Shown here: piece by piece, positions 1 to 64,000 of the stretch
How the letters are laid out: each line of letters begins with the position of its first letter
Numbering within the stretch: the stretch's first letter is position 1
Translations under genes and position numbers: made by a program
Source of the DNA: a virus
Strand: one strand, 5' to 3'
IMG/VR virus record: IMGVR_UViG_3300043570_002098
Length of the DNA: 64,000 nucleotides
The notes under the pieces: model-generated
What the model was told of the DNA's origin: nothing
Seen by the model: only the letters and a program-made list of their open reading frames with translations
The model's database searches: none

Positions 1-1360
1 AGGAACATTTGAATATGAAACACCAAGTAATAAAACATTATTTACATCAACTTGGAATACAAGTGATCAAACATTTCAAATAAGTGGATTAACACAGGGT
101 CCAGGTCTTGGACAATATGGTATTATTAAAGTAGAAGATTTCTTTAATGATTATTATTCAAATATAGAAATGCCAGATTTAAATGAAATTGTAAAGAAAG
201 CGATGTTACTTACTTTAAAGGCGGCTAGTGTCAGTGCAGATAAAACCGGTGTAAAAGTCGGAGGATCTGCAACAGGAATGGAAAATCCTTTAGATTTTAC
301 CCCTTCATTAGATGAGGCAATTAATAACTTGGAAAGAATGTTAAATAAATTGTTTGCTTTTTGTAATAACCAAACCGAACAATTGAGTGGACAAACTCCA
401 ACAAATCTATTTCACGAAAATGAAGAACCCGATGAATTTTATTTTGATTTTGATGACGTTGAAGGAATTGATATAGATTCTGAAGATGCGAGAAGAAGAA
501 AAGTTTTAAAATTTGTGGACTGTAACAACTTTGAGGTTCCTTATAATACGGTTCATATTGAGGACTTTATTTATTTAGAAGATAAAACGGATCTAAGAAC
601 ATTGATAGACGGTGCATTAAATAAAGCTGCGTCAGATGCATATGAACAATCTAATTTTGCAATTGACTTACCTAGTTTTCAATTATCCATAAATTTATCT
701 TTTATCTTCAATATACCTAAGGCCTTAATAATGAGTGTAATATCACCTAAGATGTTTTTACCATTTGTAATAATTTATAAATTATTCACAGCGGGAGCAA
801 AACAATTGATATTCGATGTAAAAACAATAATGAAATTATTGAAAAAGATTTTCTTATGTACAATTAACCAATTGTTTTGGAAATTTTTACGTGAGTTTTG
901 GAAAAGAGTTAAAGCCGACCTTAAGAATTTTTTAAAAAGAATAATACAAAAAATATTAAGAGATAAGTTTAGAAGATATTATATAGTAATTGCCGCGTTG
1001 ATTGCATTATTAAAAAGAATAATTGAAACTGGTATAAATAACTGTGCGGATTTAATTGGTGCAATTGGTGCTGCAATTGACGGCGCATTAAGTGCATCGG
1101 GGGGTTTAAACATACCAAACGTCCTTTTATTAATTGCAGATAAATTACCTGGTTTTAGTGCGGTTAAAACATCTATGGACGTTAATGAAAAAATGGAAGC
1201 GATGGGGATTCCAACAGGAGATGTAAATGGAGAACCTAACTATCACCTACTATCACATTCAGCGGCGATAGAGGGACTCGCCGATAATTTAGCAAAAACA
1301 CCATTTATATCAATACCTAAAGCATCAGGTATACCGGTTGGTGCATTAATGAAACATTAA
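1..1360 (+). CDS. Large virion/baseplate-region hypothetical protein, 5'-truncated by the window
   Basis: The frame of ORF 170..1360 is open back to position 2; hydrophobic helices in the C-terminal half; lies upstream of a spike-like gene. Confidence 0.6.
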   Translation, partial: GTFEYETPSNKTLFTSTWNTSDQTFQISGLTQGPGLGQYGIIKVEDFFNDYYSNIEMPDLNEIVKKAMLLTLKAASVSADKTGVKVGGSATGMENPLDFTPSLDEAINNLERMLNKLFAFCNNQTEQLSGQTPTNLFHENEEPDEFYFDFDDVEGIDIDSEDARRRKVLKFVDCNNFEVPYNTVHIEDFIYLEDKTDLRTLIDGALNKAASDAYEQSNFAIDLPSFQLSINLSFIFNIPKALIMSVISPKMFLPFVIIYKLFTAGAKQLIFDVKTIMKLLKKIFLCTINQLFWKFLREFWKRVKADLKNFLKRIIQKILRDKFRRYYIVIAALIALLKRIIETGINNCADLIGAIGAAIDGALSASGGLNIPNVLLLIADKLPGFSAVKTSMDVNEKMEAMGIPTGDVNGEPNYHLLSHSAAIEGLADNLAKTPFISIPKASGIPVGALMKH

Positions 1361-1363
1361 GAT

Positions 1364-1567
1364 ATGGAAAGTCAAAAATTAATTGAAATTGCAAACGATG
1401 TAGAAAATAAATCTAATAAAGATTTAATGATTGTTGCGGATGAATTAAATGAGGAATTTGAAAAAACTAAAGAATTAATTATTGATTTAACCAGACATTT
1501 AGATGGTGTTGAAAGTTTATATAATAAGGTTAATAAAGAAATAGAAAAAAGATATACAGGGAAATGA
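1364..1567 (+). CDS. Small coiled-coil hypothetical protein
   Basis: 67 aa, tightly coupled to neighbours (ATGA overlap with next gene). Confidence 0.65.
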   Translation: MESQKLIEIANDVENKSNKDLMIVADELNEEFEKTKELIIDLTRHLDGVESLYNKVNKEIEKRYTGK

Positions 1568-3078
1568 AAATAATAGATATTGGTAAATGTATTGATAATG
1601 TTGATCCTTTAGGTATTGGTAGAATAAGGGTTAGTCGTTATAACGAATATACGGGACAGAAAGAAGGTGCGATCGACTATGAACCATGGAGTGATAGAGA
1701 TTTATTTATTGCCAATCCTTTCTTACCTTCTAATGTCAATTTTATTCCTGAGATTAATCAATCTGTAAAAATAATACAATACAATACTGATAAAGATACA
1801 GTAAACGTTGAGTACATTGCCGGTCCATTTACAACGATGTATGATTATAACGGACAAACATTCTCACAACAAATTGCAAATACCACTTATGGTACTAACG
1901 TTAAACATAAAGCTAATATTAGAAATTCGACAGGTGAATATATAAATAAAAAATCTGAAAATACATTTGCAAAAGAAAAAGATTTTGCAATATATGGTAA
2001 GAGTGGTTCTGATGTTCTTTTTACAGAAAATGGATTACAATTGAGAGGTGGTAAATTATTATCCAAAGAGGCGGCCAGTACTGTGAATAGACAAACTATG
2101 TTAGATTATCCTTTAATGGCTAAAAAGTCATCAAGGATTTATTTGAAAAAATTCCCTAAAAAAATGAACTTAGAGGAGGTTTTAACTACCGAAAATATAA
2201 GTGAAAACAAAGATTTAAATTATATTATTGAATATGATGTAAATAGTTTTGTAAATGATGCAACGGGTTATACTATTAGTTTGTATGTTTATAAAGTAAA
2301 CGGGGCGTTAGGTGATCTATTTAAAACAAATTATTTTACCGAAAATACCGAGGTTCAATCTTCTTTAATTAAGTTAATTAATGATGACAACACGAACACA
2401 ACACCCACTTATCAAATAACTGTAACATCAATATCCGACATATATAGAGAAATAAGAGATAAAATATTTTTAGTACACGACAAAGGATTAAATGAATTAA
2501 ACACTCAATATCCTTCAGATGATATACATCCGTTCTTTTTTAGGCCATACACTAATTTTAAAAGATCTTTATCGACTACGGACGAATTAAATAATAAACA
2601 AACTATTTTGAATGGAATTAACGTATTAAGAATTGGTCCTGGTGCTGGTTTAATATGGTCAGCAACAAGAGCAAAGGCGGAAGTTAATCCTGTTAATTCG
2701 ATTGAGAAGGTTGCTAAAATTGATAATAATACTGCCGAACAAACATTTGGAGCTATGTTAGTGGATAAACTTTATCTATTATCAACTGATTTAGGTACAA
2801 ACGAATCTACCAATCCTGTACCATTTGTCGATTTAAATGGTTATGAATTATCTCAACAAGATTATATAGAAAAAATTGAACCTTCAACCTTTTCAACGGT
2901 AAGAGGTGAAAATCTATTAAAATTACTTAGTAAAATGATAGAAGTTATTTTTACTCATAGACATAATCCATTAATGCCAATATCGGGTCAATATGATTAC
3001 GATCATGGTAATGAACTTAAGGAACTTTTTAAGACTATTGAAAATGACATTTTAAATAAATCGATTAGAATCAACTAA
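1564..3078 (+). CDS. Baseplate hub/central spike protein (gp5/VgrG OB-fold-like)
   Basis: N-terminal GKCIDNVDPLGIGRIRV...FIPEINQSV resembles the gp5/Vgr OB domain; C-terminal HRH resembles a spike-tip metal motif. Confidence 0.6.
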   Translation: MKIIDIGKCIDNVDPLGIGRIRVSRYNEYTGQKEGAIDYEPWSDRDLFIANPFLPSNVNFIPEINQSVKIIQYNTDKDTVNVEYIAGPFTTMYDYNGQTFSQQIANTTYGTNVKHKANIRNSTGEYINKKSENTFAKEKDFAIYGKSGSDVLFTENGLQLRGGKLLSKEAASTVNRQTMLDYPLMAKKSSRIYLKKFPKKMNLEEVLTTENISENKDLNYIIEYDVNSFVNDATGYTISLYVYKVNGALGDLFKTNYFTENTEVQSSLIKLINDDNTNTTPTYQITVTSISDIYREIRDKIFLVHDKGLNELNTQYPSDDIHPFFFRPYTNFKRSLSTTDELNNKQTILNGINVLRIGPGAGLIWSATRAKAEVNPVNSIEKVAKIDNNTAEQTFGAMLVDKLYLLSTDLGTNESTNPVPFVDLNGYELSQQDYIEKIEPSTFSTVRGENLLKLLSKMIEVIFTHRHNPLMPISGQYDYDHGNELKELFKTIENDILNKSIRIN

Positions 3079-3102
3079 TTTGATATTTATAATAAAAAAG
3101 AG

Positions 3103-4524
3103 ATGTCATATATACGTTCCTATTTTGAGAAGAATAACACAATTATAAAGGGTTCAACCACAAATACCGCTAAAAATCCAACCACGGAGATTTATTACGG
3201 TAATAGCACTTTTTCTAAATTTATATTTAAGGTTGATTTCACAGATTTAATTGGAAAATTAAGTAATGGAGAATTGACTCTTACAGATATTGGTGTTAGT
3301 GGTAATACTGTATCACATACATTACACCTAACAAATTGTATATTTGGTGATGAGGGGTTTAAAGGTCAGGGTAGAAGTACTGGTAGACAAAGAGCGACCT
3401 CTTTTGATCTAATATTATTTGAAATTACCGAAGAATGGGATGAGGGTGTTGGTTTTGACTATGTGAATGCTCCCTCAGATACTACAGACGATAGTACAAT
3501 TTTTGATCAAAACCCATCAAATTGGTACAGTAGAACGACTTTAGACGCTTGGTCAACATCAGGAATTTATGCTGAAAACCCAACTGTGATAGGGACAATA
3601 CATTTTGATAATGGAAATGAAAATATTGATTTTGATTTAACAACTTATATTAATCAAAAATTAAGAAATGAGGTATTAAATTTCGGTACTAAATTAAGTC
3701 AAATTAAGGGATTTGGATTGGCGTTTTCTTTACCTTATCAAGATCTCACACCTGAATATGATAAGTCAGTTTCGTTCTTTACAAAATATACACAAACATT
3801 TTTTGAACCTTACGTCGAGACATTTGTAAATGATAGAATTAACGATAATAGAACAAACTTTGCTGCGGGTGTTTATAATTACTTATATCTTTATGTTACT
3901 AAAGGTTCTAATTTTTATAATTTAGACACTATGCCGATAGTTAATGTTTTAGATTCAAATAACAACGTTATTGATGGTTTAGGTAATCAACAAGAGGTTT
4001 CTAGAGTTAAAAAAGGTGTTTATAAAGTAAAATTAGGTATTGATGGTGATTTGTGTGACGGTAAAAAATTCTTTTACGATCAGTGGACAAACCTTTCGAT
4101 TGACGGGGTTGAAATTGATGATGTGAAACAAAAATTTGTTCCTAAACCATTTACCTCACAATATACAATTGGGGAAAATCAAACGGAATTACAAAGATAT
4201 AAAATACAATACTTTGGTATAAAACAAAACGAAAAGATTGTAAGAGGTGAATTGAGAAAAGTAGTTGTAACCATTAAATCTATAGATATTCAAAAAGCCA
4301 ACTTGTTTGATGAGGTTTATTTTAGAATGTTTATTAAGGAAGGTACTACAAATGTAAATGTACATGATTGGACATTGTTAGATAAAACTAATGAAAATTC
4401 GTTTCATTTTGACACTTCAGTTTATATCCCAAGAGAATATTTTATTGAAATTAAAGCTAAAACTCACACTGAAGAAATATTCTATAATGAACATATTAAA
4501 TTTGAGATTGTCTCAGAAAAATAA
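3103..4524 (+). CDS. Virion structural protein (beta-rich, DNRLRE-like)
   Basis: WDEGVGFD...SNW...WSTSG pattern; structural context; preceded by TATTTATA. Confidence 0.45.
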   Translation: MSYIRSYFEKNNTIIKGSTTNTAKNPTTEIYYGNSTFSKFIFKVDFTDLIGKLSNGELTLTDIGVSGNTVSHTLHLTNCIFGDEGFKGQGRSTGRQRATSFDLILFEITEEWDEGVGFDYVNAPSDTTDDSTIFDQNPSNWYSRTTLDAWSTSGIYAENPTVIGTIHFDNGNENIDFDLTTYINQKLRNEVLNFGTKLSQIKGFGLAFSLPYQDLTPEYDKSVSFFTKYTQTFFEPYVETFVNDRINDNRTNFAAGVYNYLYLYVTKGSNFYNLDTMPIVNVLDSNNNVIDGLGNQQEVSRVKKGVYKVKLGIDGDLCDGKKFFYDQWTNLSIDGVEIDDVKQKFVPKPFTSQYTIGENQTELQRYKIQYFGIKQNEKIVRGELRKVVVTIKSIDIQKANLFDEVYFRMFIKEGTTNVNVHDWTLLDKTNENSFHFDTSVYIPREYFIEIKAKTHTEEIFYNEHIKFEIVSEK

Positions 4525-4539
4525 AACTATTTATATATT

Positions 4540-5193
4540 ATGAAAGTAATTAAACTAAAAGAAAACGATCTTAGAAAATATATTGCTAAGATTATAAAGG
4601 AAAATCAATCAACCGAAAACTATATGTTTTTCAGTAATTTACAACAAATACATAGACAATGTGAGATGTTGATGAAAATGGATCCACAAGAGTTAGATCA
4701 AATTATTAAAAACGGTCACGATTGGGCGGACGATCATGTATCTGAAGCTAAGAACAATATGGATCAAGTTTTTGATTTCTTTATGAATGAAACTAAAAGT
4801 AAAGATAAACAAGATGTTACTGCCGATATGGATCAGTTTAGTATGAACGAAGAAGGACAACTTGACGAAAAATGTTGGGATGGGTATAAACAAGTTGGTA
4901 GTAAGAAAAAAGGTGGAAAAATGGTACCGAATTGTGTACCTGTAAGTGAAGCAAGTAGTCCTGCACAACAAGCTGCAATTGCAATCAATATGAAGAAAAA
5001 GGGTGTTGAACCTAAAAATGAGTCATACGGTGAAATAGACGAAAGTAAGAACTGTCCAACAGACCCTGCGAAGTGGGCAGCATCAAAGGCTAAAGCTAAA
5101 TCTAAATTTGACGTCTATCCTTCAGCATATGCAAATGGATTCGCGGCGAAAGATTATAAAGCAAAAGGTGGTGGTTGGAGAAAATGTAAATAG
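4540..5193 (+). CDS. Putative head-internal protein
   Basis: Modules KCWDGYKQVG..KMVPNCVP and KFDVYPSAYANG separated by (L/I/V)xE sites; N-terminal KLKENDL..IIKE leader. Confidence 0.5.
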   Translation: MKVIKLKENDLRKYIAKIIKENQSTENYMFFSNLQQIHRQCEMLMKMDPQELDQIIKNGHDWADDHVSEAKNNMDQVFDFFMNETKSKDKQDVTADMDQFSMNEEGQLDEKCWDGYKQVGSKKKGGKMVPNCVPVSEASSPAQQAAIAINMKKKGVEPKNESYGEIDESKNCPTDPAKWAASKAKAKSKFDVYPSAYANGFAAKDYKAKGGGWRKCK

Positions 5194-5955
5194 ATGAATT
5201 TAGAAGAGAACATACAAAGAATTAAACAAATGATGATTTCTGAGGAGATGGTACAATCTGATGCTTGGAAGTCTTTAAAGAAGACATTAGATGTTCTTAA
5301 AAAGAAGAAAAAAGTTTTACTATTAAGTTGTTCTAATAGACACAATTGGGACGAAAATGATATTGATATACCAAAATCTAAAATGATTGCGATGTATCTT
5401 AACGAAGAATTAGGTGACAAATCCGTTTTAATAGATGTACCTGAACTTAAGATATTTCCTTGTGAAGGTAACGTATCAAGAAAAGACGGAGATTCATGTG
5501 GAGTATTAAAATCTAAACTTGAAGACAAGGACAAAAATCCTTCAGGTCATCATAGATGTTGGGCAAGTATAAACAACAAATCAGATGAACTTTGGAAAAT
5601 ATCTAAAGAACTATTTGAATCGGACGCGGTTATATTTTTTAGTTCAATAAGGTGGGGACAGACAAATATGTATTATCAAAATCTAATTGAAAGACTTAAT
5701 TGGATTGAAAATAGACATACAACACAAAATGAATCAAACATAGTAAAAGATATTGAATCTGGATATATTTGTACGGGACATAATTGGAATGGAAGTAACG
5801 TTGTTGATCTACAAAAACAAGTTCATTCATTTTATGGATTCAAACCAAACGATGATATATATTGGAATTGGCAGTATACTAAAGATATTAACGACGAAAG
5901 TCAAAAATCATATAAAGATTCTCATGATAAATTCATAAAAGACACTAAATTATAA
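5194..5955 (+). CDS. Flavodoxin-fold / NAD(P)H-dependent FMN reductase-like protein
   Basis: VLLLSCSNR, IFPCEG, HRC, ESDAVIFFSSIRWG...LIERL pattern. Confidence 0.6.
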   Translation: MNLEENIQRIKQMMISEEMVQSDAWKSLKKTLDVLKKKKKVLLLSCSNRHNWDENDIDIPKSKMIAMYLNEELGDKSVLIDVPELKIFPCEGNVSRKDGDSCGVLKSKLEDKDKNPSGHHRCWASINNKSDELWKISKELFESDAVIFFSSIRWGQTNMYYQNLIERLNWIENRHTTQNESNIVKDIESGYICTGHNWNGSNVVDLQKQVHSFYGFKPNDDIYWNWQYTKDINDESQKSYKDSHDKFIKDTKL

Positions 5956-5956
5956 T

Positions 5957-6235
5957 ATGAGAATAATAATAACCGAAGACCAAAAAAATAAAATTATGAA
6001 TAGTAATGATTGGGTGGAAACAAACGGTAAATTAATTAAAACATTTTATTTTAAAGATTATAAGGAAGTTATGTCATTTGCTAATGAGGTGATGAAAATT
6101 GCCAACAAACAAAATCATCACCCCGATATGACGGTTCATTATGATAATGTAAAGTTATCAATTACAGACCACGATAAGGGTAAGGTGTCCGATAAGTGTC
6201 ATAAATTTGTTAATGAGGTAAATAAAATTATATAA
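5957..6235 (+). CDS. Pterin-4-alpha-carbinolamine dehydratase family protein
   Basis: LIKTFYFKDY...ANKQNHHPD...SITDHD motif. Confidence 0.85.
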   Translation: MRIIITEDQKNKIMNSNDWVETNGKLIKTFYFKDYKEVMSFANEVMKIANKQNHHPDMTVHYDNVKLSITDHDKGKVSDKCHKFVNEVNKII

Positions 6236-6236
6236 C

Positions 6237-6989
6237 ATGAAAATTATTGTTTCAAAGGAAGATAAAGAATATATAAACGAATGTCTTAAATCAGGTGAGG
6301 TTTTAAAAGAAGATCTTACAAGGTGGTTTAAAGAGAAGTGGGTAGATGTTAGTAAAAAGGTAGATGGTAAACACCCACCTTGTGGTAGAAAAGATGCTGA
6401 TGGTAAATCGTATCCTAAATGTAGACCTTCTAAAAAAGTGTCTAAAGAAACTCCAAAAGTTGCCTCTTCATATGATAAAAAAGAAAAGAAAGCAATGACT
6501 TCACAAAAAAGAAGAGCAGAAAAGAAAGACCCTAAAGTGGGTAAGGGTAATAAACCAACAATGACTAAATTTGATGAGAATATGGAAAAGAGAACAATAA
6601 TTCAAATATCTGAAGATCAATTCGAAAGACTATTTGAATACAACGAAGAAACTCCTGTATTGATATATGAGGATGAGTTTGGATCAATAGAAAATACTAA
6701 ATTTGAATACGACTTAGGTCTTTTAAATGAGGCTGAGTATCAAGGACGTAAAGTTCAACTTGGTAAAATCATGCAAGGGGACGTAAAGAAATCAAAAGTT
6801 TATGTTAAGAACGATAAAGGTAAAGTCGTTAAAGTAAACTTTGGTTTTGGTGGTAAATCCGCTAAAGGTAAACGAATGGTTATTAAGAAAAATAACCCTG
6901 CAAGACGTAAATCATTTAGAGCACGTATGAATTGTGATAATCCAGGTCCTCGTTGGAAACCAAGATATTGGGCTTGTAGAACTTGGTAA
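6237..6989 (+). CDS. Two-domain basic phage protein (probable head-internal)
   Basis: DLTRWFKEKWVD...PKCRP and VKVNFG...NPARRKSFRARMNC...YWAC modules typical of large phages. Confidence 0.55.
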   Translation: MKIIVSKEDKEYINECLKSGEVLKEDLTRWFKEKWVDVSKKVDGKHPPCGRKDADGKSYPKCRPSKKVSKETPKVASSYDKKEKKAMTSQKRRAEKKDPKVGKGNKPTMTKFDENMEKRTIIQISEDQFERLFEYNEETPVLIYEDEFGSIENTKFEYDLGLLNEAEYQGRKVQLGKIMQGDVKKSKVYVKNDKGKVVKVNFGFGGKSAKGKRMVIKKNNPARRKSFRARMNCDNPGPRWKPRYWACRTW

Positions 6990-7286
6990 TTAAATTAATT
7001 TTTGATTAGATATAAAGTATACCCTATCGGACGCATAGAGACCTTTATAGGACGCCTCTTTCTTTTCCACTAACTTACCCATCTGTATTAAATGAAGACC
7101 GTTTTTAAGGTCTATTCCCACTAATAAACGACCTTGCCACTTTTCGTAGGTTGTTTCACGCACATATTTTCCCTCATCGTCCATTTTGAGGTGTTCAATC
7201 ATCACTTCTTTTTTAATTTTACACGTAATCCCCCTCTCATCTATGAGTTTGGTTAAGACGTCTAATCGTAGATTTTCGTATTCCAT
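6990..7286 (-). CDS. Hypothetical protein with SAP/HeH-like N-terminus
   Basis: 98 aa ORF; LRLDVLTKLIDERGI..KEVMIEHL. Confidence 0.5.
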   Translation of the reverse strand: MEYENLRLDVLTKLIDERGITCKIKKEVMIEHLKMDDEGKYVRETTYEKWQGRLLVGIDLKNGLHLIQMGKLVEKKEASYKGLYASDRVYFISNQKLI

Positions 7287-7325
7287 AACACAAATATACT
7301 ATATTTTTTAGAATATACCAAAAAT

Positions 7326-7354
7326 AAAAAACCCCCGATTTCTCGAGGGTTTTT
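7326..7354 (-). terminator. Intrinsic terminator after MCP
   Basis: aaaaaccc-ccgatttctcga-gggttttt inverted repeat with A/T runs on both sides. Confidence 0.7.
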
Positions 7355-7373
7355 CGTGATATTCCTATTAAGA

Positions 7374-9131
7374 TTATCTTAATGTATCTAAACCAAACAC
7401 TTGGATACCTTGTACATCGATTACACCGAAGTAACGGTTGTTCACCATTTTCTTTGCGTAACGTGTCATGATACCTTTGATTGGAGTCATGTTGAATGGA
7501 TTGTACATTGTAGGAGTTAATTGTAATGGCACATATGGTGCGTATACATAACCTGCATCTAACAATGATTTTCCTTTATGACCGATCAAGATTTTGTTAG
7601 CTGGGAAGTAAGGATCACGATACACTTGGTAACGACCACCTACTGTACCGATTTTCTCGATACCCATGTTATATTGATCTTGTTCTGGTTCTGCGTTAGA
7701 AACGTGGAAATACTCTAAATCATCGAATACTGCAGAAACTTCTGAAGAAACAACGATCCAGTTAGCACCACCTCTTAACGTAGTTTTGTGGATTTGAGCA
7801 GAAATTTGGTTGATTTTTGTAACCAAAGTTTGGTTCCAATCTTTTTGAGTGTAACCTTGTAAAGTTGAGTTTCCAGATCCACCGTATTTCCATCCATTGT
7901 AATCCCATTTAGCTTTCCATGCTGCACCTTTACGTAAGTCACGTAAGATTTCACGGTCAACCTCAGCAGCGATTTGCTCTGATAATAAAGCTGTCAATTC
8001 AGCTTCAGCGTCGATGTTGTGGAACGCACTAACATCTTGTGCTAATTCTGGAGACCAGCTAGCTCTTAATTTTCTTTCAGTTACAGAAACTGTTACTGAT
8101 TCTAAATCAAAAGATACTTCACCAATTTGATCTTCAAACTCCAAAGTATCGTACTTGCGATAAGAAGCGTTGAATTCTGTTCTTGCTAAAGTTGAACCTG
8201 TTACTTCGTAATCAGAAAAACCCGAAGTTGGGTCGTATTTTTGTAAATCTACTTGTACATAGATTTTACCGTCAGTATCACAAATATCGTAGAAATTTTG
8301 TGTTGCGTTAGTTGTTTTAGCACCGTATTCTACAATACCTTTACCGTACTTTTGAGTAACGATATTGATTGGTAATGAAGTACCTGTAGTTGCACCTAAG
8401 AAAGCTAATAAGTTAGCATCTGAAGTGAAAACTTGTAATGAAGCTAAGAATTCTTCAGAATCCATTTCATTACCGTCTGGTCCTTTCAATTTACCTGCAC
8501 CTGCAGATTCAAATCCTTCTAATTCTAAAATTACATAAGATTTAGTTGTACCGGTATTAATAGCAGATGTACTTGTAGTAACTTCACCGTTAGAGAAAGT
8601 TGTGAAACCATTTACAGTTAATGCGCTAACAGAATAAGCACCTTTTGAATAATCAAAAAGACCTTGTTCTAAGTCGTCATTAGCTTCGTAGAAACGATCG
8701 TAAAGATTCTTAGCACCTGTATTATAACCTGCTGTTGCAGCGTCAGAGTTACCTGGCATACCGTAAGGAGAGTAATGACCGTTAGCGTCAGTTCTCTCTT
8801 GGATTTTAGGTACGAAGAAGAACAATTTACCGATTGGTAAGTTCATAGCTTGTACAGACACGATGTCGTTAGCTAATAATTTAGAGAATACACGACGAAT
8901 GATAGGGAAAACTACAGTCTCGAAAGAACCAGACGCATCAGCTACTGCTGCTTCGTTGATTAAGTAAGACGCTTGGTTTTCATACAATTGCGCGATGTTA
9001 TCTTTTTGGTGACCACCAAGACCCTCTAAGAATCCTAATTCGTCCCATTTTTTAATGGTATCTTCTTTGATAACTCTAAGGTGCTTAAGACCTATGTTAC
9101 CAACCATACCGCTTTCTAATAATGCTCCCAT
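7374..9131 (-). CDS. Major capsid protein (T4 gp23-like)
   Basis: PIIRRVF..LLANDIVSVQAM, RKLRASWSPELAQD..AFHNIDAEAEL, YAPYVPL..P..GIMTRYA. Confidence 0.97.
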   Translation of the reverse strand: MGALLESGMVGNIGLKHLRVIKEDTIKKWDELGFLEGLGGHQKDNIAQLYENQASYLINEAAVADASGSFETVVFPIIRRVFSKLLANDIVSVQAMNLPIGKLFFFVPKIQERTDANGHYSPYGMPGNSDAATAGYNTGAKNLYDRFYEANDDLEQGLFDYSKGAYSVSALTVNGFTTFSNGEVTTSTSAINTGTTKSYVILELEGFESAGAGKLKGPDGNEMDSEEFLASLQVFTSDANLLAFLGATTGTSLPINIVTQKYGKGIVEYGAKTTNATQNFYDICDTDGKIYVQVDLQKYDPTSGFSDYEVTGSTLARTEFNASYRKYDTLEFEDQIGEVSFDLESVTVSVTERKLRASWSPELAQDVSAFHNIDAEAELTALLSEQIAAEVDREILRDLRKGAAWKAKWDYNGWKYGGSGNSTLQGYTQKDWNQTLVTKINQISAQIHKTTLRGGANWIVVSSEVSAVFDDLEYFHVSNAEPEQDQYNMGIEKIGTVGGRYQVYRDPYFPANKILIGHKGKSLLDAGYVYAPYVPLQLTPTMYNPFNMTPIKGIMTRYAKKMVNNRYFGVIDVQGIQVFGLDTLR

Positions 9132-9153
9132 TTTTAATATTGGTTTTAATTTT

Positions 9154-10452
9154 TTATTTTATTTTTCTCATCATTTCTTTAATTCTACTGAATTGAGGAT
9201 TTTCATAAGCTTTTGACTCAGATAATACCTCTGTAGAAGAAGATGTTGATGGAGTGTTAGAGATTTTTTTCGCAACTGATTCGGTAACCGTAGTTTTTGA
9301 ACCTAATTCAGTTTTGATTGTTGAGAATAAAGACTTAGCTTCATTCATAGTAGAAACTGTATCAAATCTCTTTAATATATTCAATTTCTCTTGTTTTGTA
9401 GTTGAATGTTCAGTAAACAAACGTGTAGCGTAAGCTAAGTTTGCATTGAATACTGCAACTTCATTTAGTTTATCCTTGAATAATACTAACGCCTTTTTAT
9501 ATTCAGCATTTTGTTTTTTCAATGTTTCAACTTGTTCGTTGATACCTGAACCCGCTTTGTACATTTTTTTAGATGGTAAACCAGCTCTTTTCATACCGTT
9601 CTTGTTTCCATGAGGGTTTGATTTTGTACGTGCAGCTTCTGTAGCTTCAACTTTTTTAGGTTCTTCAACCTCGTCTTCCTCGTCTAATTCGATTTCATAG
9701 ATAGTTTCTTCGTCAGCTTCTAATTCGTCTTCAGCATCAACATCTTCCATATCGGTTTCTGTATCAACATCAGATTCTAAATCAGAATCAACGTCTGTAT
9801 CCATTCCACTCATATCAACGTCGGAATCAACGTCAGAATCAACATCTGTATCTAAGTCAGCTCCCATGTCCATTCCAGTATCAAGATCAGAATCTTCACT
9901 ATCTAATTTGATAATGTATTCATTTTCTCCGTCACCGAATTCGACATTGTTACCGTCTTTTTTAACTACAATACCATCTTCTGGTTTCATAGCCTTGAAT
10001 ACTTTAAGAACTTCATCGTCTGAAGCACCTGTCATATCCATAACGTCTTCATCATCCATTGAACCTTCGTCACTCATAGATTCCATATCAGTACCCATAT
10101 CGGTACCCATGTCATCCATGTCAACATCAGTGTCAACATCCGAATCAACGTCATCTGTTGAGTCTAAGTTATCGAGGTCTGTATCTGTATCAACATCTGT
10201 ATCAACGTCTTCTTCAGATTCATCATCTGTGTCTTCGTCGTCAGCTGTTACATCTTGTTCTGCCTCTTCTTCAGGTTTAGCAACTTCTTCATCAGTTGTT
10301 GTTTCTTCCTCTTCTTCCAATGATTCTTTTAGCAAATCTTTAAGTTCTTCCTTCATTGTTGAAGCAAGTATACCTTTTGCATTTTGCTTTACGGCCTCTT
10401 CAAGATTTTGTACTTGAAGTAACGCTTGTTCTAAAATTGATTTTTCGCTCAT
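9154..10452 (-). CDS. Prohead core/scaffold protein (gp22-like)
   Basis: Between protease and MCP; very acidic DVDSD/DTD repeats; C-terminal coiled coil. Confidence 0.8.
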   Translation of the reverse strand: MSEKSILEQALLQVQNLEEAVKQNAKGILASTMKEELKDLLKESLEEEEETTTDEEVAKPEEEAEQDVTADDEDTDDESEEDVDTDVDTDTDLDNLDSTDDVDSDVDTDVDMDDMGTDMGTDMESMSDEGSMDDEDVMDMTGASDDEVLKVFKAMKPEDGIVVKKDGNNVEFGDGENEYIIKLDSEDSDLDTGMDMGADLDTDVDSDVDSDVDMSGMDTDVDSDLESDVDTETDMEDVDAEDELEADEETIYEIELDEEDEVEEPKKVEATEAARTKSNPHGNKNGMKRAGLPSKKMYKAGSGINEQVETLKKQNAEYKKALVLFKDKLNEVAVFNANLAYATRLFTEHSTTKQEKLNILKRFDTVSTMNEAKSLFSTIKTELGSKTTVTESVAKKISNTPSTSSSTEVLSESKAYENPQFSRIKEMMRKIK

Positions 10453-10541
10453 TGTGAAAATTAATTGTTTTTATTACCTTATAAATACTACGATTTATTA
10501 AAAAATCGTGTTTTTTAATGTTCCTGCCCCTAAAAAGTTTA

Positions 10542-11225
10542 TTATTTAGATAGAAATGTATCTAAATTGCCCATAAGTTTAGACATTCTACTGTCAAGTG
10601 TTGGTTTCTTAATTTCCGCTTCTTGATATTGGTCTCTTTCTGATGGGTCTTTAAAAATATAAGCACCGGGAGTTGATGGTGATGATACTAAATCAAAACA
10701 AACTAATTCGAAATCATCTTGTACGATGTTTTCTCCTTTAACTTGTTTAAGTGATCCTACACCACGTGAAGAGATACCTAAAGTTGCCCCGTTCATTAAT
10801 AACATCGCAGCTTGATCTCCTTTGGTTGAAACGATACCCATCTTCTTCCATCCAGGAGAAGTGAATAACTTGATTTTACCCATAAGGATTCTACCGTCCC
10901 ACCAAGTTTCTAAAATTGAATGTGATACTCGATCTAAATCGATTAGTGAAGATGAAGGGTGATTTAATTCATTTAATGCTCCACCCTTTTTAATTAGTGA
11001 TTGATATTTTTCGTTTTCTCTCTTAAGTAACATTTCAGGATATATCCTTCCGTTCTTATTTGGAGTATCGAATTTTTGTAAAACAGCATAAAGGATTAGA
11101 TCTTCAGAGAAGTCCACACCCTTCATTTCCTGTATAATTTTTTTATTCTCTTCTGGAGATACGTGTCCTGCGTCGTATTCTATTAAAATTCCTGTTCCAA
11201 GTTCTTTGGGTCCTAATATCTTCAT
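10542..11225 (-). CDS. Prohead core protease (T4 gp21-like)
   Basis: NKNGRIYP, ELNHP, VSH, GISSRGVGS, FDLVSSPSTPGA. Confidence 0.95.
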   Translation of the reverse strand: MKILGPKELGTGILIEYDAGHVSPEENKKIIQEMKGVDFSEDLILYAVLQKFDTPNKNGRIYPEMLLKRENEKYQSLIKKGGALNELNHPSSSLIDLDRVSHSILETWWDGRILMGKIKLFTSPGWKKMGIVSTKGDQAAMLLMNGATLGISSRGVGSLKQVKGENIVQDDFELVCFDLVSSPSTPGAYIFKDPSERDQYQEAEIKKPTLDSRMSKLMGNLDTFLSK

Positions 11226-11263
11226 TTATAGATTTTATTACTATAAATACATCGATATCCCTA

Positions 11264-11689
11264 TTATTTTTTGGATTTGTAGAAATTGAATAGATTTTTG
11301 TCAGAAAGTCCATCTTCTATTACCATAGATAGAATATCTTTTACGTTATTTTTAATTTCTTTTGATTTAACGTCGAACTGTTTATCAACATATAATGTGA
11401 TTTCTAAGTTCATAAAAGATCTTTTTTCTAATTTAATTCCCTTTGTTCTAATATCTAAATCAACAATAGATTGTTGTTTAAAATAAGGGTTCTTAAGATT
11501 ATAAATTATTTCTTTAACCTTTCGTCTTGATTTATGAATCATATGATCAAAATCATCAGTCTCATTTTCGGCTTGTACCCATGAGTTTAATTTCAAATAA
11601 ATGGTTTTAAGATTCTTAAAATCTACGGTACCATAACCGATCTTTACATCATTGTAAATCCCTAATGGGATATACTTACCTGTTTTCAT
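11264..11689 (-). CDS. Hypothetical protein
   Basis: 141 aa ORF in the head module. Confidence 0.65.
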   Translation of the reverse strand: MKTGKYIPLGIYNDVKIGYGTVDFKNLKTIYLKLNSWVQAENETDDFDHMIHKSRRKVKEIIYNLKNPYFKQQSIVDLDIRTKGIKLEKRSFMNLEITLYVDKQFDVKSKEIKNNVKDILSMVIEDGLSDKNLFNFYKSKK

Positions 11690-11791
11690 TAATATTTCAT
11701 ATTATTATTTCTTATGGTGTTTTTAAAAAATAACTAAAATACTTGGAATAACCAAAAATAATTTCATATATTTGTTGTATATTTATTATAT

Positions 11792-11983
11792 ATGATTATT
11801 ATAGACTTATCTAAAGAAAAAAGTATTGAGACAGCGTTAAGAACTTATAAACAAAAAGTTCAAAAAACAAAGCAAGTTCAAAAATTGAGGGAAAGACAAC
11901 AGTTCGTAAAACCTTCCGTTAAAAAAAGAACTGAAAAATTAAAAGCAGTTTATTTACAACAAAAAAGAAATGGACTTAGTTAA
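11792..11983 (+). CDS. rpsU: Ribosomal protein bS21 (phage-encoded)
   Basis: SIETALRTYKQKV..LRERQQFVKPSVKKR..KAVY; 63 aa; has its own promoter motifs. Confidence 0.92.
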   Translation: MIIIDLSKEKSIETALRTYKQKVQKTKQVQKLRERQQFVKPSVKKRTEKLKAVYLQQKRNGLS

Positions 11984-11991
11984 GTCCATTT
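11968..11991. terminator. Bidirectional hairpin overlapping two convergent stop codons
   Basis: aaatggactta-gt-taagtccattt perfect 11-bp inverted repeat. Confidence 0.65.
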
Positions 11992-12713
11992 TTTAATTCG
12001 TTTAATCTGTAGTAATTGTATCTCGACGGAAACATTTGATTTACTTCATCTTTAACAGCATTTAATTTATTTATTAAATCCGTTTCATTTGATTCACTTA
12101 AAAGTGTTGATACTTGACTTACAATTGATTCTTTTAATTCAGTTGTTTTGGTGATGATCTCATCATAAGGAATAGATAAGATATTTTTTAATTCTTCTTT
12201 TTGTGATTCTGATAATGTATTAGAATAAAGAGCGTTAAAATTGTTTGTTAACACCGCATTTAATAAATTTTCATTTGGTATCAAGGTTGAATCTTTAGAT
12301 TCTTTAATTTCTTTTTTGGTTGTTAAATGATTTACTAAATTCTTTTTTGCATTAACCTTCTTTTCAATATTTGATAGACTATCTTTTTCAATTAAGATAT
12401 CTAATGAATTGTATATTTCATTTTCATTAATTGCCTCTACGTTTATCATTTTATTTAATGATGTACAAAATGTAGTTAAATCATCCATTTGTTGTTTTAA
12501 GATACTAATAACTCCCTCGACGTATAACTTTGCGGTTTCTTTATCGTCAATATATTTGTTTTCAATTTCTTCATAAAACAAATACATTTCTTTAAAATTT
12601 TTATTTTCTTTAATTGTTGTTAAAATATTTTTAATCTCACCTTTATTTTCATTGGTGTAAGATTCAGTTAACTTGTTTAATAATTTGGTTTTAATGACCC
12701 CGAATTTGTTCAT
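11976..12713 (-). CDS. Hypothetical head-module protein
   Basis: 245 aa, directly after portal. Confidence 0.7.
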   Translation of the reverse strand: MNKFGVIKTKLLNKLTESYTNENKGEIKNILTTIKENKNFKEMYLFYEEIENKYIDDKETAKLYVEGVISILKQQMDDLTTFCTSLNKMINVEAINENEIYNSLDILIEKDSLSNIEKKVNAKKNLVNHLTTKKEIKESKDSTLIPNENLLNAVLTNNFNALYSNTLSESQKEELKNILSIPYDEIITKTTELKESIVSQVSTLLSESNETDLINKLNAVKDEVNQMFPSRYNYYRLNELKNGLN

Positions 12714-12715
12714 GT

Positions 12716-14557
12716 TTAATCGTTTAAGATATCATTTATTTTTGTCTCTATTTCATAAATATTCTGTTGAGCTTTTTCCATATCAAACAGAATATTAAAA
12801 TCTTCTTTTTCTTCACCTAACATACCAAGTATTTTAGATTTTTTTGATTTTTTAGCTAATGTAGATTCACTCAAAGGTTCCTCTCCTCCACCCGCTGGTG
12901 GCGGTGGTGCTCCACCTCCCATATCCATTCCTCCACCTCCCATATCCATTCCTCCACCCGCTTCTGCTCCTGCGGCTTCCATTGCCTTTTCTCTATCCTC
13001 TTCAGGAATACCATACTTAGCATCTACCTCATCAAATACACCTGAACGTTTAATAACATTCTGAGTATTCGTTAATTCAAATCCTAATGCACGTTCTAAA
13101 CGTTGTTGTTGTAAGTCTAACATAACTTCACTATCACTAAATCCAAGGATATTTTTCTTAGCCCATGTATGTGATACTGGTAAGATACCCACTTGAGATT
13201 GATCCGATGTTGCGTCTTTATAAAGTGTTACTTTTTCTTTCCATTGTTCAATACGTAATAAATCAGATTGTGCTGATGGGTTAGTTAATGATAATGAGAA
13301 ATTATTTAATTCATCCTCCATACCTAAAAGGTATAATTGAATTAATGCAATTTTATTTAATTCTTGAATAACAGATTTTTGAATTCTATTAATAGTTCTA
13401 GCAAAACGAATATCCATTAAAGCTAAACTCTTACCTTCACCGACAACTTCTTCAAATCCTAAGAACGCTTTAGGTATACGTAATGCGGCTAACATCTTCT
13501 TTTGAATGTATTCAATATCAGCAATCTCTCCTAAGTTTTGTGCTCCTGGTAATGTTTCAATTGGATTAGATTGTGATGGATCACGAACAGGAATAAAATA
13601 ATCCTGATCAACAGCCATTTGATTATATCTCATATCGACTTGACCGTTACGTGGATCTGAAATCTGATCTCTTTTAAATTTGTTTGCAACACGTTGTACG
13701 TAAGATTCAATATCCTTATCATCCATATTACCAACGAATACTTTGAATACACGTCTTTCAGGTGCTCTTGATGTTCTATAGATTAACATGGCATCTTCAG
13801 CAAGTAAAAGTTGTTTCCAAATACGTCTAATTTTATCTAACATAGAAGTACCGTAAGGTAACTTTCTATCATCACCTAATAATCTAAAGTGAGCAATTTC
13901 CCATGCTTGAAATTCCAAATCTTTGTTCTTCCATTGAAAACGTAATTCTCTTGATGGAACTTTTAAATCTCTATTTTGTGTTGTGGTCTTACCCGCGGCA
14001 CCTTCAATTCTTTCAATTTCAATATTTGGTAATTGTTGACATCCGATGATACCTTTTTCGGGATCTAACTTTAAATAAACAAAGTTGTCACCATACTTAC
14101 AAACACCTCTAGTCCACATTTGTAAGTTAGTATTAACGTCTAATCTGTTATTAAATAAATCTTCTAATATTTCTTTAATTCTATCTGATTCAGAATAGAT
14201 CGTTAAAATTTGACCCTTTTCAGACATTGTAGTGGATTCTTCCGCATATATGTCTAACGCTGCAGATATTTCAGGAGTAAACTCCATCGCCTCATAATCG
14301 TAATAAGCTGCTAATCTATTTGGTTCATAATAAACCGATTGGTTATAGAGAGATTGGTCTAATTTAGTCCATTTATCAGCGATGTATTGACTCTGTTGAG
14401 CCTGTAACATTGCCTTATCATAATCTTCTTTGTTATCTGTTTTTAATAATTCATCTTTACTGAAATTAAATGAAGGTGCCTGTGTTACCTGAGGTTTCCC
14501 TGGGTACCCAAACATCTTTGTTAATTTCTGAAATACAGTTAAATTTTGATTTGCCAT
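12716..14557 (-). CDS. Portal protein (T4 gp20-like)
   Basis: LLAEDAMLIYRTSRAPERRVF, DYFIP, IETLPGAQNLGEIADIEY. Confidence 0.96.
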   Translation of the reverse strand: MANQNLTVFQKLTKMFGYPGKPQVTQAPSFNFSKDELLKTDNKEDYDKAMLQAQQSQYIADKWTKLDQSLYNQSVYYEPNRLAAYYDYEAMEFTPEISAALDIYAEESTTMSEKGQILTIYSESDRIKEILEDLFNNRLDVNTNLQMWTRGVCKYGDNFVYLKLDPEKGIIGCQQLPNIEIERIEGAAGKTTTQNRDLKVPSRELRFQWKNKDLEFQAWEIAHFRLLGDDRKLPYGTSMLDKIRRIWKQLLLAEDAMLIYRTSRAPERRVFKVFVGNMDDKDIESYVQRVANKFKRDQISDPRNGQVDMRYNQMAVDQDYFIPVRDPSQSNPIETLPGAQNLGEIADIEYIQKKMLAALRIPKAFLGFEEVVGEGKSLALMDIRFARTINRIQKSVIQELNKIALIQLYLLGMEDELNNFSLSLTNPSAQSDLLRIEQWKEKVTLYKDATSDQSQVGILPVSHTWAKKNILGFSDSEVMLDLQQQRLERALGFELTNTQNVIKRSGVFDEVDAKYGIPEEDREKAMEAAGAEAGGGMDMGGGGMDMGGGAPPPPAGGGEEPLSESTLAKKSKKSKILGMLGEEKEDFNILFDMEKAQQNIYEIETKINDILND

Positions 14558-14611
14558 TCTATATAAATACTTTTCTTTATAATATAAACTAAAATAATGA
14601 TAAACTAAACA

Positions 14612-16390
14612 TTATCTACGTTTACCAAATAACCAAGAATTCTCTTGATATGTTTGTTTACTGACATTCATATTATTATCTCGATAATATAAATTATTAT
14701 TATCCGTTCCCATTGAACCTATTTGATCAAATGCGGTACCATATGAATAGAATGATTTACTTGTCTCATATGATCTTTCACTCATAGTCCAAGAATCTAA
14801 CATTGCTTTGTTCGCATTTTCGTTCTTTTGTAATAAATTAAATGATACATCCGCAGCATATAAAGCCATTGACATACCCATAATAGCATCATCATGTGTT
14901 CCTTTCATATGATCAGGTCTACCGTTCATATAAACAAACGTGTTAAGTTCGTTTAATAATCTTGCAGATCTAACAATAAATCCTTTTCTAAGTTGTTCCT
15001 CAAATGCTGCAACAATTTGAGTTCTTTTGTTGTTAAAGTTAAGACCTGGTATTTTCTCCATCGCCTTAGCGTTATAGTCCCAAATGTTTTGAGTATTAAC
15101 ACCCTCAACGTATACGTTTTTGTAATTTAACTCAGTTAATTTTCTTGATGTTGCAACTCCCATTCCACCTGTAATATCCGTTACAATAAACGCATTACCA
15201 TATAGGATAGCCCATTTGTATGCAACTGCCGCTAAGTCATCGGGAGGTATTTTACCAATATATTCTGCAACCTGTTCCCTATCATCAAAATCTATAATTG
15301 ATATAGCCGAAAAATCCTCACTATCTCCTCTACTAACATCCACACCCATAATATAACGATGACCAATTATTGGTTCTTTCCATTGCCAAAACGTAGCCTG
15401 CATGTATTTTTCAATAGGTTCTCTAATCATGTTTTTAGCAATATTCTCTTGAATATCACCAGGGATAACACCATCTCCCGAACCTAAGAAATCACATTCC
15501 AACTCCTGAGCAATTTTACGTCTATCGTATTTAAATTTCTTAGACATTGACTCAAACCACGAAGAAAATGGTTTATAACCATCCTCTAAAAGTTTGTTAT
15601 ATTCTTTCATATCAAAATCATGTAAAACAACTTCATCGTCATTATATTGTTCTCTATTCAACATGTAATGACAGATGTCCTGACATTTAACCCAATGTAA
15701 ATCTTTGGTGTAACGAGGGTCTTTAAACCACCTTAAATCTGTTATATGGAAATCATTGATTCCACGTAATGCTTGGTCGTAAACACCGTAATAGATAGGG
15801 TCATAACCATTTGGAGTGGAGATAAGAATAATCTTACCACCCGTTGATAGGGACGCCATAGATGCTGCCCAAAAATCATCACCTGCTTCAATATATGCTG
15901 CCTCATCAAATACAAGTATGGTAGGTGTATAACCACGAAGGGCATCCGCTGAAGTTGCAACCGCCTTAACCTCACAACCATTATTTAATCTAAATCTACT
16001 CTCTGAGTTTTTATCAGGTGAGAACCCAACATTTAACCATTCAGGCCATTGTTCCAAGAAGTGTCTAACCTTATTAGCCATCTCCACCGCAGTATCACGT
16101 TTGTTTGCAATAAGTAGAACTCTCTCAGGATTATCGGGTTTTGCTAATTGTAATTTTTTTGATAACCATGCGGCCGTTACTGTTGTTACACCCGCCTGTC
16201 TATATTTTCTTGTAATGTTTTCGTTGTAATCTTCGTAGTCCTTTATTAGTTGAATTTGATCTTCAAACAGGTCCATTGGGACATACTTCTTCTGTGTATT
16301 ATCGAATGTTTGTAAATACGTTCTAAGTGCATACGGAGTATCTTTTATAATCTTTGCATACTCAATTAATTGTTCCGTTCTGGTATTCAT
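14612..16390 (-). CDS. Terminase large subunit (T4 gp17-like)
   Basis: KYRQAGVT Walker A variant, LVFDEAA Walker B, ISTPNG, GVDVSRG..D, HDDAIM nuclease motifs. Confidence 0.96.
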   Translation of the reverse strand: MNTRTEQLIEYAKIIKDTPYALRTYLQTFDNTQKKYVPMDLFEDQIQLIKDYEDYNENITRKYRQAGVTTVTAAWLSKKLQLAKPDNPERVLLIANKRDTAVEMANKVRHFLEQWPEWLNVGFSPDKNSESRFRLNNGCEVKAVATSADALRGYTPTILVFDEAAYIEAGDDFWAASMASLSTGGKIILISTPNGYDPIYYGVYDQALRGINDFHITDLRWFKDPRYTKDLHWVKCQDICHYMLNREQYNDDEVVLHDFDMKEYNKLLEDGYKPFSSWFESMSKKFKYDRRKIAQELECDFLGSGDGVIPGDIQENIAKNMIREPIEKYMQATFWQWKEPIIGHRYIMGVDVSRGDSEDFSAISIIDFDDREQVAEYIGKIPPDDLAAVAYKWAILYGNAFIVTDITGGMGVATSRKLTELNYKNVYVEGVNTQNIWDYNAKAMEKIPGLNFNNKRTQIVAAFEEQLRKGFIVRSARLLNELNTFVYMNGRPDHMKGTHDDAIMGMSMALYAADVSFNLLQKNENANKAMLDSWTMSERSYETSKSFYSYGTAFDQIGSMGTDNNNLYYRDNNMNVSKQTYQENSWLFGKRR

Positions 16391-16437
16391 ATATGTATAA
16401 ATACAAAAAAAGGTGGTTATTGTAAACCACCTTTGTA

Positions 16438-17856
16438 TTATTTCGTAGGTCTGTCTAACCCTAACTCGTCAAATAGACTGTCATCATCATCTTCTTCATC
16501 ATTACCACCACTTGGTAAATCAACACCTAAATTATTTAAAAAACCCTTTAATTCATCGTTATCAGTTTCATCACTTATACCTGTTAAGTCCTCGTCAAAT
16601 TCCGCCATCGTTTGTTCGTAATCGTAATTGTTGATGTCCTCTTCAATTGCACGAACCAATGTTTCCATTAAACGATTTCCATTCTCAGAATTAGAAACTA
16701 TTTCTTTCATGAATACTAAGAATTCCTTTGCTGGTTTTTTGAATATATGTTGGAATACCATTAATTGAATAATTCCTTTATCTTCATCTGTCAATACATC
16801 TTCAGGGAATTTAGATCTAATTCTATCCCAAATTGCAGGTCCTAAACGTAAATCCCACATTTCTTTTTCCAATGTATCTTCACTATCTTCAATTGCTGTA
16901 AAGTCTTCTTCATTACCTTCTTCATCTCTTTTTCTACCTTGTAATGCAACTAACTCTAAAGTTCCTTTAATCAATTCGTGTATTAAAACTGGAAAGTTTA
17001 CTGCTCTTGCTTTAACTGTCGGTGGATCAGTTTGTCTATCAACATCTTCTCTACCTGCAATATTACCAGCTTGACCCATTGCTTTCATGGTATCATTAGG
17101 TAATTGCCAATATAATGCGTCGTTTACTGACATCATAATTCCGTAAAGACCAACAAGCCTGTCGTTACCAACAATTTGACTAATTCTCTCTTCAGCGTAA
17201 TGATACATGTAATGACCTCTTTTAGATGCACCTTGTATAATTGTATTTATAAATCTTCTTTTTGCTTTTTCTAAGTCAAGTTTCTCTAAATCATTAACGA
17301 TTTCAATTTCGTTACCAAAATTCATTTCTTCTTCACCACCTTCTTCTTCACCACCTTCTTCTTCACCACCTTCTTCTTCACCTTCTTGGTCGTGATTAAA
17401 ATCTTCAGGGTTGAATTCCCCCATACCAATAATTTTTGCATCATATTGAACTGACCCTTCAGGAATACCTAATTCCTTCATAACTAATTCAATCGCTAAC
17501 GCTTCTAATTCTCCTCTGTGGTTTTGTTCAAACTGTAAGATTTGGTTGTGAGCACTCATCATTTGTTGCATCAATGGAGACATACCTTGTGTACCTCTAA
17601 TAGTGGCATTTGTACCGGTATATTGTCTCATTTTAGCAACAACTTGTCTATATCTTTCTGAAGCTAATAGTTCTTGGAAGTTCTTGTTAGGTTCATCCCC
17701 TGTTTCAGGGAAAGGTATTTTTTGCAATGGGGTTTCTCCCGCAGCTAAATCATCTTGTACCCCTTGGTCAGGTCTATCCTGACTATCAAAATCCATTGGC
17801 ATTTCATTCAAATTTTCTTGAATTAAAGATAAGAGTTTTTTCTTAGAAAATTGCAT
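16438..17856 (-). CDS. Hypothetical virion-associated protein
   Basis: 472 aa with EEEGG tandem repeats (17328-17380); acidic tail. Confidence 0.7.
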   Translation of the reverse strand: MQFSKKKLLSLIQENLNEMPMDFDSQDRPDQGVQDDLAAGETPLQKIPFPETGDEPNKNFQELLASERYRQVVAKMRQYTGTNATIRGTQGMSPLMQQMMSAHNQILQFEQNHRGELEALAIELVMKELGIPEGSVQYDAKIIGMGEFNPEDFNHDQEGEEEGGEEEGGEEEGGEEEMNFGNEIEIVNDLEKLDLEKAKRRFINTIIQGASKRGHYMYHYAEERISQIVGNDRLVGLYGIMMSVNDALYWQLPNDTMKAMGQAGNIAGREDVDRQTDPPTVKARAVNFPVLIHELIKGTLELVALQGRKRDEEGNEEDFTAIEDSEDTLEKEMWDLRLGPAIWDRIRSKFPEDVLTDEDKGIIQLMVFQHIFKKPAKEFLVFMKEIVSNSENGNRLMETLVRAIEEDINNYDYEQTMAEFDEDLTGISDETDNDELKGFLNNLGVDLPSGGNDEEDDDDSLFDELGLDRPTK

Positions 17857-17861
17857 TTTAA

Positions 17862-19025
17862 TTACTTTTTTTTCTCCTCGGCCATTTTTGCCTTTGGTTT
17901 AGGGTTTGTCCCTGGTCCAGGTTGAAAAGGAGTTTTTCTTGGATCTTCTCTTCTTGTTGGAGTTGGTCTTGTACCAGGTTTAGTTGATGGTGCGGGTTTT
18001 GAAGGTGCAGTTTTTGGTTCCGCACTTACAATGGCATCATATGACATAAACTCAGGAATACCGTTGTGTCCCTTTTTAACTTTAGGACCGAATTGGTGGG
18101 TCATTGTTTCAGACTCATTAAGTTTAGATTGGATAAGTTCCATAATTTCGTTTTTAGACGTAAAGCTATGAAATTCTTTGTTCTCCACCAAACCTTTAAC
18201 CCAATTTTTTACTTCTTTAACATCTACCTTTTTACACTTACATTTAGATTCTACCTTTTCACACTCATCACATTTTTTAATATTTTTAAGTTGTGGGAAA
18301 TCTTCTTTAGATTTCTGTAATGCCTTTTCACTTCTTTCATTGTGATAGTCACCCTCTTCTACTTCACTCTCTTTCTTTTCTTTTCTCTTATTATAACCAT
18401 TAAAATCTGGACTTGGTGGTTTTCCTGGATTAAATGGATTTTTTCCCTTTTTTTCTTTAGACTCGTTATCCTTTTTCCAACTATCAACAAATTTACCAAG
18501 TTCTTTTTCAACTTCATGATCTTCAGGATCTCTACCTAAATCTTTTTTTAATTTTTCTTTAGTTGCACCTATCATAATACCATGTAAAGATTCGTCCACT
18601 TCTCCCTCTTCAGTTTCGTCAACTTCTTTTTTCTTAGGGGTAGATTTCTTTTTAGGAGTTCCACCAAATACCGTTGAACTACTTGATTTTGAACCTTTAA
18701 TAGTTAAACCCATATCCGCTTCGCTCACATCTTCCTTTGTTTCACCCTTCTTTTCTTTATTCAAGATTGCAAAGTCGTCAGCATCTATTTTACCGTTCTT
18801 GTTTTTATCAATTTTATTTTGTTTTCCTTTTAAAATTTCTTTAACCTCAACAGTTTTATTTGGATCATTTGCCAATTTCTGAATTTCAGGATTGGATGCC
18901 ATAGCTTGTGTAGTTGTTACAATTCTTTCTGATAAATCGTTAAGTTGTTTATCGGTAAAATTAACTAATGTCTTTTCAGAAAAACCTTCTTTTAAAAGTC
19001 TTCCTATTAATTCTGTTCTTTTCAT
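17862..19025 (-). CDS. Putative head-internal protein with EF-hand-like loop
   Basis: DKNKNGKIDADDF; K/E-rich; many xEE/LxE sites. Confidence 0.55.
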   Translation of the reverse strand: MKRTELIGRLLKEGFSEKTLVNFTDKQLNDLSERIVTTTQAMASNPEIQKLANDPNKTVEVKEILKGKQNKIDKNKNGKIDADDFAILNKEKKGETKEDVSEADMGLTIKGSKSSSSTVFGGTPKKKSTPKKKEVDETEEGEVDESLHGIMIGATKEKLKKDLGRDPEDHEVEKELGKFVDSWKKDNESKEKKGKNPFNPGKPPSPDFNGYNKRKEKKESEVEEGDYHNERSEKALQKSKEDFPQLKNIKKCDECEKVESKCKCKKVDVKEVKNWVKGLVENKEFHSFTSKNEIMELIQSKLNESETMTHQFGPKVKKGHNGIPEFMSYDAIVSAEPKTAPSKPAPSTKPGTRPTPTRREDPRKTPFQPGPGTNPKPKAKMAEEKKK

Positions 19026-19423
19026 GATTCCTTGAATTTTATTTCTTCTTTTAAGAGGATAAACCCTCTTGATTTTAATTTTTTTGTTACGTTTTCAATT
19101 GGTTCCGCAAACTTAAATGTTAGTCTTTCTTCTGTATTTTCAAAATCAAACTTTTCCCAAGCCATTGAAATTACACCATCTACAGCATCAATAACTCCGA
19201 AATGATCGGAGTCTTGAACTAATTCTAATTGTAAATCTGTATCTTTTAATAAACCAACTACGTCAACATATTCGATGTCAGGTGATTTAGACCGTTGGCA
19301 AGCCGAAGCAGGTATAACGAACCAATCGCCCATATCAATTTCAGTGGTCTCACTGAATACGAATTCGTATTGTTTTTGACCTTTGTAATCTGACCCAATT
19401 TCATTGACATATATTAGATGCAT
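19022..19423 (-). CDS. Hypothetical protein
   Basis: 133 aa, translationally coupled to neighbours. Confidence 0.65.
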   Translation of the reverse strand: MHLIYVNEIGSDYKGQKQYEFVFSETTEIDMGDWFVIPASACQRSKSPDIEYVDVVGLLKDTDLQLELVQDSDHFGVIDAVDGVISMAWEKFDFENTEERLTFKFAEPIENVTKKLKSRGFILLKEEIKFKES

Positions 19424-19425
19424 TT

Positions 19426-20397
19426 TTATTTAAAATATTTGCTTAATGTATCACCAATTGCAGCCTTTATTTCGTCCAAATCTAATTCTTTAGTTTCATC
19501 TTCCGCGTCCATTTCACCTTCTTCTTTAATTGAATACTTACTCAAATTTACTTCATCGGTATCCATTGGGGTATTAACGAATTCATCTAAAGCTGACATT
19601 GAATCGTATTCGTTCATATCTAATTCAGGTTCAGCAGATGGAGCAGGTTCTTCACCTGTTGGTTCTTCAGAACCCATTCCACCTTCTTCTTCCTCTCTTT
19701 CAAATTTCTTAGCAACATCTTCAATATCTTCATCTGATAATTTATCTAAATCAACTGCAGAAATAATCATGTTTAAAATGTATTTGATATCATCACTTTC
19801 CATTCTATCATGTAAATCTCTTAATTCTTGACCTAATTTACCAGCGTATTTTTGAGCTTCAGCCATGTAAGATGATCTCTTACCAGCATCTTCATCTTCA
19901 CCACCTTCAGCAGGAGGAGCATCTGTAGGTGCATCCATTGGAACTTCACCTTCAGGAGATGGGGGAGGAACGTCACCTGATGCATCAGCCGCAGGTGCTG
20001 GAGGTAAATCCATCGGTGCTTCAGGCATTGGAGCCTCTTGTTGAGGTTTGTTTTGCTTTAACACATATTTTGTTGCTTCCTGTAGTTCTTCCTGTCCTTT
20101 CAACAATTCAAGTCGTTTGAACGCTTCGGCATACGAAGAGAACTTATTCTTGTTCTTCATGAACATACCACCGATATAATCGAGTGATGATTCATTTAAT
20201 CCTCTCTTTACATAGTAACCGTCTTTTTCTTTAACGACACCATATACACCCCCGTTTTTAGATTCTTTCACTAATTCGGGTTTACTCGAAGAACGACTGT
20301 TATTTTTATTACTGTTGAAGTATGTTAATTCAAGGATTCTTTTTAACTTGTCGTCCCCGTTTAATTTTTCACTTCCTAGTGGTTTTAATTCTGCCAT
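19426..20397 (-). CDS. Hypothetical protein with Pro/Ala and acidic linkers
   Basis: 323 aa, preceded by TATTTATA. Confidence 0.65.
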   Translation of the reverse strand: MAELKPLGSEKLNGDDKLKRILELTYFNSNKNNSRSSSKPELVKESKNGGVYGVVKEKDGYYVKRGLNESSLDYIGGMFMKNKNKFSSYAEAFKRLELLKGQEELQEATKYVLKQNKPQQEAPMPEAPMDLPPAPAADASGDVPPPSPEGEVPMDAPTDAPPAEGGEDEDAGKRSSYMAEAQKYAGKLGQELRDLHDRMESDDIKYILNMIISAVDLDKLSDEDIEDVAKKFEREEEEGGMGSEEPTGEEPAPSAEPELDMNEYDSMSALDEFVNTPMDTDEVNLSKYSIKEEGEMDAEDETKELDLDEIKAAIGDTLSKYFK

Positions 20398-20468
20398 TTT
20401 ATAAAATTGTTAAGATATACTTATTCTTATCCTATAAATACATAGATATATAGAAAAATTAGGTATAA

Positions 20469-21221
20469 TTATTGTGTTATAGACAATTTCCTGTCCTTAA
20501 GTTGCGTTTTTAGTCTTAAAAGTTTTTGGATGTATCCGTTTCTTCTTAATAATTTGAATGTTAGATTTTCATAAGAATATTCCCCACCCGACTCTAAACC
20601 ACTCTGTCTAAACTCTTTTATCTTTTTTCTAAGATCTTCAAGTTGATCAATGGTGATTTCTTTTGGGTTTTGTACTAACCGATCTATCTTTTTTCCAAAC
20701 TCTTCACCCTTCTCTAAAATCTTTCTGTCATCAATATTCGGTTTATCTTTTTCAGGTTCTACAATCCATTTATTATGTAATACGGAGTAAACACCTGATG
20801 ACACATGTTCCTCATTTACATCTTGGACGTAAACCTCAACATCATAACCTTTTATTTTAATATCATATTTTTCATTCCACACGTTTTTCTTCGCATCGAA
20901 AAACTCTTTTAAGATATCCATTTCATATTTGGATTCTTCAAAGTCAATAAGAATATGTAAATCAACGTCGGAGTATTGTGACCAATTATAGTTCGCTAAA
21001 GATCCAGTGAGAACTACATCATGTATAAAAAACTCAACCCCCAAACTTTCAATAAAGTCATTAGATACCTCAAGAAGTCTTTTTTTAATTTCATCACGCA
21101 TAACAAAATGACCCTTTTTCTCCTCAAAAATTTGATCGGATAAAGTTTCTTTTGTTTCGAAAGATTTTACAATTTGTTTGTCTTTCTTTTTTCCCTCAAT
21201 AAGTTCTTCAAATAAACTCAT
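20469..21221 (-). CDS. Pol-beta-superfamily nucleotidyltransferase
   Basis: LTGSLANYNW..SDVDLH (GS..DxD) plus third acidic residue in VEVYVQD. Confidence 0.8.
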   Translation of the reverse strand: MSLFEELIEGKKKDKQIVKSFETKETLSDQIFEEKKGHFVMRDEIKKRLLEVSNDFIESLGVEFFIHDVVLTGSLANYNWSQYSDVDLHILIDFEESKYEMDILKEFFDAKKNVWNEKYDIKIKGYDVEVYVQDVNEEHVSSGVYSVLHNKWIVEPEKDKPNIDDRKILEKGEEFGKKIDRLVQNPKEITIDQLEDLRKKIKEFRQSGLESGGEYSYENLTFKLLRRNGYIQKLLRLKTQLKDRKLSITQ

Positions 21222-21463
21222 CCTTTTTTAGTATAGTTATGTGCTTTAGCGATATTTTCGTTAAAGTATTTTCCTTGGGATTCAGATAACCTAAATTTGG
21301 TGAACTTAGACCAAGGAACTTTATTATACTCATAAATACTTCCGTTATTGAATATAACGGTCAAGTCTTCTGTTTCTGTATGGTAAGAGACTTCTTTAAG
21401 ATTGGATGATTGGACAACGACAGTAATAAGTTTACCATCAATTTTTTCTGATATTATTCCCAT
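21218..21463 (-). CDS. KTSC-domain protein
   Basis: VQSSNLKEVSY...LTVIFNNGSIYEYNKVP...SQGKYFNENI. Confidence 0.9.
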   Translation of the reverse strand: MGIISEKIDGKLITVVVQSSNLKEVSYHTETEDLTVIFNNGSIYEYNKVPWSKFTKFRLSESQGKYFNENIAKAHNYTKKG

Positions 21464-21535
21464 ATTATATTGTTTATATATTATAGATAATAAATATCAA
21501 AAAATAAACCCCTCATTTAGAGGGGTTTAAGTTAG

Positions 21536-21787
21536 TTAGATACTTTTAACTTTTCTCGTCTTAAACTGACTCACAATGTTCTCGTTTAAGAACTTACCTT
21601 GTGATTTAGCCAATCTAAACTTTGTAAAAGTTGTAGACGGAACGTTTTGGTACTCATAAGATTTACCTGTTGTAAAGGTAACTCTTAAATTTTCTTTTAA
21701 AGTGTCGTAAGACGCAGCCTTTAAACTAGTGGAAGCGATTGATACGGTGATCATCTTTCCGTTGATTTTTTCTTTTTTTACTGACAT
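21536..21787 (-). CDS. KTSC-domain protein (paralog)
   Basis: STSLKAASYD...VTFTTGKSYEYQNVP...SQGKFLNENI. Confidence 0.88.
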   Translation of the reverse strand: MSVKKEKINGKMITVSIASTSLKAASYDTLKENLRVTFTTGKSYEYQNVPSTTFTKFRLAKSQGKFLNENIVSQFKTRKVKSI

Positions 21788-21854
21788 GGTGTTAAATTTT
21801 ATATTATAAATCTACACAAATATATCCATAAAAAAAAATTTTAGAGAAAATATT

Positions 21855-22211
21855 TTAATTCAATGAAATCAATCTTTCTAAACTTTTCTTCTTATCAATT
21901 GGTAATGAAAGAGTTAGAACTCCGTTTTCTACTTTTCCTTCGATTTCTTTTTCTTTAACATCTTCTGGAATATTGTAGGATTTCACAAAACTTCCAATAA
22001 AATGATGTGTATTATCACTCTCTTCTTTTTGGTAAGTGATCTTTAACACACCTTCTTTGGTAGAAATTTTAAGGTCTTCCTTTGTTAAACCAGGAACACT
22101 GATGGATACCGTGTATCCTAATTCATCTTTTTCGATGTTAGTTTCAGGAGTAGATAGAAATCCCTTCGTGTCCAATCCTCTAAAAAATGGGTCTTTAAAT
22201 AATGTAATCAT
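21855..22211 (-). CDS. Small heat-shock protein (Hsp20)
   Basis: VPGLTKEDLKI...SFVKSYNIP...ENGVLTLSLP. Confidence 0.93.
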   Translation of the reverse strand: MITLFKDPFFRGLDTKGFLSTPETNIEKDELGYTVSISVPGLTKEDLKISTKEGVLKITYQKEESDNTHHFIGSFVKSYNIPEDVKEKEIEGKVENGVLTLSLPIDKKKSLERLISLN

Positions 22212-22390
22212 AATATATTGTTTTTATACTCTCTTACTAACAAAATTTTTGCCAACACATTAATTTAGACAACTTGTCATAGTTTTTTAATTTTATTTGA
22301 CAACTTGTCATTAAAATAAATTTATACACAACCGTTTTGTTTTTAGTTCGATTTATGTTATGTTTGTACTGTAAACTAAACTTATTATTT

Positions 22391-24424
22391 ATGTCAGTAG
22401 ATTTTTTTGAGGATGGACCAACCACGAACCCCAAGAAGGTTAGAAAAGGGTCAAACACACCAATCTTGGACAATTTCTCTCGTGATCTTATTAAGATGGC
22501 TGAAGAGGGTAAAATTGATCCTGTAGTTGGTAGGGATAAAGAGGTAAAAAGAATTGCTCAAATTCTATCTCGTAAAAAGAAAAACAACGCGGTAATTGTT
22601 GGAGAGGCTGGTGTCGGTAAATCAGCGTTAGTTGAAAAATTAGCATTAATGATATACAAAGGAGATTGTCCTTCAAATCTCTTAGACAAACGTATCATGT
22701 CTTTGGATTTAACTTCATTAGTTGCCGGTACAAAATACCGTGGACAATTTGAAGAGAGAATTAAAGCAATTATCAACGAATTACAAGAGGCTCCAAACGT
22801 AATCATCTTTATTGATGAATTACATACTATGGTTGGTGCCGGTAATGCGAGTGGTGCGATGGATGCTGCAAATATTTTAAAACCCGCATTAGCACGTGGT
22901 GAATTACAATGTATTGGTGCAACAACATTTGATGAATTTAAAAAACATATTGAAAAAGACGCAGCATTAGTTCGTCGTTTTCAAAAAATAGTTTTACAAG
23001 AACCAACCGAAGAAGAAACATTAGAAATTCTTAAAAACTTAACAACATCATATCAAGACTTTCACAAAGTAAGTTATGAAGAAGGTGTTTTAGAAACTAT
23101 TGTTAAACTTTCAGGTCGTTATATTACTGATAGACAATTTCCTGATAAGGCAATTGACGTATTAGATGAATTAGGTTCTGAAAAAAGAGTATCGTCTAAA
23201 ATTCCTGAAGTAATTGAAAAATTAAAAAAGGAAATTGACATTATTAAAGAAAAGAAAGTTCAAGTTGTAAAAAGTCAAAATTACGAACAAGCTGCGAAGC
23301 TTCGTGATGAAGAAAGGAAGGTCACAACAAAATTAGATGAAGAAAAATTAAAGTGGTCCGACAAACAAAAAGATAATAAAATACCGGTTTCATTAGATGA
23401 TGTTTACGACATCGTTAGTGATATGACGGGAGTTCCAATTACTAAACTTGACACTAAAGAAACTAAGAAGTTATTAGAACTTGAAAATATTTTATCTTCA
23501 AAAGTAATTGGTCAAGACGAAGCGGTTAAAACAATCTCTAAGGCAATTAGAAGAAATCGTGTAGGTATCAAAGAAGCAAATAAACCAATCGGTTCATTTA
23601 TTTTTATCGGATCAACAGGTGTTGGTAAAACATATCTTGCAAAGTCAATTGCTGAAACCTTATTTGGTGATCCTGATAAAATTATCCGTGTTGATATGAG
23701 TGAGTATATGGAGAAACATAATGTATCTAAATTAATCGGTTCTCCACCGGGTTATGTCGGTTATGATGAAGGGGGTCAGTTGACTGAGAAGATTAAAAAT
23801 AACCCATTCTCTGTCGTTTTATTTGATGAAATTGAGAAGGCTCATAAAGACGTGTTTAATATCTTACTCCAAATTTTAGATGAAGGACATTTAACAGATT
23901 CATTTGGTAGAAAAATTAATTTCACAAATACAATTGTTATCATGACATCTAACGTAGGAGCTAAACGTGTATCTGATTTAGGTGCAGGTGTTGGATTTAA
24001 AACTTCATCAAGTGAAGAACAACAATATGAAGTTAGAAAGACAATGATTCAAAAGGCATTGAAACAACAATTCAATCCTGAGTTTTTAAATCGTATTGAC
24101 GATATCATTCTATTCAATTCATTAAATGATGAAACGTTAAGAAAAATTATTGGAATTGAAGTTAATAATTTAAACAAACGTTTAATTAATAAGAACTACA
24201 AAATTAATTTCGATAAAACGGTTATCAATAGAATTTATGAATTGAACTCACAAGAAGAGTACGGTGCACGTCCGTTAAAACGTATTATACAAAATCTTTG
24301 TGAAGACTTTTTGAGTGAGGAAATTTTAAAAGGTACAATTTTAGAAAATGTACAATATATTTTGAAATATAAGGACGAAAATTTAACTATCACTAAAAAA
24401 ACCACCAATATTGAATCAAAATAA
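22391..24424 (+). CDS. clpC: ClpC-like AAA+ ATPase lacking the N-terminal Clp-repeat domain
   Basis: GEAGVGKS, FIDELH, UVR motif QNYEQAAKLRD, GSTGVGKT, FDEIEKAH, GVGF ClpP-binding loop, GARPL. Likely start MSVDFF at 22391, after TATGTTTG. Confidence 0.88.
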   Translation: MSVDFFEDGPTTNPKKVRKGSNTPILDNFSRDLIKMAEEGKIDPVVGRDKEVKRIAQILSRKKKNNAVIVGEAGVGKSALVEKLALMIYKGDCPSNLLDKRIMSLDLTSLVAGTKYRGQFEERIKAIINELQEAPNVIIFIDELHTMVGAGNASGAMDAANILKPALARGELQCIGATTFDEFKKHIEKDAALVRRFQKIVLQEPTEEETLEILKNLTTSYQDFHKVSYEEGVLETIVKLSGRYITDRQFPDKAIDVLDELGSEKRVSSKIPEVIEKLKKEIDIIKEKKVQVVKSQNYEQAAKLRDEERKVTTKLDEEKLKWSDKQKDNKIPVSLDDVYDIVSDMTGVPITKLDTKETKKLLELENILSSKVIGQDEAVKTISKAIRRNRVGIKEANKPIGSFIFIGSTGVGKTYLAKSIAETLFGDPDKIIRVDMSEYMEKHNVSKLIGSPPGYVGYDEGGQLTEKIKNNPFSVVLFDEIEKAHKDVFNILLQILDEGHLTDSFGRKINFTNTIVIMTSNVGAKRVSDLGAGVGFKTSSSEEQQYEVRKTMIQKALKQQFNPEFLNRIDDIILFNSLNDETLRKIIGIEVNNLNKRLINKNYKINFDKTVINRIYELNSQEEYGARPLKRIIQNLCEDFLSEEILKGTILENVQYILKYKDENLTITKKTTNIESK

Positions 24425-25070
24425 TCTTTGGGTATTTGGAGATTCCTTTTCTGTTCCATTTAAAAAAATAGAAAAGGAATGTCCTTATGTCCATTATAAA
24501 GGGTACTGTCCAAAAATATATTCAGAACTTTTATCTGAAAAATTAGAATATAATTTAATTGATATGTCAATTGGTGGATGTTCTAATTATAGTTTATTCC
24601 ATAAATTTATTGACTGTGTAGAAAAAATTAAACCTAATGACATTTTAATATTTGGTTGGACACAACCAATTAGATTTAGGGTTGCATCTAAACATAATGA
24701 TTTTTATGACGTTATGATTGCGGTTGTAAAACATATGACTGACATGTTTACACTTAAAGTTGATACGTTACAGGACATAACAATTAATCGAAATGAAAAT
24801 TCCGTTTATTACACCGAATTATCGGATTACATAAAACTTATAAATTTTACATTAAAAAATAATAAAATAATTCATTGGACTTGGGTAGAACCATCTAATA
24901 AATTTTTTACTGATGAAAAACAATATGAAAAAGCATATTATGATTTATTAGAACCATATAAAAAATATCTTTTAATAAAAGAAGAAACAAATAAAGAAAT
25001 TGACGATTTTCATTATGGTGAAATTGCTCATTTAGAATTATCAGAAGATTTATATAAAAAAATAATGTAA
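24411..25070 (+). CDS. SGNH/GDSL-hydrolase-like protein
   Basis: VFGDSFS, GCSN, DDFHYG motifs. Confidence 0.6.
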   Translation: MNQNNLWVFGDSFSVPFKKIEKECPYVHYKGYCPKIYSELLSEKLEYNLIDMSIGGCSNYSLFHKFIDCVEKIKPNDILIFGWTQPIRFRVASKHNDFYDVMIAVVKHMTDMFTLKVDTLQDITINRNENSVYYTELSDYIKLINFTLKNNKIIHWTWVEPSNKFFTDEKQYEKAYYDLLEPYKKYLLIKEETNKEIDDFHYGEIAHLELSEDLYKKIM

Positions 25071-25110
25071 ATAGTTGACTTTTTATTAAAGTTATATATA
25101 TTTATATCAC

Positions 25111-25210
25111 TATAGGTTCTCTTTGTCGATTACCTTTTCGTTTTTCAAAAGTAAGTGGGGTTGAACCCACCCAAAGACCTTAAACCCCGACATCTCGTTG
25201 GGGTTTTTTT
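25111..25210 (+). ncRNA. Putative small structured RNA
   Basis: TATTTATA at 25099-25106; outer helix aggt(tc)tctttg/caaagacct; hairpin gtggg/cccac; terminator 25183-25210; no credible ORF. Confidence 0.55.
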
Positions 25211-25254
25211 ATGTAATTTGGTTTTATCGTTAAACTTTCGTATATTTACTATAT

Positions 25255-25473
25255 ATGAAAAAAGTAACATTTATTTTAGCTCTTGGTGTAGCACTTACAC
25301 TAACAGCATGTGGTTCAGGGTCAGCCGCAACAGAAACAACAGACTCTACAGTAGCTCCTGTTGCAGATACAACTGCAGTAGTCGCTGATTCAACAGTATC
25401 ACCTGTAGAAGGTGGTGGTGTTTTATTAAAAGAAGGTGCTGAAAAACCAGTATCTAATGAAGAAGTAAAATAA
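25255..25473 (+). CDS. Small lipoprotein
   Basis: Signal peptide with lipobox LTAC; T/A/D-rich; followed by terminator 25480-25509. Confidence 0.8.
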   Translation: MKKVTFILALGVALTLTACGSGSAATETTDSTVAPVADTTAVVADSTVSPVEGGGVLLKEGAEKPVSNEEVK

Positions 25474-25526
25474 GAAATAGGGGTTGGTTTATTCTGACCC
25501 CCATTTTTTAATCCTAAATCTCTCCT

Positions 25527-25955
25527 ATGGATATTACAAACGAGACACAAGGCGAATTAATATTATTACGAGGTTTACCTGGTTCAGGTAAAACAACTCT
25601 AGCAAAAATCATACTACAACTTAGAAGTACGGACGAACCTGAAATTTTATCTGCCGATGATTTTTTCGAAGATAAAGAAGGTGATTACAATTTTGATCCT
25701 ACTAAATTAAAAGAAGCTCATAACTATTGTCAATTTAGATGCTCAGAAAGAATGAGACAACAAAAGGCAAAGATAGTTGTTGCAAATACTTTTACCCAAG
25801 AATGGGAAATGGACGAATATTTTAAAATGGCTGAAAGATACAATTATCGTGTTCATACAGTGGTTGTTGAAAACAGACATGGTAATGAAAATATTCATGG
25901 GGTTCCCGAAGATAAACTTCAACAAATGAAGAATAGATTTCAAGTTAAACTTTAA
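25527..25955 (+). CDS. P-loop polynucleotide kinase-like protein (AAA_33)
   Basis: RGLPGSGKT, SADDFF, AHNYC, VANTF, HGVP. Confidence 0.85.
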   Translation: MDITNETQGELILLRGLPGSGKTTLAKIILQLRSTDEPEILSADDFFEDKEGDYNFDPTKLKEAHNYCQFRCSERMRQQKAKIVVANTFTQEWEMDEYFKMAERYNYRVHTVVVENRHGNENIHGVPEDKLQQMKNRFQVKL

Positions 25956-26197
25956 TGAGTCAATTTATTTCTTCTTTTATTGAATCCATAAATCCAAAAC
26001 CAAAGATGAAATTTCACGCTAACTTACATAGAAACCAATGGTCAATATATCCATTACCTTTTGTTTATTTTTATTTTGAAACATGTCAACCAGATTCTCA
26101 TGTATCAATTTGGAAAAACAAAATATGTGGAGTATATTTGTCCTTTAATTGGTTGAAACATACTTACAACATCGGAATCCACAAAACAATAAACTAA
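25955..26197 (+). CDS. Hypothetical protein
   Basis: 80 aa, coupled by TAATG overlaps on both sides. Confidence 0.6.
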   Translation: MSQFISSFIESINPKPKMKFHANLHRNQWSIYPLPFVYFYFETCQPDSHVSIWKNKICGVYLSFNWLKHTYNIGIHKTIN

Positions 26198-27267
26198 TGT
26201 TAGAGATTTTAGAGAAATATTATACTGATGGTTTGTTACATAAACAAACACATCCTACTAAAGATTTGACTATATGGAATTATTCTCCTAAAGTTCAATA
26301 CGAAAGATTGTGGGATGATATTACTTTGCAATGCCGTGGATTGGTGACCAATTCAAAAGGTGATATTGTTGCAAGACCATTTAAGAAATTCTTTAACTAC
26401 GAAGAACATAAACCAGAAGATATTCCAAATGAAACTTATGTTGTTTATGAAAAGATGGATGGATCATTAGGTATTCTTTTTAATTATGAAGGAGAATGGA
26501 TATTATCCACTCGTGGTTCTTTTACATCACCGCAAGCAATTAAAGGAAAAGAAATTCTTGATAGACACGACATCAGTGCGTGGAGAAAAGACAACACATA
26601 TTTGTTTGAAATTATTTATCCTGAAAATAGAATTGTTGTTGATTACAAAGGTGAAGAAAAATTAGTTGTTCTTGGTGCTTTTCATACTGAAAGTGGAATG
26701 GAAATACCTGATAGTAGTTTATTTTGGACACAAGATTCAGGATTTGAAGTTGCTATGACATACAAAACTTGGGGAGAAGGATATGATTTACTTAAAGAAG
26801 AAATATCTAAAGATAGAGAAGGATATGTAATTAAATTTAAGAATGGTTTTCGTATGAAAATCAAAGGAGAAGAATATAAAAGATTACATAAAATATTAAC
26901 CAACTTTTCATCCAAAGATATTTGGGAATTATTGAGGGATGGAAAACCTATGGATGAATTTTTAGATAGGGTACCTGATGAATTTTACAAGTGGGTTAAA
27001 CAACAAGTGAGTTCTTTTGAATATGCCAAATACAGAATTGGTGAACATTGTGGTAAGATACACGATTATTTTAGATATGGAAAATATGGTGATGTGGACC
27101 CAATGCCAACAAAAAAAGATTTTGCGTTACATTTAGAAAAATGTAATGTTGAGACATTTTATAGACCAATATTATTTGCAATGTGGGACGGAAAACCATA
27201 TGAACATATTATTTGGAGAATAATGAAACCTAAATACGAAAAACCATTTAAGAAAGATGAAAATTAA
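26197..27267 (+). CDS. RNA ligase (T4 Rnl1-like)
   Basis: CRGLV, RPFKKFFN, EKMDGSLG adenylation motif, FEII, EGYVI, KIK; start MLEIL at 26197. Confidence 0.9.
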   Translation: MLEILEKYYTDGLLHKQTHPTKDLTIWNYSPKVQYERLWDDITLQCRGLVTNSKGDIVARPFKKFFNYEEHKPEDIPNETYVVYEKMDGSLGILFNYEGEWILSTRGSFTSPQAIKGKEILDRHDISAWRKDNTYLFEIIYPENRIVVDYKGEEKLVVLGAFHTESGMEIPDSSLFWTQDSGFEVAMTYKTWGEGYDLLKEEISKDREGYVIKFKNGFRMKIKGEEYKRLHKILTNFSSKDIWELLRDGKPMDEFLDRVPDEFYKWVKQQVSSFEYAKYRIGEHCGKIHDYFRYGKYGDVDPMPTKKDFALHLEKCNVETFYRPILFAMWDGKPYEHIIWRIMKPKYEKPFKKDEN

Positions 27268-27745
27268 TAATAGATTGAGATTATACCTTGACGATATAAG
27301 AACTCCTGTGGATGATGATTGGATTGTTGTGAGAAATTATGATGAATTTGTTGCACAAATAAAATTACATGGATTAGGTAATTTTGAAGTTATATCCTTA
27401 GATCATGATTTAGGTGAAGGTGCTATGGTGGAATACTATACAAATGTAAAAAATAATTATATGTTGGATTACAACAACATAGAAGAAAGAACGGGAATGG
27501 ATTGTTGTAGATATTTGGTTAGTGAGAGTATGAACGAAAAAATACCCTTACCTCAAGTATATATACATTCCGCAAACCCTATTGGTTCCGCAAATATGAT
27601 GGGATATATCAACAATTATTTAATGAATTGTAGACTACCTCAAACCTGTGTAAGAGTTCAAATTAATCACACCATTAATGAAATCCACATGTTATCCCCT
27701 GAAGCACGTAAAGCAAAGTGGGATCGTAGTATGGAGAATGAATAA
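27257..27745 (+). CDS. Cyclic-phosphate-processing Receiver-domain protein
   Basis: LYLDDIRTP, ISLDHDLG, TGMD, IHSANPIG. Confidence 0.82.
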   Translation: MKINNRLRLYLDDIRTPVDDDWIVVRNYDEFVAQIKLHGLGNFEVISLDHDLGEGAMVEYYTNVKNNYMLDYNNIEERTGMDCCRYLVSESMNEKIPLPQVYIHSANPIGSANMMGYINNYLMNCRLPQTCVRVQINHTINEIHMLSPEARKAKWDRSMENE

Positions 27746-27812
27746 TTCTTGGATATTCAAAAAAAATCATTATTTTTACGTTCATAACTAAACAAACTAA
27801 ACACTTACCCAC

Positions 27813-28151
27813 ATGGAAAATTTGGATCAACCAAAAAGAAGAAAGAAACCTTATAAAGAATTGATTATCAATGGAATTTATAAGGATTGGAAAAGTTTTT
27901 ACGAACCAAACAAAGAAGACATTTATAAATCTATAATTGAAATTTTTGAGGAGTTTAAAAACACAAGAAAAAAATCTTTAGTATTAAAACTTTCAGCTAA
28001 GTTTAAAAACACTGATTGGAATACAGAATTTGAATTTCATCGTAATGAAACCATTGTTTTAAAAAGAGATATTTTACCTTTTTTTGAAGAAAATGAAGAT
28101 TATGAAATGTGTGGTCAAGTATTAAATTTACATAAAGAATTGACTTCTTAA
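27813..28151 (+). CDS. Protein with C-terminal UVR-like motif
   Basis: FFEENEDYEMCGQV. Confidence 0.55.
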   Translation: MENLDQPKRRKKPYKELIINGIYKDWKSFYEPNKEDIYKSIIEIFEEFKNTRKKSLVLKLSAKFKNTDWNTEFEFHRNETIVLKRDILPFFEENEDYEMCGQVLNLHKELTS

Positions 28152-28174
28152 AATATAATTAATATATTAGTAAA

Positions 28175-28241
28175 GTATCAGGAGAGAGGTACATTTATTT
28201 TTTGTCAAGTCCTCGAGGTTTATACTTCGGGGATTTTTTTT
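28175..28241 (+). ncRNA. Putative antisense sRNA targeting the envelope cluster
   Basis: TTGACT-N17-TATATT (28140-28168); terminator 28210-28241; 27/32 identity to 42641-42672 and partial matches at several minus-strand start regions. Confidence 0.7.
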
Positions 28242-29847
28242 ATAATACCATTCTACTACCTATTTGGAAATTACTTAAAAAATCAGAAAATGGTTTGGTG
28301 TTTCCACTCATTTTGTAGTTTGCGGAGAACCCAAATCTCTTACTAATTTTATAATCAAATGCTGCACCTAATAAAAATCCCATATGTCTATTGACTGTTG
28401 TTACACCCGTTGCACTATTATAACTTATAGGTGCAAACATTGTAAATACCTGTGGTGATATTGTTAATTTTTTATTATACTGATAAGGTTTAGTCCAAAA
28501 CACAATTGCAGATGTAGCCATATTGTATTCAAACCCACCCGTCTCATCGTTTTTAAGTAATAGATTAATTACACCCACATTATAACCATATGTTCCTTTT
28601 TTTGCAGTTGGTTTGATGTATGTATATCCTAATAAATTCATATAGTTTCCACCTAAGTACGCAATTCCAGTTCCGTATGAATGTATTGCGTCTAATTGTC
28701 CATCTTCGGTCATTCCCATTTTTGTTATACCACCCGTCATTACGATTGAACTTAAATTACTATTCACCATCAATCCAGCACTATAACTCACATCACCTGC
28801 TAACGATGATTTACTAAGTCCTAATGATATAGACGCTAAGAAACTACCCGGAGTTGCTTCCATAACACTTATATCCGATGCCAATAGTGTTGGATTTGTT
28901 ACCTCTTGTTTTTTCTTTTTTTCTTCTTCTTTTTTCTTTTCTTCCTCTTTCTTTTTCTCTTCCTCTTTTTTAGCTTCTTCTTTCTTCTCTTCTTCTTTTT
29001 TGGCTTCTTCCTTTTTCTCCTCAGTCTTTTTTTCTTCTGATTTCTTTTCTTCGGTTTTTGCTTCTTCTTTCTTTTCTTCTGTTTTAGCTTCAGTTTTCTT
29101 TTCTTCGGTTTTTTGTTCTGCAGGTTTGTCCGATTTAGTTTCAGCAGGTTTTGCCTCCGCGGGTTTTGCTTCAGCAGGTTTTGCTTCTGTTGATGATGAA
29201 CTACCACCACTTGCAGGAGGTGGAGATGAACTACCACTTGCGGGTGGTGGTGCAGCTGCCGGTGGAGGTGCTGCCGTTGGTGGGGGTGCAGTGACTACGG
29301 GTGGTGGGGGTGGTGGTGCAATGTTTATTGGTGGTGGTGTTGCTGCATTTGCCGCTGCAGAACTTGCTGCCGCACTTGCCGATGAACTTGCTGCCGATGA
29401 TGCCGATGAACTTGCAGCCTTTGCCGCAGCCTCTGCAGCCGCCTTTGCTGCAGCATCTGCGGCAGCTTTTGCGGCGGCGTCCGATGCCGCTTTTGCTGCG
29501 GCATCTGCAGCTGCCTTTGCGGCTGCGTCAGCGGCAGCTCTTGCTGCAGCATCTGCGGCAGCTCTCGCGGCAGCTTCTTGTGCCAATCTTATATTATCAT
29601 TTATAGGACAAGGAGTTGAAAATATTGAATTTACCCATACTTGAAACGCACCACTACTCATGTCAGCTAATGTAACTATTTTAGATTTACCTCTAATAAC
29701 TGCAACCGTTTGATTTTGACCAAAGGGAATTGTTACCACATAGACTTTATTGTCACATGGATCAATATATGTTTGTGTTATAGTACTTTGACTAAACGAC
29801 TTAACATAAAAAAATAATATTAGGAGAGAGATAATATATTTTTTCAT
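28240..29847 (-). CDS. Exported protein with Ala/Pro/Lys-Glu stalk and C-terminal beta-barrel-like domain
   Basis: Signal peptide; (AAAD/AAAK)n, poly-Pro and EEKK repeats; C-terminal alternating beta strands (LGAAFDYKISKRFGFSANY). Confidence 0.7.
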   Translation of the reverse strand: MKKYIISLLILFFYVKSFSQSTITQTYIDPCDNKVYVVTIPFGQNQTVAVIRGKSKIVTLADMSSGAFQVWVNSIFSTPCPINDNIRLAQEAAARAAADAAARAAADAAAKAAADAAAKAASDAAAKAAADAAAKAAAEAAAKAASSSASSAASSSASAAASSAAANAATPPPINIAPPPPPPVVTAPPPTAAPPPAAAPPPASGSSSPPPASGGSSSSTEAKPAEAKPAEAKPAETKSDKPAEQKTEEKKTEAKTEEKKEEAKTEEKKSEEKKTEEKKEEAKKEEEKKEEAKKEEEKKKEEEKKKEEEKKKKQEVTNPTLLASDISVMEATPGSFLASISLGLSKSSLAGDVSYSAGLMVNSNLSSIVMTGGITKMGMTEDGQLDAIHSYGTGIAYLGGNYMNLLGYTYIKPTAKKGTYGYNVGVINLLLKNDETGGFEYNMATSAIVFWTKPYQYNKKLTISPQVFTMFAPISYNSATGVTTVNRHMGFLLGAAFDYKISKRFGFSANYKMSGNTKPFSDFLSNFQIGSRMVL

Positions 29848-29853
29848 TATTCG

Positions 29854-30582
29854 TTATTCAAATTTTTCATTATAATCTTTTATTGTAAATGGACAATATA
29901 CTGAATATCTAATGTCTTTTGATAAGTTTTTAGTTACCTCATGTACGTAATTGTATTTTTGATGTTCAATCAACACACATTTATTAAAATTTGGTAAAAC
30001 TTCTATTTCACCATTTTTAGTATAAAGTTTTAATAATGACCCATCATCAAATTTTCTATCGTTGTTTATAAAAAATACAGCAGTAAATAATCTTTCACCA
30101 TTTGGGTCACTATCAAAATGTTTCTTAATAAATGATCCTTCTGGATATACATTTATATGACCAACTAATGAATCTTTAAAATTTGGTTTAATTTTTTTAT
30201 TAAATAATTCAAATAATATGTTTTCGTAACATTTAGATATTAGATCATAAATTCCATTAGTTTTTAACAAACTACTATTATGTGTTAATAAAAAATTAAA
30301 ATAATCATTTTCATTAAATCCATATTGATCATTTAATTTATTTAAAAAACAATAATCTGTATAATTCAATGAATATGAATCTACTATTTTATTGTATCTT
30401 ATTGGATCTATTTCTTTAACTTTATTTTCCACATCATTTGACCATTGTAAAAACCCTAACGAGCTATTAATCTCATCAACATTTACGTCAAAATTAATTA
30501 ATGATGTATTAAGTTTAACAAACTCATCTTTAGTAAGATAATTTTCTAAATCAAATATTTTATAGTCAAAATCTAAATTCAT
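29854..30582 (-). CDS. 2OG-Fe(II) oxygenase (prolyl-hydroxylase-like)
   Basis: YPEGSFIKKHFD, RLFTAVFFIN, PNFN, HEV, RYS. Confidence 0.8.
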   Translation of the reverse strand: MNLDFDYKIFDLENYLTKDEFVKLNTSLINFDVNVDEINSSLGFLQWSNDVENKVKEIDPIRYNKIVDSYSLNYTDYCFLNKLNDQYGFNENDYFNFLLTHNSSLLKTNGIYDLISKCYENILFELFNKKIKPNFKDSLVGHINVYPEGSFIKKHFDSDPNGERLFTAVFFINNDRKFDDGSLLKLYTKNGEIEVLPNFNKCVLIEHQKYNYVHEVTKNLSKDIRYSVYCPFTIKDYNEKFE

Positions 30583-31427
30583 TATTTGTTATTTAAACCT
30601 ATTGATATTTGTGTGTATCCTCTTATTGGGTCGGTATCTAATTTTAATGTAACGAATTTAAAATCTTTTATAATACCAACTTTAAATGTGGTAAATGATG
30701 AATTTGATTTTGGAAATGAAATACCACCTAAGTCATCTTTACCTTGCCATCTAATAACTTCATTACCAAATCCTACCATACCATGTATTCCTATTTTACC
30801 AATTCTTTTACCACCACCAACATAGAAAGTTGATTCTTTTTTCCAATCTTCTTTACTAAGTGGAAAGTCGACATTGTTAATTTGACCATATGGATAATAG
30901 CTATTTTGGTCTATTGCGTAAGTCATTACATAATCCATAATAAAATATCCTCTCTTGTCACCAATCGTTCCCCAATAAGAAATTTGTTTATTATTTGTAT
31001 GTCCAAATCCAAAGGAGGTATAAACACGTTCTTTTCTAATAGTATCTCTTTTTCCACCTTCATATATATGAATTACACTTCTTTGTCTCCATCCGTAATC
31101 ATCATACCAAATATAAGGCATTGGTTGATACCATCCCCAGTTTCCCCAATAGTAACCAAATTGATTATTTCTATTCCAATTTTGAACACGTACTCTACCA
31201 CGTTGGTCTGGTTGTGATTGTTGAGGTTGATTATTTCTCCAACTACTTACATTATTTTGTTGTGGTACAGATGGTTGAACTCTTGTTTGAGTTGATTGTG
31301 ATGTTTGTGATGATGCTGGAACACTTCCACCAGTTTGTCTCCAAGAACTAACTTGGGAATATAACATTATTGTGCAGAATAATATTAATATTAATATTAA
31401 ACCTGTAACTAATAAAACCTTTTTCAT
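30582..31427 (-). CDS. Exported protein with probable C-terminal outer-membrane beta-barrel
   Basis: Signal peptide, Q/S-rich linker, W/Y-rich segment, then amphipathic beta strands. Confidence 0.6.
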   Translation of the reverse strand: MKKVLLVTGLILILILFCTIMLYSQVSSWRQTGGSVPASSQTSQSTQTRVQPSVPQQNNVSSWRNNQPQQSQPDQRGRVRVQNWNRNNQFGYYWGNWGWYQPMPYIWYDDYGWRQRSVIHIYEGGKRDTIRKERVYTSFGFGHTNNKQISYWGTIGDKRGYFIMDYVMTYAIDQNSYYPYGQINNVDFPLSKEDWKKESTFYVGGGKRIGKIGIHGMVGFGNEVIRWQGKDDLGGISFPKSNSSFTTFKVGIIKDFKFVTLKLDTDPIRGYTQISIGLNNK

Positions 31428-31603
31428 ACTGTTTCAGTTAAAATTGTGGTTAGTAAATAACCGGTTATTATTGGGAATGGTGAAAATATTAAAAAAAAGA
31501 ACAATAACCTCCAAACCAATGGATCAACATTTGTACGGTGACTTAAACCACTACATACACCAAAAAAAACTTTGTCGTCGTGAACTCTTTTAAACTTTTT
31601 CAT
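31424..31603 (-). CDS. pspC: PspC-domain membrane protein (59 aa, absent from the ORF track)
   Basis: MKKFKRVHDDKVFFGVCSGLSHRTNVDPLVWRLLFFFLIF...GYLL matches the PspC pattern; TATTTATA 4 nt upstream; ATGA overlap with next gene. Confidence 0.85.
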   Translation of the reverse strand: MKKFKRVHDDKVFFGVCSGLSHRTNVDPLVWRLLFFFLIFSPFPIITGYLLTTILTETV

Positions 31604-31627
31604 ATAATATAAATATTAAAAAAGGGG

Positions 31628-31861
31628 TTATAAAACCCCTTTTAAACATATTCTATCTAATTCTTCTTGCCTTAAACCTATGGTTGAATCTATTTGTCCT
31701 CCGTCGGATAAAATGTTTACTAAATAAAGACCAAATTTTTTATCACTTATCTCAATTTCTTGCCCATGTATAAACCCCATATCCATCAATTTTAATCTCA
31801 TACATGGTGTACAATTTTCACAAGGATTATTTTGTGGAACGTCCACTACTTCATATTTCAT
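31628..31861 (-). CDS. FeoA-like SH3 domain protein
   Basis: RLKLMDMGFIHGQEIEI...IGLRQEELDRI; N-terminal CxxCxxC. Confidence 0.7.
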   Translation of the reverse strand: MKYEVVDVPQNNPCENCTPCMRLKLMDMGFIHGQEIEISDKKFGLYLVNILSDGGQIDSTIGLRQEELDRICLKGVL

Positions 31862-32589
31862 TATTTCGTGAATATACCTTTTTTAATCATTCTATCAAGG
31901 ATGTTAGCACATGCAATGTCTAAAGCTTTCTTTGTTGCAATACTAATTGTTGATTGATTGAACTTAATTGGGTCAATGGTCGCATCCGATAAAAGGGTTA
32001 ACTCTCTTTTTGTTGTTGCCTCACCTAAACCTGACCCACCAAATACTACACCTGTTTCAGCATCAGTAAATCTAACCTGAAGACCTATACGAGTTACCAT
32101 ATTGTCTTTAATACCGTCTTTTAGGTTAATAGTTTCGTCTTCTGACACCGAGTAGTCATAACACTCAATCGTAACAAAATACTTCGCCAAATTGATTTTA
32201 CCACGACCGTCTAATTTATTCTCAGAAATACCCGCAGCAGACGCTTGGAATTGTTTTACCATCCTATTCTTAATTTCTGTCTTATCCTCGGTAAATTTGA
32301 ATCTATTTAAGTTTTCAAGGTATTCCATTGAAATGTTAGCAACACCCAAACCAACACGTTTTTCTTTTAACTCAGGATACATTTCATACATCTCATCAGA
32401 AATGCCTGCCTTTAATATTTGAATTGGAATTTGAGGACCGTCGTAATCCATGTAAGCACTTATGTCTCGTTTTTTTTCAAAATCTGCTTTATACTGTTCG
32501 GTTTTTGTTGATCCTATTGTTTGTCCCATTGCATTATCTGCAATTAAACAGGTTAAAATAAAAATTAAAAATATTATTAAATGTCTCAT
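31861..32589 (-). CDS. CsgG/TolB_N-fold exported protein (curli-secretion-pore-like)
   Basis: Signal peptide; LENLNRFKFTE, GKINLAKYFV, LQVRFTDAETGVV.GGSG, A.KKAL pattern. Confidence 0.65.
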   Translation of the reverse strand: MRHLIIFLIFILTCLIADNAMGQTIGSTKTEQYKADFEKKRDISAYMDYDGPQIPIQILKAGISDEMYEMYPELKEKRVGLGVANISMEYLENLNRFKFTEDKTEIKNRMVKQFQASAAGISENKLDGRGKINLAKYFVTIECYDYSVSEDETINLKDGIKDNMVTRIGLQVRFTDAETGVVFGGSGLGEATTKRELTLLSDATIDPIKFNQSTISIATKKALDIACANILDRMIKKGIFTK

Positions 32590-32598
32590 AGTTTTATA

Positions 32599-33342
32599 TT
32601 AAGGGTTCCATTTATTTAATGCACTTATGTAGTTACTCGTCATATGATCTTTGGCAGTATTACCTGTGAATACAGCTTTAAGATATTCACCAACTCTTTG
32701 CCAATCAATCATCCATTTTTTAACTTTACCCTCACTATCAATACGTAATTCAGTATTAACGTGGTGATATCCAATATTTGGGGCACGAGTAACAACATCT
32801 AAATTATTAACAATCCTTAATGATTCAATTGATGATTTATCAAAGTTCTGTTTGAATACTTTATTACCAACTCTTGGACTACCGATAGTACAACATATAA
32901 TTTTATTTGATTTATAAATTGAATAAATCTCATATGCACATAAGGTAGAAACTGCAGCTCCCAAACTGTGACCGCAAACAATAATATTATCAACTTCACC
33001 CTCCCCACCTAATGTGGATAATGCTTTTTCAAATGATTTATAAGTTTCGTCTTTAACAGCGTCCCAAGATGATTTAAATCCAATGTGAACTTTTTCACCA
33101 TCTTGAACAAATGGAACTTTATCAATTGATGCGTCGTTTTGGAAATCCTTTTTAGAAGAACTTCCTCTCCAAACGATATAGATAGATTTATCCTTTGTGG
33201 CAACAAATCCTTGTGTATCTGTTTTTTTATCGTCAATCCATTTAATTAATTTTAATCTTTGTGCTTTAAAATCAATGTCTTTTTGTTCTGAATATACTTT
33301 CTCGGTTAAACCGACATTGTATAGTATTTCGTTTTTTGTCAT
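32599..33342 (-). CDS. Class 3 lipase
   Basis: VWRGS, VHIGF, GHSLGAA, GSPRVGN, DVV..P, H motifs. Confidence 0.92.
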   Translation of the reverse strand: MTKNEILYNVGLTEKVYSEQKDIDFKAQRLKLIKWIDDKKTDTQGFVATKDKSIYIVWRGSSSKKDFQNDASIDKVPFVQDGEKVHIGFKSSWDAVKDETYKSFEKALSTLGGEGEVDNIIVCGHSLGAAVSTLCAYEIYSIYKSNKIICCTIGSPRVGNKVFKQNFDKSSIESLRIVNNLDVVTRAPNIGYHHVNTELRIDSEGKVKKWMIDWQRVGEYLKAVFTGNTAKDHMTSNYISALNKWNP

Positions 33343-33366
33343 TGTGTATTTGTTTTTGTTATAATA

Positions 33367-33603
33367 TTACTGTCTTGCTGGCCATATACCACGAGTGGCT
33401 ATTATGTATTTCATACCATCCATAGGTGGTTCCATTTTAGGTACCGCAAATAAATTTGGTGTTGCTCCGTATCTATCTTGCAGTAATACATATAACGCCT
33501 CATTTTCCCTTATGTTTAATAATTGTCCGTTGCATTCTACATATCCTTGAGGAGCGTAGCCTCCTGCAAATAATTTAATTGCCCCAATTAATTCTTCTTC
33601 CAT
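33367..33603 (-). CDS. Stand-alone tail-collar-domain protein
   Basis: IGAIKLFAGGYAPQGYVECNGQLL...LY.LL..RYG. Confidence 0.8.
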   Translation of the reverse strand: MEEELIGAIKLFAGGYAPQGYVECNGQLLNIRENEALYVLLQDRYGATPNLFAVPKMEPPMDGMKYIIATRGIWPARQ

Positions 33604-33606
33604 AGT

Positions 33607-34680
33607 TTATTGTGTTTTTGTTTTAGATTGATCACCCTTCTTTAAAAATATATCAAATATTGTTTTAGGACTGTATTCTACAAGTAATATTAAACCCTTC
33701 CTCAACGTAGAGTTTTTTACAACGTGATTTAAAATATCTTTAATAACCTCTTTAATGGCGAAATTTTTAGTGTCAAAATATGTTCCATCAAAATATCTTG
33801 GACTTGTTCCCTCACCACCTGGTGAACCGTGATGAGCACCTATAGAGGTACGCCAATAATCAGCATGATTTTGCCATTCAGGAACTGAAACCAATTCAGG
33901 TGAATCAAAAAATAAATTCCACGATAATACATTACCCTTTTGTAACATATTACCAGTACCTAAGTTAAAAAGATTTAAAAAGTATTGATTAAACTTATCT
34001 AATTTGTGATCACTTGTTGTTACCATTCCTCCTATTTCTACATTGATATGTCCTGTACTATATGCTTCTTCCTTTATTGCAAATTCAGGATTTTTAAATC
34101 TTGGTGATAAACCCTTTCCGAGTTGAAATATAGGTTCTTTAGGATTTCCTGGTAGATGTGTTAAAACACGAATAGCATTTTCTTTGTTGATAGGATACTT
34201 ACGAGAACTGTATTTTAATAATGGCCAAATTGCTCTTAATAGACCACCTTGATTTTCACCTGGTGTTAACCAAATTTTTCCCTCAACCATCATATCCGCA
34301 GCAATTTCCTTTGTGTCTTCATTAACCCATCCTCTTTGTCCCGTAACTGTTACTTCCACATTGATACAAATCTCATCTCCAATCCACATCCCTTGTTGAG
34401 GACAGATTATGGAATAAATTCTACCTTCATTGGTATATCCTATTCTTGAAATATAAGGAGCAAATTGTACATAACAACGTTTTGGGTCTTTTTCCCCATT
34501 TAGGGTATTCCAACTAAACATTGGCCATTTAACACCCCATTGTCTTTGTAGTAAATTAATGTTATCCATATTACCCAACATAGGTAATGAGGTTAAATCT
34601 GTGGTAGGATATAGCATTTTCTTTTGTTTTTCAGATGGAAAACCACCTTGCCATCCCGTAGGAATTTGTTCGTTTGTCAT
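33607..34680 (-). CDS. Hypothetical protein
   Basis: 357 aa ORF after TATTTATA (34691-34698). Confidence 0.7.
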   Translation of the reverse strand: MTNEQIPTGWQGGFPSEKQKKMLYPTTDLTSLPMLGNMDNINLLQRQWGVKWPMFSWNTLNGEKDPKRCYVQFAPYISRIGYTNEGRIYSIICPQQGMWIGDEICINVEVTVTGQRGWVNEDTKEIAADMMVEGKIWLTPGENQGGLLRAIWPLLKYSSRKYPINKENAIRVLTHLPGNPKEPIFQLGKGLSPRFKNPEFAIKEEAYSTGHINVEIGGMVTTSDHKLDKFNQYFLNLFNLGTGNMLQKGNVLSWNLFFDSPELVSVPEWQNHADYWRTSIGAHHGSPGGEGTSPRYFDGTYFDTKNFAIKEVIKDILNHVVKNSTLRKGLILLVEYSPKTIFDIFLKKGDQSKTKTQ

Positions 34681-34731
34681 ATTCTTTTAATATAAATACA
34701 CAAAAAAGGGAGTTTTTAACTCCCTTTTATA

Positions 34732-34980
34732 CTAACCTTCTGTTTCTTCTTTCTTTTTGTGAGAGAATTTATCCAAAGTATCTGCACCCATTCCAATTCC
34801 CGTGATTAACATCACCGCATTCACCAATTCAGGTGATGGAGCGAAATCCGCGTGAGAGAACGAATTTAAAATCATCGTAATACATAGGAATAAAGCACCT
34901 ATCATTGCTATTACCGGCTTTACCGATATTGATCCTCTTTCATCTTTGAAAATTTCAATAACCCATTGTTTAAAATTCAT
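34732..34980 (-). CDS. Small 2-TM membrane protein (holin-like)
   Basis: Two hydrophobic helices, charged C-terminus. Confidence 0.55.
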   Translation of the reverse strand: MNFKQWVIEIFKDERGSISVKPVIAMIGALFLCITMILNSFSHADFAPSPELVNAVMLITGIGMGADTLDKFSHKKKEETEG

Positions 34981-35009
34981 AGTTTTTTATTTTTTGTCTT
35001 TTGTTTATT

Positions 35010-35678
35010 TTATCCTTCCGTATGCATTTCTGCATTTTCATCTTTAATTTTACCACATTTTAAACACTCCTCAATGCCATCACCATCCAAGTCACCCCAA
35101 ACGTGTTCACATTGTCTATGTGCGAAATACATATCTATTTTACCGTCACCATCAAAATCAATACCATCTATTGTACCATCACCATCTTCATCAACCTCAA
35201 CACCTGTTCTTGGTTGTGATTTGAAAGGACTTTCAACAACTTGAGGATTATTTGGTTCTGATTTTACCTCTACTTTGTTTGCCTCAATTAAGTTGATTTC
35301 ATGTGCGTTCTTTGCGGCTTGCACAAATGCATCTGGAATCAATGGAGTGTTATTTGGTGGAGTTACAGGCATATCAGCAGTATTACTCATTGACGTACCA
35401 TCTTCTTCGTCCATTTTCTGAACTAACATCTTATCCTTATCAGTATCACTAAACCAATAGTCAATGATTTTACCATAACTACCGATAAACGCTCCTAATA
35501 ATAATAAAAGAAGTTCTTTCCATTCTCCTTCAATCGTAGATTTATTTAATATACCAAAGAACATTCCTCCAATAATAATCATAAATCCACCTAACACTAT
35601 CGCAGTGATATACCACCTGCGTTTCATCATATTTGCTAATAAATCCTTAAATCCGCTTGGCGGTTGTTCATTACTCAT
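35010..35678 (-). CDS. 2-TM membrane protein with DxDGDG Ca-binding repeats
   Basis: Two TMs, IIDYWF, DEDGDG/DFDGDG/DLDGDG and CEH..CLKC. Confidence 0.7.
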   Translation of the reverse strand: MSNEQPPSGFKDLLANMMKRRWYITAIVLGGFMIIIGGMFFGILNKSTIEGEWKELLLLLLGAFIGSYGKIIDYWFSDTDKDKMLVQKMDEEDGTSMSNTADMPVTPPNNTPLIPDAFVQAAKNAHEINLIEANKVEVKSEPNNPQVVESPFKSQPRTGVEVDEDGDGTIDGIDFDGDGKIDMYFAHRQCEHVWGDLDGDGIEECLKCGKIKDENAEMHTEG

Positions 35679-35695
35679 CTTTTTTTAATTTAAAA

Positions 35696-36010
35696 TTACC
35701 ATTTAGGTGCTTCTTCTTTAAACTCATCACCTTCTTTTTTCTTAGGTTTTGGTGCTGGCGCCGGTTTAGCACTACCGTCTCCACCTTTATTGATGATTAC
35801 AGTTTTACCACCACCCGATTGTTGAGTTTGTGAATTGGTAATGTTGATTACAGGTGCCGCTTGTTGAACGGGAGCCTCTTTTTCGTCACCACCTGTTAAT
35901 TTTGTTGTAAACCAACCACCCACACCTAATGTGATGGTGCTTACTAAACCGATAATGATGTTCTTAATTGAACCACCTGTACTTTCTGATTTTTCTTGTT
36001 CTTCTGCCAT
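35696..36010 (-). CDS. Single-TM protein
   Basis: One TM followed by low-complexity tail. Confidence 0.65.
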   Translation of the reverse strand: MAEEQEKSESTGGSIKNIIIGLVSTITLGVGGWFTTKLTGGDEKEAPVQQAAPVINITNSQTQQSGGGKTVIINKGGDGSAKPAPAPKPKKKEGDEFKEEAPKW

Positions 36011-36042
36011 AATTTTGTGTTTTTTGTCTTTATATAATTATC

Positions 36043-36411
36043 TTAAATTTTATTAAAATCTGTAATTCCTAACATATTACCCGCAACATCGTATAATGCA
36101 ATCCTATACGCTGAAGATGGTAAAGCGGATGTATACACCCTTAAAATGTTATCACCAACCTTAACCTCACTTGTTGATTTTGATACCACTCTATTGGAAA
36201 TATCAAAAATCTTAACGGTTACAGTTTGAGCAACATCACTTTTTATGTTCATTGCAACTTCATTTGTTATAAATGAAGTTTCTAATTTTAATCCCACTGA
36301 ACTTGAGATTTTAAGGTTGTCACTAATCACTTGTGGTTGCATTGGTATGTCTACTTTTCTACATCCAACAAGTAAGATTAATCCAAAGAGTACGAGAGAT
36401 ACTTTTTTCAT
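36043..36411 (-). CDS. Lipoprotein consisting of a T9SS C-terminal-domain-like fold
   Basis: Lipobox LVGC-RK; VTVKIFDISNRVV...SALPSSAYRIAL resembles a type A CTD. Confidence 0.6.
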   Translation of the reverse strand: MKKVSLVLFGLILLVGCRKVDIPMQPQVISDNLKISSSVGLKLETSFITNEVAMNIKSDVAQTVTVKIFDISNRVVSKSTSEVKVGDNILRVYTSALPSSAYRIALYDVAGNMLGITDFNKI

Positions 36412-36423
36412 TTTTTGTCTTGT

Positions 36424-36777
36424 TTAATTTATAATTATTCTTGTTTTACCTATTTGATTATTATTTTGATCCTTTAACACGACACTTAGGTTTTTTGTCG
36501 GTAAAGTATTAGTAAATATTTTAAGAGAGTTTAATCCTACTTTACCAGTAAACCTTTCCCTTGATACTACTTGGTTTTGAACCGTATCAATCATTGTTAA
36601 AGTATATACTCCTCCTGTAGTTAAATTAATATTAATAACATCCCCGTTTTTTACCTTATTTTCAGATAAGGAGAAAAATTCCACATTTGTCGGTGACACA
36701 GGTGTAAACGGAACCATTTTTTTGCACGATATTATAAAAACCATACAACACAATAATATAATTTTGATACGTTTCAT
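36424..36777 (-). CDS. Lipoprotein, paralogous CTD-like Ig fold
   Basis: Lipobox IISC-KK; YTLTMID..NQVV...NTLPTKNLSVVL. Confidence 0.55.
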   Translation of the reverse strand: MKRIKIILLCCMVFIISCKKMVPFTPVSPTNVEFFSLSENKVKNGDVININLTTGGVYTLTMIDTVQNQVVSRERFTGKVGLNSLKIFTNTLPTKNLSVVLKDQNNNQIGKTRIIIN

Positions 36778-36780
36778 ATT

Positions 36781-37674
36781 TTAAAATTGAAAGTTTGTTC
36801 CTATCATAAATAGAATTGGATTACTCTTTTTATACCCAACCGATTCACTTAATTTATTCCAAGTTGTGTTATATCTAACATTAGTATTCAATACAAATTT
36901 TTTAGTTATTTTCCAATCAATAGATGTACCATAATATAAGTCCAAATTGAAATCATCTACATATGCTAAATCCGATTCAGTCCCATCTTTGAATACTTTG
37001 TAGATATCACTCATTGCAAATATTTGTGGTGAGATGTTTACTCTCTTTGTTTTGAATGTATACGTATACATTGCCATACCTCTATAACTAATTTGACTTG
37101 ATGATGGCATTTGTGGATATATTAAATCTTTAAAATCACCATTTTCATCTACTATATATTTTCCTTCCCATTGACCTTGATAACTTCCCCAAAACGATTT
37201 TGACGCAATCACACTATAACCAAATGTTCCAAACTTTTTAGTTCTGAATACATCAATGAATGATAGAGAAATATCTTTTTGAAAATCAAAATCGGTTGAA
37301 TAGAATGATTGTAATGTAGTAGTTCTTGTATTCGTATTTCTACTGAAACCATAACCCACACCATAGTAGTTCCATATTGGATTTATTGATGATGCGAATG
37401 AGTGACCCCATTTACCATTTTTAGATGATTTACTATATCCTAAATTTAAGGTAGTAGATACTTGTTTTCCAATTACACCTACTGATAAATTTGAGGATGA
37501 AAGAACATCTTTTGAAAAATCAATATATGACTCTAATATACCTAAATTATTCCAATCACCACTTTCTCCAAATAATTCTTTTGGTGATAGTTGTAAGGTA
37601 TCTGGTTTTACAATTTGTGCGTTTGTAACAAATGTTGTCAAAATTAGTGACAGAATTAATAATAGTTTTTTCAT
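36781..37674 (-). CDS. Outer-membrane beta-barrel protein
   Basis: Signal peptide; alternating beta strands; terminal IGTNFQF BAM-type signal. Confidence 0.7.
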   Translation of the reverse strand: MKKLLLILSLILTTFVTNAQIVKPDTLQLSPKELFGESGDWNNLGILESYIDFSKDVLSSSNLSVGVIGKQVSTTLNLGYSKSSKNGKWGHSFASSINPIWNYYGVGYGFSRNTNTRTTTLQSFYSTDFDFQKDISLSFIDVFRTKKFGTFGYSVIASKSFWGSYQGQWEGKYIVDENGDFKDLIYPQMPSSSQISYRGMAMYTYTFKTKRVNISPQIFAMSDIYKVFKDGTESDLAYVDDFNLDLYYGTSIDWKITKKFVLNTNVRYNTTWNKLSESVGYKKSNPILFMIGTNFQF

Positions 37675-40283
37675 TAATTTATTTTTATTTTTAATGATTT
37701 TCCATCTTTATTAACTGCGTCCGTTGAACCTATTGAAATTAAACCCAATATGTTATCCAATTTTGTGTTTGACGAAAATGAAATCTTATATGTTGTTGTC
37801 TTATCTAAACTTGTACTACCATCACTTACCAAAGAACCTAAATTAATGTAATTACCCTTGTTGGTTGCATAGTTGGTAGGTGAACCTTTTGTGGTAAATT
37901 GTATTCCTTTAAAATTTAAGACCGAATTATCGTAGTTTAATTGAAATTGAGTTCCTACCACGTTTTGTTGTAATGGGTCAAATGTGATGTAAGCATAAAC
38001 ACTATCACCAATTACTTCGGTCATAATAGATGCGTTGATGTCAGTTGATATTGGTGTACTCATTGATGTTCTAACTGTCATCGTTGTGATATTATTTGAT
38101 GGAGGAGTTGCCGAATGTGATAAGTTTACATCACCTTTCCAACTAACAGCCAAATCGTAGTTATAACTTATTACATTATCTAATAAACTAAAATTATAAG
38201 TTTTTCCTGCAAAATTTTGAAAAGAACTCCAAGTTGACTTACCAATTTTATTATAAATTGAATCAGGTATCAAACGTATTGTATTATCCAAAGTATAATT
38301 ACTAACTAAGTTTTGTACACCCGTTAAATTTTGTAATAATTTGAAACAATCCGCTTCATTAAATAAACCATCATCATTTACATCTGCGTTTTTATATTGA
38401 ATTCCGTAAGTAAACTCATTACCACTTTGATTTCCAAATATACCACCATTTGCCAATTCCTTAAATGCCAAATACACATCTGATACTGTTACGATACTAT
38501 TATACAAAGTTTTTAATTGTGTACTATCATATTCTTGTAATTCCATTTTGTGTTGTTTGAACGCACCTTGTTGGGTAAGTCCAATACCACATGCAAATGC
38601 ATAGTCGGTATTTGAACCATTCATATTTCTAATATATTGATTATATGCAGAAGTTCCATCGGTTACTTTTGTTAATGGAGATGGAACAGTATATTGTGCC
38701 CAACCATTATTGTCATGTGATGTATATGTAACAGGCCCATCATACGCATCTAATATTTTTACATTTGATATTTTCGTTGGGTCTATACTTCCAACTTGTC
38801 TCATATCAATTAACAATCTACTATTACCATTTAACCAACTTGCATTTGGATTTGTATAAGACCACTCTACCCCACCCGGAGATATAGTTGCTTTGTATGA
38901 TGCAGGTGCCGATACGAATTGGTAACTTAATCCCCATCCACCATAACCCGATGTTGATACTCCATTACGAGTTGAACCAACATATTCACTTAACCCCTGT
39001 ACTACTTTAATATAAACTTCTTTTGTTTGTCCGTCTGATATTACACCAGCATGTACCGCTGCGGCTGGAATATATGAATCACTTGTATAGATATCGGTTC
39101 CCCATATTGCTCCACCTGTTGTACCTGTTATTGTTATTCTATATATCTTACCAATATCCGATTCATTAAATTGTTGCATATCGGATGTTCCTGCTGTTAA
39201 TGGAATACCAGTTGTATAAATCTTTGAAGTATCTATTTGATTTGAAAGAAATACTTTACCCAAACCACTCAATGATTTATAACCATCCGCCGCTGCCCAA
39301 TTTGAATATGTGTCGTTTCTTTTGAATATCTGTGCTAAGAATTTTGTTTTATCTATTGAAGTATTAAACTTAAATCCAAATAATGCTTTTATAGTTTCTC
39401 CGTTTGAATGTGTTACTGAATTGGTATAGAACTCCGTAAATGTTGCATCATCGGGATTAGACCAAGTTCCATATTCAATTACATATGGGTTACTCCAATT
39501 GTTTGATAAGTCATTCCATTGATTACCATTCCATTTTGTTACTGCATAATCCTCACTATGATTATATCCGTTTGGTTCACCATTTGCCCAATTATTATAC
39601 ACACCTGGTCGGTTTCCGGCAGTTGGTCCGTTGGATGTTTTCATCACAGTCCCCTTTTCAGGACCCGCATCAATTACCCAAGTTCCATCTATAACTTCAT
39701 CTGTTGCTGCAAACCATATATTTGATTGTGGTACATTAGCTTGAATAAATAAATCTTCCGATGATGATGTTAGTGTTAATAGATAACCCGTCTGTCCTTT
39801 GAATGTTGTTGTTAACGCAATTGCTCTTGCGTTTGTATAAGTTGTACCGGTTGTTACGGGTTTGTAAAAGTGACCATTTACTCCATTGAAATAATATCCT
39901 GGTTGATTAACAGTTGCGGCCACTGAAATATTAATATCACCAATTACTGTTCCTGTGTTTATTTTTAGAGACGCTAACGCAGTATTAATACTTGCCATTG
40001 TTCCAGTTACCACTAAACGAGTTTTATTACCACTTAAAGTAAATCCACTTGCTGCCGTTAAACCCGTTGTTGTGTTTAATACGAATGTTGTACCTGATGG
40101 TGGATTGACTAAACTTATAGAAGCAAGTAAAGTAGATGTTGCACCAAATCCACTTAATGAAAATCCACTAGCGTCTTGTCCTGTGGTATTCACAGTAAAT
40201 GATTTAGGGTCTGGAGCCGTTACTGACTGACCAAACCCTAAAAATGATATAAATAAAAATAATACTATTAATAGTTTCTTCAT
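37674..40283 (-). CDS. Exported multidomain adhesin: C-type lectin + LCCL + dockerin-like + cohesin-like
   Basis: YNNWANGEPN...EDY...WNDL (CTL); IWGTDIYTSDS..AAAVHAG...STRNGV (LCCL); DVNDDGLFNEAD (dockerin/EF loop); GTQFQLNYDNSVLNF (cohesin-like). Confidence 0.75.
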   Translation of the reverse strand: MKKLLIVLFLFISFLGFGQSVTAPDPKSFTVNTTGQDASGFSLSGFGATSTLLASISLVNPPSGTTFVLNTTTGLTAASGFTLSGNKTRLVVTGTMASINTALASLKINTGTVIGDINISVAATVNQPGYYFNGVNGHFYKPVTTGTTYTNARAIALTTTFKGQTGYLLTLTSSSEDLFIQANVPQSNIWFAATDEVIDGTWVIDAGPEKGTVMKTSNGPTAGNRPGVYNNWANGEPNGYNHSEDYAVTKWNGNQWNDLSNNWSNPYVIEYGTWSNPDDATFTEFYTNSVTHSNGETIKALFGFKFNTSIDKTKFLAQIFKRNDTYSNWAAADGYKSLSGLGKVFLSNQIDTSKIYTTGIPLTAGTSDMQQFNESDIGKIYRITITGTTGGAIWGTDIYTSDSYIPAAAVHAGVISDGQTKEVYIKVVQGLSEYVGSTRNGVSTSGYGGWGLSYQFVSAPASYKATISPGGVEWSYTNPNASWLNGNSRLLIDMRQVGSIDPTKISNVKILDAYDGPVTYTSHDNNGWAQYTVPSPLTKVTDGTSAYNQYIRNMNGSNTDYAFACGIGLTQQGAFKQHKMELQEYDSTQLKTLYNSIVTVSDVYLAFKELANGGIFGNQSGNEFTYGIQYKNADVNDDGLFNEADCFKLLQNLTGVQNLVSNYTLDNTIRLIPDSIYNKIGKSTWSSFQNFAGKTYNFSLLDNVISYNYDLAVSWKGDVNLSHSATPPSNNITTMTVRTSMSTPISTDINASIMTEVIGDSVYAYITFDPLQQNVVGTQFQLNYDNSVLNFKGIQFTTKGSPTNYATNKGNYINLGSLVSDGSTSLDKTTTYKISFSSNTKLDNILGLISIGSTDAVNKDGKSLKIKIN

Positions 40284-40286
40284 AAA

Positions 40287-41939
40287 TTATTCAACAATCA
40301 AATTAATCTTGTTTCCGTTTCCATCAACCGCGTCAGCTAAAACTGTATAAAATAAACCCGCCGTATTTGTTATGGTTTCTTTCGGTATAAAAGTTAATTT
40401 GTAAGGTGTCCCTATTTTAATTCTACCAGTTTTCATTTGATCCATTGAACCGAATGTTAATCTACCATCTCCATTTGTTGAGAAGTTAGTTACGTTTGGA
40501 CCGGCGTCAAATGATATATTATCAAATGTTAATTTTGAATTGTCATATTGTAAGATTACCTCTAATCCCGCTAATCCGTCTTTTGTTAATGTTCCCGTTA
40601 ATACAACTTTACCATTAACAATTGTAGAGTTTAATCCTAATGTTGCCTTTTCAATTGTTGGTGTATATGACATTGATTGAACTGAAAATGATTTGATTGA
40701 TGAGGTACTTTTTTCATTAATTGAGTTTAAATAAGTTCCTGCCGCAATTCTACTTGCGATTACATCAGGGTCAGATGAATGAGACCAATCCAAATCACCA
40801 CCCCATGCGTATACCATATCTACCGATTGATTTGATGATGTTACTTTTGTTTTGTAAGTAGGTACACCATCTAACCAACTTTGATTTAATAAACCACTAT
40901 ACCATTTGAATAAACCACTATTTGTACTCAATGGAATCCATGCACTATCTTTTACATTAGCGATACCCATTACATATGCAAACATATAATATGAATCACT
41001 TTCACTAAACACACTTTTACTCTTTGTAATTTGACCTATATTCTTTTGTAATTGTGGTCTTGTAAAATAAGTTTTTACACCCGCGATATCCGTTTGTGAA
41101 ATACCTAAAAATGCTTTATATGCGTCTGATACTGTTATAATGTTATTCATAAAAGTTTTTCCTGTTGCACCATACATCCACACCGCCAAACTATCTCCCA
41201 CTTTCACTTCTGTTGTAAATGTCGCCTCACCACTTGCATCTAATACTTTTGTTGCAATTGGTGTTACTGTAAAATCAATTGTACCATCTGTTTTTATTGG
41301 AAATAATGCAACACTGTGTGCGGTAATATCATATCCTGTTGGGAATAAAACTCTTAGTTTGAACTGAGACGTATTACCAACAACATTTGTTAAAGACATT
41401 GTACCTGGATCAGTTGTAATTGGTGTAATGTATGCACTTGTTGCATCAATTGAATATGATAAGTCTAATTTATGAATGTCGGTATACGCACCCAAATCTT
41501 TGATTACATATTTTTGAGTTGCAACATCTCCGTTGATAGATGCATCGGTTCTTTGAACAGTTAATTGACCAACATTCCAATCTGCGTTGGCTGCGTAACC
41601 CCATGGAGATATTAGATATTGTGCATATAAATCTTTAGCTGTAATACTATTTGCTGCACTTGAAGTAAATTTATAAGACGACCAACCTGTGTAGAATGTT
41701 TGAACTGATGTTCCTTGTGAGAACGTCGTTGAAACATATGAAAGTGCCTTATTGTTAAATTGATATCTCAACCAAAAATAACGAGGCGTGGTTGTACCTC
41801 TCGCAACCGTGTATTTAACTGAAACCGTATCACCAACCTTTAACCCTGTTGTAGGTGTCACAGATTGGTTGACAGTTAATTGTGCATTTGTTGCTATGGA
41901 TATTACTAGTATTCCAAGTAGCGTTAATAGTTTTTTCAT
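40287..41939 (-). CDS. Exported protein with degenerate dockerin-like and cohesin-like modules
   Basis: Signal peptide; ITVSDAYKAF, WGGDLDWSHS and GLEVILQYDNSKLTF parallel the C-terminal half of 37674..40283. Confidence 0.65.
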   Translation of the reverse strand: MKKLLTLLGILVISIATNAQLTVNQSVTPTTGLKVGDTVSVKYTVARGTTTPRYFWLRYQFNNKALSYVSTTFSQGTSVQTFYTGWSSYKFTSSAANSITAKDLYAQYLISPWGYAANADWNVGQLTVQRTDASINGDVATQKYVIKDLGAYTDIHKLDLSYSIDATSAYITPITTDPGTMSLTNVVGNTSQFKLRVLFPTGYDITAHSVALFPIKTDGTIDFTVTPIATKVLDASGEATFTTEVKVGDSLAVWMYGATGKTFMNNIITVSDAYKAFLGISQTDIAGVKTYFTRPQLQKNIGQITKSKSVFSESDSYYMFAYVMGIANVKDSAWIPLSTNSGLFKWYSGLLNQSWLDGVPTYKTKVTSSNQSVDMVYAWGGDLDWSHSSDPDVIASRIAAGTYLNSINEKSTSSIKSFSVQSMSYTPTIEKATLGLNSTIVNGKVVLTGTLTKDGLAGLEVILQYDNSKLTFDNISFDAGPNVTNFSTNGDGRLTFGSMDQMKTGRIKIGTPYKLTFIPKETITNTAGLFYTVLADAVDGNGNKINLIVE

Positions 41940-41941
41940 AG

Positions 41942-42589
41942 TTATTTAACAAATAATTTAGTTATTAATTTATCCGCCGATTTTTTTAAGGCGTTACTAA
42001 GTGACGTTTGATTAAATTGACCTCCCTCATCAACAATTAATGTTGACATTGATATTTCTGAAGATGATTCTTCGACCATTATTTCCTTTTCTTTTTTACC
42101 ATCCTTATATAAAGTTCCTTTCATACGAATGACAACTTCTTCTTCATTTTTGTGAAAAACAGAAATGTTCTTTTTTGTTGTAAGAACATCTAAATAAATG
42201 ATTTGAACTTTTAATTTGTATGGGGCTGAAGGTGTTAAATCATAACCCTTTTCTTGTAAGAATTCTTCCAATGTATTTTTTACACCGAAAGCTAAATTTC
42301 TATTACCTGCCAATTTACCCATCTTAACTTCATTGGTAACACTCTCCACCCAAATATGGTCTTCAGCCACATAGAATATATTTTCAGGTGAGTTCTTGAA
42401 TGTACCATCAATCCTCCACGAAATCCAATTTGAGATGTCTCTTGTTATTTCTCTTTGGCCTGAAAATTCCAAAACCGCCATGGATATACCGAATATCATT
42501 CCAAATATTACCCATGATATCGCAAAGTATAAAAAACCTAAAAAGATTTTTTCTTTAATATTAATTGATAGTGTTCTTAATTTTTCCAT
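41942..42589 (-). CDS. Membrane-anchored periplasmic protein (possible CsgG/LptE-like alpha/beta fold)
   Basis: N-terminal TM; LAFGVKNTLEEFL and FNQTSLSNALKK echo 31861..32589. Confidence 0.5.
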   Translation of the reverse strand: MEKLRTLSINIKEKIFLGFLYFAISWVIFGMIFGISMAVLEFSGQREITRDISNWISWRIDGTFKNSPENIFYVAEDHIWVESVTNEVKMGKLAGNRNLAFGVKNTLEEFLQEKGYDLTPSAPYKLKVQIIYLDVLTTKKNISVFHKNEEEVVIRMKGTLYKDGKKEKEIMVEESSSEISMSTLIVDEGGQFNQTSLSNALKKSADKLITKLFVK

Positions 42590-42684
42590 ACTGTTCTGAG
42601 TTTACAATTCCCTCAGAACCACATATTAATATAATACATAATATCTTGAGAGAGATACGTTTATTTTTTGTCTGTCTATAAATA
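42590..42684 (-). promoter_or_regulatory. Envelope-cluster leader: TATTTATA promoter, sRNA site, uORF and hairpin
   Basis: Motif 42677-42684; sRNA-complementary site 42641-42672; uORF MYYINMWF* 42639-42613; hairpin gttctgag/ctcagaac 42593-42619 next to the ATG. Confidence 0.55.
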
Positions 42685-42784
42685 CTATTGAATTAGTCTA
42701 CTGATGAAACTCATGAGTTATTTTATTGAAAATATTTTGTTTTCATAAAAAAATATCTTATATTATAATATTAAATAAATTATT

Positions 42785-43567
42785 ATGGGAAATTTTAAAC
42801 ATCTCACAGAATTGGAAATTCAACAAATGACATTTGATTGGAGATACCGAGGATTTACAACATTAGAACTCTTAACAGAAGAAGAATGTGACGAAATCAA
42901 TGACGAACTTGAACGTTTACGTCAGGAGAGAAAAGGAACATTAACAGACGATGGTAAGGAGTGGGGTGAATGGGATCCATTCGCATATCCACATAAATTA
43001 TCGGATAAACTTGCAAAACTATATGTTCACCCTAAATTAATTGAAGCTTGTCAGTTTCTAATGGAAGGTGAAATTGTTGGGATGCAAAGTTGGGCATACT
43101 TTAAACCACCAGGACAATTAGGTAGAGATATGCACCAAAACGCCTTTTACACGGGTTGTAAACACAATGAAATTATCAATACGGCATTAGCATTGGATAA
43201 CCACGACAACAGTAATGGTTCCGTGTGGAACTACGAAGGTTCACATAGATTACAAACCTTACCAATTGAGGTTGATGAGGAAAGAACAAAAACTAATCCA
43301 TCGTTTTGGAGAAATGAAAGAGGTAAACCTTGTATTATGCCTGAGGGACACGATTTCCGTAAGGTAGAAGGAATTCTAAAAAAAGGACAAGTGGTTTTAT
43401 TACACTCACATTGTGTACACGGGTCGGAAGCTAACAACTCAAATAGAATGAGAAGAAACTTTTTAGGTGGATTCTTAAAAAAAGGTGCATTTTACAATCA
43501 GGGAAGTCATATGAAACGTGAACCAATTGATGTATATGAACTTAGAGATAAACATTGGAGTGAATAG
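42785..43567 (+). CDS. PhyH-family (phytanoyl-CoA dioxygenase-like) 2OG-Fe(II) enzyme
   Basis: FKPPG...HQN, ALD..NG....GSH, HGSEANNS..RR. Confidence 0.85.
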   Translation: MGNFKHLTELEIQQMTFDWRYRGFTTLELLTEEECDEINDELERLRQERKGTLTDDGKEWGEWDPFAYPHKLSDKLAKLYVHPKLIEACQFLMEGEIVGMQSWAYFKPPGQLGRDMHQNAFYTGCKHNEIINTALALDNHDNSNGSVWNYEGSHRLQTLPIEVDEERTKTNPSFWRNERGKPCIMPEGHDFRKVEGILKKGQVVLLHSHCVHGSEANNSNRMRRNFLGGFLKKGAFYNQGSHMKREPIDVYELRDKHWSE

Positions 43568-43659
43568 TAGTATATTGTTATATTGATAACCCTCACCTTA
43601 AAAAGTGGGGGTTTTTTGTAAAAGATTAAAAATAATTTTGTATATTCGTATATATTTAT

Positions 43660-43688
43660 TATCTTTGTAAAATAAGTGGTTCTTTGAC
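43660..43688 (+). promoter_or_regulatory. Bacteroidota -7 promoter plus boxA-like element for the tRNA cluster
   Basis: TATCTTTG at 43660-43667; GTTCTTTGAC at 43679-43688. Confidence 0.6.
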
Positions 43689-43705
43689 ATATTGAAATAA
43701 AATAA

Positions 43706-43778
43706 GCCTCGTTAGCTCAGTTGGTAGAGCAAGTCATTTGTAATGATTAGGTCTGCGGTTCAAGTCCGTAACGAGGCT
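43706..43778 (+). tRNA. tRNA-Thr(UGU)
   Basis: Cloverleaf; anticodon loop TTTGTAA; GTTCAAGTC; CCA not encoded. Confidence 0.92.
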
Positions 43779-43780
43779 CA

Positions 43781-43963
43781 ACAGGTGACGACGGTGGTGT
43801 GACCCCACTGTCTATGAATCTCAACTATCCGTTTGAATCTAGATGTAGAACGGTGAGAGTAGAGTTACTATAAGTTGGAGTAATTAACCATTAAGCGAAA
43901 AGTAACCTCCGATTCATGAATCAGTCTCGGACATGATGTACATAGATGGTACGAAAAACCTGT
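43781..43963 (+). ncRNA. Structured inter-tRNA RNA element A
   Basis: acaggt/acctgt closing helix; actgtctatg/catagatggt 10 bp; ccgtt/aacgg; GGAGTAATTAACCA. Confidence 0.55.
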
Positions 43964-44048
43964 AACTTTTTGAAACTAACTCAACGAGGACTTTGTTAAC
44001 CAGTGCATGACACGGAGGTGCAACTTAAGTTGGGTTGGAATCAAACAC

Positions 44049-44121
44049 GCTTCCTTAGCTCAGTTGGTAGAGCGCAAAACTGTTAATTTTGAAGTCGGGG
44101 GATCGTGACCCTCAGGGAGCG
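44049..44121 (+). tRNA. tRNA-Asn(GUU)
   Basis: Cloverleaf; loop CTGTTAA; atypical T-loop ATCGTGA. Confidence 0.85.
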
Positions 44122-44214
44122 CAACGTGATAATCACTCCACGCAAGTGGTAAGCACCCGGCAGTAACACCGGGATGGCAATGTGGTTATTAAGAGGTAAG
44201 GAAAAGACTAAAAT

Positions 44215-44289
44215 GGGAATGTAGCTCAGTTGGTTAGTAGCAGTGCTCTCATAAAGCAAAGGTCTTTGGTTCAAATCCAAACTTTCCCA
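44215..44289 (+). tRNA. tRNA-Met/Ile2(CAU)
   Basis: Cloverleaf; loop CTCATAA; GTTCAAATC; no initiator features. Confidence 0.85.
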
Positions 44290-44483
44290 CACGATTCGGT
44301 TAGTCACCGAATAGTATGTCCAATATGATGAGAAATGGTTTGACAACCATATGGAAACGTACATTGACGTATAGGAAGAACGTCAGGGGACATCACCCCG
44401 ACCTCGTGAGGACGAAATGATTATTCCTAACCCGAAAGGGGACAGCTAAGACACCTGTGAGTTGGATAAATAAAGGTGTCAAC

Positions 44484-44569
44484 GGAGAGATGGCAGAGTT
44501 GGTCTATCGCGACAGTCTTGAAAACTGTAGACTGTAACAGGTCCGTGGGTTCGAATCCTACTCTCTCCG
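44484..44569 (+). tRNA. tRNA-Ser(UGA)
   Basis: Long variable arm; loop CTTGAAA; GGAGAGA/TCTCTCC; G discriminator. Confidence 0.93.
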
Positions 44570-44832
44570 CTGTAGAGTTTGCCCGTGGTAACGGTCTAAT
44601 GGGGAAACCTTGTAGACTTCTCGCGTCAAAACCCAAAACACTGATCTACTGGTGCTTGGGCTAAATGTAGAAAAAAAACGGGATCTTTTTTAATCACAAA
44701 TAAAAATGTGAGCTATAATAAAGTAGCCAATTATAAGCCAACATAAAGCTGTTGGATACAGACGGAGTAATTAACCAGAGTATAGTGCAACAATTGTGAT
44801 ATTATAACAAATACCCATTTGAGTGATTATTT

Positions 44833-44904
44833 GTTCTTGTCGACTAAGGGTTAGGTCACCTCCCTTTCACGGAGGTAATACGGGTTCGAATCCCGTCGAG
44901 AATA
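44833..44904 (+). tRNA. tRNA-Glu(UUC)
   Basis: cctcc-CTTTCAC-ggagg anticodon arm; GGTTCGAATCC. Confidence 0.9.
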
Positions 44905-44942
44905 CATTTTGTTTATTGGAATATTTTTTGTATATTATCATC

Positions 44943-45293
44943 ATGAAACCGCAGATTTTTAATTTACTTACATCAATTTCACTTTTCCTATTAGGATCGG
45001 TTGGTCATTGGTATATAATGTATTGGCAATTTAAAATGGAAAATTGGATTAAGACTCCGTGGCCTTATTTAATTGCAGTCGGTTGTACGTTCTTGTGGAT
45101 TAAAGCATCTCATTATGGTGTAAAAGCGTTTAATGGTGAAATGTGGAGTAATAGATTTATATTTTTTGTGACAGGTATTATGATTGCATCGGTTCTTTAT
45201 CCGTACCATTTTGGTCAACCGTTCACAATGAAAACCGCAGTTCAATTACTGTTGGCTTTCACAATTATTATTATATCATTATTTTGGAAATAA
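44943..45293 (+). CDS. Small 4-TM membrane protein
   Basis: Start MKPQIF at 44943 (the longer ORF overlaps tRNA-Glu); four hydrophobic helices. Confidence 0.7.
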   Translation: MKPQIFNLLTSISLFLLGSVGHWYIMYWQFKMENWIKTPWPYLIAVGCTFLWIKASHYGVKAFNGEMWSNRFIFFVTGIMIASVLYPYHFGQPFTMKTAVQLLLAFTIIIISLFWK

Positions 45294-45306
45294 AAAATTA
45301 AAAGTT

Positions 45307-45537
45307 ATGTTTATAGGTTATTATGTTATTTGTGTTATTTATTGTTTGTATCAGTTGTTTAAAAATTTAGACAAAAGATATTCTAACGACCCAACAGGTG
45401 GTTCACCAGAATTAGATACTATCATGGTTTTAGTAATGGCTTGGATACTTGCCCCCGTTGATGTTTCATTGACTTGGATTCGTTGGTATAGGGAAGCTGA
45501 AGAAGCAAGAAGAAGACAAGGTAGTAGATTTTTATAA
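45307..45537 (+). CDS. Small membrane protein
   Basis: 76 aa, two hydrophobic segments. Confidence 0.6.
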   Translation: MFIGYYVICVIYCLYQLFKNLDKRYSNDPTGGSPELDTIMVLVMAWILAPVDVSLTWIRWYREAEEARRRQGSRFL

Positions 45538-45703
45538 GATATGGGACTCCGATGGAAGTCCGCAAGAAGAATAGATGTTTTTCATCCATCAAATATCAAT
45601 AGTGCTGACTGCTACGGAGATACAAGACAGAAGTGAAGGAACTGTTCCTATTGATTATTTTGTTTTTTAACAAAAAATTCCTATATTATTAAAAATAGAA
45701 AAT

Positions 45704-45919
45704 ATGAAGTGTTTAAAAAACGTAAAAACGGGAAACATTATTAGAGTTGATGAAAAACAAGCCTATCAAATGGCTGGTTCAACATGGAAATACACAACTA
45801 AAACAGAATGGAAAGGTATTGTAACTGAATCACCAAAAGAGAATGTTGAAGTTGGACATGATATGGGTGGATCATATGAAATTAAAAAAGAAAAAAAATC
45901 TAAAAAAGTTTCAAAATAA
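45704..45919 (+). CDS. Small basic hypothetical protein
   Basis: 71 aa; MKCLKNVKTGNIIRV. Confidence 0.65.
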   Translation: MKCLKNVKTGNIIRVDEKQAYQMAGSTWKYTTKTEWKGIVTESPKENVEVGHDMGGSYEIKKEKKSKKVSK

Positions 45920-46060
45920 TTTGGAATATTAGAAAACATTTCTTATCTTTGTAAAAGAAAGGAACAATCAGTAAAAATGTACCTGAAGTGAGAGCGACAA
46001 GTTTGCTACACCAAATGGTTTGAAAGTTCTAAAATAGATAGTTCTTTGAATAAAAATATT

Positions 46061-46872
46061 GGCCGTCTATAGTCAATAAAATAAACCATGAAAGTGGGAT
46101 AAAGTGAGGAGTCCTTGGTTGGGACAAATTGCGGATTCAGTAATGGATCTCGAGTAGACAAGTGGAATATCGTTTGACCTGAAGTAGTGAGGGTAACTCC
46201 GTAGCGAAATGGTTAGATGACCAAGCAATCCGAGTTGTTTGGTTGAGGTGGGAACACCAATAAGAATAATCCATAGAGTTCATGTAAGAAGTATAGTTAT
46301 CCAATTATACAATTGCGTAATTCAATACAATGGTGGTCTTAAAACCGTAGCGTCGTAAGACGGAAGGTATGACAAAAAACAGGTGGTGCTGTTAGTGTCC
46401 TTGACTAAATCCTACCAAGGGTTTAATCTCGAAGGAAACCAAAAATATGGAGGTGGGGACACTTCAGAGAGTAGTTTAGTATCGAGTCGTCCAAAAGATG
46501 ACTTGGCTGGGTGACGAACCACTACTTTCCCAATTCGGAAAACTAAATTTTTATTTTGGTATAAAAATCATACATAAAAAGAAAAAGTGTTCGTCAGTCA
46601 TTGGAGACAGGTGACTACTTAGTCGTGAGAGGTTCACGGCCATAAAGGGACTCAATCCCAATATGATTTTTAAGAAAGTTCTCTAAACCCGCAAGGTTGA
46701 AACAGGTCGGCAGATTTGTTGAGTAATAAGTAATAAAAGAGTATCTGATGACTTTAGGATTGGTTAATCTAATTGACCGTCATTGATCGGTACGAATCAA
46801 AAGTTCGTGGAAAAGGAAAGAAACAAATAATGTTCCTAAGTCGATTGTTAAAACTTGTATTCTCAGAGTTTT
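46061..46872 (+). ncRNA. Large ornate ncRNA, GOLLD-like
   Basis: ~810 nt without ORFs, many hairpins and GNRA loops, TATCTTTG promoter (45944) and boxA-like GTTCTTTGA (46041), terminator 46940-46967, near tRNAs; family name unverified. Confidence 0.65.
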
Positions 46873-46982
46873 ATTTTCTTTGTTTAGAAAAACAAAGTGG
46901 TGGTGAATGTATGTAAAACCATACGGCCTATACAAAATTAAGTCAGAAGAAATTCTGACTTTTTTTATACCTATTTATTGAT

Positions 46983-47576
46983 ATGAACATAATTAAAAAA
47001 GAGTTAATAATCGACCACCCAAGTTTTGAAAAAATATCAGACTTTTTTAATTCATATGAATTAAATGAAAAAAAATTTCCTGTTTCAACAAATGAAACGT
47101 TATTTGTTGATCCGTCGGTTAATTCGGGTAATAACCATATCGTAACTATTGAAAAATCGACATTATTTAATTTTAAAAATGATGAATTAAATAGTTATTT
47201 TCATGACTCATTAAATTACATTAAATCAATTTATAATATTAAGATATTATGGTTAATGATATATCCACCTAAAAGTCGTTTATTTTTTCATATTGATTAT
47301 GAACAAAATAGACATTTATTATCATTTAATGAAAACCCAAGATTTTTTAGTTACGAATGTGATAAAATAGGAATTATTGACGAGATAAATGAAAAATTAA
47401 AAAATTGTAATGATGATATTGATTCGTTCAATCAATATTATTTAAATTTAGATCCAAATTGTAAAATAGAATCTTTGGATAAAAATACGGTTTATACCTT
47501 TGGAGACTCGGTCCACAATTTTGTAAATGATTCCGATAAATTAAGAGTTAATTTTGTTTTTGAATTAATGGATTAA
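46983..47576 (+). CDS. 2OG-Fe(II) oxygenase-like protein (Asp/Asn/Pro hydroxylase type)
   Basis: YPPKS..FHID...VHNFVN...RV. Confidence 0.55.
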   Translation: MNIIKKELIIDHPSFEKISDFFNSYELNEKKFPVSTNETLFVDPSVNSGNNHIVTIEKSTLFNFKNDELNSYFHDSLNYIKSIYNIKILWLMIYPPKSRLFFHIDYEQNRHLLSFNENPRFFSYECDKIGIIDEINEKLKNCNDDIDSFNQYYLNLDPNCKIESLDKNTVYTFGDSVHNFVNDSDKLRVNFVFELMD

Positions 47577-47615
47577 TTTTTTTGTATATTCCAAAAAGTT
47601 TGTTATATTTGTGGT

Positions 47616-48365
47616 ATGAGATTAGTTTGTATATCAGATACCCACAGCCTTCATCATCAGATGGAACATCCTTTACCAAAAGGTGATGTGTTAATCCATG
47701 CTGGTGATATTTCTAATAAAGGTGGTGAAAAAGATGTTAAAGATTTCATTGATTGGTTTAAAAACTTAGGTGGTTGGGATCAAAAAATATTCATATCTGG
47801 TAATCACGATTATTGTTTTGAGAGGATCAATAAACCATCTTATAAAGGTAATTACGAATGGTTAAGTCATTTAATGTCATCTGAAAATTTATCACAATCC
47901 GATGTAACATATTTGGAAGATAGTTCATTTAGTATAGAAACCCCCGAATTTGACAGACCCATCAAATTTTATGGTAGTCCTTGGCAACCTTGGTTTTATG
48001 ATTGGGCATTTAACTTACCGAGATTAGGAATTGAATTACAAGAAAAATGGAATATGATTCCTGAGGATACGGATGTGTTAATCACGCATAGTCCACCAAA
48101 TGGATATGGTGATTTAGTTAATAACTGGAGACAACCAAATACAAACGTAGGATGTGAATGTCTAATAAATAGAATTGGTGAAATCAATCCATTGGTAAAT
48201 GTGTTTGGACATATTCATGAAGGTTACGGTGTTCAATACGGAGATAAAACTTTATTTGTAAATGCATCAATTTGTACCACGGAATATGAACCAACAAATA
48301 AACCAATCGTTATTGACTTAGTTGAAATTAACGGAAAAATAAACGCTATGTATGTCGAAGAATAA
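47616..48365 (+). CDS. Calcineurin-like metallophosphoesterase
   Basis: SDTH, HAGD, GNHD, THSPP, FGHIHE. Confidence 0.93.
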   Translation: MRLVCISDTHSLHHQMEHPLPKGDVLIHAGDISNKGGEKDVKDFIDWFKNLGGWDQKIFISGNHDYCFERINKPSYKGNYEWLSHLMSSENLSQSDVTYLEDSSFSIETPEFDRPIKFYGSPWQPWFYDWAFNLPRLGIELQEKWNMIPEDTDVLITHSPPNGYGDLVNNWRQPNTNVGCECLINRIGEINPLVNVFGHIHEGYGVQYGDKTLFVNASICTTEYEPTNKPIVIDLVEINGKINAMYVEE

Positions 48366-49032
48366 TGAAGTTGTAAGTGTGGTTATATCCACAAGGAAGA
48401 TCGATCCTACATATTATGATCATGTAAAAAGAATGTTTTCTCACCCCAATACAGAAATATTGATGTATGAAAATGACGGTGAAATGTCTTTAACACAAGT
48501 CTATAACAAAGGGTTAAAAGAAAGTGTTAATGACATCGTCGTTTTCATGCACGATGACCTTATTTTAGAGACCTCAAATATGACACCTAAGATTGTTAAG
48601 TTATTTGAAAAACATCCCGAATACGGAATTATTGGTATTGCTGGAACCGATAAATTAACGAGTGGAAGATGGTGGGATAATCGTGAAAATATGTTTGGTG
48701 TGGTCGGTCATATCCATGAGGGTAAAAGACACGTAAATCACTATTCTAAGGGGGTATTTAACGATGTTCTTAAAGATGTTGTAATTGTGGATGGTCTATT
48801 CTTTATGGTCCGTAAAAGTCTCCTAAAGAAGGAATTTAACGAACAGTTTGAAGGGTTTCATTTCTACGATATTTCGTTCTGTGTTGAAAACCAATTGGAA
48901 GGAGTTAAGATCGGTTTAACAACCAAATTTGGGGTCACTCACAAATCAGTAGGTATGACCAATAAACAATGGGAAAAGAATAAACTACTATTTGAGGCGT
49001 TATTTGAGAAACGGTTACCCTTGACAATTTAG
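48352..49032 (+). CDS. GT2-like glycosyltransferase
   Basis: YNKGL, FMHDD, VDGLF, FHFYD. Confidence 0.8.
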   Translation: MSKNNEVVSVVISTRKIDPTYYDHVKRMFSHPNTEILMYENDGEMSLTQVYNKGLKESVNDIVVFMHDDLILETSNMTPKIVKLFEKHPEYGIIGIAGTDKLTSGRWWDNRENMFGVVGHIHEGKRHVNHYSKGVFNDVLKDVVIVDGLFFMVRKSLLKKEFNEQFEGFHFYDISFCVENQLEGVKIGLTTKFGVTHKSVGMTNKQWEKNKLLFEALFEKRLPLTI

Positions 49033-49066
49033 TCATTTTTGATATATTTATATAAAAAGAAAAATT

Positions 49067-49264
49067 ATGAAAAAAATTATTGATTTAATTAAGAAACTTT
49101 TAGGTGCTGGAACAATGGCTGAAAAGGCAGTAGAATTACAACAATTAGAAACTGAGGTTATTGCTGAAGTTAAAGTTGTAAAAGAGAAAGTTGCGGAAGT
49201 TAAAGCTAAAGTTAAAAAAGTAACTGACAAAGCTCCAAAAGCTAAGAAAACTACTACTAAGTAA
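49067..49264 (+). CDS. Small K/V/A-rich protein
   Basis: 65 aa, TATTTATA upstream, terminator downstream. Confidence 0.65.
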   Translation: MKKIIDLIKKLLGAGTMAEKAVELQQLETEVIAEVKVVKEKVAEVKAKVKKVTDKAPKAKKTTTK

Positions 49265-49340
49265 TTTTTTTCTAACATATAGGTTATTCAGGGTTAAAAT
49301 TAGTTTTTTAACCCTTTTTTATCTATATTTGTATTACTAT

Positions 49341-49737
49341 GGGGACGCCTGGATTTGACGGACGTTGGTATGGTAAATGGGCACGTAGTCAGACATCATC
49401 TATGACTTTAATACACGGTGGTAAAAAACAAAAGACAACGTTTATAACGTTATGGAAGCTTGTGGTTTAATCACAACTTCTACTGTAGCTGTAGCCTAAT
49501 AGCACACTTACAAATCGGGTCGACGGACATATAACCTAGGAACAGAAGTCCTTATGGTGTAACACCACCCAGAGTGTTGGAGCAAACTTGACGGCTCTTG
49601 AAAATCCGGTTAGGAACGGTATTGTAAGTTTCCCGATATTAACTTACTATTTGTCTGTTATGAATAATAGAATAAACGTGTAGTCCATCTATGGTACGGC
49701 GGATCGGACAAGGGTTCGACTCCCTTCGTCTCCACCA
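49341..49737 (+). ncRNA. ssrA: tmRNA
   Basis: GGGGACG/CGTCTCC-ACCA with G3.U pair; GGATTTGAC; T-arm GGGTTCGACTCCC; tag ORF 49434-49499 ending AVA with TAA TAG. Confidence 0.93.
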
Positions 49738-49753
49738 AAACAAAACCCATCAT

Positions 49754-51499
49754 TTAGATGGGTTTTTCTATTTCTTTTATTAAGTCATTTGCCAATTCTT
49801 TATGACCATTTCTACTAGTGTGTTTGTCAGGTATAGCTCCGTTTGTTTCATCGACAATAAGTTCATATTTTTTATATGGTATAAAATTCTTGTAACATTC
49901 TTTTTTATAATTTTTTGAATTATAATGTTTTATATTAAAATTTTTATTAATAAAATTAATAGTCTCCTGTGTACCATGTTCTAAATTTATAAAGAATATC
50001 TTTTTACCGTTTTGATTTAGTTTAATTAATTCATTAAAATCGTTATTAGTTTCTTTTAAATTAACAACATAATCAGAACAATTATTAATCATTTCTTTTA
50101 CCTTATCGTCAGTATCCTCCCAATTATGAGTTATCATTACATGTTTTAAATTGATACTCTCTTGTGACCATATTCTATTTCCAACCATAATATCTGGATC
50201 AACCCATGTCCAATGTAATATTTTATTTTTAGGTAACAATCCTTTTGCAATTTTTATAAATTGTTCAACCTCCGTCCACCAAATTGTGTGTGTTTCTTTA
50301 TTTACCGCAAATTCTTGAGTTGAACTTAACTCAACATCATCATTTTGTTTTGGATGTGGAGTAAAAGGTAATACATCAATAAATCCGTTAACATTATTAG
50401 CTAATTTAAATCTATTAATTGACGTCCAACCAAATATTACAATATCATTTGGTTTAATATTTTTATATTCATCTATAAATCTATCAAATATTGTATAATT
50501 TGAGTATCCACCTTTACCCAAATTTATTAGTTCAATATCATATTTTTTTGCAATAATTTCACTAAAATTATCCGGCATTGATCCGATAAAATCAAAATAC
50601 GGAATGGCCCAATTTGATTTTGCATTTAAATGTGATTTAAACGTTTCAGTATGAGAATCACCAAAAACCCATAATTTAGGTTTAAGTCTATTTTCTATCA
50701 TTTTTATTGTTTTCTCGGCAAATGATTTACTACCAAAATAACCAGGATGTCTATCATCGGTAAAATCTTTTAATTCATCCTTAATTGACATTCCATTAAA
50801 ATTACAGTATTGATTTACACAATTATAATTTTCAAATTTTAAACTTCTTATTGGATCTAAATTGGAATAAAAATCGTCAAACGGATTTTTTATTGATTCA
50901 TCATCAAACCAATAGAAAAATTCTATTCCACTTTTTTCTAAAAAACTAAACAATCCTACTAATTCCCCAACATGTTTATTTGTATATACAACTGGGTTAT
51001 GATACTTCGATAGATAATCTTTTACATCATTCGTTATCCTACCCTCAAAATATTCATAATCATATTTAACCCCATACTTATTTGTTGTTTCATGCATTTG
51101 GATAGATGATAACTCACCTGTATTATTATCGTTATCATATCTAACGTTAGTGATCACATATTCACCTACCTCCTCAACATAAAAATCTATCCTATGTACA
51201 GGACTTGTTATTTCAAAAAGAAATAACGTTTTTCTTGCCTTTTTTAATCCAACCTCTTTAATGTATTCATAAGTTCTCCTAATTAATCTTGGTGCTCCCG
51301 CACCTGAAAATGCGTCGTGAACCAATTTACATTCAAAATGATCTGCGATGTATTTTGGATATGTAACATCTTTTTCATTATCCCATTCTAAATTATATAA
51401 TTTCTTATATTCATTTTTAATGGCTTTATCCCCCAATCCACCACCTGCGGTTAATGATGAACCATTAACATATATTGTATCGAATTTCTTTAATTTCAT
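49754..51499 (-). CDS. Tandem SGNH-like hydrolase domains
   Basis: NGSSLT...DRHPG and FGDSHT...DKH; likely start MKLKKF at 51499. Confidence 0.6.
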   Translation of the reverse strand: MKLKKFDTIYVNGSSLTAGGGLGDKAIKNEYKKLYNLEWDNEKDVTYPKYIADHFECKLVHDAFSGAGAPRLIRRTYEYIKEVGLKKARKTLFLFEITSPVHRIDFYVEEVGEYVITNVRYDNDNNTGELSSIQMHETTNKYGVKYDYEYFEGRITNDVKDYLSKYHNPVVYTNKHVGELVGLFSFLEKSGIEFFYWFDDESIKNPFDDFYSNLDPIRSLKFENYNCVNQYCNFNGMSIKDELKDFTDDRHPGYFGSKSFAEKTIKMIENRLKPKLWVFGDSHTETFKSHLNAKSNWAIPYFDFIGSMPDNFSEIIAKKYDIELINLGKGGYSNYTIFDRFIDEYKNIKPNDIVIFGWTSINRFKLANNVNGFIDVLPFTPHPKQNDDVELSSTQEFAVNKETHTIWWTEVEQFIKIAKGLLPKNKILHWTWVDPDIMVGNRIWSQESINLKHVMITHNWEDTDDKVKEMINNCSDYVVNLKETNNDFNELIKLNQNGKKIFFINLEHGTQETINFINKNFNIKHYNSKNYKKECYKNFIPYKKYELIVDETNGAIPDKHTSRNGHKELANDLIKEIEKPI

Positions 51500-51542
51500 A
51501 TTAAAATATAGTAAATTATTATTAAAAAGTATATAAAACAAC

Positions 51543-51631
51543 AAAAGGTCCGAAGACCCTTTGCCGAGATTTAAAATACCTCCTTTTCGTTTAGAGTTTA
51601 TCATTTAACGGCGACCAAACCGCCAAACTCT
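51543..51631 (-). ncRNA. Putative small RNA containing AAAAGGAGGU
   Basis: TATTTATA 51635-51642; helices agagttt/aaactct and ggcg/cgcc; UUCG terminator. Confidence 0.55.
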
Positions 51632-51644
51632 GAATATAAATATG

Positions 51645-52850
51645 TTATTTTTTCTTATTAATGTGTTCTTTTAAAACTTTTTTTACTGTTTCTTTTACAA
51701 TTTTAGATTTTTCCGAAGACCTCATTATTTGATCCCAAATTTCTTTTGTTATCAATTTTTCTTCATTATCAATACTAAAATAAGCCCTGTTGTCTAAACG
51801 ATTTTGTAAAAGTTTTGTATACGTGTCTTGTCTACGATTACCAAAAAATTTTTGATTAAGGTCTCCAATCAAAGAATTTACACATCCCAATTCAAATGGA
51901 AAACTATTACAATTTTTCACAGTTAAATTAGGTTCATCTATTTTATTATAATCTGTTGTTGTTGAATATATTGTAGTTTGATTTGGTTTATACGGTTTCT
52001 CGTCATCAGATTTATTCGTCGTATCTGTTTTGATTGTTGTGTCCGTTTTACTTGTTGAATCGGATTTATTAAACGAATCCTCTTCGGTTTTTGTTGCAGT
52101 ACCTTTAATTTTATCTAAAAAATTATAACTAAAACTTTTTCTATCTTTACCAAATGTAATTTTAGATTTAAACTTACTCAAATCTAAATTTGGAACTAAC
52201 GATTTTATTCTACTTGTTATATCTTCTCTTGAAGTATCTATTGATATGTCAAATGTTAAATTTTGACCTTCATATCTTGGATTATCTAACGTACCTGAGA
52301 CGTAAGAAAAACTATACGAGGATATTCCTAATTGTATTGGTTCATCAATATTAGTATATGATGTAGATTCAAATATTTTAAATTCTCCGTCTGTCTTTTT
52401 ATCGGAAACGTAATTCCCCATTAATGATTTTAATGTATTGTCATCTATATTTGTGGTATTTGTATTAGTATTACTAGGAATCGCACCCGAACAGTATTTT
52501 GTGACACTTTTAGTCGTCCAATCAAAATCAAAACATGCATAAGTTCTTACAAATGTTGTTTTATCTCTTAATGAAATGAATTGATCGCTTTTAGGGTCAT
52601 TAAAAAATTCAGTTTTAATTACTTTACCCTTTCTATTTGGTTTAGTAAGAATATCAAATAAATTATTTTGTTTAATATACCCATTTTTATCAGCAGCATT
52701 TGGTTTTGCCGATACACAACCCTCTTCTGTTGAAAAAAATAATTGTTCAAATTCTTCAAATTTTAATACAATATTATTACTTTTAGTAAATTGTGATTTT
52801 ACCGCATTAAACAATGATAATCTATTATTTTTTCTATCTATTGTCGCCAT
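51645..52850 (-). CDS. Hypothetical virion protein
   Basis: 401 aa; C-terminal IVKETVKKVLKE motif. Confidence 0.65.
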   Translation of the reverse strand: MATIDRKNNRLSLFNAVKSQFTKSNNIVLKFEEFEQLFFSTEEGCVSAKPNAADKNGYIKQNNLFDILTKPNRKGKVIKTEFFNDPKSDQFISLRDKTTFVRTYACFDFDWTTKSVTKYCSGAIPSNTNTNTTNIDDNTLKSLMGNYVSDKKTDGEFKIFESTSYTNIDEPIQLGISSYSFSYVSGTLDNPRYEGQNLTFDISIDTSREDITSRIKSLVPNLDLSKFKSKITFGKDRKSFSYNFLDKIKGTATKTEEDSFNKSDSTSKTDTTIKTDTTNKSDDEKPYKPNQTTIYSTTTDYNKIDEPNLTVKNCNSFPFELGCVNSLIGDLNQKFFGNRRQDTYTKLLQNRLDNRAYFSIDNEEKLITKEIWDQIMRSSEKSKIVKETVKKVLKEHINKKK

Positions 52851-52851
52851 A

Positions 52852-54774
52852 TTAATAATTTACATCTTGAGTACTCAATTTAGGCATTTGTTGTATAGAA
52901 GAATCAATTTTTTGATTTAAAGTATCATAAGTTGGTATATTCATACTATCAATAACTTTTTGTATTTCAGGGTCTTGTTTACCTAAATTATTTAACGTAT
53001 CTAATTCTATTTTACTATTTTGATTTACAGAATCTAATTGTTGTCTAAACGTAGAAGGTTTAAAGTCTAAGTCAGGTCTACTCAGATAATACCATGCTGC
53101 TAATGACCACGCAGCTGGTTTTGTCGCTAATTCTCTTGTATTAAAAACACCAAAATCTCCAATATTATTAACTATTAAACTTACTAATTTATTAATATCA
53201 TTTTCACCATCGTTGGTACCCATAATACGAGAATATTCATCATCATCAAGTAAATACCATTTCATAAGTTTTAATTTTTCTCCTGGTTTTACTTCAGATT
53301 CTCTTTTAGAATTGACCATATCTTGAATGGCGGATCCTAGAGTTTTGTATGCTCCTAATAAAGTGGGAACCCATACTACTGAAGTTACAATTTTTTGTCC
53401 AACACCTAACCCTATCCATCTTTTTGTTCCTAATATTTTTTTATTGTGTAACAACTCTTTTATTGTAAGTGGTGAATAAACTAAAACGGTTCCCACTAAT
53501 CTTTGTAATAAATCAAATAAATTAGTAATCCATTTAACAAACCCCTGACCATAACCAAGTCTTAAAACTCCACCTAAATTACTAAGTATTTTTAACGAAC
53601 CTTTATATTTACTAAATGTTTGTTTTATTTCGTCTATATTGGTCCCTTTAGCCTTCTCAAACATTTCCATAATTTCTAAGAATTTTGGATCACTAAATGT
53701 TTCTTTAAAATAAAAAGGTTCAGGTTCTTCTCTAAATATTGGTCTATTATTTGGATCTACTTGACCAGTATCGACCGATCTTTTTTCATTAAATAATCGT
53801 TTTATTCTAGGGTCTTGTTTCCATTCATTCATCCATAGGTTATAAATGGTTTTATGAGATTCATTTCTTTTTGATAAAAATTGAGTAAATTTTGCTGTTA
53901 ATTCATCTTGTTCTCCTGATATTTCAGTATCAGAACCCCTTTCAAATTTATCAACAATTCTGTTAAAAATCCTATCTAATTCTATCTTAATTTCTGCGGG
54001 TTTTACCATTACTTTATCATAATTGAGATGCATTAATTTTGCAATACGTGAGGTTGGTTGCATAGTAAATACACCTTCTAAAACTGAATTTTTCTTTGTT
54101 AATTCCGCTAAGTATGTTCCGAAATTTTTTATTTTATCCCAAGATTTAACAGTTGATACCCAAACTTCACCGAATTTTTTAAGAATTTCATCCCAAATTT
54201 CATCAGCAATGTTTGATTTAAATTTAACATTTCTTATGTATTCAATAATATCATTATCAAAATAATTTCCTACTCTACTAATATATTCTTCCAATTCTTT
54301 ACGTTCACCTGATATAGCTAAATTTATCATGGCGTCATACGCTTGTTTATTAACAGGTAATCCCTTTAGAGACTCCTCAATTATTTTATCAGCTAATCTT
54401 TCATAAAACGGATCTTTACCAGAAAAAATAACTTTATTTAATGATTTTGATAAGTCCTCTAACAGATTTTCTAAAATTACACTATTTTGTGTAAAATTAA
54501 TAGTTCTTCTTATTGGACTATTTTTTAAACTTGAAAATGAAATATCATTTAGATTGAAGTTTGTTTCAATGTCCTGTATTAAATTTGGGTTGGATACTTT
54601 AACCTCACCCATTGCATCGTCAAAAATTTTAATGAATGATGGTTCAGCATCAGATATATTAAAAAGATCTTTAATTAAATCCAAACCTTTACCTTCGGAA
54701 AGTATTTGTTTAATTCCCATAAGTTTCTTTTGTCTGAATATTTCAGTTATTAAATTTTTATTAATTTTACTCAT
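52852..54774 (-). CDS. Large helical protein with TM segments (possible ejection protein)
   Basis: NLITEIFRQKKLMG leader; C-terminal hydrophobic helices; TATTTATA 4 nt upstream. Confidence 0.6.
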   Translation of the reverse strand: MSKINKNLITEIFRQKKLMGIKQILSEGKGLDLIKDLFNISDAEPSFIKIFDDAMGEVKVSNPNLIQDIETNFNLNDISFSSLKNSPIRRTINFTQNSVILENLLEDLSKSLNKVIFSGKDPFYERLADKIIEESLKGLPVNKQAYDAMINLAISGERKELEEYISRVGNYFDNDIIEYIRNVKFKSNIADEIWDEILKKFGEVWVSTVKSWDKIKNFGTYLAELTKKNSVLEGVFTMQPTSRIAKLMHLNYDKVMVKPAEIKIELDRIFNRIVDKFERGSDTEISGEQDELTAKFTQFLSKRNESHKTIYNLWMNEWKQDPRIKRLFNEKRSVDTGQVDPNNRPIFREEPEPFYFKETFSDPKFLEIMEMFEKAKGTNIDEIKQTFSKYKGSLKILSNLGGVLRLGYGQGFVKWITNLFDLLQRLVGTVLVYSPLTIKELLHNKKILGTKRWIGLGVGQKIVTSVVWVPTLLGAYKTLGSAIQDMVNSKRESEVKPGEKLKLMKWYLLDDDEYSRIMGTNDGENDINKLVSLIVNNIGDFGVFNTRELATKPAAWSLAAWYYLSRPDLDFKPSTFRQQLDSVNQNSKIELDTLNNLGKQDPEIQKVIDSMNIPTYDTLNQKIDSSIQQMPKLSTQDVNY

Positions 54775-54798
54775 TCTATATAAATATTAAAAATACCC

Positions 54799-56739
54799 TT
54801 ATTTTTCGTTTTTTATTCGTTCTATGTTAGTTTTCAACACTTCTTTATTAACTTTATCCAATACATCCTGTGGAATTTCTTTATTTTTTAATCTACTTGA
54901 TAGTATTTTAATAAGGTCTGGTTTGTTTACTTTAGATATATTTTGATTTTTTAAATCCGATAAAACTTGTCCTGATTTAGTCAACAACTCAATATTATTA
55001 AGTGTCTTTAATGATTTCAAGAATTTTTTAACTTCTAATAATTCATCAGAAGTGTATATATGACCATAATCATTCGTTATGATTTTAAATAAACTGTTTA
55101 CTATAATACCAGATAAAGGAACTCCACCTTCTATCCCTATTTGTTTTAATATTTTAGGTCCCCATACTGATATTCCAGCTTTAGGTATTTTAAGACCTTC
55201 ATTACCAACTACCTTACTGACTGTTTTAATTGCTAAATCAAAATTTCTTTTAATCATTTCTTTAGGTAATGACATAGTCTCTCTAAAAATGTATCTTTCT
55301 TCTGGAGTTAGAGATTTAATGAATATATCCATTCCTTCTCTTGTGTCAAACTTACCTAATATAATCTTTCTTGATAATCCTTCTGCAGTTTCAATCGATA
55401 CTTTACCTATATTTTTACTATAGGACACATATGGAACCATGGCACATAGGAAAGAAATTAACGCCTCTTCATTTTTACCTCTCGATGATTCATATGCACC
55501 GATTAATGCGTTAAAAGTAGAATCCGCAACATAAGGTGCTGCGGCTCTAAGTGCTCCCGAGGATAATGTAAATCCAATTGCACCTGCAGCACCCTCAACC
55601 ATACCCGCAATACCACCTGAAACGGCTATTATGGCAATGTTACCTATAATTTGTATTGTAGTACCCCATTTATCCCAAATTCGATCAAATTCTTGACCTA
55701 AAATACTAACATCTTTGGTCCAATTATCTTTACCAAATAATAAATCTAATTTCTTTAATTCATCCGACCATTCTTTTTTAATTTTATCGGTTTCACTTAC
55801 AGTATTAACTTTTTTAGGGATATATGTGTTGTCTTGTCTAATTCGATCTAATTTAGATGACAATTTATTTTCACCACTTAAATTTTTTAACATATTACCA
55901 TAATAATCATTAATTTCTTTTTTCTTTTGATTATATTGGTTTAGTTCGTCTTTATTTATACCATAACTAAATTCAGAATTACTGTATTCTTTTTTTAAAT
56001 TATCTAATTGTTTAACTAAATTGTCATATTGTTGTTTATCCTTAGGGTCACCGGTCTGTTTAGATTTTGTTAACATTTCGGTGGCTTTTTTTCTTATACT
56101 TTGTTCTTTAGAAAGATATTCATCGTATAAATCCGGATTAAATCCTTTAGGTACAATTTTACCACTTTTACTTTTTCTACCGTGATATCTTTCCCAATCT
56201 TCTAATGTCATATTCATATTAGATATCATCCAACTATTTAAATCTTGTCTATATTTTACATTAAGTTGTTCTTTAGACCCAACATTTGACTTTGTATTTA
56301 TTGGGCTTTTATAGTACCAATTAATATAATCACCAAACTTATTTTTTTTATCATATGGATATATTGTTTTACCATTTTTATCCATTTGTTGATTATTTGG
56401 GTATTTTTCAATTGCGGGAATCGGAGGTGTTGGTTTTTCCTTTCCTTTAAATAACTTTGTATTATTAGATATTAAATTTGGGGTGGATTGTTCCTTTAAT
56501 TGATTACCATGTCCTCTTGTTAATTTTGAACCTACGACATCGGCCCATTTAGTAACACCTACTTGATTACCCGGTCCTCTTGTAACACCACTTTCCCATT
56601 TACCCACCTCAGGATATCCCTGACCACCAGACTGTTTATCCGATGTACCTTTTTCAGGTTCAGCTGCGGGGGTTTCCCCTTGTTCTTGTAATACGGTCAG
56701 TAATGAATTATATTGTATATCGGTTAAGCCCAACTTCAT
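54799..56739 (-). CDS. Large protein with Gly/Ala-rich hydrophobic hairpin (possible ejection/pore protein)
   Basis: KWESGVTRGPGN repeat-like N-terminus; IIGNIAIIAVSGGIAG segment. Confidence 0.6.
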   Translation of the reverse strand: MKLGLTDIQYNSLLTVLQEQGETPAAEPEKGTSDKQSGGQGYPEVGKWESGVTRGPGNQVGVTKWADVVGSKLTRGHGNQLKEQSTPNLISNNTKLFKGKEKPTPPIPAIEKYPNNQQMDKNGKTIYPYDKKNKFGDYINWYYKSPINTKSNVGSKEQLNVKYRQDLNSWMISNMNMTLEDWERYHGRKSKSGKIVPKGFNPDLYDEYLSKEQSIRKKATEMLTKSKQTGDPKDKQQYDNLVKQLDNLKKEYSNSEFSYGINKDELNQYNQKKKEINDYYGNMLKNLSGENKLSSKLDRIRQDNTYIPKKVNTVSETDKIKKEWSDELKKLDLLFGKDNWTKDVSILGQEFDRIWDKWGTTIQIIGNIAIIAVSGGIAGMVEGAAGAIGFTLSSGALRAAAPYVADSTFNALIGAYESSRGKNEEALISFLCAMVPYVSYSKNIGKVSIETAEGLSRKIILGKFDTREGMDIFIKSLTPEERYIFRETMSLPKEMIKRNFDLAIKTVSKVVGNEGLKIPKAGISVWGPKILKQIGIEGGVPLSGIIVNSLFKIITNDYGHIYTSDELLEVKKFLKSLKTLNNIELLTKSGQVLSDLKNQNISKVNKPDLIKILSSRLKNKEIPQDVLDKVNKEVLKTNIERIKNEK

Positions 56740-56821
56740 AGTTTATAAATATCCAATAAAACTTTTGAATACGATATTGGTATAGGGAAAAATACCCCTT
56801 TTTAGTGTAAAAATAAAGATT

Positions 56822-57193
56822 TTAATCCTCGTCGTAGATATTAGGATCTTTCTTGGAGTACATTTTGATGTATTGACCTGCCTTAGCATTCGCCTCATCT
56901 TCAATTTCACCACCAATATCGGGTGGTTGAACCTTAAGACGTCCCTGTTCATATTGTTTGTGATGAACCATCTCATGAGCAACACTTCTACATACATCCA
57001 CAAGTGCTCGGTTCTTAGCACATACCTTGATGATCTTGTTTTCTTTGGTGTAATCGTAGTTTGCAGTCGTTTTTAGACCATCTCTATGGTTTTGGATCTT
57101 GATGGTTGGAACGGTTTTAAGTTCCAATTGTTCCTTTACAAATAGGACAAACTTGTCTAAAATCTCCTTTTTCTCGTCAGTTAAAAAACTCAT
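56822..57193 (-). CDS. HExxH metallopeptidase-like protein
   Basis: VAHEMVHHKQ...IEDEANAKAG. Confidence 0.65.
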   Translation of the reverse strand: MSFLTDEKKEILDKFVLFVKEQLELKTVPTIKIQNHRDGLKTTANYDYTKENKIIKVCAKNRALVDVCRSVAHEMVHHKQYEQGRLKVQPPDIGGEIEDEANAKAGQYIKMYSKKDPNIYDED

Positions 57194-57205
57194 ACTTTAT
57201 AAATA

Positions 57206-57445
57206 TTACAAAATTGATTCTTCGGGTAAATCATTTTCGGTTGCATATTGATTGATCATGTCGACCACGTCGTTTTCTTCTATATCATACATATCATTTT
57301 CGTGAATGATACCAGGTGAATAATACATTACATCCTCGATAGTTAATTCTAACACACGATAGGTCTCGTCACCGTCATTATCAGTTGAAAACTCAACGTA
57401 CAATATTCTATTGTCGTCGTTATAATAAAATTCTCTTATATACAT
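57206..57445 (-). CDS. Acidic hypothetical protein
   Basis: 79 aa ORF. Confidence 0.6.
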   Translation of the reverse strand: MYIREFYYNDDNRILYVEFSTDNDGDETYRVLELTIEDVMYYSPGIIHENDMYDIEENDVVDMINQYATENDLPEESIL

Positions 57446-57540
57446 GGTTAAACAATCATAATTATATTGATTTCAATCAAAATCAAAAAATATACCTTTT
57501 ATAGATACAAAATAGAGATATTTTTCTTATTATTAATAAT

Positions 57541-57864
57541 ATGGATTGGTATGTTATAGAATATTTGTATCCTATTGCCTTTCAAAGGTTTAAGGATACT
57601 ATGTTCCCAAATGTTGGGGTGATTAGTCTATCGACTTTAGGGTTATATGATTCAAAAAAACTTTATCAGTTTTTTGATAAGGAAGGTGTGTACCTAACAA
57701 TTGAGATGTATAACCCACATCAATGGGTTTTTAGTGTGTCACTCAAAAATGGTATTGTATTTGGACCTACACAGGATTCAAGGACCACCAGAGATGAAAC
57801 TGAGACAGACGGATTTATTGAGTGTTTCAGAATATTAGATAAAAAATTAAAAGACGTTATATGA
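57541..57864 (+). CDS. Hypothetical protein
   Basis: 107 aa ORF. Confidence 0.65.
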   Translation: MDWYVIEYLYPIAFQRFKDTMFPNVGVISLSTLGLYDSKKLYQFFDKEGVYLTIEMYNPHQWVFSVSLKNGIVFGPTQDSRTTRDETETDGFIECFRILDKKLKDVI

Positions 57865-58181
57865 GTGATATTTATGATAATAGTATGAGCATGTCATCTA
57901 ACTTTCTTTTACAATCAACAAGAGTCTTACATAACGACAATTATGATGAGGATGAATTGGAGATGATATCCAATTTTATGGTTGCCGTTGACAATGAGAT
58001 ATTAAATGAGTATAATAATACGTGTACCATCTTATCTTATGATAACGATCTACAACTTTACATTGAGATATTAGATGCGTTGATTGTTATTTTTGAAGAA
58101 AGAGAAGAATATGAAAAATGTGAGATGTTAAAACATAAGAGGGATGACTCAATAGAAATAATGGAAAATAAAACAATATAG
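57861..58181 (+). CDS. Protein with C-terminal UVR-like motif
   Basis: FEEREEYEKCEMLKHKRD. Confidence 0.6.
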   Translation: MSDIYDNSMSMSSNFLLQSTRVLHNDNYDEDELEMISNFMVAVDNEILNEYNNTCTILSYDNDLQLYIEILDALIVIFEEREEYEKCEMLKHKRDDSIEIMENKTI

Positions 58182-58183
58182 TT

Positions 58184-58324
58184 ATGGCAATTTTATCAAT
58201 GTCCGATGAGGAAAGAAAGAAAATTTCAGAGCAACATAAACAACTTGAAAAGATTGCTCGTGAAAAAAGAGAAGAATTAAAGATAGGTTTGAAGAAACCC
58301 GAAGAAAAAAAGAAAACCTCCTAA
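58184..58324 (+). CDS. 46-aa charged peptide (absent from the ORF track)
   Basis: MAILSMSDEERKKISEQHKQLEK...; stop lies within the bidirectional terminator 58313-58338. Confidence 0.55.
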   Translation: MAILSMSDEERKKISEQHKQLEKIAREKREELKIGLKKPEEKKKTS

Positions 58325-59409
58325 TTGGAGGTTTTTTTAATGAAGTTAAGTGCTGATGATATCACTTGGTGCATATCATAATATTTGTATTCAGCTAACC
58401 TACCTCCGAAGTGTATGTTTTCTAATTTGTTGGCGTCATCCCTGTATTTTAAGTACATCTCTGTATTATCTTTATCGTTTACGGGGTAATACGGTTCGGT
58501 CTCTTCTGCTTTGTATTGTGTTGGATACTCCCATGTCACCCATGTTGAGTCTGTTTTAACGTCAGATTCAAAATGTTTGTGTTCTATTGTTCTTGTATGT
58601 ATCGTATCACTATCGGTATAATTCATGACCGCACAACCTTGATGATTATCTGTATCAAATTTAAAATGTTCAAACCTTGTTGTTTTATATTCTAACTCAC
58701 CATATTTGTAATTAAAATATTTGTCTATTGGTCCCGTATAAATTACTTTAGTATGTTCAGGTAATTCATCTTTAAAATAATCAACACCTAATCTAACTTC
58801 AATACCGTCTAACAACTTTTCAAATATTTGTGTATATCCACCAATTGGTATACCTTGATATTTGTCATTAAAATAATTGTTATCGTATGTTAAACGAACA
58901 GGTAGACGAGTTATGATCTCTTTAGGTAATTCTTTAGGGTCTTTTCTCCATTGTTTAGCCGTGTAATGTTTAATTAATTTTTCGTAGATATCTGAACCGA
59001 CTAATTTGATTGCTTGTTCTTCTAAATTAGAAGGAGTATCGATTCCAACTGATTGTGAATCAATAATATCTTGTACTTCTTTTGGTGTAACGACATTCCA
59101 TAACTTATTGAATGTCCACATGTTAAATGGTAAAGAATAGATTTCACCTTTATAATTTGCAACAGGTCTTAATGTGAAATTATTAAATTTAACAAATTGA
59201 TTTATCCATTCCCACACTTCTTCATTAGATGTGTGAAATACGTGAGGTCCATAAGTATGTATATTAACACCGTCTTTGTTCTCAGTGTGGCAGTTGCCTC
59301 CGATATGATTTCTATTATCAATAACACAAATCTTATAACCTTTTTTTGTTAATTCATGTGCGCAGATGGATCCGTAGAAACCAGCCCCAACTATTAAGTA
59401 ATCGTACAT
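58321..59409 (-). CDS. glf: UDP-galactopyranose mutase
   Basis: VGAGFYG, HTYGPHVFH, YFNDKYQGIP..GYT, EPYYP, GRLAEYKYYDMHQ. Confidence 0.95.
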   Translation of the reverse strand: MYDYLIVGAGFYGSICAHELTKKGYKICVIDNRNHIGGNCHTENKDGVNIHTYGPHVFHTSNEEVWEWINQFVKFNNFTLRPVANYKGEIYSLPFNMWTFNKLWNVVTPKEVQDIIDSQSVGIDTPSNLEEQAIKLVGSDIYEKLIKHYTAKQWRKDPKELPKEIITRLPVRLTYDNNYFNDKYQGIPIGGYTQIFEKLLDGIEVRLGVDYFKDELPEHTKVIYTGPIDKYFNYKYGELEYKTTRFEHFKFDTDNHQGCAVMNYTDSDTIHTRTIEHKHFESDVKTDSTWVTWEYPTQYKAEETEPYYPVNDKDNTEMYLKYRDDANKLENIHFGGRLAEYKYYDMHQVISSALNFIKKTSN

Positions 59410-59410
59410 A

Positions 59411-60187
59411 TTATAATTTTATAAAATTATCACAATAAATGTCATTAGTATTTATATGTGAATTACCTTCACCAAACCATACTTTAGGACATATAATTTT
59501 TTTATTTGGGTTTTTTCCTAACCAAGATCCCCACCAACTAAAGGTGCTATTTGTAATAATATGATCATCACACAAAGATGTTAAACACATATCAAATATT
59601 AAATCACCATTACTATATACAATATTTTTATGTTTAAAATTTTCTTTACACCAATTAATATCATCAGATGTAAATACAAATACTGTATTTACATCATTTA
59701 ACATTTCAATTGAATTGTTATAATATTCTAAGGAAGGTTGTGGATGAATATGTGGATTTACTAAATAATCACCCCTCCTAACATGAACTGAAACTAACTT
59801 ATTATCTTTATAATTTTCAATAAATTCATTAACTTCTCGTATAGTGTCTTCTTTAAATTTAAACTCACTTCTAACCACATTTTTACAATGTTGGAAATAT
59901 TTTTCGGTTTGAAAGTAACCAATAAAATTTGTATTATTAACCACATTGAAAATATCTGAATTAAAATGAAAATATGGTTCTCTATATTCATGTTTCGTAA
60001 CAAACGGTTCAATTAAACACTCGTTAAAATTAAAAAATTTAAATAAATAACTATTTTTTTTTGTTTCGGGATCGATGATAATATCATAACCATTTTTATG
60101 TTTAATCCCCAATAGTAAAGAATATTGAAACATTTGATTACCTAATTGACCGTGTCCACCTAAAAGATTGTATGTTATTCCGTCCAT
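59411..60187 (-). CDS. GT11 alpha-1,2-fucosyltransferase
   Basis: GQLGNQMFQY, GYFQ, VHVRRGDY, NSTFSWW. Confidence 0.92.
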   Translation of the reverse strand: MDGITYNLLGGHGQLGNQMFQYSLLLGIKHKNGYDIIIDPETKKNSYLFKFFNFNECLIEPFVTKHEYREPYFHFNSDIFNVVNNTNFIGYFQTEKYFQHCKNVVRSEFKFKEDTIREVNEFIENYKDNKLVSVHVRRGDYLVNPHIHPQPSLEYYNNSIEMLNDVNTVFVFTSDDINWCKENFKHKNIVYSNGDLIFDMCLTSLCDDHIITNSTFSWWGSWLGKNPNKKIICPKVWFGEGNSHINTNDIYCDNFIKL

Positions 60188-60900
60188 ATTTTATATCTTG
60201 ATTTTATATGATTTTCTAAACCTCCAACAGGTAACATTTGAATATCTGAAAAATCTTCTCTTTGAAATGTTAATGGGTATTTTGAAGTAAAACTTTTAAT
60301 TTTATTTTGTGCTGCGAATTTACTAAATTGAGTGTCTATATTCATTTCCTCATAAAATGGAAAATTAAGTAAAATGTCATAACAACTACTATTAATTACA
60401 TATGAATGGCTTGTCGATAAATGTGTAAGTTGATATAAATATTCACCTCTTTTTATCATTGGGGATAGTGGCATACATCCTAAAAAAAACAGATCCCATT
60501 CTACATTCTTTAATTCTTCTATGGTTTTACCTAAAACATCCGTAACATCAATATCGTCATTAAAGATCATATCATCTTCAAAAATTAAAACATTATCAAT
60601 ATTATTATCTTTAGCGTATTGATAAATTTTTAAATGGGACATTAAACATGATCTTTGACCTAACGTGACTTTTTTAATTCTATCTCTGTGATATATATCA
60701 AGATCTGAAACTGGTTCACATAATGGATAACCTTTCTGTGTTAAAATTTCACTTTCTTCTTCACCTAATCTAATCGCACTAATTCTCTCACTATTAATAT
60801 TATATTTATTTAATTCTGTTTTAATTTGATCATTTCTATCTAATCTATCATCTAAATTTATATAACAAACTTTTTTAAAAAAATTGAATGGATTTGACAT
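60175..60900 (-). CDS. GT25 glycosyltransferase
   Basis: YINLD.R.DR, CLMSH, LIFEDD. Confidence 0.85.
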   Translation of the reverse strand: MSNPFNFFKKVCYINLDDRLDRNDQIKTELNKYNINSERISAIRLGEEESEILTQKGYPLCEPVSDLDIYHRDRIKKVTLGQRSCLMSHLKIYQYAKDNNIDNVLIFEDDMIFNDDIDVTDVLGKTIEELKNVEWDLFFLGCMPLSPMIKRGEYLYQLTHLSTSHSYVINSSCYDILLNFPFYEEMNIDTQFSKFAAQNKIKSFTSKYPLTFQREDFSDIQMLPVGGLENHIKSRYKIWTE

Positions 60901-60901
60901 A

Positions 60902-61573
60902 TTAATTATTTTTAAATGGTTTCTTATATTGAGATTCCCAAAATTCTCTGTTCATTGATTGATGACCTCCAATATCACTAACATCATCTGATTTTTGTAT
61001 TAATGATAATGGATATGTTATATATTTTTCTTTAAACGTATTATTTAAAGTTATATCCATATATCTAATTTCAGGATCATTTAAAATAATATCGTAAGTA
61101 TTTTTATTTAAAATATATGCTTGAGTACTAACACAACAATCACATTTAATTAAATTTGGAGATGATAGATTTAATTCGGTATCATGTAAATTAGAACCTA
61201 AAAAAAATATTTCCCAATTGTCTATCTTTGATAATTGATCTAAAGCGGTTTCAATAATGTCAATACCTCTATAATTTTCTGTGTTATAAAATTCAGCATC
61301 ATCTTCTAAAATTAAAACATTTTCATAATTATTTTCTTTTGCAATTTTAATGATTTGTTTATGTGATTCTGCGGCAGCTAAAGTTGCCGATAACATTTTA
61401 TGTTTATCATTTCTTATAAATTCAGTTTTATCAAATGCCTTTACTGCTGAAAATCTTTTAACACAATCAAGTAAATCATATTTTTGTAATTCACTTATCA
61501 TATGTTCATTTCTATCTGTCCTGTAATCTAAATTTATATAAAATCCCGCCGATATAAAATCATTAATTTTCAT
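60902..61573 (-). CDS. GT25 glycosyltransferase
   Basis: YINLDYRTDR, ESH, LILEDD; start uncertain (61573 or 61585). Confidence 0.82.
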   Translation of the reverse strand: MKINDFISAGFYINLDYRTDRNEHMISELQKYDLLDCVKRFSAVKAFDKTEFIRNDKHKMLSATLAAAESHKQIIKIAKENNYENVLILEDDAEFYNTENYRGIDIIETALDQLSKIDNWEIFFLGSNLHDTELNLSSPNLIKCDCCVSTQAYILNKNTYDIILNDPEIRYMDITLNNTFKEKYITYPLSLIQKSDDVSDIGGHQSMNREFWESQYKKPFKNN

Positions 61574-62657
61574 AAAAAAATTCATTTAATAGTTCTTCCC
61601 ACATTTTACCAACTACGGAAATTGAGAATCTGTCTTTTATTGTATTCTTAGCTCTATTTCTTATTTCTTCTTTTAAACCTGGTGTATGTTCTACTTCTAA
61701 AAGTTTATCTTTAACATTACCAGTATAGTCCATATATTGTGCGTCACACGTGACCTTTTCTGTCATCATTTTTTCCATATCTGTTCCATGTGGAAAGTTT
61801 AAGAAAACACATCCCTCTGAAAAATATTCTGGAACGGCACCTAACGCGTATGTTATTACTATAACTCCTGCGGCAACGGCCTCAGCAACTGAACATGAAA
61901 ATGTATCTTTATAAACACATCCATTTGGATGATATAATGGAAATATAAAATAATCAGTTTCTAATAGTTTACTAAATAATGTTTCCTTATCGGTACCATT
62001 TGCATGATTGATGTAATCAAACTTATACATCGGTTCCCATTCTAATTCATTAACCGTTCTTTCTGCAACATCTCCACCTCTACCATATTGGGCATGAAAT
62101 ATTGAACTTCTCATTTTCCTTTCAATTCCACGATTAGAAATTTCATCCATTAAATCTGTCATAATAGGATTTGGAATTATTTTGACTATAGTATTTTTAA
62201 GTTTCTCCACTCCTATTTTAACACTCCATTCATTTTGATCTTCGGCCCATTTTGAAATATTTAAAAATCCCATTCTAATATTTCGTTCGGTACAAAATTC
62301 AATCATTTCATTAATTGAATACACCCAAGCCATATGATACCAATAAATTAATCCTTTGTTAACTTTAAATGGTATTTCGTTGTATTTGTCAAACCACAAT
62401 GCTGAAACTAAAATATCTACTTCACTATTAATTAAATCTCCATATCCAAAATCAACGTATTTTACTCCTCTACATGTTATACCGTCGGTTTTTTCTAAAA
62501 CTATTGTCACATCATGACCCTTTTCCGCAAGATATTCGGAAACTAAAATCATACTCTGATCAGTTCCCGAACATGCGGCACCTCCATTTCTTATAGTGTC
62601 ACCATTTAATATTTTAGGTCTACCAGCTGTACCTATTAATAAAAAAACTATTTTCAT
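61563..62657 (-). CDS. GT4-like (GT-B) glycosyltransferase
   Basis: SGTDQ..V.E.LA..GHDV; DTFSCSVAEAVAAG..GAVPE. Confidence 0.8.
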   Translation of the reverse strand: MKIVFLLIGTAGRPKILNGDTIRNGGAACSGTDQSMILVSEYLAEKGHDVTIVLEKTDGITCRGVKYVDFGYGDLINSEVDILVSALWFDKYNEIPFKVNKGLIYWYHMAWVYSINEMIEFCTERNIRMGFLNISKWAEDQNEWSVKIGVEKLKNTIVKIIPNPIMTDLMDEISNRGIERKMRSSIFHAQYGRGGDVAERTVNELEWEPMYKFDYINHANGTDKETLFSKLLETDYFIFPLYHPNGCVYKDTFSCSVAEAVAAGVIVITYALGAVPEYFSEGCVFLNFPHGTDMEKMMTEKVTCDAQYMDYTGNVKDKLLEVEHTPGLKEEIRNRAKNTIKDRFSISVVGKMWEELLNEFFYEN

Positions 62658-63910
62658 TAGATTGTTTTTTCGTAACGATCACTCCATTGTTTATCTTCAT
62701 CAAATAAATACATCACAATCTTTCCAGGTTTCTCAATACACTCTAAATTTACAGTAGTTTTATTATTTTCTAAATTCACATATTGTGGAGTCTCCTCAAT
62801 TGTGAAATCTTTTCGATATAATTCAATTCCAGCATTTGTATGAATTGCAAACGTTAAAAACTTAGGATTTTTAAATTCAAACTTTTTGAAGAATTCTAAA
62901 TCCCACTCTAAAGTCAAATCATATTTGTTTCTAATAAATTGAGCTTCCCAATCTGGCGGGTTTGGTGGTGTTTTAACTTTTAAAGTATAATCTTGAAGTA
63001 AACATTTTTTAAAATCAAAACCTCCATATACTTCATAGTCATGTAAAGATCTAACTTTACCTAACCCATAATTTCCCATATCAATACCATATTCTTCTGT
63101 TCCGAATAGTTGACGTGTTTTGTTACGTGCAAATACGTCTCTTTCTCCACTTGTTTTCTTTGTTTCACTATTAACACCATGATCGTCCCAATGTTTAACA
63201 CGATAGTTTCTTGTATATTCGTGCCACATAATCATACGATATGGACTATAGAAGTCATAACCATTAGTAAATGCACGAACACTTAATGTAGTTTCTTCAG
63301 TATAACCACCAAAGTAGATATCTGGATCGTACGGAACTTCTTTTATAAATTTACCATATGTAAAGTAGAAATGACCACTCATTGTTCTAGCCTTAATAAC
63401 CTCAGTTCTTGTTTTATAATCTTGAATATACCAAGGCATACTCATTAATAATCTATCTCCACTAAATTCATATTGAGACATTAAACACGGAGTTGGAATC
63501 CATTTATCTTCGGATTCTTTCGGATTAAATGGAGTACAATACGTAGTTATAATTGGTTTTTTATCAAGTTTTTTCGCTTGTTTAAAATCTTCTAAAACCA
63601 TAACATCCCAATCTTGAACAAATCTATGATGGGAATCAATTTGTAAAGTATACTCTTCATCATCATATAATGTATTAGTGATGTGTCTAGCCCAACCTAA
63701 ACCCTCACTTTCACTGTAGTGATGTTTACTAATTCTAAATTTTTCAATACCGTCAAACATTGTGATAGGTTCACTACTATCATATTGCCAACAAATACCG
63801 AATGTTAAATTTTGTGGATTTTTTGCCTTGTTAATCATATCCTCAATTGTAGGGACTAACTCAGGATCTCTGTAAGATGCGATCTGTACGAAAATTTTAC
63901 CTTTCTTCAT
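62657..63910 (-). CDS. GT60-like (Skp1-hydroxyproline GlcNAc-transferase-like) glycosyltransferase
   Basis: IFVQIASYRDPEL, QIDSHHRF, EVPYDP..F..EE. Confidence 0.8.
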   Translation of the reverse strand: MKKGKIFVQIASYRDPELVPTIEDMINKAKNPQNLTFGICWQYDSSEPITMFDGIEKFRISKHHYSESEGLGWARHITNTLYDDEEYTLQIDSHHRFVQDWDVMVLEDFKQAKKLDKKPIITTYCTPFNPKESEDKWIPTPCLMSQYEFSGDRLLMSMPWYIQDYKTRTEVIKARTMSGHFYFTYGKFIKEVPYDPDIYFGGYTEETTLSVRAFTNGYDFYSPYRMIMWHEYTRNYRVKHWDDHGVNSETKKTSGERDVFARNKTRQLFGTEEYGIDMGNYGLGKVRSLHDYEVYGGFDFKKCLLQDYTLKVKTPPNPPDWEAQFIRNKYDLTLEWDLEFFKKFEFKNPKFLTFAIHTNAGIELYRKDFTIEETPQYVNLENNKTTVNLECIEKPGKIVMYLFDEDKQWSDRYEKTI

Positions 63911-64000
63911 GTATAATTGATTTTTTTATAATATAAGAAAATAATGTGGAAAATAAAAGTCAATCAAATTTCTTTTTTAAATGTTTTTTGACTATTATTT

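Follow-up and report, generated by a model that had tools for sequence, protein, structure and literature searches.

The gap between two convergent gene sets of an uncultured virus raises the question of whether a small regulatory RNA is encoded there and, if so, which genes it would act on. The locus belongs to IMG/VR record IMGVR_UViG_3300043570_002098, a single contig of 91.5 kb (31% G+C) with phage-like genes; a stretch of 64,000 nucleotides of this virus (the window) was analysed, and positions are counted from its first nucleotide. A sequence-only reading of this DNA had placed an antisense RNA gene in the gap.

Genome context

The relatives of the 91.5-kb contig are IMG/VR viral contigs, some of them larger than 300 kb. 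The contig carries five tRNAs (Thr, Asn, Met, Ser and Glu; 43706-44905), a full-length GOLLD RNA (46467-46869; 296.9 bits) and a tmRNA with an unusual predicted tag (49341-49737), grouped on the + strand downstream of a PhyH gene. Promoters of the Bacteroidota type (TTTG-N18-21-TAnnTTTG) were found 13 times in the genome against 3.5 expected; they precede the tRNAs, the GOLLD RNA and several genes, and often have the start TTTGGTATATTC in common (e.g. at 7322(-), 22336, 43637, 45920, 47581, 69938, 74445(-) and 84314(-)). These promoters point to a host among the Bacteroidota, the phylum that related freshwater phages appear to infect. A-rich leaders are a general feature of this genome.

To the left of the candidate sRNA gene lies an RNA-repair-type operon (25527-28151, + strand), which encodes an AAA_33 kinase, a T4 Rnl1-type RNA ligase, a cREC receiver-domain protein (cyclic-phosphate processing) and a 112-aa ORF ending at 28151; in related loci the sRNA unit is invariably found 3' of this operon and on the same strand. 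To the right, a minus-strand run of 17 genes (28240..42589, about 14 kb) forms an exported-protein cluster, many starts of which encode signal peptides or lipoboxes, and which includes a class 3 lipase, a 2OG-Fe(II) oxygenase and an LCCL/lectin/cohesin protein. Apart from the lipase, the oxygenase and the LCCL/lectin/cohesin domains, most cluster proteins were assigned to no family in PHROGs, Pfam or NCBIfam, and neither the 112-aa protein nor the 535-aa product of the convergent gene 28240..29847 (minus strand) had a match in these databases.

The 535-aa protein consists of a signal peptide, a low-complexity linker and a C-terminal domain; the latter represents a virus-only family with weak leads to outer-membrane beta-barrels, and the gene may encode an outer-membrane protein. 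Tandem repeats of 12 nt (29390-29584 and 28916-29129) encode the Ala-rich and Lys/Glu-rich low-complexity linkers that separate the signal peptide from this domain. In each of the 17 relatives checked, the minus strand downstream of the RNA-ligase operon encodes a homologue of the C-terminal domain; this homologue starts within about 400 nt of the sRNA end in the relatives with a mapped sRNA. At the far end of the cluster, the divergent gap to the PhyH gene contains a conserved block, ACTGATG-AAA-TCAT (42700-42725, + strand, and relatives), for which there was no Rfam match.

The probable sRNA gene and its conservation

The elements described by the sequence-only reading at 28140-28241, i.e. 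a TTGACT-N17-TATATT site, a + strand unit of about 65 nt (about 67 nt as delimited here) and an intrinsic terminator, are all present. The -35-like TTGACT (28140..28145) falls within the last codons (Leu-Thr) of the 112-aa ORF and is followed, 17 nt further on, by the -10-like TATATT (28163..28168; TAnAnT). Transcription is predicted to start at 28173-28176, which places the candidate sRNA at 28175..28241 (+ strand). The RNA would consist of three parts: a 5' hairpin of 5-6 bp, GUAUC[AGGAGAGA]GGUAC, with a conserved purine loop GGAGAGAG (28175..28192); a single-stranded, U-rich linker AUUUAUUUUUUGUC (28193..28206), of which the UUUUUGUC part is invariant; and an intrinsic terminator hairpin with U-tail (28207..28241), the end of which overlaps the stop codon of 28240..29847. 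The terminator stem comprises 13 pairs at 28207-28236, followed by a T-run to 28241. The 5' part had been described as single-stranded, which applies to the unpaired linker; the first 18 nt form the conserved hairpin. The 67-nt RNA folds with a minimum free energy of -21.4 kcal/mol (z = -5.0), and its 33-nt 5' stretch (28175-28207) is unique at up to 3 mismatches.

The promoter-like site is strongly conserved. TTGAC is found in 35 of 36 distinct relatives (TTTAC in the remaining one), the T, the A and the final T of the -10 element are invariant, and the spacing is fixed at 17 nt around a spacer that varies in sequence (36 distinct sequences). The invariance of the -10 element holds both where the ORF ends before the site (at least 16 relatives) and where it runs through it (at least 13). 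The TTG within the -35 element is never swapped for another Leu codon; the Leu codon four codons upstream occurs as TTA, CTT or CTC. Because the TTG is fixed and the -10 element is invariant inside as well as outside the ORF, the conservation is attributed to promoter constraint and not to coding. The sRNA gene therefore has a conserved promoter of its own, TTGAC-N17-TAnnnT, putative as to its use by a polymerase and different in type from the Bacteroidota-type TTTG-N19-TAnnTTTG promoters elsewhere in the genome. Downstream of it, GAGAG and UUUUUGUC are invariant among the relatives.

The RNA structure is conserved as well. In the 5' hairpin (88% of cells paired), variation consists of U.G/U-A and A-U/G-U changes, and the outer pair is flipped in one relative (L079). 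In the terminator stem (97% of cells paired), six of eight pairs are changed on both sides, so that a Rho-independent terminator with a U-tail is supported by covariation. The overall covariation score was 0.271 compared to 0.180 in shuffles (reached by 0/500) and collapsed when the partners were slid against each other; every covariation measure exceeded 500/500 shuffles. RNAalifold proposed an alternative helix of GAGAG with UUUGUC, both sides of which are invariant. The RNA is assigned to the + strand, because the opposite strand would have A.C in place of the many G.U pairs. The earlier view of an independent + strand unit is thus borne out by its conserved promoter signature, its covarying terminator and G.U pairs that fit this strand only.

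Other readings of the block were also considered. For a protein-coding gene, the + strand unit contains no ATG, and indels among the relatives are not multiples of three; a minus-strand ORF of 11 codons, tried as a small gene, loses its ATG in L037 and L039. A role of the block on the minus strand, as 3' UTR or terminator of the cluster, was rejected for the missing U-tail on that strand and for the change of G.U to A.C. Positions 28175-28241 (+ strand) are very probably a real sRNA gene, from which a phage small RNA of about 67 nt would be transcribed independently.

Distribution of the candidate sRNA family

Eighty related loci were fetched with the RNA ligase as anchor. The sRNA element could be aligned in 56 of these, on the same strand and 0.9-1.7 kb downstream of the ligase, and was recognisable down to a ligase protein identity of only 60-70%. 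A covariance model (R1) recovered the unit wherever a related locus carries it, at 64-91 bits, and at 54 bits in locus L080. The core motif was found in 55 viral stretches and in 0/185,579 cellular species genomes; a search for the host by exact scanning of these 185,579 genomes with the motif hence returned no match. The scan of the whole window with Rfam (release 15) at gathering thresholds gave no match at 28100-28300, and the best hit of a permissive scan, at 19.6 bits (E = 0.29), fell well short of its threshold of 49. As judged by sequence and structure, the predicted RNA belongs to no described family, and uncultured freshwater phages carry a new and widespread family of putative phage sRNAs, with more than 55 related viral contigs.

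The covariance model also recovered divergent homologues, in which the promoter, the AGAG-loop hairpin and the terminator are kept and the linker reads UUUAGUCAUUUCUUGCC or UUUUAUUUAUUUUGU (L047:13083-13155; L054:13092-13162; L043:11387-11452; L059:11328-11395; L060:10683-10750; L066:11555-11622; L076:11624-11700). The antisense of these homologues resembles a start region followed by the first codons. For the distant homologues with linker UUUAGUCAUUUCUUGCC, no convincing target site was found in the partial loci.

Complementary sites in the phage genome

All six + strand matches listed by the sequence-only reading were recovered. The most extensive is the leader site at 42641..42672, which on the minus strand is the complement of sRNA nt 2-32 and lies at the predicted 5' end of the cluster mRNA (27/31 identical to the sRNA 5' part on the + strand). 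Both regions belong to a direct repeat of 49 nt (28158-28207 versus 42625-42673; 39/49 identical) with exactly two copies in the 91.5-kb genome. Among 18,290 windows on both strands the leader was the best site, with a duplex energy of -37.1 compared to -26.5 for the next best, and the net gain after unfolding costs was -22.0.

A late-promoter-like TATTTATA box (42677..42684, minus strand) lies 4 nt upstream of GACAAAAAAUAAACG, for which reason the predicted late transcript would start at the sRNA-complementary block. Such boxes are found within 100 nt 5' of a same-strand gene start in 22 of 37 cases (expected, 6.4%; p = 2e-17), often exactly 4 nt ahead of the ATG (e.g. 4528, 14569(-), 54786(-), 56751(-), 57205(-) and 42684(-)), which suggests a class of late promoters yielding leaderless or near-leaderless mRNAs. 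The arrangement of box and complementary block is kept in the relatives with a second repeat copy. A sigma-70-type promoter was also considered for this copy and rejected, for there is no -35 element and no conservation. Between the complementary block and the first ATG of the cluster (42589), a conserved hairpin (42593-42620, minus strand) ends 3 nt before this ATG; its loop carries a GAGGGA/GGAGA purine motif, its stem is fully replaced by another complementary stem in L087 and L101, and it may represent a split ribosome-binding structure.

Two further sites are located at gene starts. The first (29817..29844, minus strand; 24/28 identical with one gap) covers codons 2-10 (KKYIISLLI) of the 535-aa signal-peptide gene, with a duplex energy of about -24 (-23.6 to -24.8) and a net energy of -14 to -20.7 depending on the mRNA window; in the -40..+35 window it is the best of 118 starts. 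The second (36393..36419, minus strand) extends from -8 to +18 of the gene for a 122-aa lipoprotein (36043..36411, minus strand; MKKVSLVLFGLILLVGC) in two blocks around the CAT, so that the AUG lies inside the duplex (duplex energy -25.7; net energy -19.3, second of 118 gene starts). A T9SS sorting-domain match of the lipoprotein is below threshold (E = 0.005). When the 118 starts were ranked by duplex energy with the 34-nt 5' part of the sRNA, 36043..36411 came first and 28240..29847 second. Full-length co-folding, in which the net energies are charged for opening both the sRNA hairpin and the target, gave a mean of -5.4 (sd 3.2) over the 118 starts and a third-best value of -13.1, and the top two lie about 4-5 sd off the mean. 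By energy alone, many windows that are not gene starts reach -24 to -26; the complementarity exceeds chance in that the leader is the best of all windows, the two gene starts are the top two of their set, and the mean of the cluster's five best sites was matched by 1/300 shuffled sRNAs.

The remaining matches are short. A U-rich match of 13/13 (34986..34998, minus strand) is a weak candidate site 6 nt upstream of the ATG of 34732..34980, with a net energy of -13.1 that is tied for third among the 118 starts and not significant alone. There is also a 9/9 match at 36020-36028 and an exact run of 10 nt within 33328-33342 at the lipase start (both on the + strand). These U-rich matches of 9-13 nt are individually at background level, as had been cautioned for the short matches from the outset.

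Co-variation of the sRNA and its sites

The complementary block is found at the start of the 535-aa orthologue in 24 distinct relatives, and cognate pairs of sRNA and site had a mean energy of -24.46 compared to -21.91 +/- 0.57 for permuted pairs (reached in 0/20000 permutations). Changes in the sRNA are matched in the target: GGAGAG-G-UA is matched by UA-C-CUCUCC in 3/3 cases, by way of a signal-peptide codon that changes from Ser to Pro; GGAGAG-A-UA by UA-U-CUCUCC in 5/5; and the longer GGAGAGAG-R-UA by UA-U-CUCUCUCC in 12/14. In the seven genomes with both sRNA and leader copy, the cognate pairs outperformed 99.5% of permutations (0.5% doing as well), and the lengths of the U-run in the sRNA and the A-run in the leader agree in 8/9 genomes; gene conversion between the repeat copies could mimic this co-variation. 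The lipoprotein site is present in relatives as well, with a weak cognate test (p about 0.05).

Independent contrasts on a tree of the ligase gene gave, for the long and short forms, four pairs with three to four concordant and none discordant, and for G/C, 2/2 concordant; these contrasts are too few for significance in a sign test (p >= 0.125). The sRNA and the 535-aa start are inherited together since they are only 1.6 kb apart. In seven relatives that keep the sRNA, the CUCUCC block is absent from the start of the 535-aa orthologue; at least one strong in-phage site is found in every close-subfamily genome that could be examined. Because the sRNA and its sites co-vary across relatives in the permutation tests, we regard the complementarity as probably selected and not as leftover duplication, in line with what the sequence-only reading had argued. 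The covariation in relatives that it had asked for is strongly positive in the permutation tests of the 535-aa start and the leader, weak at the lipoprotein start, and concordant or neutral in the few independent contrasts; linkage and gene conversion are possible causes, too.

The same data bear on two other explanations. In one, the block is only the 3' UTR and terminator of the RNA-repair operon and has no role in trans, the likeness of the sites coming from paralogous 'leader + MKK..SL signal peptide' sequences of the opposite strand or from gene conversion. We consider this unlikely, although the unit is always preceded on its own strand by this one operon, the sRNA antisense resembles a start region (GACAAAAAAUAAAUG..CUCUC), signal-peptide N-termini make up two of the targets, and the TTGAC-type promoter is unlike the other promoters of the genome. 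A terminator needs neither 33 nearly invariant upstream nucleotides nor an invariant -35/-10 pair around a variable spacer; paralogy leaves the matched changes on both partners unexplained, including the Ser-to-Pro codon change; and even a 3' UTR could still pair in trans.

In the other explanation the RNA is real, with its main role elsewhere (on host mRNAs with A-rich starts, or in protein binding or sponging), and pairing within the phage is secondary. This would account for the invariance of GAGAG and UUUUUGUC even where the 535-aa start has no match, and for the divergent homologues, which retain the architecture and not the linker. It is nevertheless improbable in view of the strong in-phage sites throughout the close subfamily and of the co-variation, which points to these sites.

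Extent of the proposed control over the cluster

The sequence-only reading had gone further and proposed that one sRNA silences the entire cluster early until late transcription out-titrates it. Among the seven top-ranked gene starts by net energy, four belong to the cluster. Overall, the cluster starts are not enriched: in duplex energy, these 17 starts have the same median as the remaining 101 (Mann-Whitney p = 0.25). The complement of the linker 3' end, GACAAAAAA, is more frequent than expected on the cluster's sense strand, mostly just 5' of an ATG (6 of 10 non-self copies in the genome; binomial p = 4e-5, in a post-hoc test). Outside the cluster, however, GACAAAAAA lies ahead of + strand genes too (69787 and 81320), and A-rich leaders are widespread in this genome. 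Every downstream gene could be influenced by pairing at the 5' end of the operon mRNA; with three strong sites only, we judge silencing of the whole cluster very unlikely, and this part of the proposal is not upheld.

That the repeats 28158-28207 and 42625-42673 are recombination sites bracketing a mobile or excisable 14-kb module, as two copies on the + strand at either side of the cluster might suggest, is extremely improbable, since many cluster-bearing relatives keep the first copy without a second one upstream of the PhyH gene, the PhyH gene is joined to the sRNA in 0/17 relatives checked (no empty site; a homologue of the 535-aa gene in 17/17), no recombinase was noted among the examined genes adjoining the repeats, and what has been conserved is a promoter, an RNA hairpin and a terminator.

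Proposed function

The reading that we prefer is that the sRNA is an antisense regulator of three sites, to which we assign a probability of roughly 0.55. A contiguous antisense face of 25-32 nt, made up of the loop, the 3' stem half and the linker, would base-pair in trans with three RNAs from the minus strand of the adjacent cluster: the extreme 5' end of the late cluster mRNA, the start codon region of the lipoprotein gene, and codons 2-10 of the 535-aa gene. The likeliest outcome of pairing would be lower expression. At both gene starts the duplex would mask the ribosome landing site, and in the leader, where the duplex is long and nearly perfect, cleavage or an altered stability of the 5' end would be the probable result. 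The conserved anatomy of the gene, the complementarity with its rank among all gene starts and the co-variation across relatives are observed; we infer the transcription of the sRNA, the sign of the regulation and its timing.

Overproduction or mistimed synthesis of exported or outer-membrane proteins or lipoproteins is typically harmful to a cell, so that a dedicated RNA brake would be biologically sensible; the predicted targets lie within the phage, and their products are exported, outer-membrane-type or lipoproteins. More tentatively, and with some doubt on our part, this may be an sRNA family of freshwater phages infecting Bacteroidota, whose antisense face was derived from a copy of the leader and signal-peptide start of the phage's own late envelope operon and has been kept matched to it. 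The RNA would then pair with two start regions and with the outermost 5' end of a late mRNA for which a T4-late-like TATTTATA promoter is responsible. If so, the phage would govern surface-remodelling proteins post-transcriptionally, in a host phylum that has neither Hfq nor Shine-Dalgarno-led initiation. The family offers a clean test case: its three sites differ in their degree of complementarity, one of them lies at a predicted mRNA 5' end, and compensatory variants occur naturally. It could show how antisense control operates where start regions are A-rich and have no Shine-Dalgarno sequences.

Comparison with known systems

MicA, RybB, MicC and MicL are trans-encoded sRNAs that block the start regions of envelope mRNAs, for which a 'five-codon window' rule has been formulated. 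The present sRNA would share with these a short length, a seed, an intrinsic terminator, several targets, and pairing over the start codon or first codons of mRNAs for exported, outer-membrane or lipoproteins. It differs in that its gene belongs to a lytic-type phage and its predicted targets are genes of that same phage, and in its much longer pairing (25-32 nt) with a seed that is partly in a hairpin loop; there is no sequence or Rfam relationship. To our knowledge, Hfq is absent from the Bacteroidota, the likely host phylum.

Phage base-pairing RNAs are, as far as we know, described almost only from phages of enterobacteria and Pseudomonas, and most are cis-antisense or act on the host. IpeX of DLP12 is linked to a phage-borne outer-membrane protein (porin) gene. 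A review of phage and prophage sRNAs covers DicF of Qin, IpeX, aQ and OOP of lambda, and an antisense RNA of PAK_P4, as cis-antisense or host-mRNA-acting RNAs in Enterobacteria and Pseudomonas, and does not mention Bacteroidota (PMC12197685). Like these, the candidate is a small regulatory RNA carried by a phage, and it adjoins a putative outer-membrane protein gene as IpeX does; unlike these, it has its predicted targets in trans within the phage, at distances of 1.6, 8.2 and 14.4 kb, and they include the 5' end of a late operon mRNA.

The c4 antisense RNA of P1 and P7 is about 70-80 nt long and pairs through a loop and a linker with repeated sites in the leader of a phage operon; it is processed from the transcript under its control and governs an antirepressor (immunity). 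In both systems, regulator and target sites resemble duplicated sequence. Unlike c4, the present sRNA has its own predicted promoter and terminator, on the strand opposite to its envelope-type targets. GibS and MasB of Bacteroides thetaiotaomicron are Hfq-independent and direct a single-stranded seed at A-rich, Shine-Dalgarno-poor start regions. The present sRNA would likewise set a single-stranded seed against A-rich start regions independently of Hfq, whereas GibS and MasB are chromosomal, with short seeds and no detected homology to it. Taken together, the mechanism proposed for this phage RNA looks, by analogy, like that of the sRNAs that occlude envelope gene starts and like that of c4.

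Follow-up and report, generated by a model that had tools for sequence, protein, structure and literature searches.

A conserved block of genes for exported envelope proteins, with a CsgG-fold protein, outer-membrane barrels and lectin/cohesin proteins, in a large T4-like freshwater phage

Why would a phage carry a long run of genes whose products leave the cytoplasm of the infected cell? The question is raised by a 64,000-nt stretch of viral DNA (IMG/VR record IMGVR_UViG_3300043570_002098; hereafter, the window), in which a first-pass annotation described about 18 co-oriented genes, most of them for exported proteins. Phage origin is confirmed by the T4-type capsid, portal and terminase genes in the window as well as by the IMG/VR record, and structural gene blocks flank the run on both sides. 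The count of genes was borne out: 18 co-oriented open reading frames (ORFs) lie at 28240-42589 on the minus strand, 17 of at least 75 aa and one, of 59 aa, for a PspC protein at 31427-31603. By hydropathy, an N-terminal signal or anchor (signal peptide, lipobox or membrane anchor) is present in 12 of these 18 ORFs and in none of the 40 other ORFs of the window (Fisher p = 2e-8), with g07 falling slightly below the cut-off used for this count. The signal peptides have Bacteroidota-style cleavage sites (..AQ or ..GQ), and no Shine-Dalgarno sequences were found. The block is bracketed by a direct repeat:

42648..42672, minus strand: 25-nt direct repeat, upstream copy, lying within the leader of g01
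42593-42619: 8-bp hairpin between the upstream repeat and the g01 ATG, immediately ahead of the ATG
28182..28206, minus strand: downstream copy of the repeat, directly beyond the g17 stop codon

The repeat has exactly two matches in the window, where none is expected; with up to four mismatches allowed, one copy is found in 19 related loci and two copies in 6.

Evidence that the block is a unit came from its relatives. Its synteny is kept in about 80 IMG/VR loci (of 503 matches) from jumbo phages of fresh water, about 330 kb in size, and the conserved part comprises about 13 genes for exported proteins. The genes thus co-occur in many other phage genomes, including that of the cultured Flavobacterium phage immuto, which has a compact form of the block (gp013-gp019) encoding a lectin, a cohesin, a g07-like protein, a g13-like protein, a 474-aa protein and a g01-like protein. 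Other compact versions are found on contigs L085, L088 and L092. The conservation of a block of exported-protein genes suggests that the phage, a large T4-like one of Flavobacterium-type bacteria in fresh water, probably rebuilds the envelope of the cell it infects.

Conservation within the block is highest for g13 (83-98% identity across 83 loci), to which a second gene, g01, is related:

31861..32589, minus strand: g13, 242 aa, exported CsgG-fold protein
41942..42589, minus strand: g01, 215 aa, N-terminal membrane anchor followed by a periplasmic domain; core gene

That g13 is CsgG-like, as had been claimed, is confirmed by sequence and structure. Pfam CsgG is matched by 20 of 34 g13-family members (best E 1.9e-17), the family aligns with E. 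coli CsgG (hhalign 93.5%), and the AF2 model (pLDDT 80.5) resembles CsgG in structure (Foldseek E 2.6e-7; VIA Z 12.2), with Z 11.8-12.2 over 189-194 aligned residues for membrane-bound CsgG forms. The further claim, that g13 forms a CsgG-like pore, was not supported. The signal of g13 in this phage clade is of type I and ends in ..AMGQ; the Cys at the family's lipobox position is absent from g13 both in this clade and in immuto. The hairpin equivalent to TM1, modelled as a single long hairpin of 19+18 residues (pLDDT 72-88), is 5 residues shorter than that of E. coli CsgG and has a charged tip; an acidic or charged tip is found throughout the g13 subfamily, and the TM2-equivalent region is modelled at low confidence. 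In cellular members of the subfamily, the domain is either joined to periplasmic caspases or makes up the outer domain of a Ser/Thr kinase. Family profile searches found no match to CsgE, CsgF or curlin in any protein of the cluster. The g13 protein is probably periplasmic, without lipidation in this clade. Given the missing lipid anchor, the short charged hairpin and the caspase-fused relatives, a CsgG-type secretion pore is unlikely. The distant look-alike of the CsgG-like protein noted earlier is g01, which has a transmembrane (TM) segment at residues 15-40 and matches Pfam Lipoprotein_16 slightly under the cut-off (E 2.2e-5). Comparison of the g01 family with the g13 family (hhalign 95.4%, E 1.8e-8) confirms, at the level of sequence profiles, that the predicted periplasmic domain of g01 is a truncated g13 paralogue. 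Its homologues, immuto gp019 and a 170-aa protein of L085, both have cleavable signals.

Three beta-barrel proteins had been proposed, and these correspond to the following genes:

36781..37674, minus strand: g04, 297 aa, stand-alone 12-stranded outer-membrane beta-barrel
28240..29847, minus strand: g17, 535 aa, signal peptide, head, stalk and C-terminal barrel; core gene
30582..31427, minus strand: g15, 281 aa, secreted, signal ending ..LYSQ; semi-core gene

Two of the three were upheld. The g04 protein, which has a signal peptide and ends in ..NFQF, is found in 45 of 83 related loci at 73-96% identity. Its AF2 model (pLDDT 70.6) matches PcoB, NanC, FapF and EspP by Foldseek (E 1e-7 to 1e-6), with VIA Z scores of 20.7 for NalP, 20.3 for KdgM (rmsd 1.4 A) and 19.8 for FapF; NanC and VhGalP are also among the best barrel matches. 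Since the scores are tied among KdgM-type, autotransporter and FapF barrels, these matches indicate the fold only. A jackhmmer search from g04 aligns residues 315-516 of g17 (E 6e-63), confirming by homology that the C-terminus of g17 is a predicted 12-stranded outer-membrane barrel of the g04 family. Ahead of it, g17 has a conserved head of about 70 aa with two Cys 48 residues apart and a 220-aa Ala/Pro/Lys-Glu stalk. Across 80 homologues the stalk is S/A/E/K-rich and 77-231 aa long, and a terminal Leu is found in all; g17 has the head motif Y.DPC in common with immuto gp018 and a 329-aa protein of L085. The order of domains in g17 (signal, N-terminal domain, linker, C-terminal barrel) is that of type Va autotransporters (NalP, EspP) and FapF, which match g04 at Z 19-21, and KdgM-type porins match g04 equally well. 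Pfam Autotransporter has no match in the g04 and g17 barrels, and a disulfide spanning 48 residues, as the Cys pair of the g17 head would form, would hinder autotransport. The third candidate, g15, has a Q/N/S-rich region, then a W/Y/G-rich region and a beta-rich C-terminus, and occurs in 54 loci, with identities of 37-92%. While its nearest named atlas clusters by language model are OMP_b-brl and OMP_b-brl_2 (0.88), its family profile has no match in the PDB, leaving a small outer-membrane barrel as a lead only.

A series of lipoproteins and small membrane proteins lies between the barrel gene g04 and the g13 region:

36424..36777, minus strand: g05, 117 aa, small beta-sandwich-like lipoprotein, lipobox FIISC
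36043..36411, minus strand: g06, 122 aa, small beta-sandwich-like lipoprotein, lipobox LLVGC
35696..36010, minus strand: g07, 104 aa, inner-membrane anchor; core gene
35010..35678, minus strand: g08, 222 aa, membrane protein with tandem DxDxDG loops; core gene
34732..34980, minus strand: g09, 82 aa, two hydrophobic segments and a charged C-terminus

The paralogues g05 and g06 (E 1e-10) had been described as lipoproteins resembling C-terminal domains (CTDs). Their lipobox is kept in 37 of 37 homologues, but the CTD-likeness is sub-threshold: DUF3244 is matched by 12 of 37 family members and Por_Secre_tail by 5 of 37, none of them reaching the Pfam cut-off, and the matches of g06 itself (E 6e-4 and 0.019, respectively) also stay under it. 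The g07 protein has a TM segment at 18-36 and a Pro/Ala/Lys-rich periplasmic tail with a terminal Trp; it is found in 71 of 83 loci, and in the compact modules of L085, L088 and immuto (gp016) its homologue is encoded directly upstream of the g13-like gene. The g08 protein (73 of 83 loci; TM segment 26-44, Cys-rich C-terminus) has no family match in Pfam or PHROG. Of the calcium-binding membrane proteins proposed earlier, the motif was recognized, by eye and pattern, in g08 only (DEDGDGTIDGIDFDGDGKID at 163). The g09 protein, 87-100% identical in 40 loci, resembles class-II holins in topology only, and has no Pfam or PHROG match.

The largest proteins of the block are two secreted proteins with putative binding domains:

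40287..41939, minus strand: g02, 550 aa, secreted, signal peptide MKKLL...NAQ
37674..40283, minus strand: g03, 869 aa, secreted; C-type lectin, LCCL, dockerin-like Ca loop and cohesin-like C-terminus

In g03, Pfam Lectin_C (24.0 bits; cut-off 22.6) and LCCL (52.6 bits) are matched above cut-off, and the C-type lectin motifs EPN and WND are found at 236 and 256. Pfam Cohesin scores 21.5 bits with the whole protein and 24.6 bits with the C-terminal part alone. The C-terminal ~290 aa of g02, a dockerin-like loop region and a cohesin-like domain, are paralogous to g03 (E 1e-10 to 3e-14). The proposed cohesin-like character is confirmed at family level, by Pfam Cohesin matches in 28 of 39 members of the family and by a profile match to cohesin 4ums (E 1.5e-4). 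The dockerin-like character is weaker: there is one DVNxDG..D loop (DVNDDGLFNEAD at 634 in g03) without the canonical duplicated loop, and Pfam matches are found in just 3 of 39 family members. The compact modules encode lectin and cohesin as separate proteins (the cohesin is immuto gp015), and the dockerin-type loop on their lectin proteins is clear in L088 and more degenerate in immuto gp013. Cellulosomes likewise place dockerin-type Ca loop and cohesin on separate proteins; the block differs in having a single predicted loop rather than a duplicated dockerin segment, no enzymes, and a Bacteroidota phage context. No type IX secretion (T9SS) CTD or other recognised outer-membrane export signal was found on the lectin proteins, which may thus stay periplasmic; the lectin-tipped surface structure proposed earlier is possible. 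Lectin-protein identity among loci is 22-97%, while g13 is 86-93% identical where the capsid protein of the same genomes is 79-85%, and g04 is likewise more conserved than the capsid protein. A g13 more conserved than the capsid, alongside variable lectins, is what would be expected of a fixed machine with host-specific binders.

The remaining genes, accessory to the block, occupy a variable slot as passengers:

33607..34680, minus strand: g10, 357 aa, no signal; accessory, 9 loci
33367..33603, minus strand: g11, 78 aa, tail-collar domain (Pfam Collar E 6.3e-14), no signal
32599..33342, minus strand: g12, 247 aa, class-3 lipase with GHSLG motif, no signal
31628..31861, minus strand: g14, 77 aa, FeoA-like, no signal; accessory, 20 loci
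31617-31640: hairpin and T-run after the g14 stop codon
31427..31603, minus strand: PspC-domain ORF, 59 aa (Pfam PspC E 9.1e-15, 54.6 bits)
29854..30582, minus strand: g16, 242 aa, 2OG-Fe(II) oxygenase (Pfam 2OG-FeII_Oxy_3 E 4.6e-9), no signal

The PspC, FeoA-like and lipase genes were identified correctly (Pfam E 9e-15; E 2e-5 at 25.0 bits against a cut-off of 23; and E 2.6e-27 with Lipase_3, plus PHROG esterase/lipase). Their assignment to one machine was not sustained, since they, like the collar, 2OG oxygenase and g10 genes, are missing from most relatives: the lipase gene occurs in 14 loci, g16 in 7, and g11 in only 3. The PspC ORF, whose stop codon shares bases with the start codon of g15, is present in only 17 of 83 related loci, and the suggested link to secretin stress was not supported either.

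With the observed export signals, folds, paralogy, synteny and conservation as a frame, we infer contacts between the parts, surface exposure and a biological role as follows. The products would leave via the host Sec pathway to the periplasm and outer membrane of an infected Flavobacterium-type (Bacteroidota) cell. An unvarying core consists of g07, g13, g01 and g17, with g04 as a free barrel paralogue, and is surrounded by the secreted glycan-binding g02 and g03, two lipoproteins (g05, g06) and two membrane proteins (g08, g09). Host BAM would insert the barrels, g13 and g01 may oligomerise or dock at their periplasmic face, and g07 would provide the tether to the inner membrane. Cohesin-dockerin-type pairing would keep the lectin/cohesin proteins on this scaffold, and the complex would change what the infected cell's envelope or surface binds. 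This envelope-anchored scaffold is the favoured reading of the block, held with moderate confidence.

Several other readings account for part of the data. That g13 is an oligomeric, type VIII-like outer-membrane pore exporting the lectin/cohesin proteins into a lectin-tipped surface structure has several points in its favour: CsgG, membrane-bound forms included, is the best structural match of g13, a long hairpin is predicted, the lectin proteins need some way across the outer membrane, and phage CsgG/CsgF operons are known in pelagimyophages and Melnitz (PMC7029224, PMC9004378). It is nonetheless unlikely: the features of g13 described above and the missing curli partners count against it, and folded, disulfide-bonded lectins would not fit a channel as narrow as that of CsgG, about 12.9 A (1.3 nm) (PMC9004378). 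Somewhat less likely still is a lysis or egress device, a multi-part spanin analogue joining inner-membrane g07, g08 and holin-like g09 to outer-membrane g17, g04, g05 and g06 and rupturing the outer membrane when infection ends. The topologies of g07 (i-spanin-like, an N-terminal TM segment and periplasmic tail) and g09, the small outer-membrane lipoproteins, the lack of any canonical spanin or holin family in the window, and a lysis-timing role suggested for the Melnitz CsgG (PMC9004378) are consistent with such a device. However, lectin, LCCL and cohesin domains are foreign to known lysis systems, lysis genes are normally poorly conserved whereas g13 and g04 exceed the capsid protein, and no endolysin gene adjoins the block; in immuto the endolysin gene is 8 kb away and the module comes after replication genes that share its strand.

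It is improbable that the core, instead of building a display scaffold, binds a conserved envelope machine of host or phage, such as gliding/T9SS, BAM, Lpt or cell-wall synthases, or else the injection apparatus of superinfecting relatives (compare T4 Spackle and Imm). The extreme conservation of g13 fits a conserved partner, LpoB, LptE, PelC and FlgT, which belong to its fold family, act by binding envelope machines, and the domain serves as a periplasmic module on cellular caspases and kinases, but no partner was identified and the co-conserved barrels, stalk and lectin/cohesin proteins are left unexplained. An aid to glycan capture and uptake, with g04 and g17 as sugar channels and glycan-concentrating lectins feeding a long jumbo-phage infection, is distinctly improbable. 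While KdgM, NanC and VhGalP are among the top barrel matches, the lectin bears a sugar-binding EPN motif, and such a role has been proposed for phage CsgG (PMC7029224), the barrel evidence fits autotransporters and FapF equally, genes for glycoside hydrolases and inner-membrane sugar transporters are missing from the block, and the stalked head of g17 is unexplained. Very improbable is the reading as ordinary virion parts, fibres or baseplate decorations whose hydrophobic N-termini are not export signals. The position between structural gene blocks, the g11 collar domain and the lectin-like domains known on phage fibres are compatible with it; against it, canonical signal peptides and lipoboxes are kept across homologues, the folds are those of CsgG and of outer-membrane barrels, there are no PHROG structural matches, and g11 is rare. 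The folds claimed at the outset (CsgG, barrel, cohesin and also lectin) are real.

The scaffold reading can be set beside known systems. The CsgG/CsgF operons of pelagimyophages are a precedent: pelagimyophage HTVC008M and Methylophilales phage Melnitz carry a partial curli operon with CsgG, CsgF and curlin-like proteins (PMC7029224; PMC9004378). Those phages and the present one are aquatic T4-like myophages with a small exported-protein operon around a CsgG-family protein, both adjoining 2OG/PhyH oxygenase genes, absent from hosts, and the g13 family profile aligns over the full length of HTVC008M CsgG. The pelagimyophage protein is a genuine CsgG, with 40% identity to that of E. coli, a lipobox, and CsgF and curlin-like neighbours, whereas g13 lacks lipobox and CsgF partner, is missed when E. 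coli CsgG is used as a tblastn query, and is accompanied by 12-stranded barrels, lectin/cohesin proteins and lipoproteins. The E. coli curli channel itself (type VIII) shares the fold of g13 (Z 12.2, 174-194 residues aligned) and differs in its lipid anchor, longer hairpin and CsgE, CsgF and CsgA/B partners. In PelC-PelB and LptE-LptD, a fold related to g13 and g01 (Z 10.0 for PelC, 8.6 for LptE) is encoded together with a barrel, as g13 is with g17, and cellular loci also link the two (L086 and a DUF3187 neighbour of P0151). Unlike PelB and LptD, the barrels of the block are too small for a plug domain, and polysaccharide or LPS transport genes are absent.

As to what such a scaffold would do, the leading guess is that it masks glycan receptors, leading to superinfection exclusion and fewer progeny lost to debris, and adhesion is the next. 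Exclusion genes are usually few and fast-evolving, which counts against an exclusion role for a 13-gene module whose core outconserves the capsid. T4 Imm and Sp, T5 Llp and lambda-type Cor are superinfection-exclusion proteins exported to the host envelope, each system comprising one or two small genes; the block has envelope export in common with them and differs in its at least 13 genes and its elaborate, highly conserved core. The cultured relative, immuto, makes it possible to test the idea that these phages rebuild the envelope of the infected cell.

The first-pass annotation had described a run of co-oriented genes with a concentration of export signals, and both observations hold. Between 28240 and 42589 every real gene lies on the minus strand: 17 ORFs of at least 75 aa, numbered g01 through g17, and one 59-aa ORF found by reading the gap between g14 and g15. 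A single hydropathy rule, applied identically throughout, was positive for 12 of the 18 block genes versus 0 of the 40 other genes of the window (Fisher p = 2e-8); the clustering of exported proteins in the block is real and far above chance.

Genes and export signals of the block (minus strand)
41942-42589, minus strand: g01
31427-31603, minus strand: 59-aa PspC ORF
28240-29847, minus strand: g17
Signal peptides: g02, g03, g04, g13, g15, g17
Lipoboxes: g05, g06
Membrane segments, N-terminal or internal: g01, g07, g08, g09, PspC
No signal: g10, g11, g12, g14, g16

Gene order is kept in 80 IMG/VR loci as g01, g02, g03, (g04), g05, g06, g07, g08, (g09), a variable slot, g13, (g14, PspC, g15) and g17. 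A divergent PhyH gene borders the block on one side; on the other lies a convergent group made up of a 112-aa ORF (27813-28151), cREC and an RNA ligase gene. PHROGs gave no match for 15 of the 17 large block proteins or for 10 flanking large ORFs, and a look-up upstream of the block genes for T4 late (TATAAATA) and Bacteroidota -7 (TAnnTTTG) promoters found none for any gene. A 25-nt direct repeat brackets the block, at 42648-42672 and 28182-28206 (-), with 23 of 25 positions identical; the window holds two matches where 0 are expected. One copy lies in the g01 leader and the other just beyond the g17 stop, and plus-strand transcription through the second copy would yield an RNA complementary to the g01 leader. 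A perfect 8-bp hairpin stands immediately ahead of the g01 ATG (42593-42619).

The window represents part of a T4-like jumbo phage from freshwater, as its T4-type genes, its capsid relatives, and the size and origin of its longer relatives indicate. Its T4-type major capsid protein matches Pfam Gp23 (E 9e-73) and its portal Portal_T4, and genes for a large terminase and a prohead protease are present as well. By capsid protein, the nearest cultured phages are Microcystis phage Mel-JY01 and Flavobacterium phage vB_FspM_immuto (hereafter immuto), each at 38-39% identity. The source record is a 91.5-kb IMG/VR virus record estimated to be 27% complete; complete or near-complete IMG/VR relatives measure 324-336 kb, and the long relatives originate from freshwater metagenomes. 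The cultured relative, the signal peptide ends (..AQ/..GQ), the lack of Shine-Dalgarno sequences and matches to two Bacteroidota families, DUF3244 and Por_Secre_tail, together suggest a Bacteroidota host. No GenBank phage matched the block by megablast. A scan of GTDB species genomes for g13 relatives returned only two short contigs (L094 and L095), neither informative on host; their g13 relatives are 83-84% identical, and the contigs, binned in Thiobacillus and Micavibrio MAGs, are taken to be mis-binned phage fragments. Envelope or secretion modules are not mentioned in the "moraphage" paper (PMC12619734).

Several other gene sets in the window are of note. ARAGORN predicts five tRNA genes (Thr, Asn, Met, Ser, Glu) and a phage tmRNA, at 43706-44905 and 49341-49737; a tmRNA adjoining a CsgG operon has likewise been reported for phage Melnitz (PMC9004378). 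Glycan-synthesis genes at 58321-63910 and 48352-49032 (UDP-galactopyranose mutase, GT11, GT25, GT1-like, a GlcNAc-transferase (PF11397) and GT2) may modify host surface sugars, and could be related to the lectins of the module. The segment 22337-27745 encodes a ClpB-like double AAA+ chaperone, an AAA_33 kinase-like protein, a T4 Rnl1-type RNA ligase and a cREC_REC domain protein. All of these but the chaperone look like an RNA repair set. The arrangement of the segment is kept beside the module in relatives, which have HSP20 as well.

Comparison of related loci separated a core from its surroundings. A g13 relative is present in 503 IMG/VR contigs. Identity is 83-98% for g13 across all 83 loci and, where the genes are present, 73-96% for g04 and 87-100% for g09, with ranges of 22-96% for g02 and 36-99% for g05 among the variable members. 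Three long genomes have g13 at 86-93% identity and the capsid protein at 79-85%. A compact module, gp013-gp019, occurs in immuto just after the replication genes and on the same strand. It comprises a C-type lectin protein, a hypothetical protein, a cohesin protein, a g07-like protein, a g13-like protein, a 474-aa protein with the g17 head motif and Phe at its end, and a g01-like protein; the homologues of g13, g17 and g01 are labelled "hypothetical" in the immuto record. The g13-like protein is 55% identical to g13, compared with 39% for the capsid protein. Two short metagenomic contigs (L085 and L092) carry a four-gene unit consisting of a g07-like gene, a CsgG-fold gene, a head-plus-barrel gene (329 aa) and a g01-like gene (170 aa), and a further locus, L088, carries a module of the four-gene type plus a lectin protein. 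The pattern read from these sequences is a rigidly conserved core accompanied by variable, predicted glycan-binding proteins. Directly upstream of the immuto module, gp012 (L090:5157-5735) encodes an endonuclease G/NUC1-type nuclease that, because it has a signal peptide, is predicted to be a secreted or periplasmic phage nuclease.

The same comparison bears on the accessory genes. Pfam bore out the presence in the block of PspC (PF04024, E 9.1e-15, 54.6 bits, cut-off 25), FeoA-like and Lipase_3 genes, and confirmed the Collar domain of g11 and the 2OG oxygenase domain of g16. The cytoplasmic genes g10, g11, g12, g14 and g16, and PspC, each occur in only 3-20 of the 83 loci; they are passengers in variable slots. 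The proposal that PspC, FeoA and the lipase are parts of the module is not supported by these counts.

Evidence for the relationship of g13 to CsgG came from its family. On its own, g13 has no Pfam match; a single-sequence phmmer search against PDB sequences gave no match for g13, g01 or g02, and a g13 family profile found none among PDB sequences. In a set of 5.8 billion proteins g13 has 5,668 relatives, the best 120 of which are all at least 83% identical, and clustering at 50% leaves only 214 representatives. Among 34 aligned family members, 20 match CsgG (PF03783; best E 1.9e-17) and 7 match LpoB, and hhalign of the family alignment with E. coli CsgG gave 93.5% (E 2.2e-7, 229 columns). The AF2 model of g13 (pLDDT 80.5) has CsgG as its best Foldseek match (E 2.6e-7). 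In VIA, CsgG scores above all other families (Z 12.2, rmsd 3.4-3.7 A, 174-194 residues aligned), followed by Cj1090c, PelC and LptE. The homology is thus visible only through the Pfam matches of family members, hhalign and the fold search.

These data favour one half of the first-pass description of g13 as a CsgG-like pore, namely the likeness to CsgG. A true type VIII-like pore is at odds with several features. The wider g13 family has the lipobox consensus L-x-G-C; at that site the Cys is absent in g13, in its close relatives and in the g13 homologue of immuto, gp017 (aligned ends ..AMGQ / ..IIAQ / ..LFGQ / ..ASAQ), and in the g13 phage clade and in immuto the signal is of type I, with Gln at the aligned position. 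In CsgG, two amphipathic TM hairpins (TM1 and TM2) make up the barrel of the oligomer. The TM1-equivalent hairpin of g13 is 5 residues shorter than TM1 of E. coli CsgG, the hairpin tip is charged (SEDET..KDGIKD) in g13 and all aligned subfamily members, and the TM2-equivalent region is modelled with low confidence (AF2, pLDDT 56-74). Longer cellular relatives of the g13 domain are fused to a caspase domain (three cases) or have it as the C-terminal domain of a Ser/Thr kinase. None of the 18 block proteins has a Pfam match to CsgE, CsgF or curlin at E <= 0.1. For these reasons, g13 is probably not a pore, as far as sequence and model allow.

Among known systems, pelagimyophages and phage Melnitz offer the nearest precedent for the block with their partial curli operon (PMC7029224, PMC9004378). 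There, CsgG is canonical, with 37-40% identity to E. coli CsgG, and lipidated, and its neighbours are CsgF and curlin-like proteins (as in HTVC008M), whereas the block lacks CsgF and curlin. The two systems have in common only distant CsgG homology and a 2OG/PhyH oxygenase neighbourhood. No description of CsgG-like genes in Flavobacterium phages was found in the literature. Among cellular relatives in the g13 subfamily, P0218, P0231, P0234 and P0260 are fused to Peptidase_C14 (caspase) or a Ser/Thr kinase. In one bacterial locus (L086:7675-12051), a CHAT/caspase gene stands with two genes for CsgG-fold lipoproteins and one for a 419-aa product with a signal peptide and C-terminal ..LLRF, which reads as outer-membrane-protein-like and has no Pfam match. 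This gene set may represent an undescribed cellular envelope system.

The periplasmic domain of g01 is a g13 paralogue of reduced length (hhalign 95.4%, E 1.8e-8). In many relatives (L002-L004, L019, L043 and others) a 68-77-aa ORF lies just upstream of the g13 homologue and encodes a small membrane protein homologous to g01 residues 1-75; the g01 homologue in those relatives is ~180 aa. Because the first 75 residues of g01 correspond to this stand-alone ORF, g01 in the window has the look of two genes, distinct in other loci, that have been fused.

Beta-barrels had also been proposed, correctly so for g04 and the C-terminus of g17. The AF2 model of g04 (pLDDT 70.6) is a 12-stranded outer-membrane barrel with VIA Z-scores of 20.7 to NalP, 20.3 to KdgM and 19.8 to FapF, and the protein ends in ..NFQF. 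Jackhmmer from g04 recruited the C-terminal 200 residues of g17 (315-516) with E 6e-63. From this recruitment follows the layout of g17: a signal peptide, a conserved two-Cys head, a 220-residue Ala/Pro/Lys-Glu stalk and the barrel. Stalk length ranges from 77 to 231 residues among 80 homologues. A check for the aromatic end of a barrel beta-signal found Phe as last residue in g04 and 41 of 41 homologues, and Leu in g17 and 80 of 80 homologues. By sequence and by its homology to g04, the domain order and barrel size of g17 would fit a type Va autotransporter, a class that also has a linker helix inside the barrel; there was no match to Pfam Autotransporter at E <= 0.1, nor to phages by tblastn. 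A g15 family profile found no match in PDB, and the barrel fold of g15 is putative. A PorP/SprF and type-B CTD cargo pair, considered for g03/g04, was rejected for want of Pfam support.

The claim of cohesin/dockerin-like exported proteins held for cohesin; the likeness to dockerin is weak. The lectin/cohesin proteins g02 and g03 have a C-terminal region of ~290 residues in common. In g03 this part matches Cohesin (PF00963) at 24.6 bits (cut-off 24.1); 28 of 39 members of the g02/g03 family match Pfam Cohesin (best E 2.2e-8), and the family profile matches the ScaB cohesin 4ums (E 1.5e-4). The C-type lectin domain of g03 (PF00059) scores 24.0 bits (cut-off 22.6), with the motifs EPN at 236 and WND at 256 both conserved in immuto gp013 and the L088 lectin, and an LCCL domain is above the Pfam cut-off. 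The "dockerin" element is a single DVNxDG..D loop, found by motif search once in g03 and once in the L088 lectin protein, and in neither g02 nor immuto gp013; reading gp013 by eye reveals a DVNNDS loop, with Ser in the Gly position. The duplicated Ca-binding loop-helix segment of Dockerin_1 (PF00404) was not found, only the one loop, and Pfam Dockerin_1 matches 3 of 39 family members (best E 0.0045). In the compact modules, the Ca loop is on the lectin protein, clear in L088 and more degenerate in immuto gp013, and the immuto cohesin is a separate protein, gp015.

The lipoproteins g05 and g06 are paralogues with a lipobox in 37 of 37 homologues. Matches to the T9SS CTD type A (PF18962) occur in 5 of 37 members (best E 0.0014), all below the cut-off, and DUF3244 matches the family oftener, likewise below threshold. 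The CTD-like domain is the entire mature lipoprotein, rather than the tail of a cargo protein. In Bacteroidota, K-D/E-D/E after the lipobox Cys serves as a surface-export signal for lipoproteins, as described in Capnocytophaga. Among the homologues, 15 of 37 have at least two acidic residues directly after this Cys, often as x-K-D-D, a pattern that resembles the signal. The signal was sought in g05 and g06 of the window and is absent from both.

The export signals, folds, paralogy and co-occurrence of the module genes are shown by the analysis, and the model that accommodates them is an envelope-anchored complex that g07, g13, g01 and g17/g04 would form as a core. Lectin/cohesin proteins would be joined to this core through cohesin-dockerin-type contacts, altering the binding properties of the infected cell's surface or periplasm. 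Receptor masking or exclusion ranks first among its possible roles, followed by adhesion. A weak point is that no known route for the lectin proteins across the outer membrane was recognised. Of the first-pass interpretation, the envelope module is supported by export signals and folds; neither the CsgG pore nor the counting of PspC, FeoA and lipase as members is supported. Those same signals and folds speak against the rival explanation that the proteins are virion parts.

The other rivals are considered less likely. A lysis device would resemble two-component spanins (an i-spanin whose periplasmic domain is a coiled coil, paired with an o-spanin lipoprotein) or class II holins, with the holin beside an endolysin; in that comparison topology alone fits, the g07 tail is Pro/Ala/Gly-rich, and PHROGs gave no match. 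With the immuto endolysin as probe, the window yielded no endolysin. The 82-aa product of g09 (34732-34980) has two hydrophobic segments and a charged C-terminus, and is holin-like by topology only. The core might instead bind some conserved machine of the host or of a phage, which the narrow identity range of g13 would fit, and the module might be a glycan-uptake aid. The envelope-anchored complex can be extended to a phage-made organelle on the infected cell, in which cohesin/dockerin scaffolds with lectin tips would be anchored at the surface by stalked autotransporter-like barrels and a CsgG-fold assembly without a pore, in large T4-like phages of Flavobacteria. In this full form the proposal is speculative and rather doubtful. 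If true, the virus would encode a system for surface display that has no equivalent in cells and is more strongly constrained than the capsid protein.

Where phages carry genes for proteins exported to the host envelope, these are usually isolated "morons". In this case an entire envelope module of several proteins belongs to the core traits of a very abundant clade of freshwater phages (503 IMG/VR contigs, >5,600 protein relatives), and one of its components is more conserved than the capsid protein. Phage CsgG operons have been reported so far only from SAR11 and OM43 phages; the puzzle they pose now extends to Bacteroidota phages, and the module points to a non-pore use of the CsgG fold. 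Because a compact version exists in the cultured phage immuto, the action of the module, the destinations of its proteins and the target of its lectin are open to laboratory experiments. What these show would matter for superinfection, the loss of particles to cell debris, aggregation and the flow of carbon in lakes.
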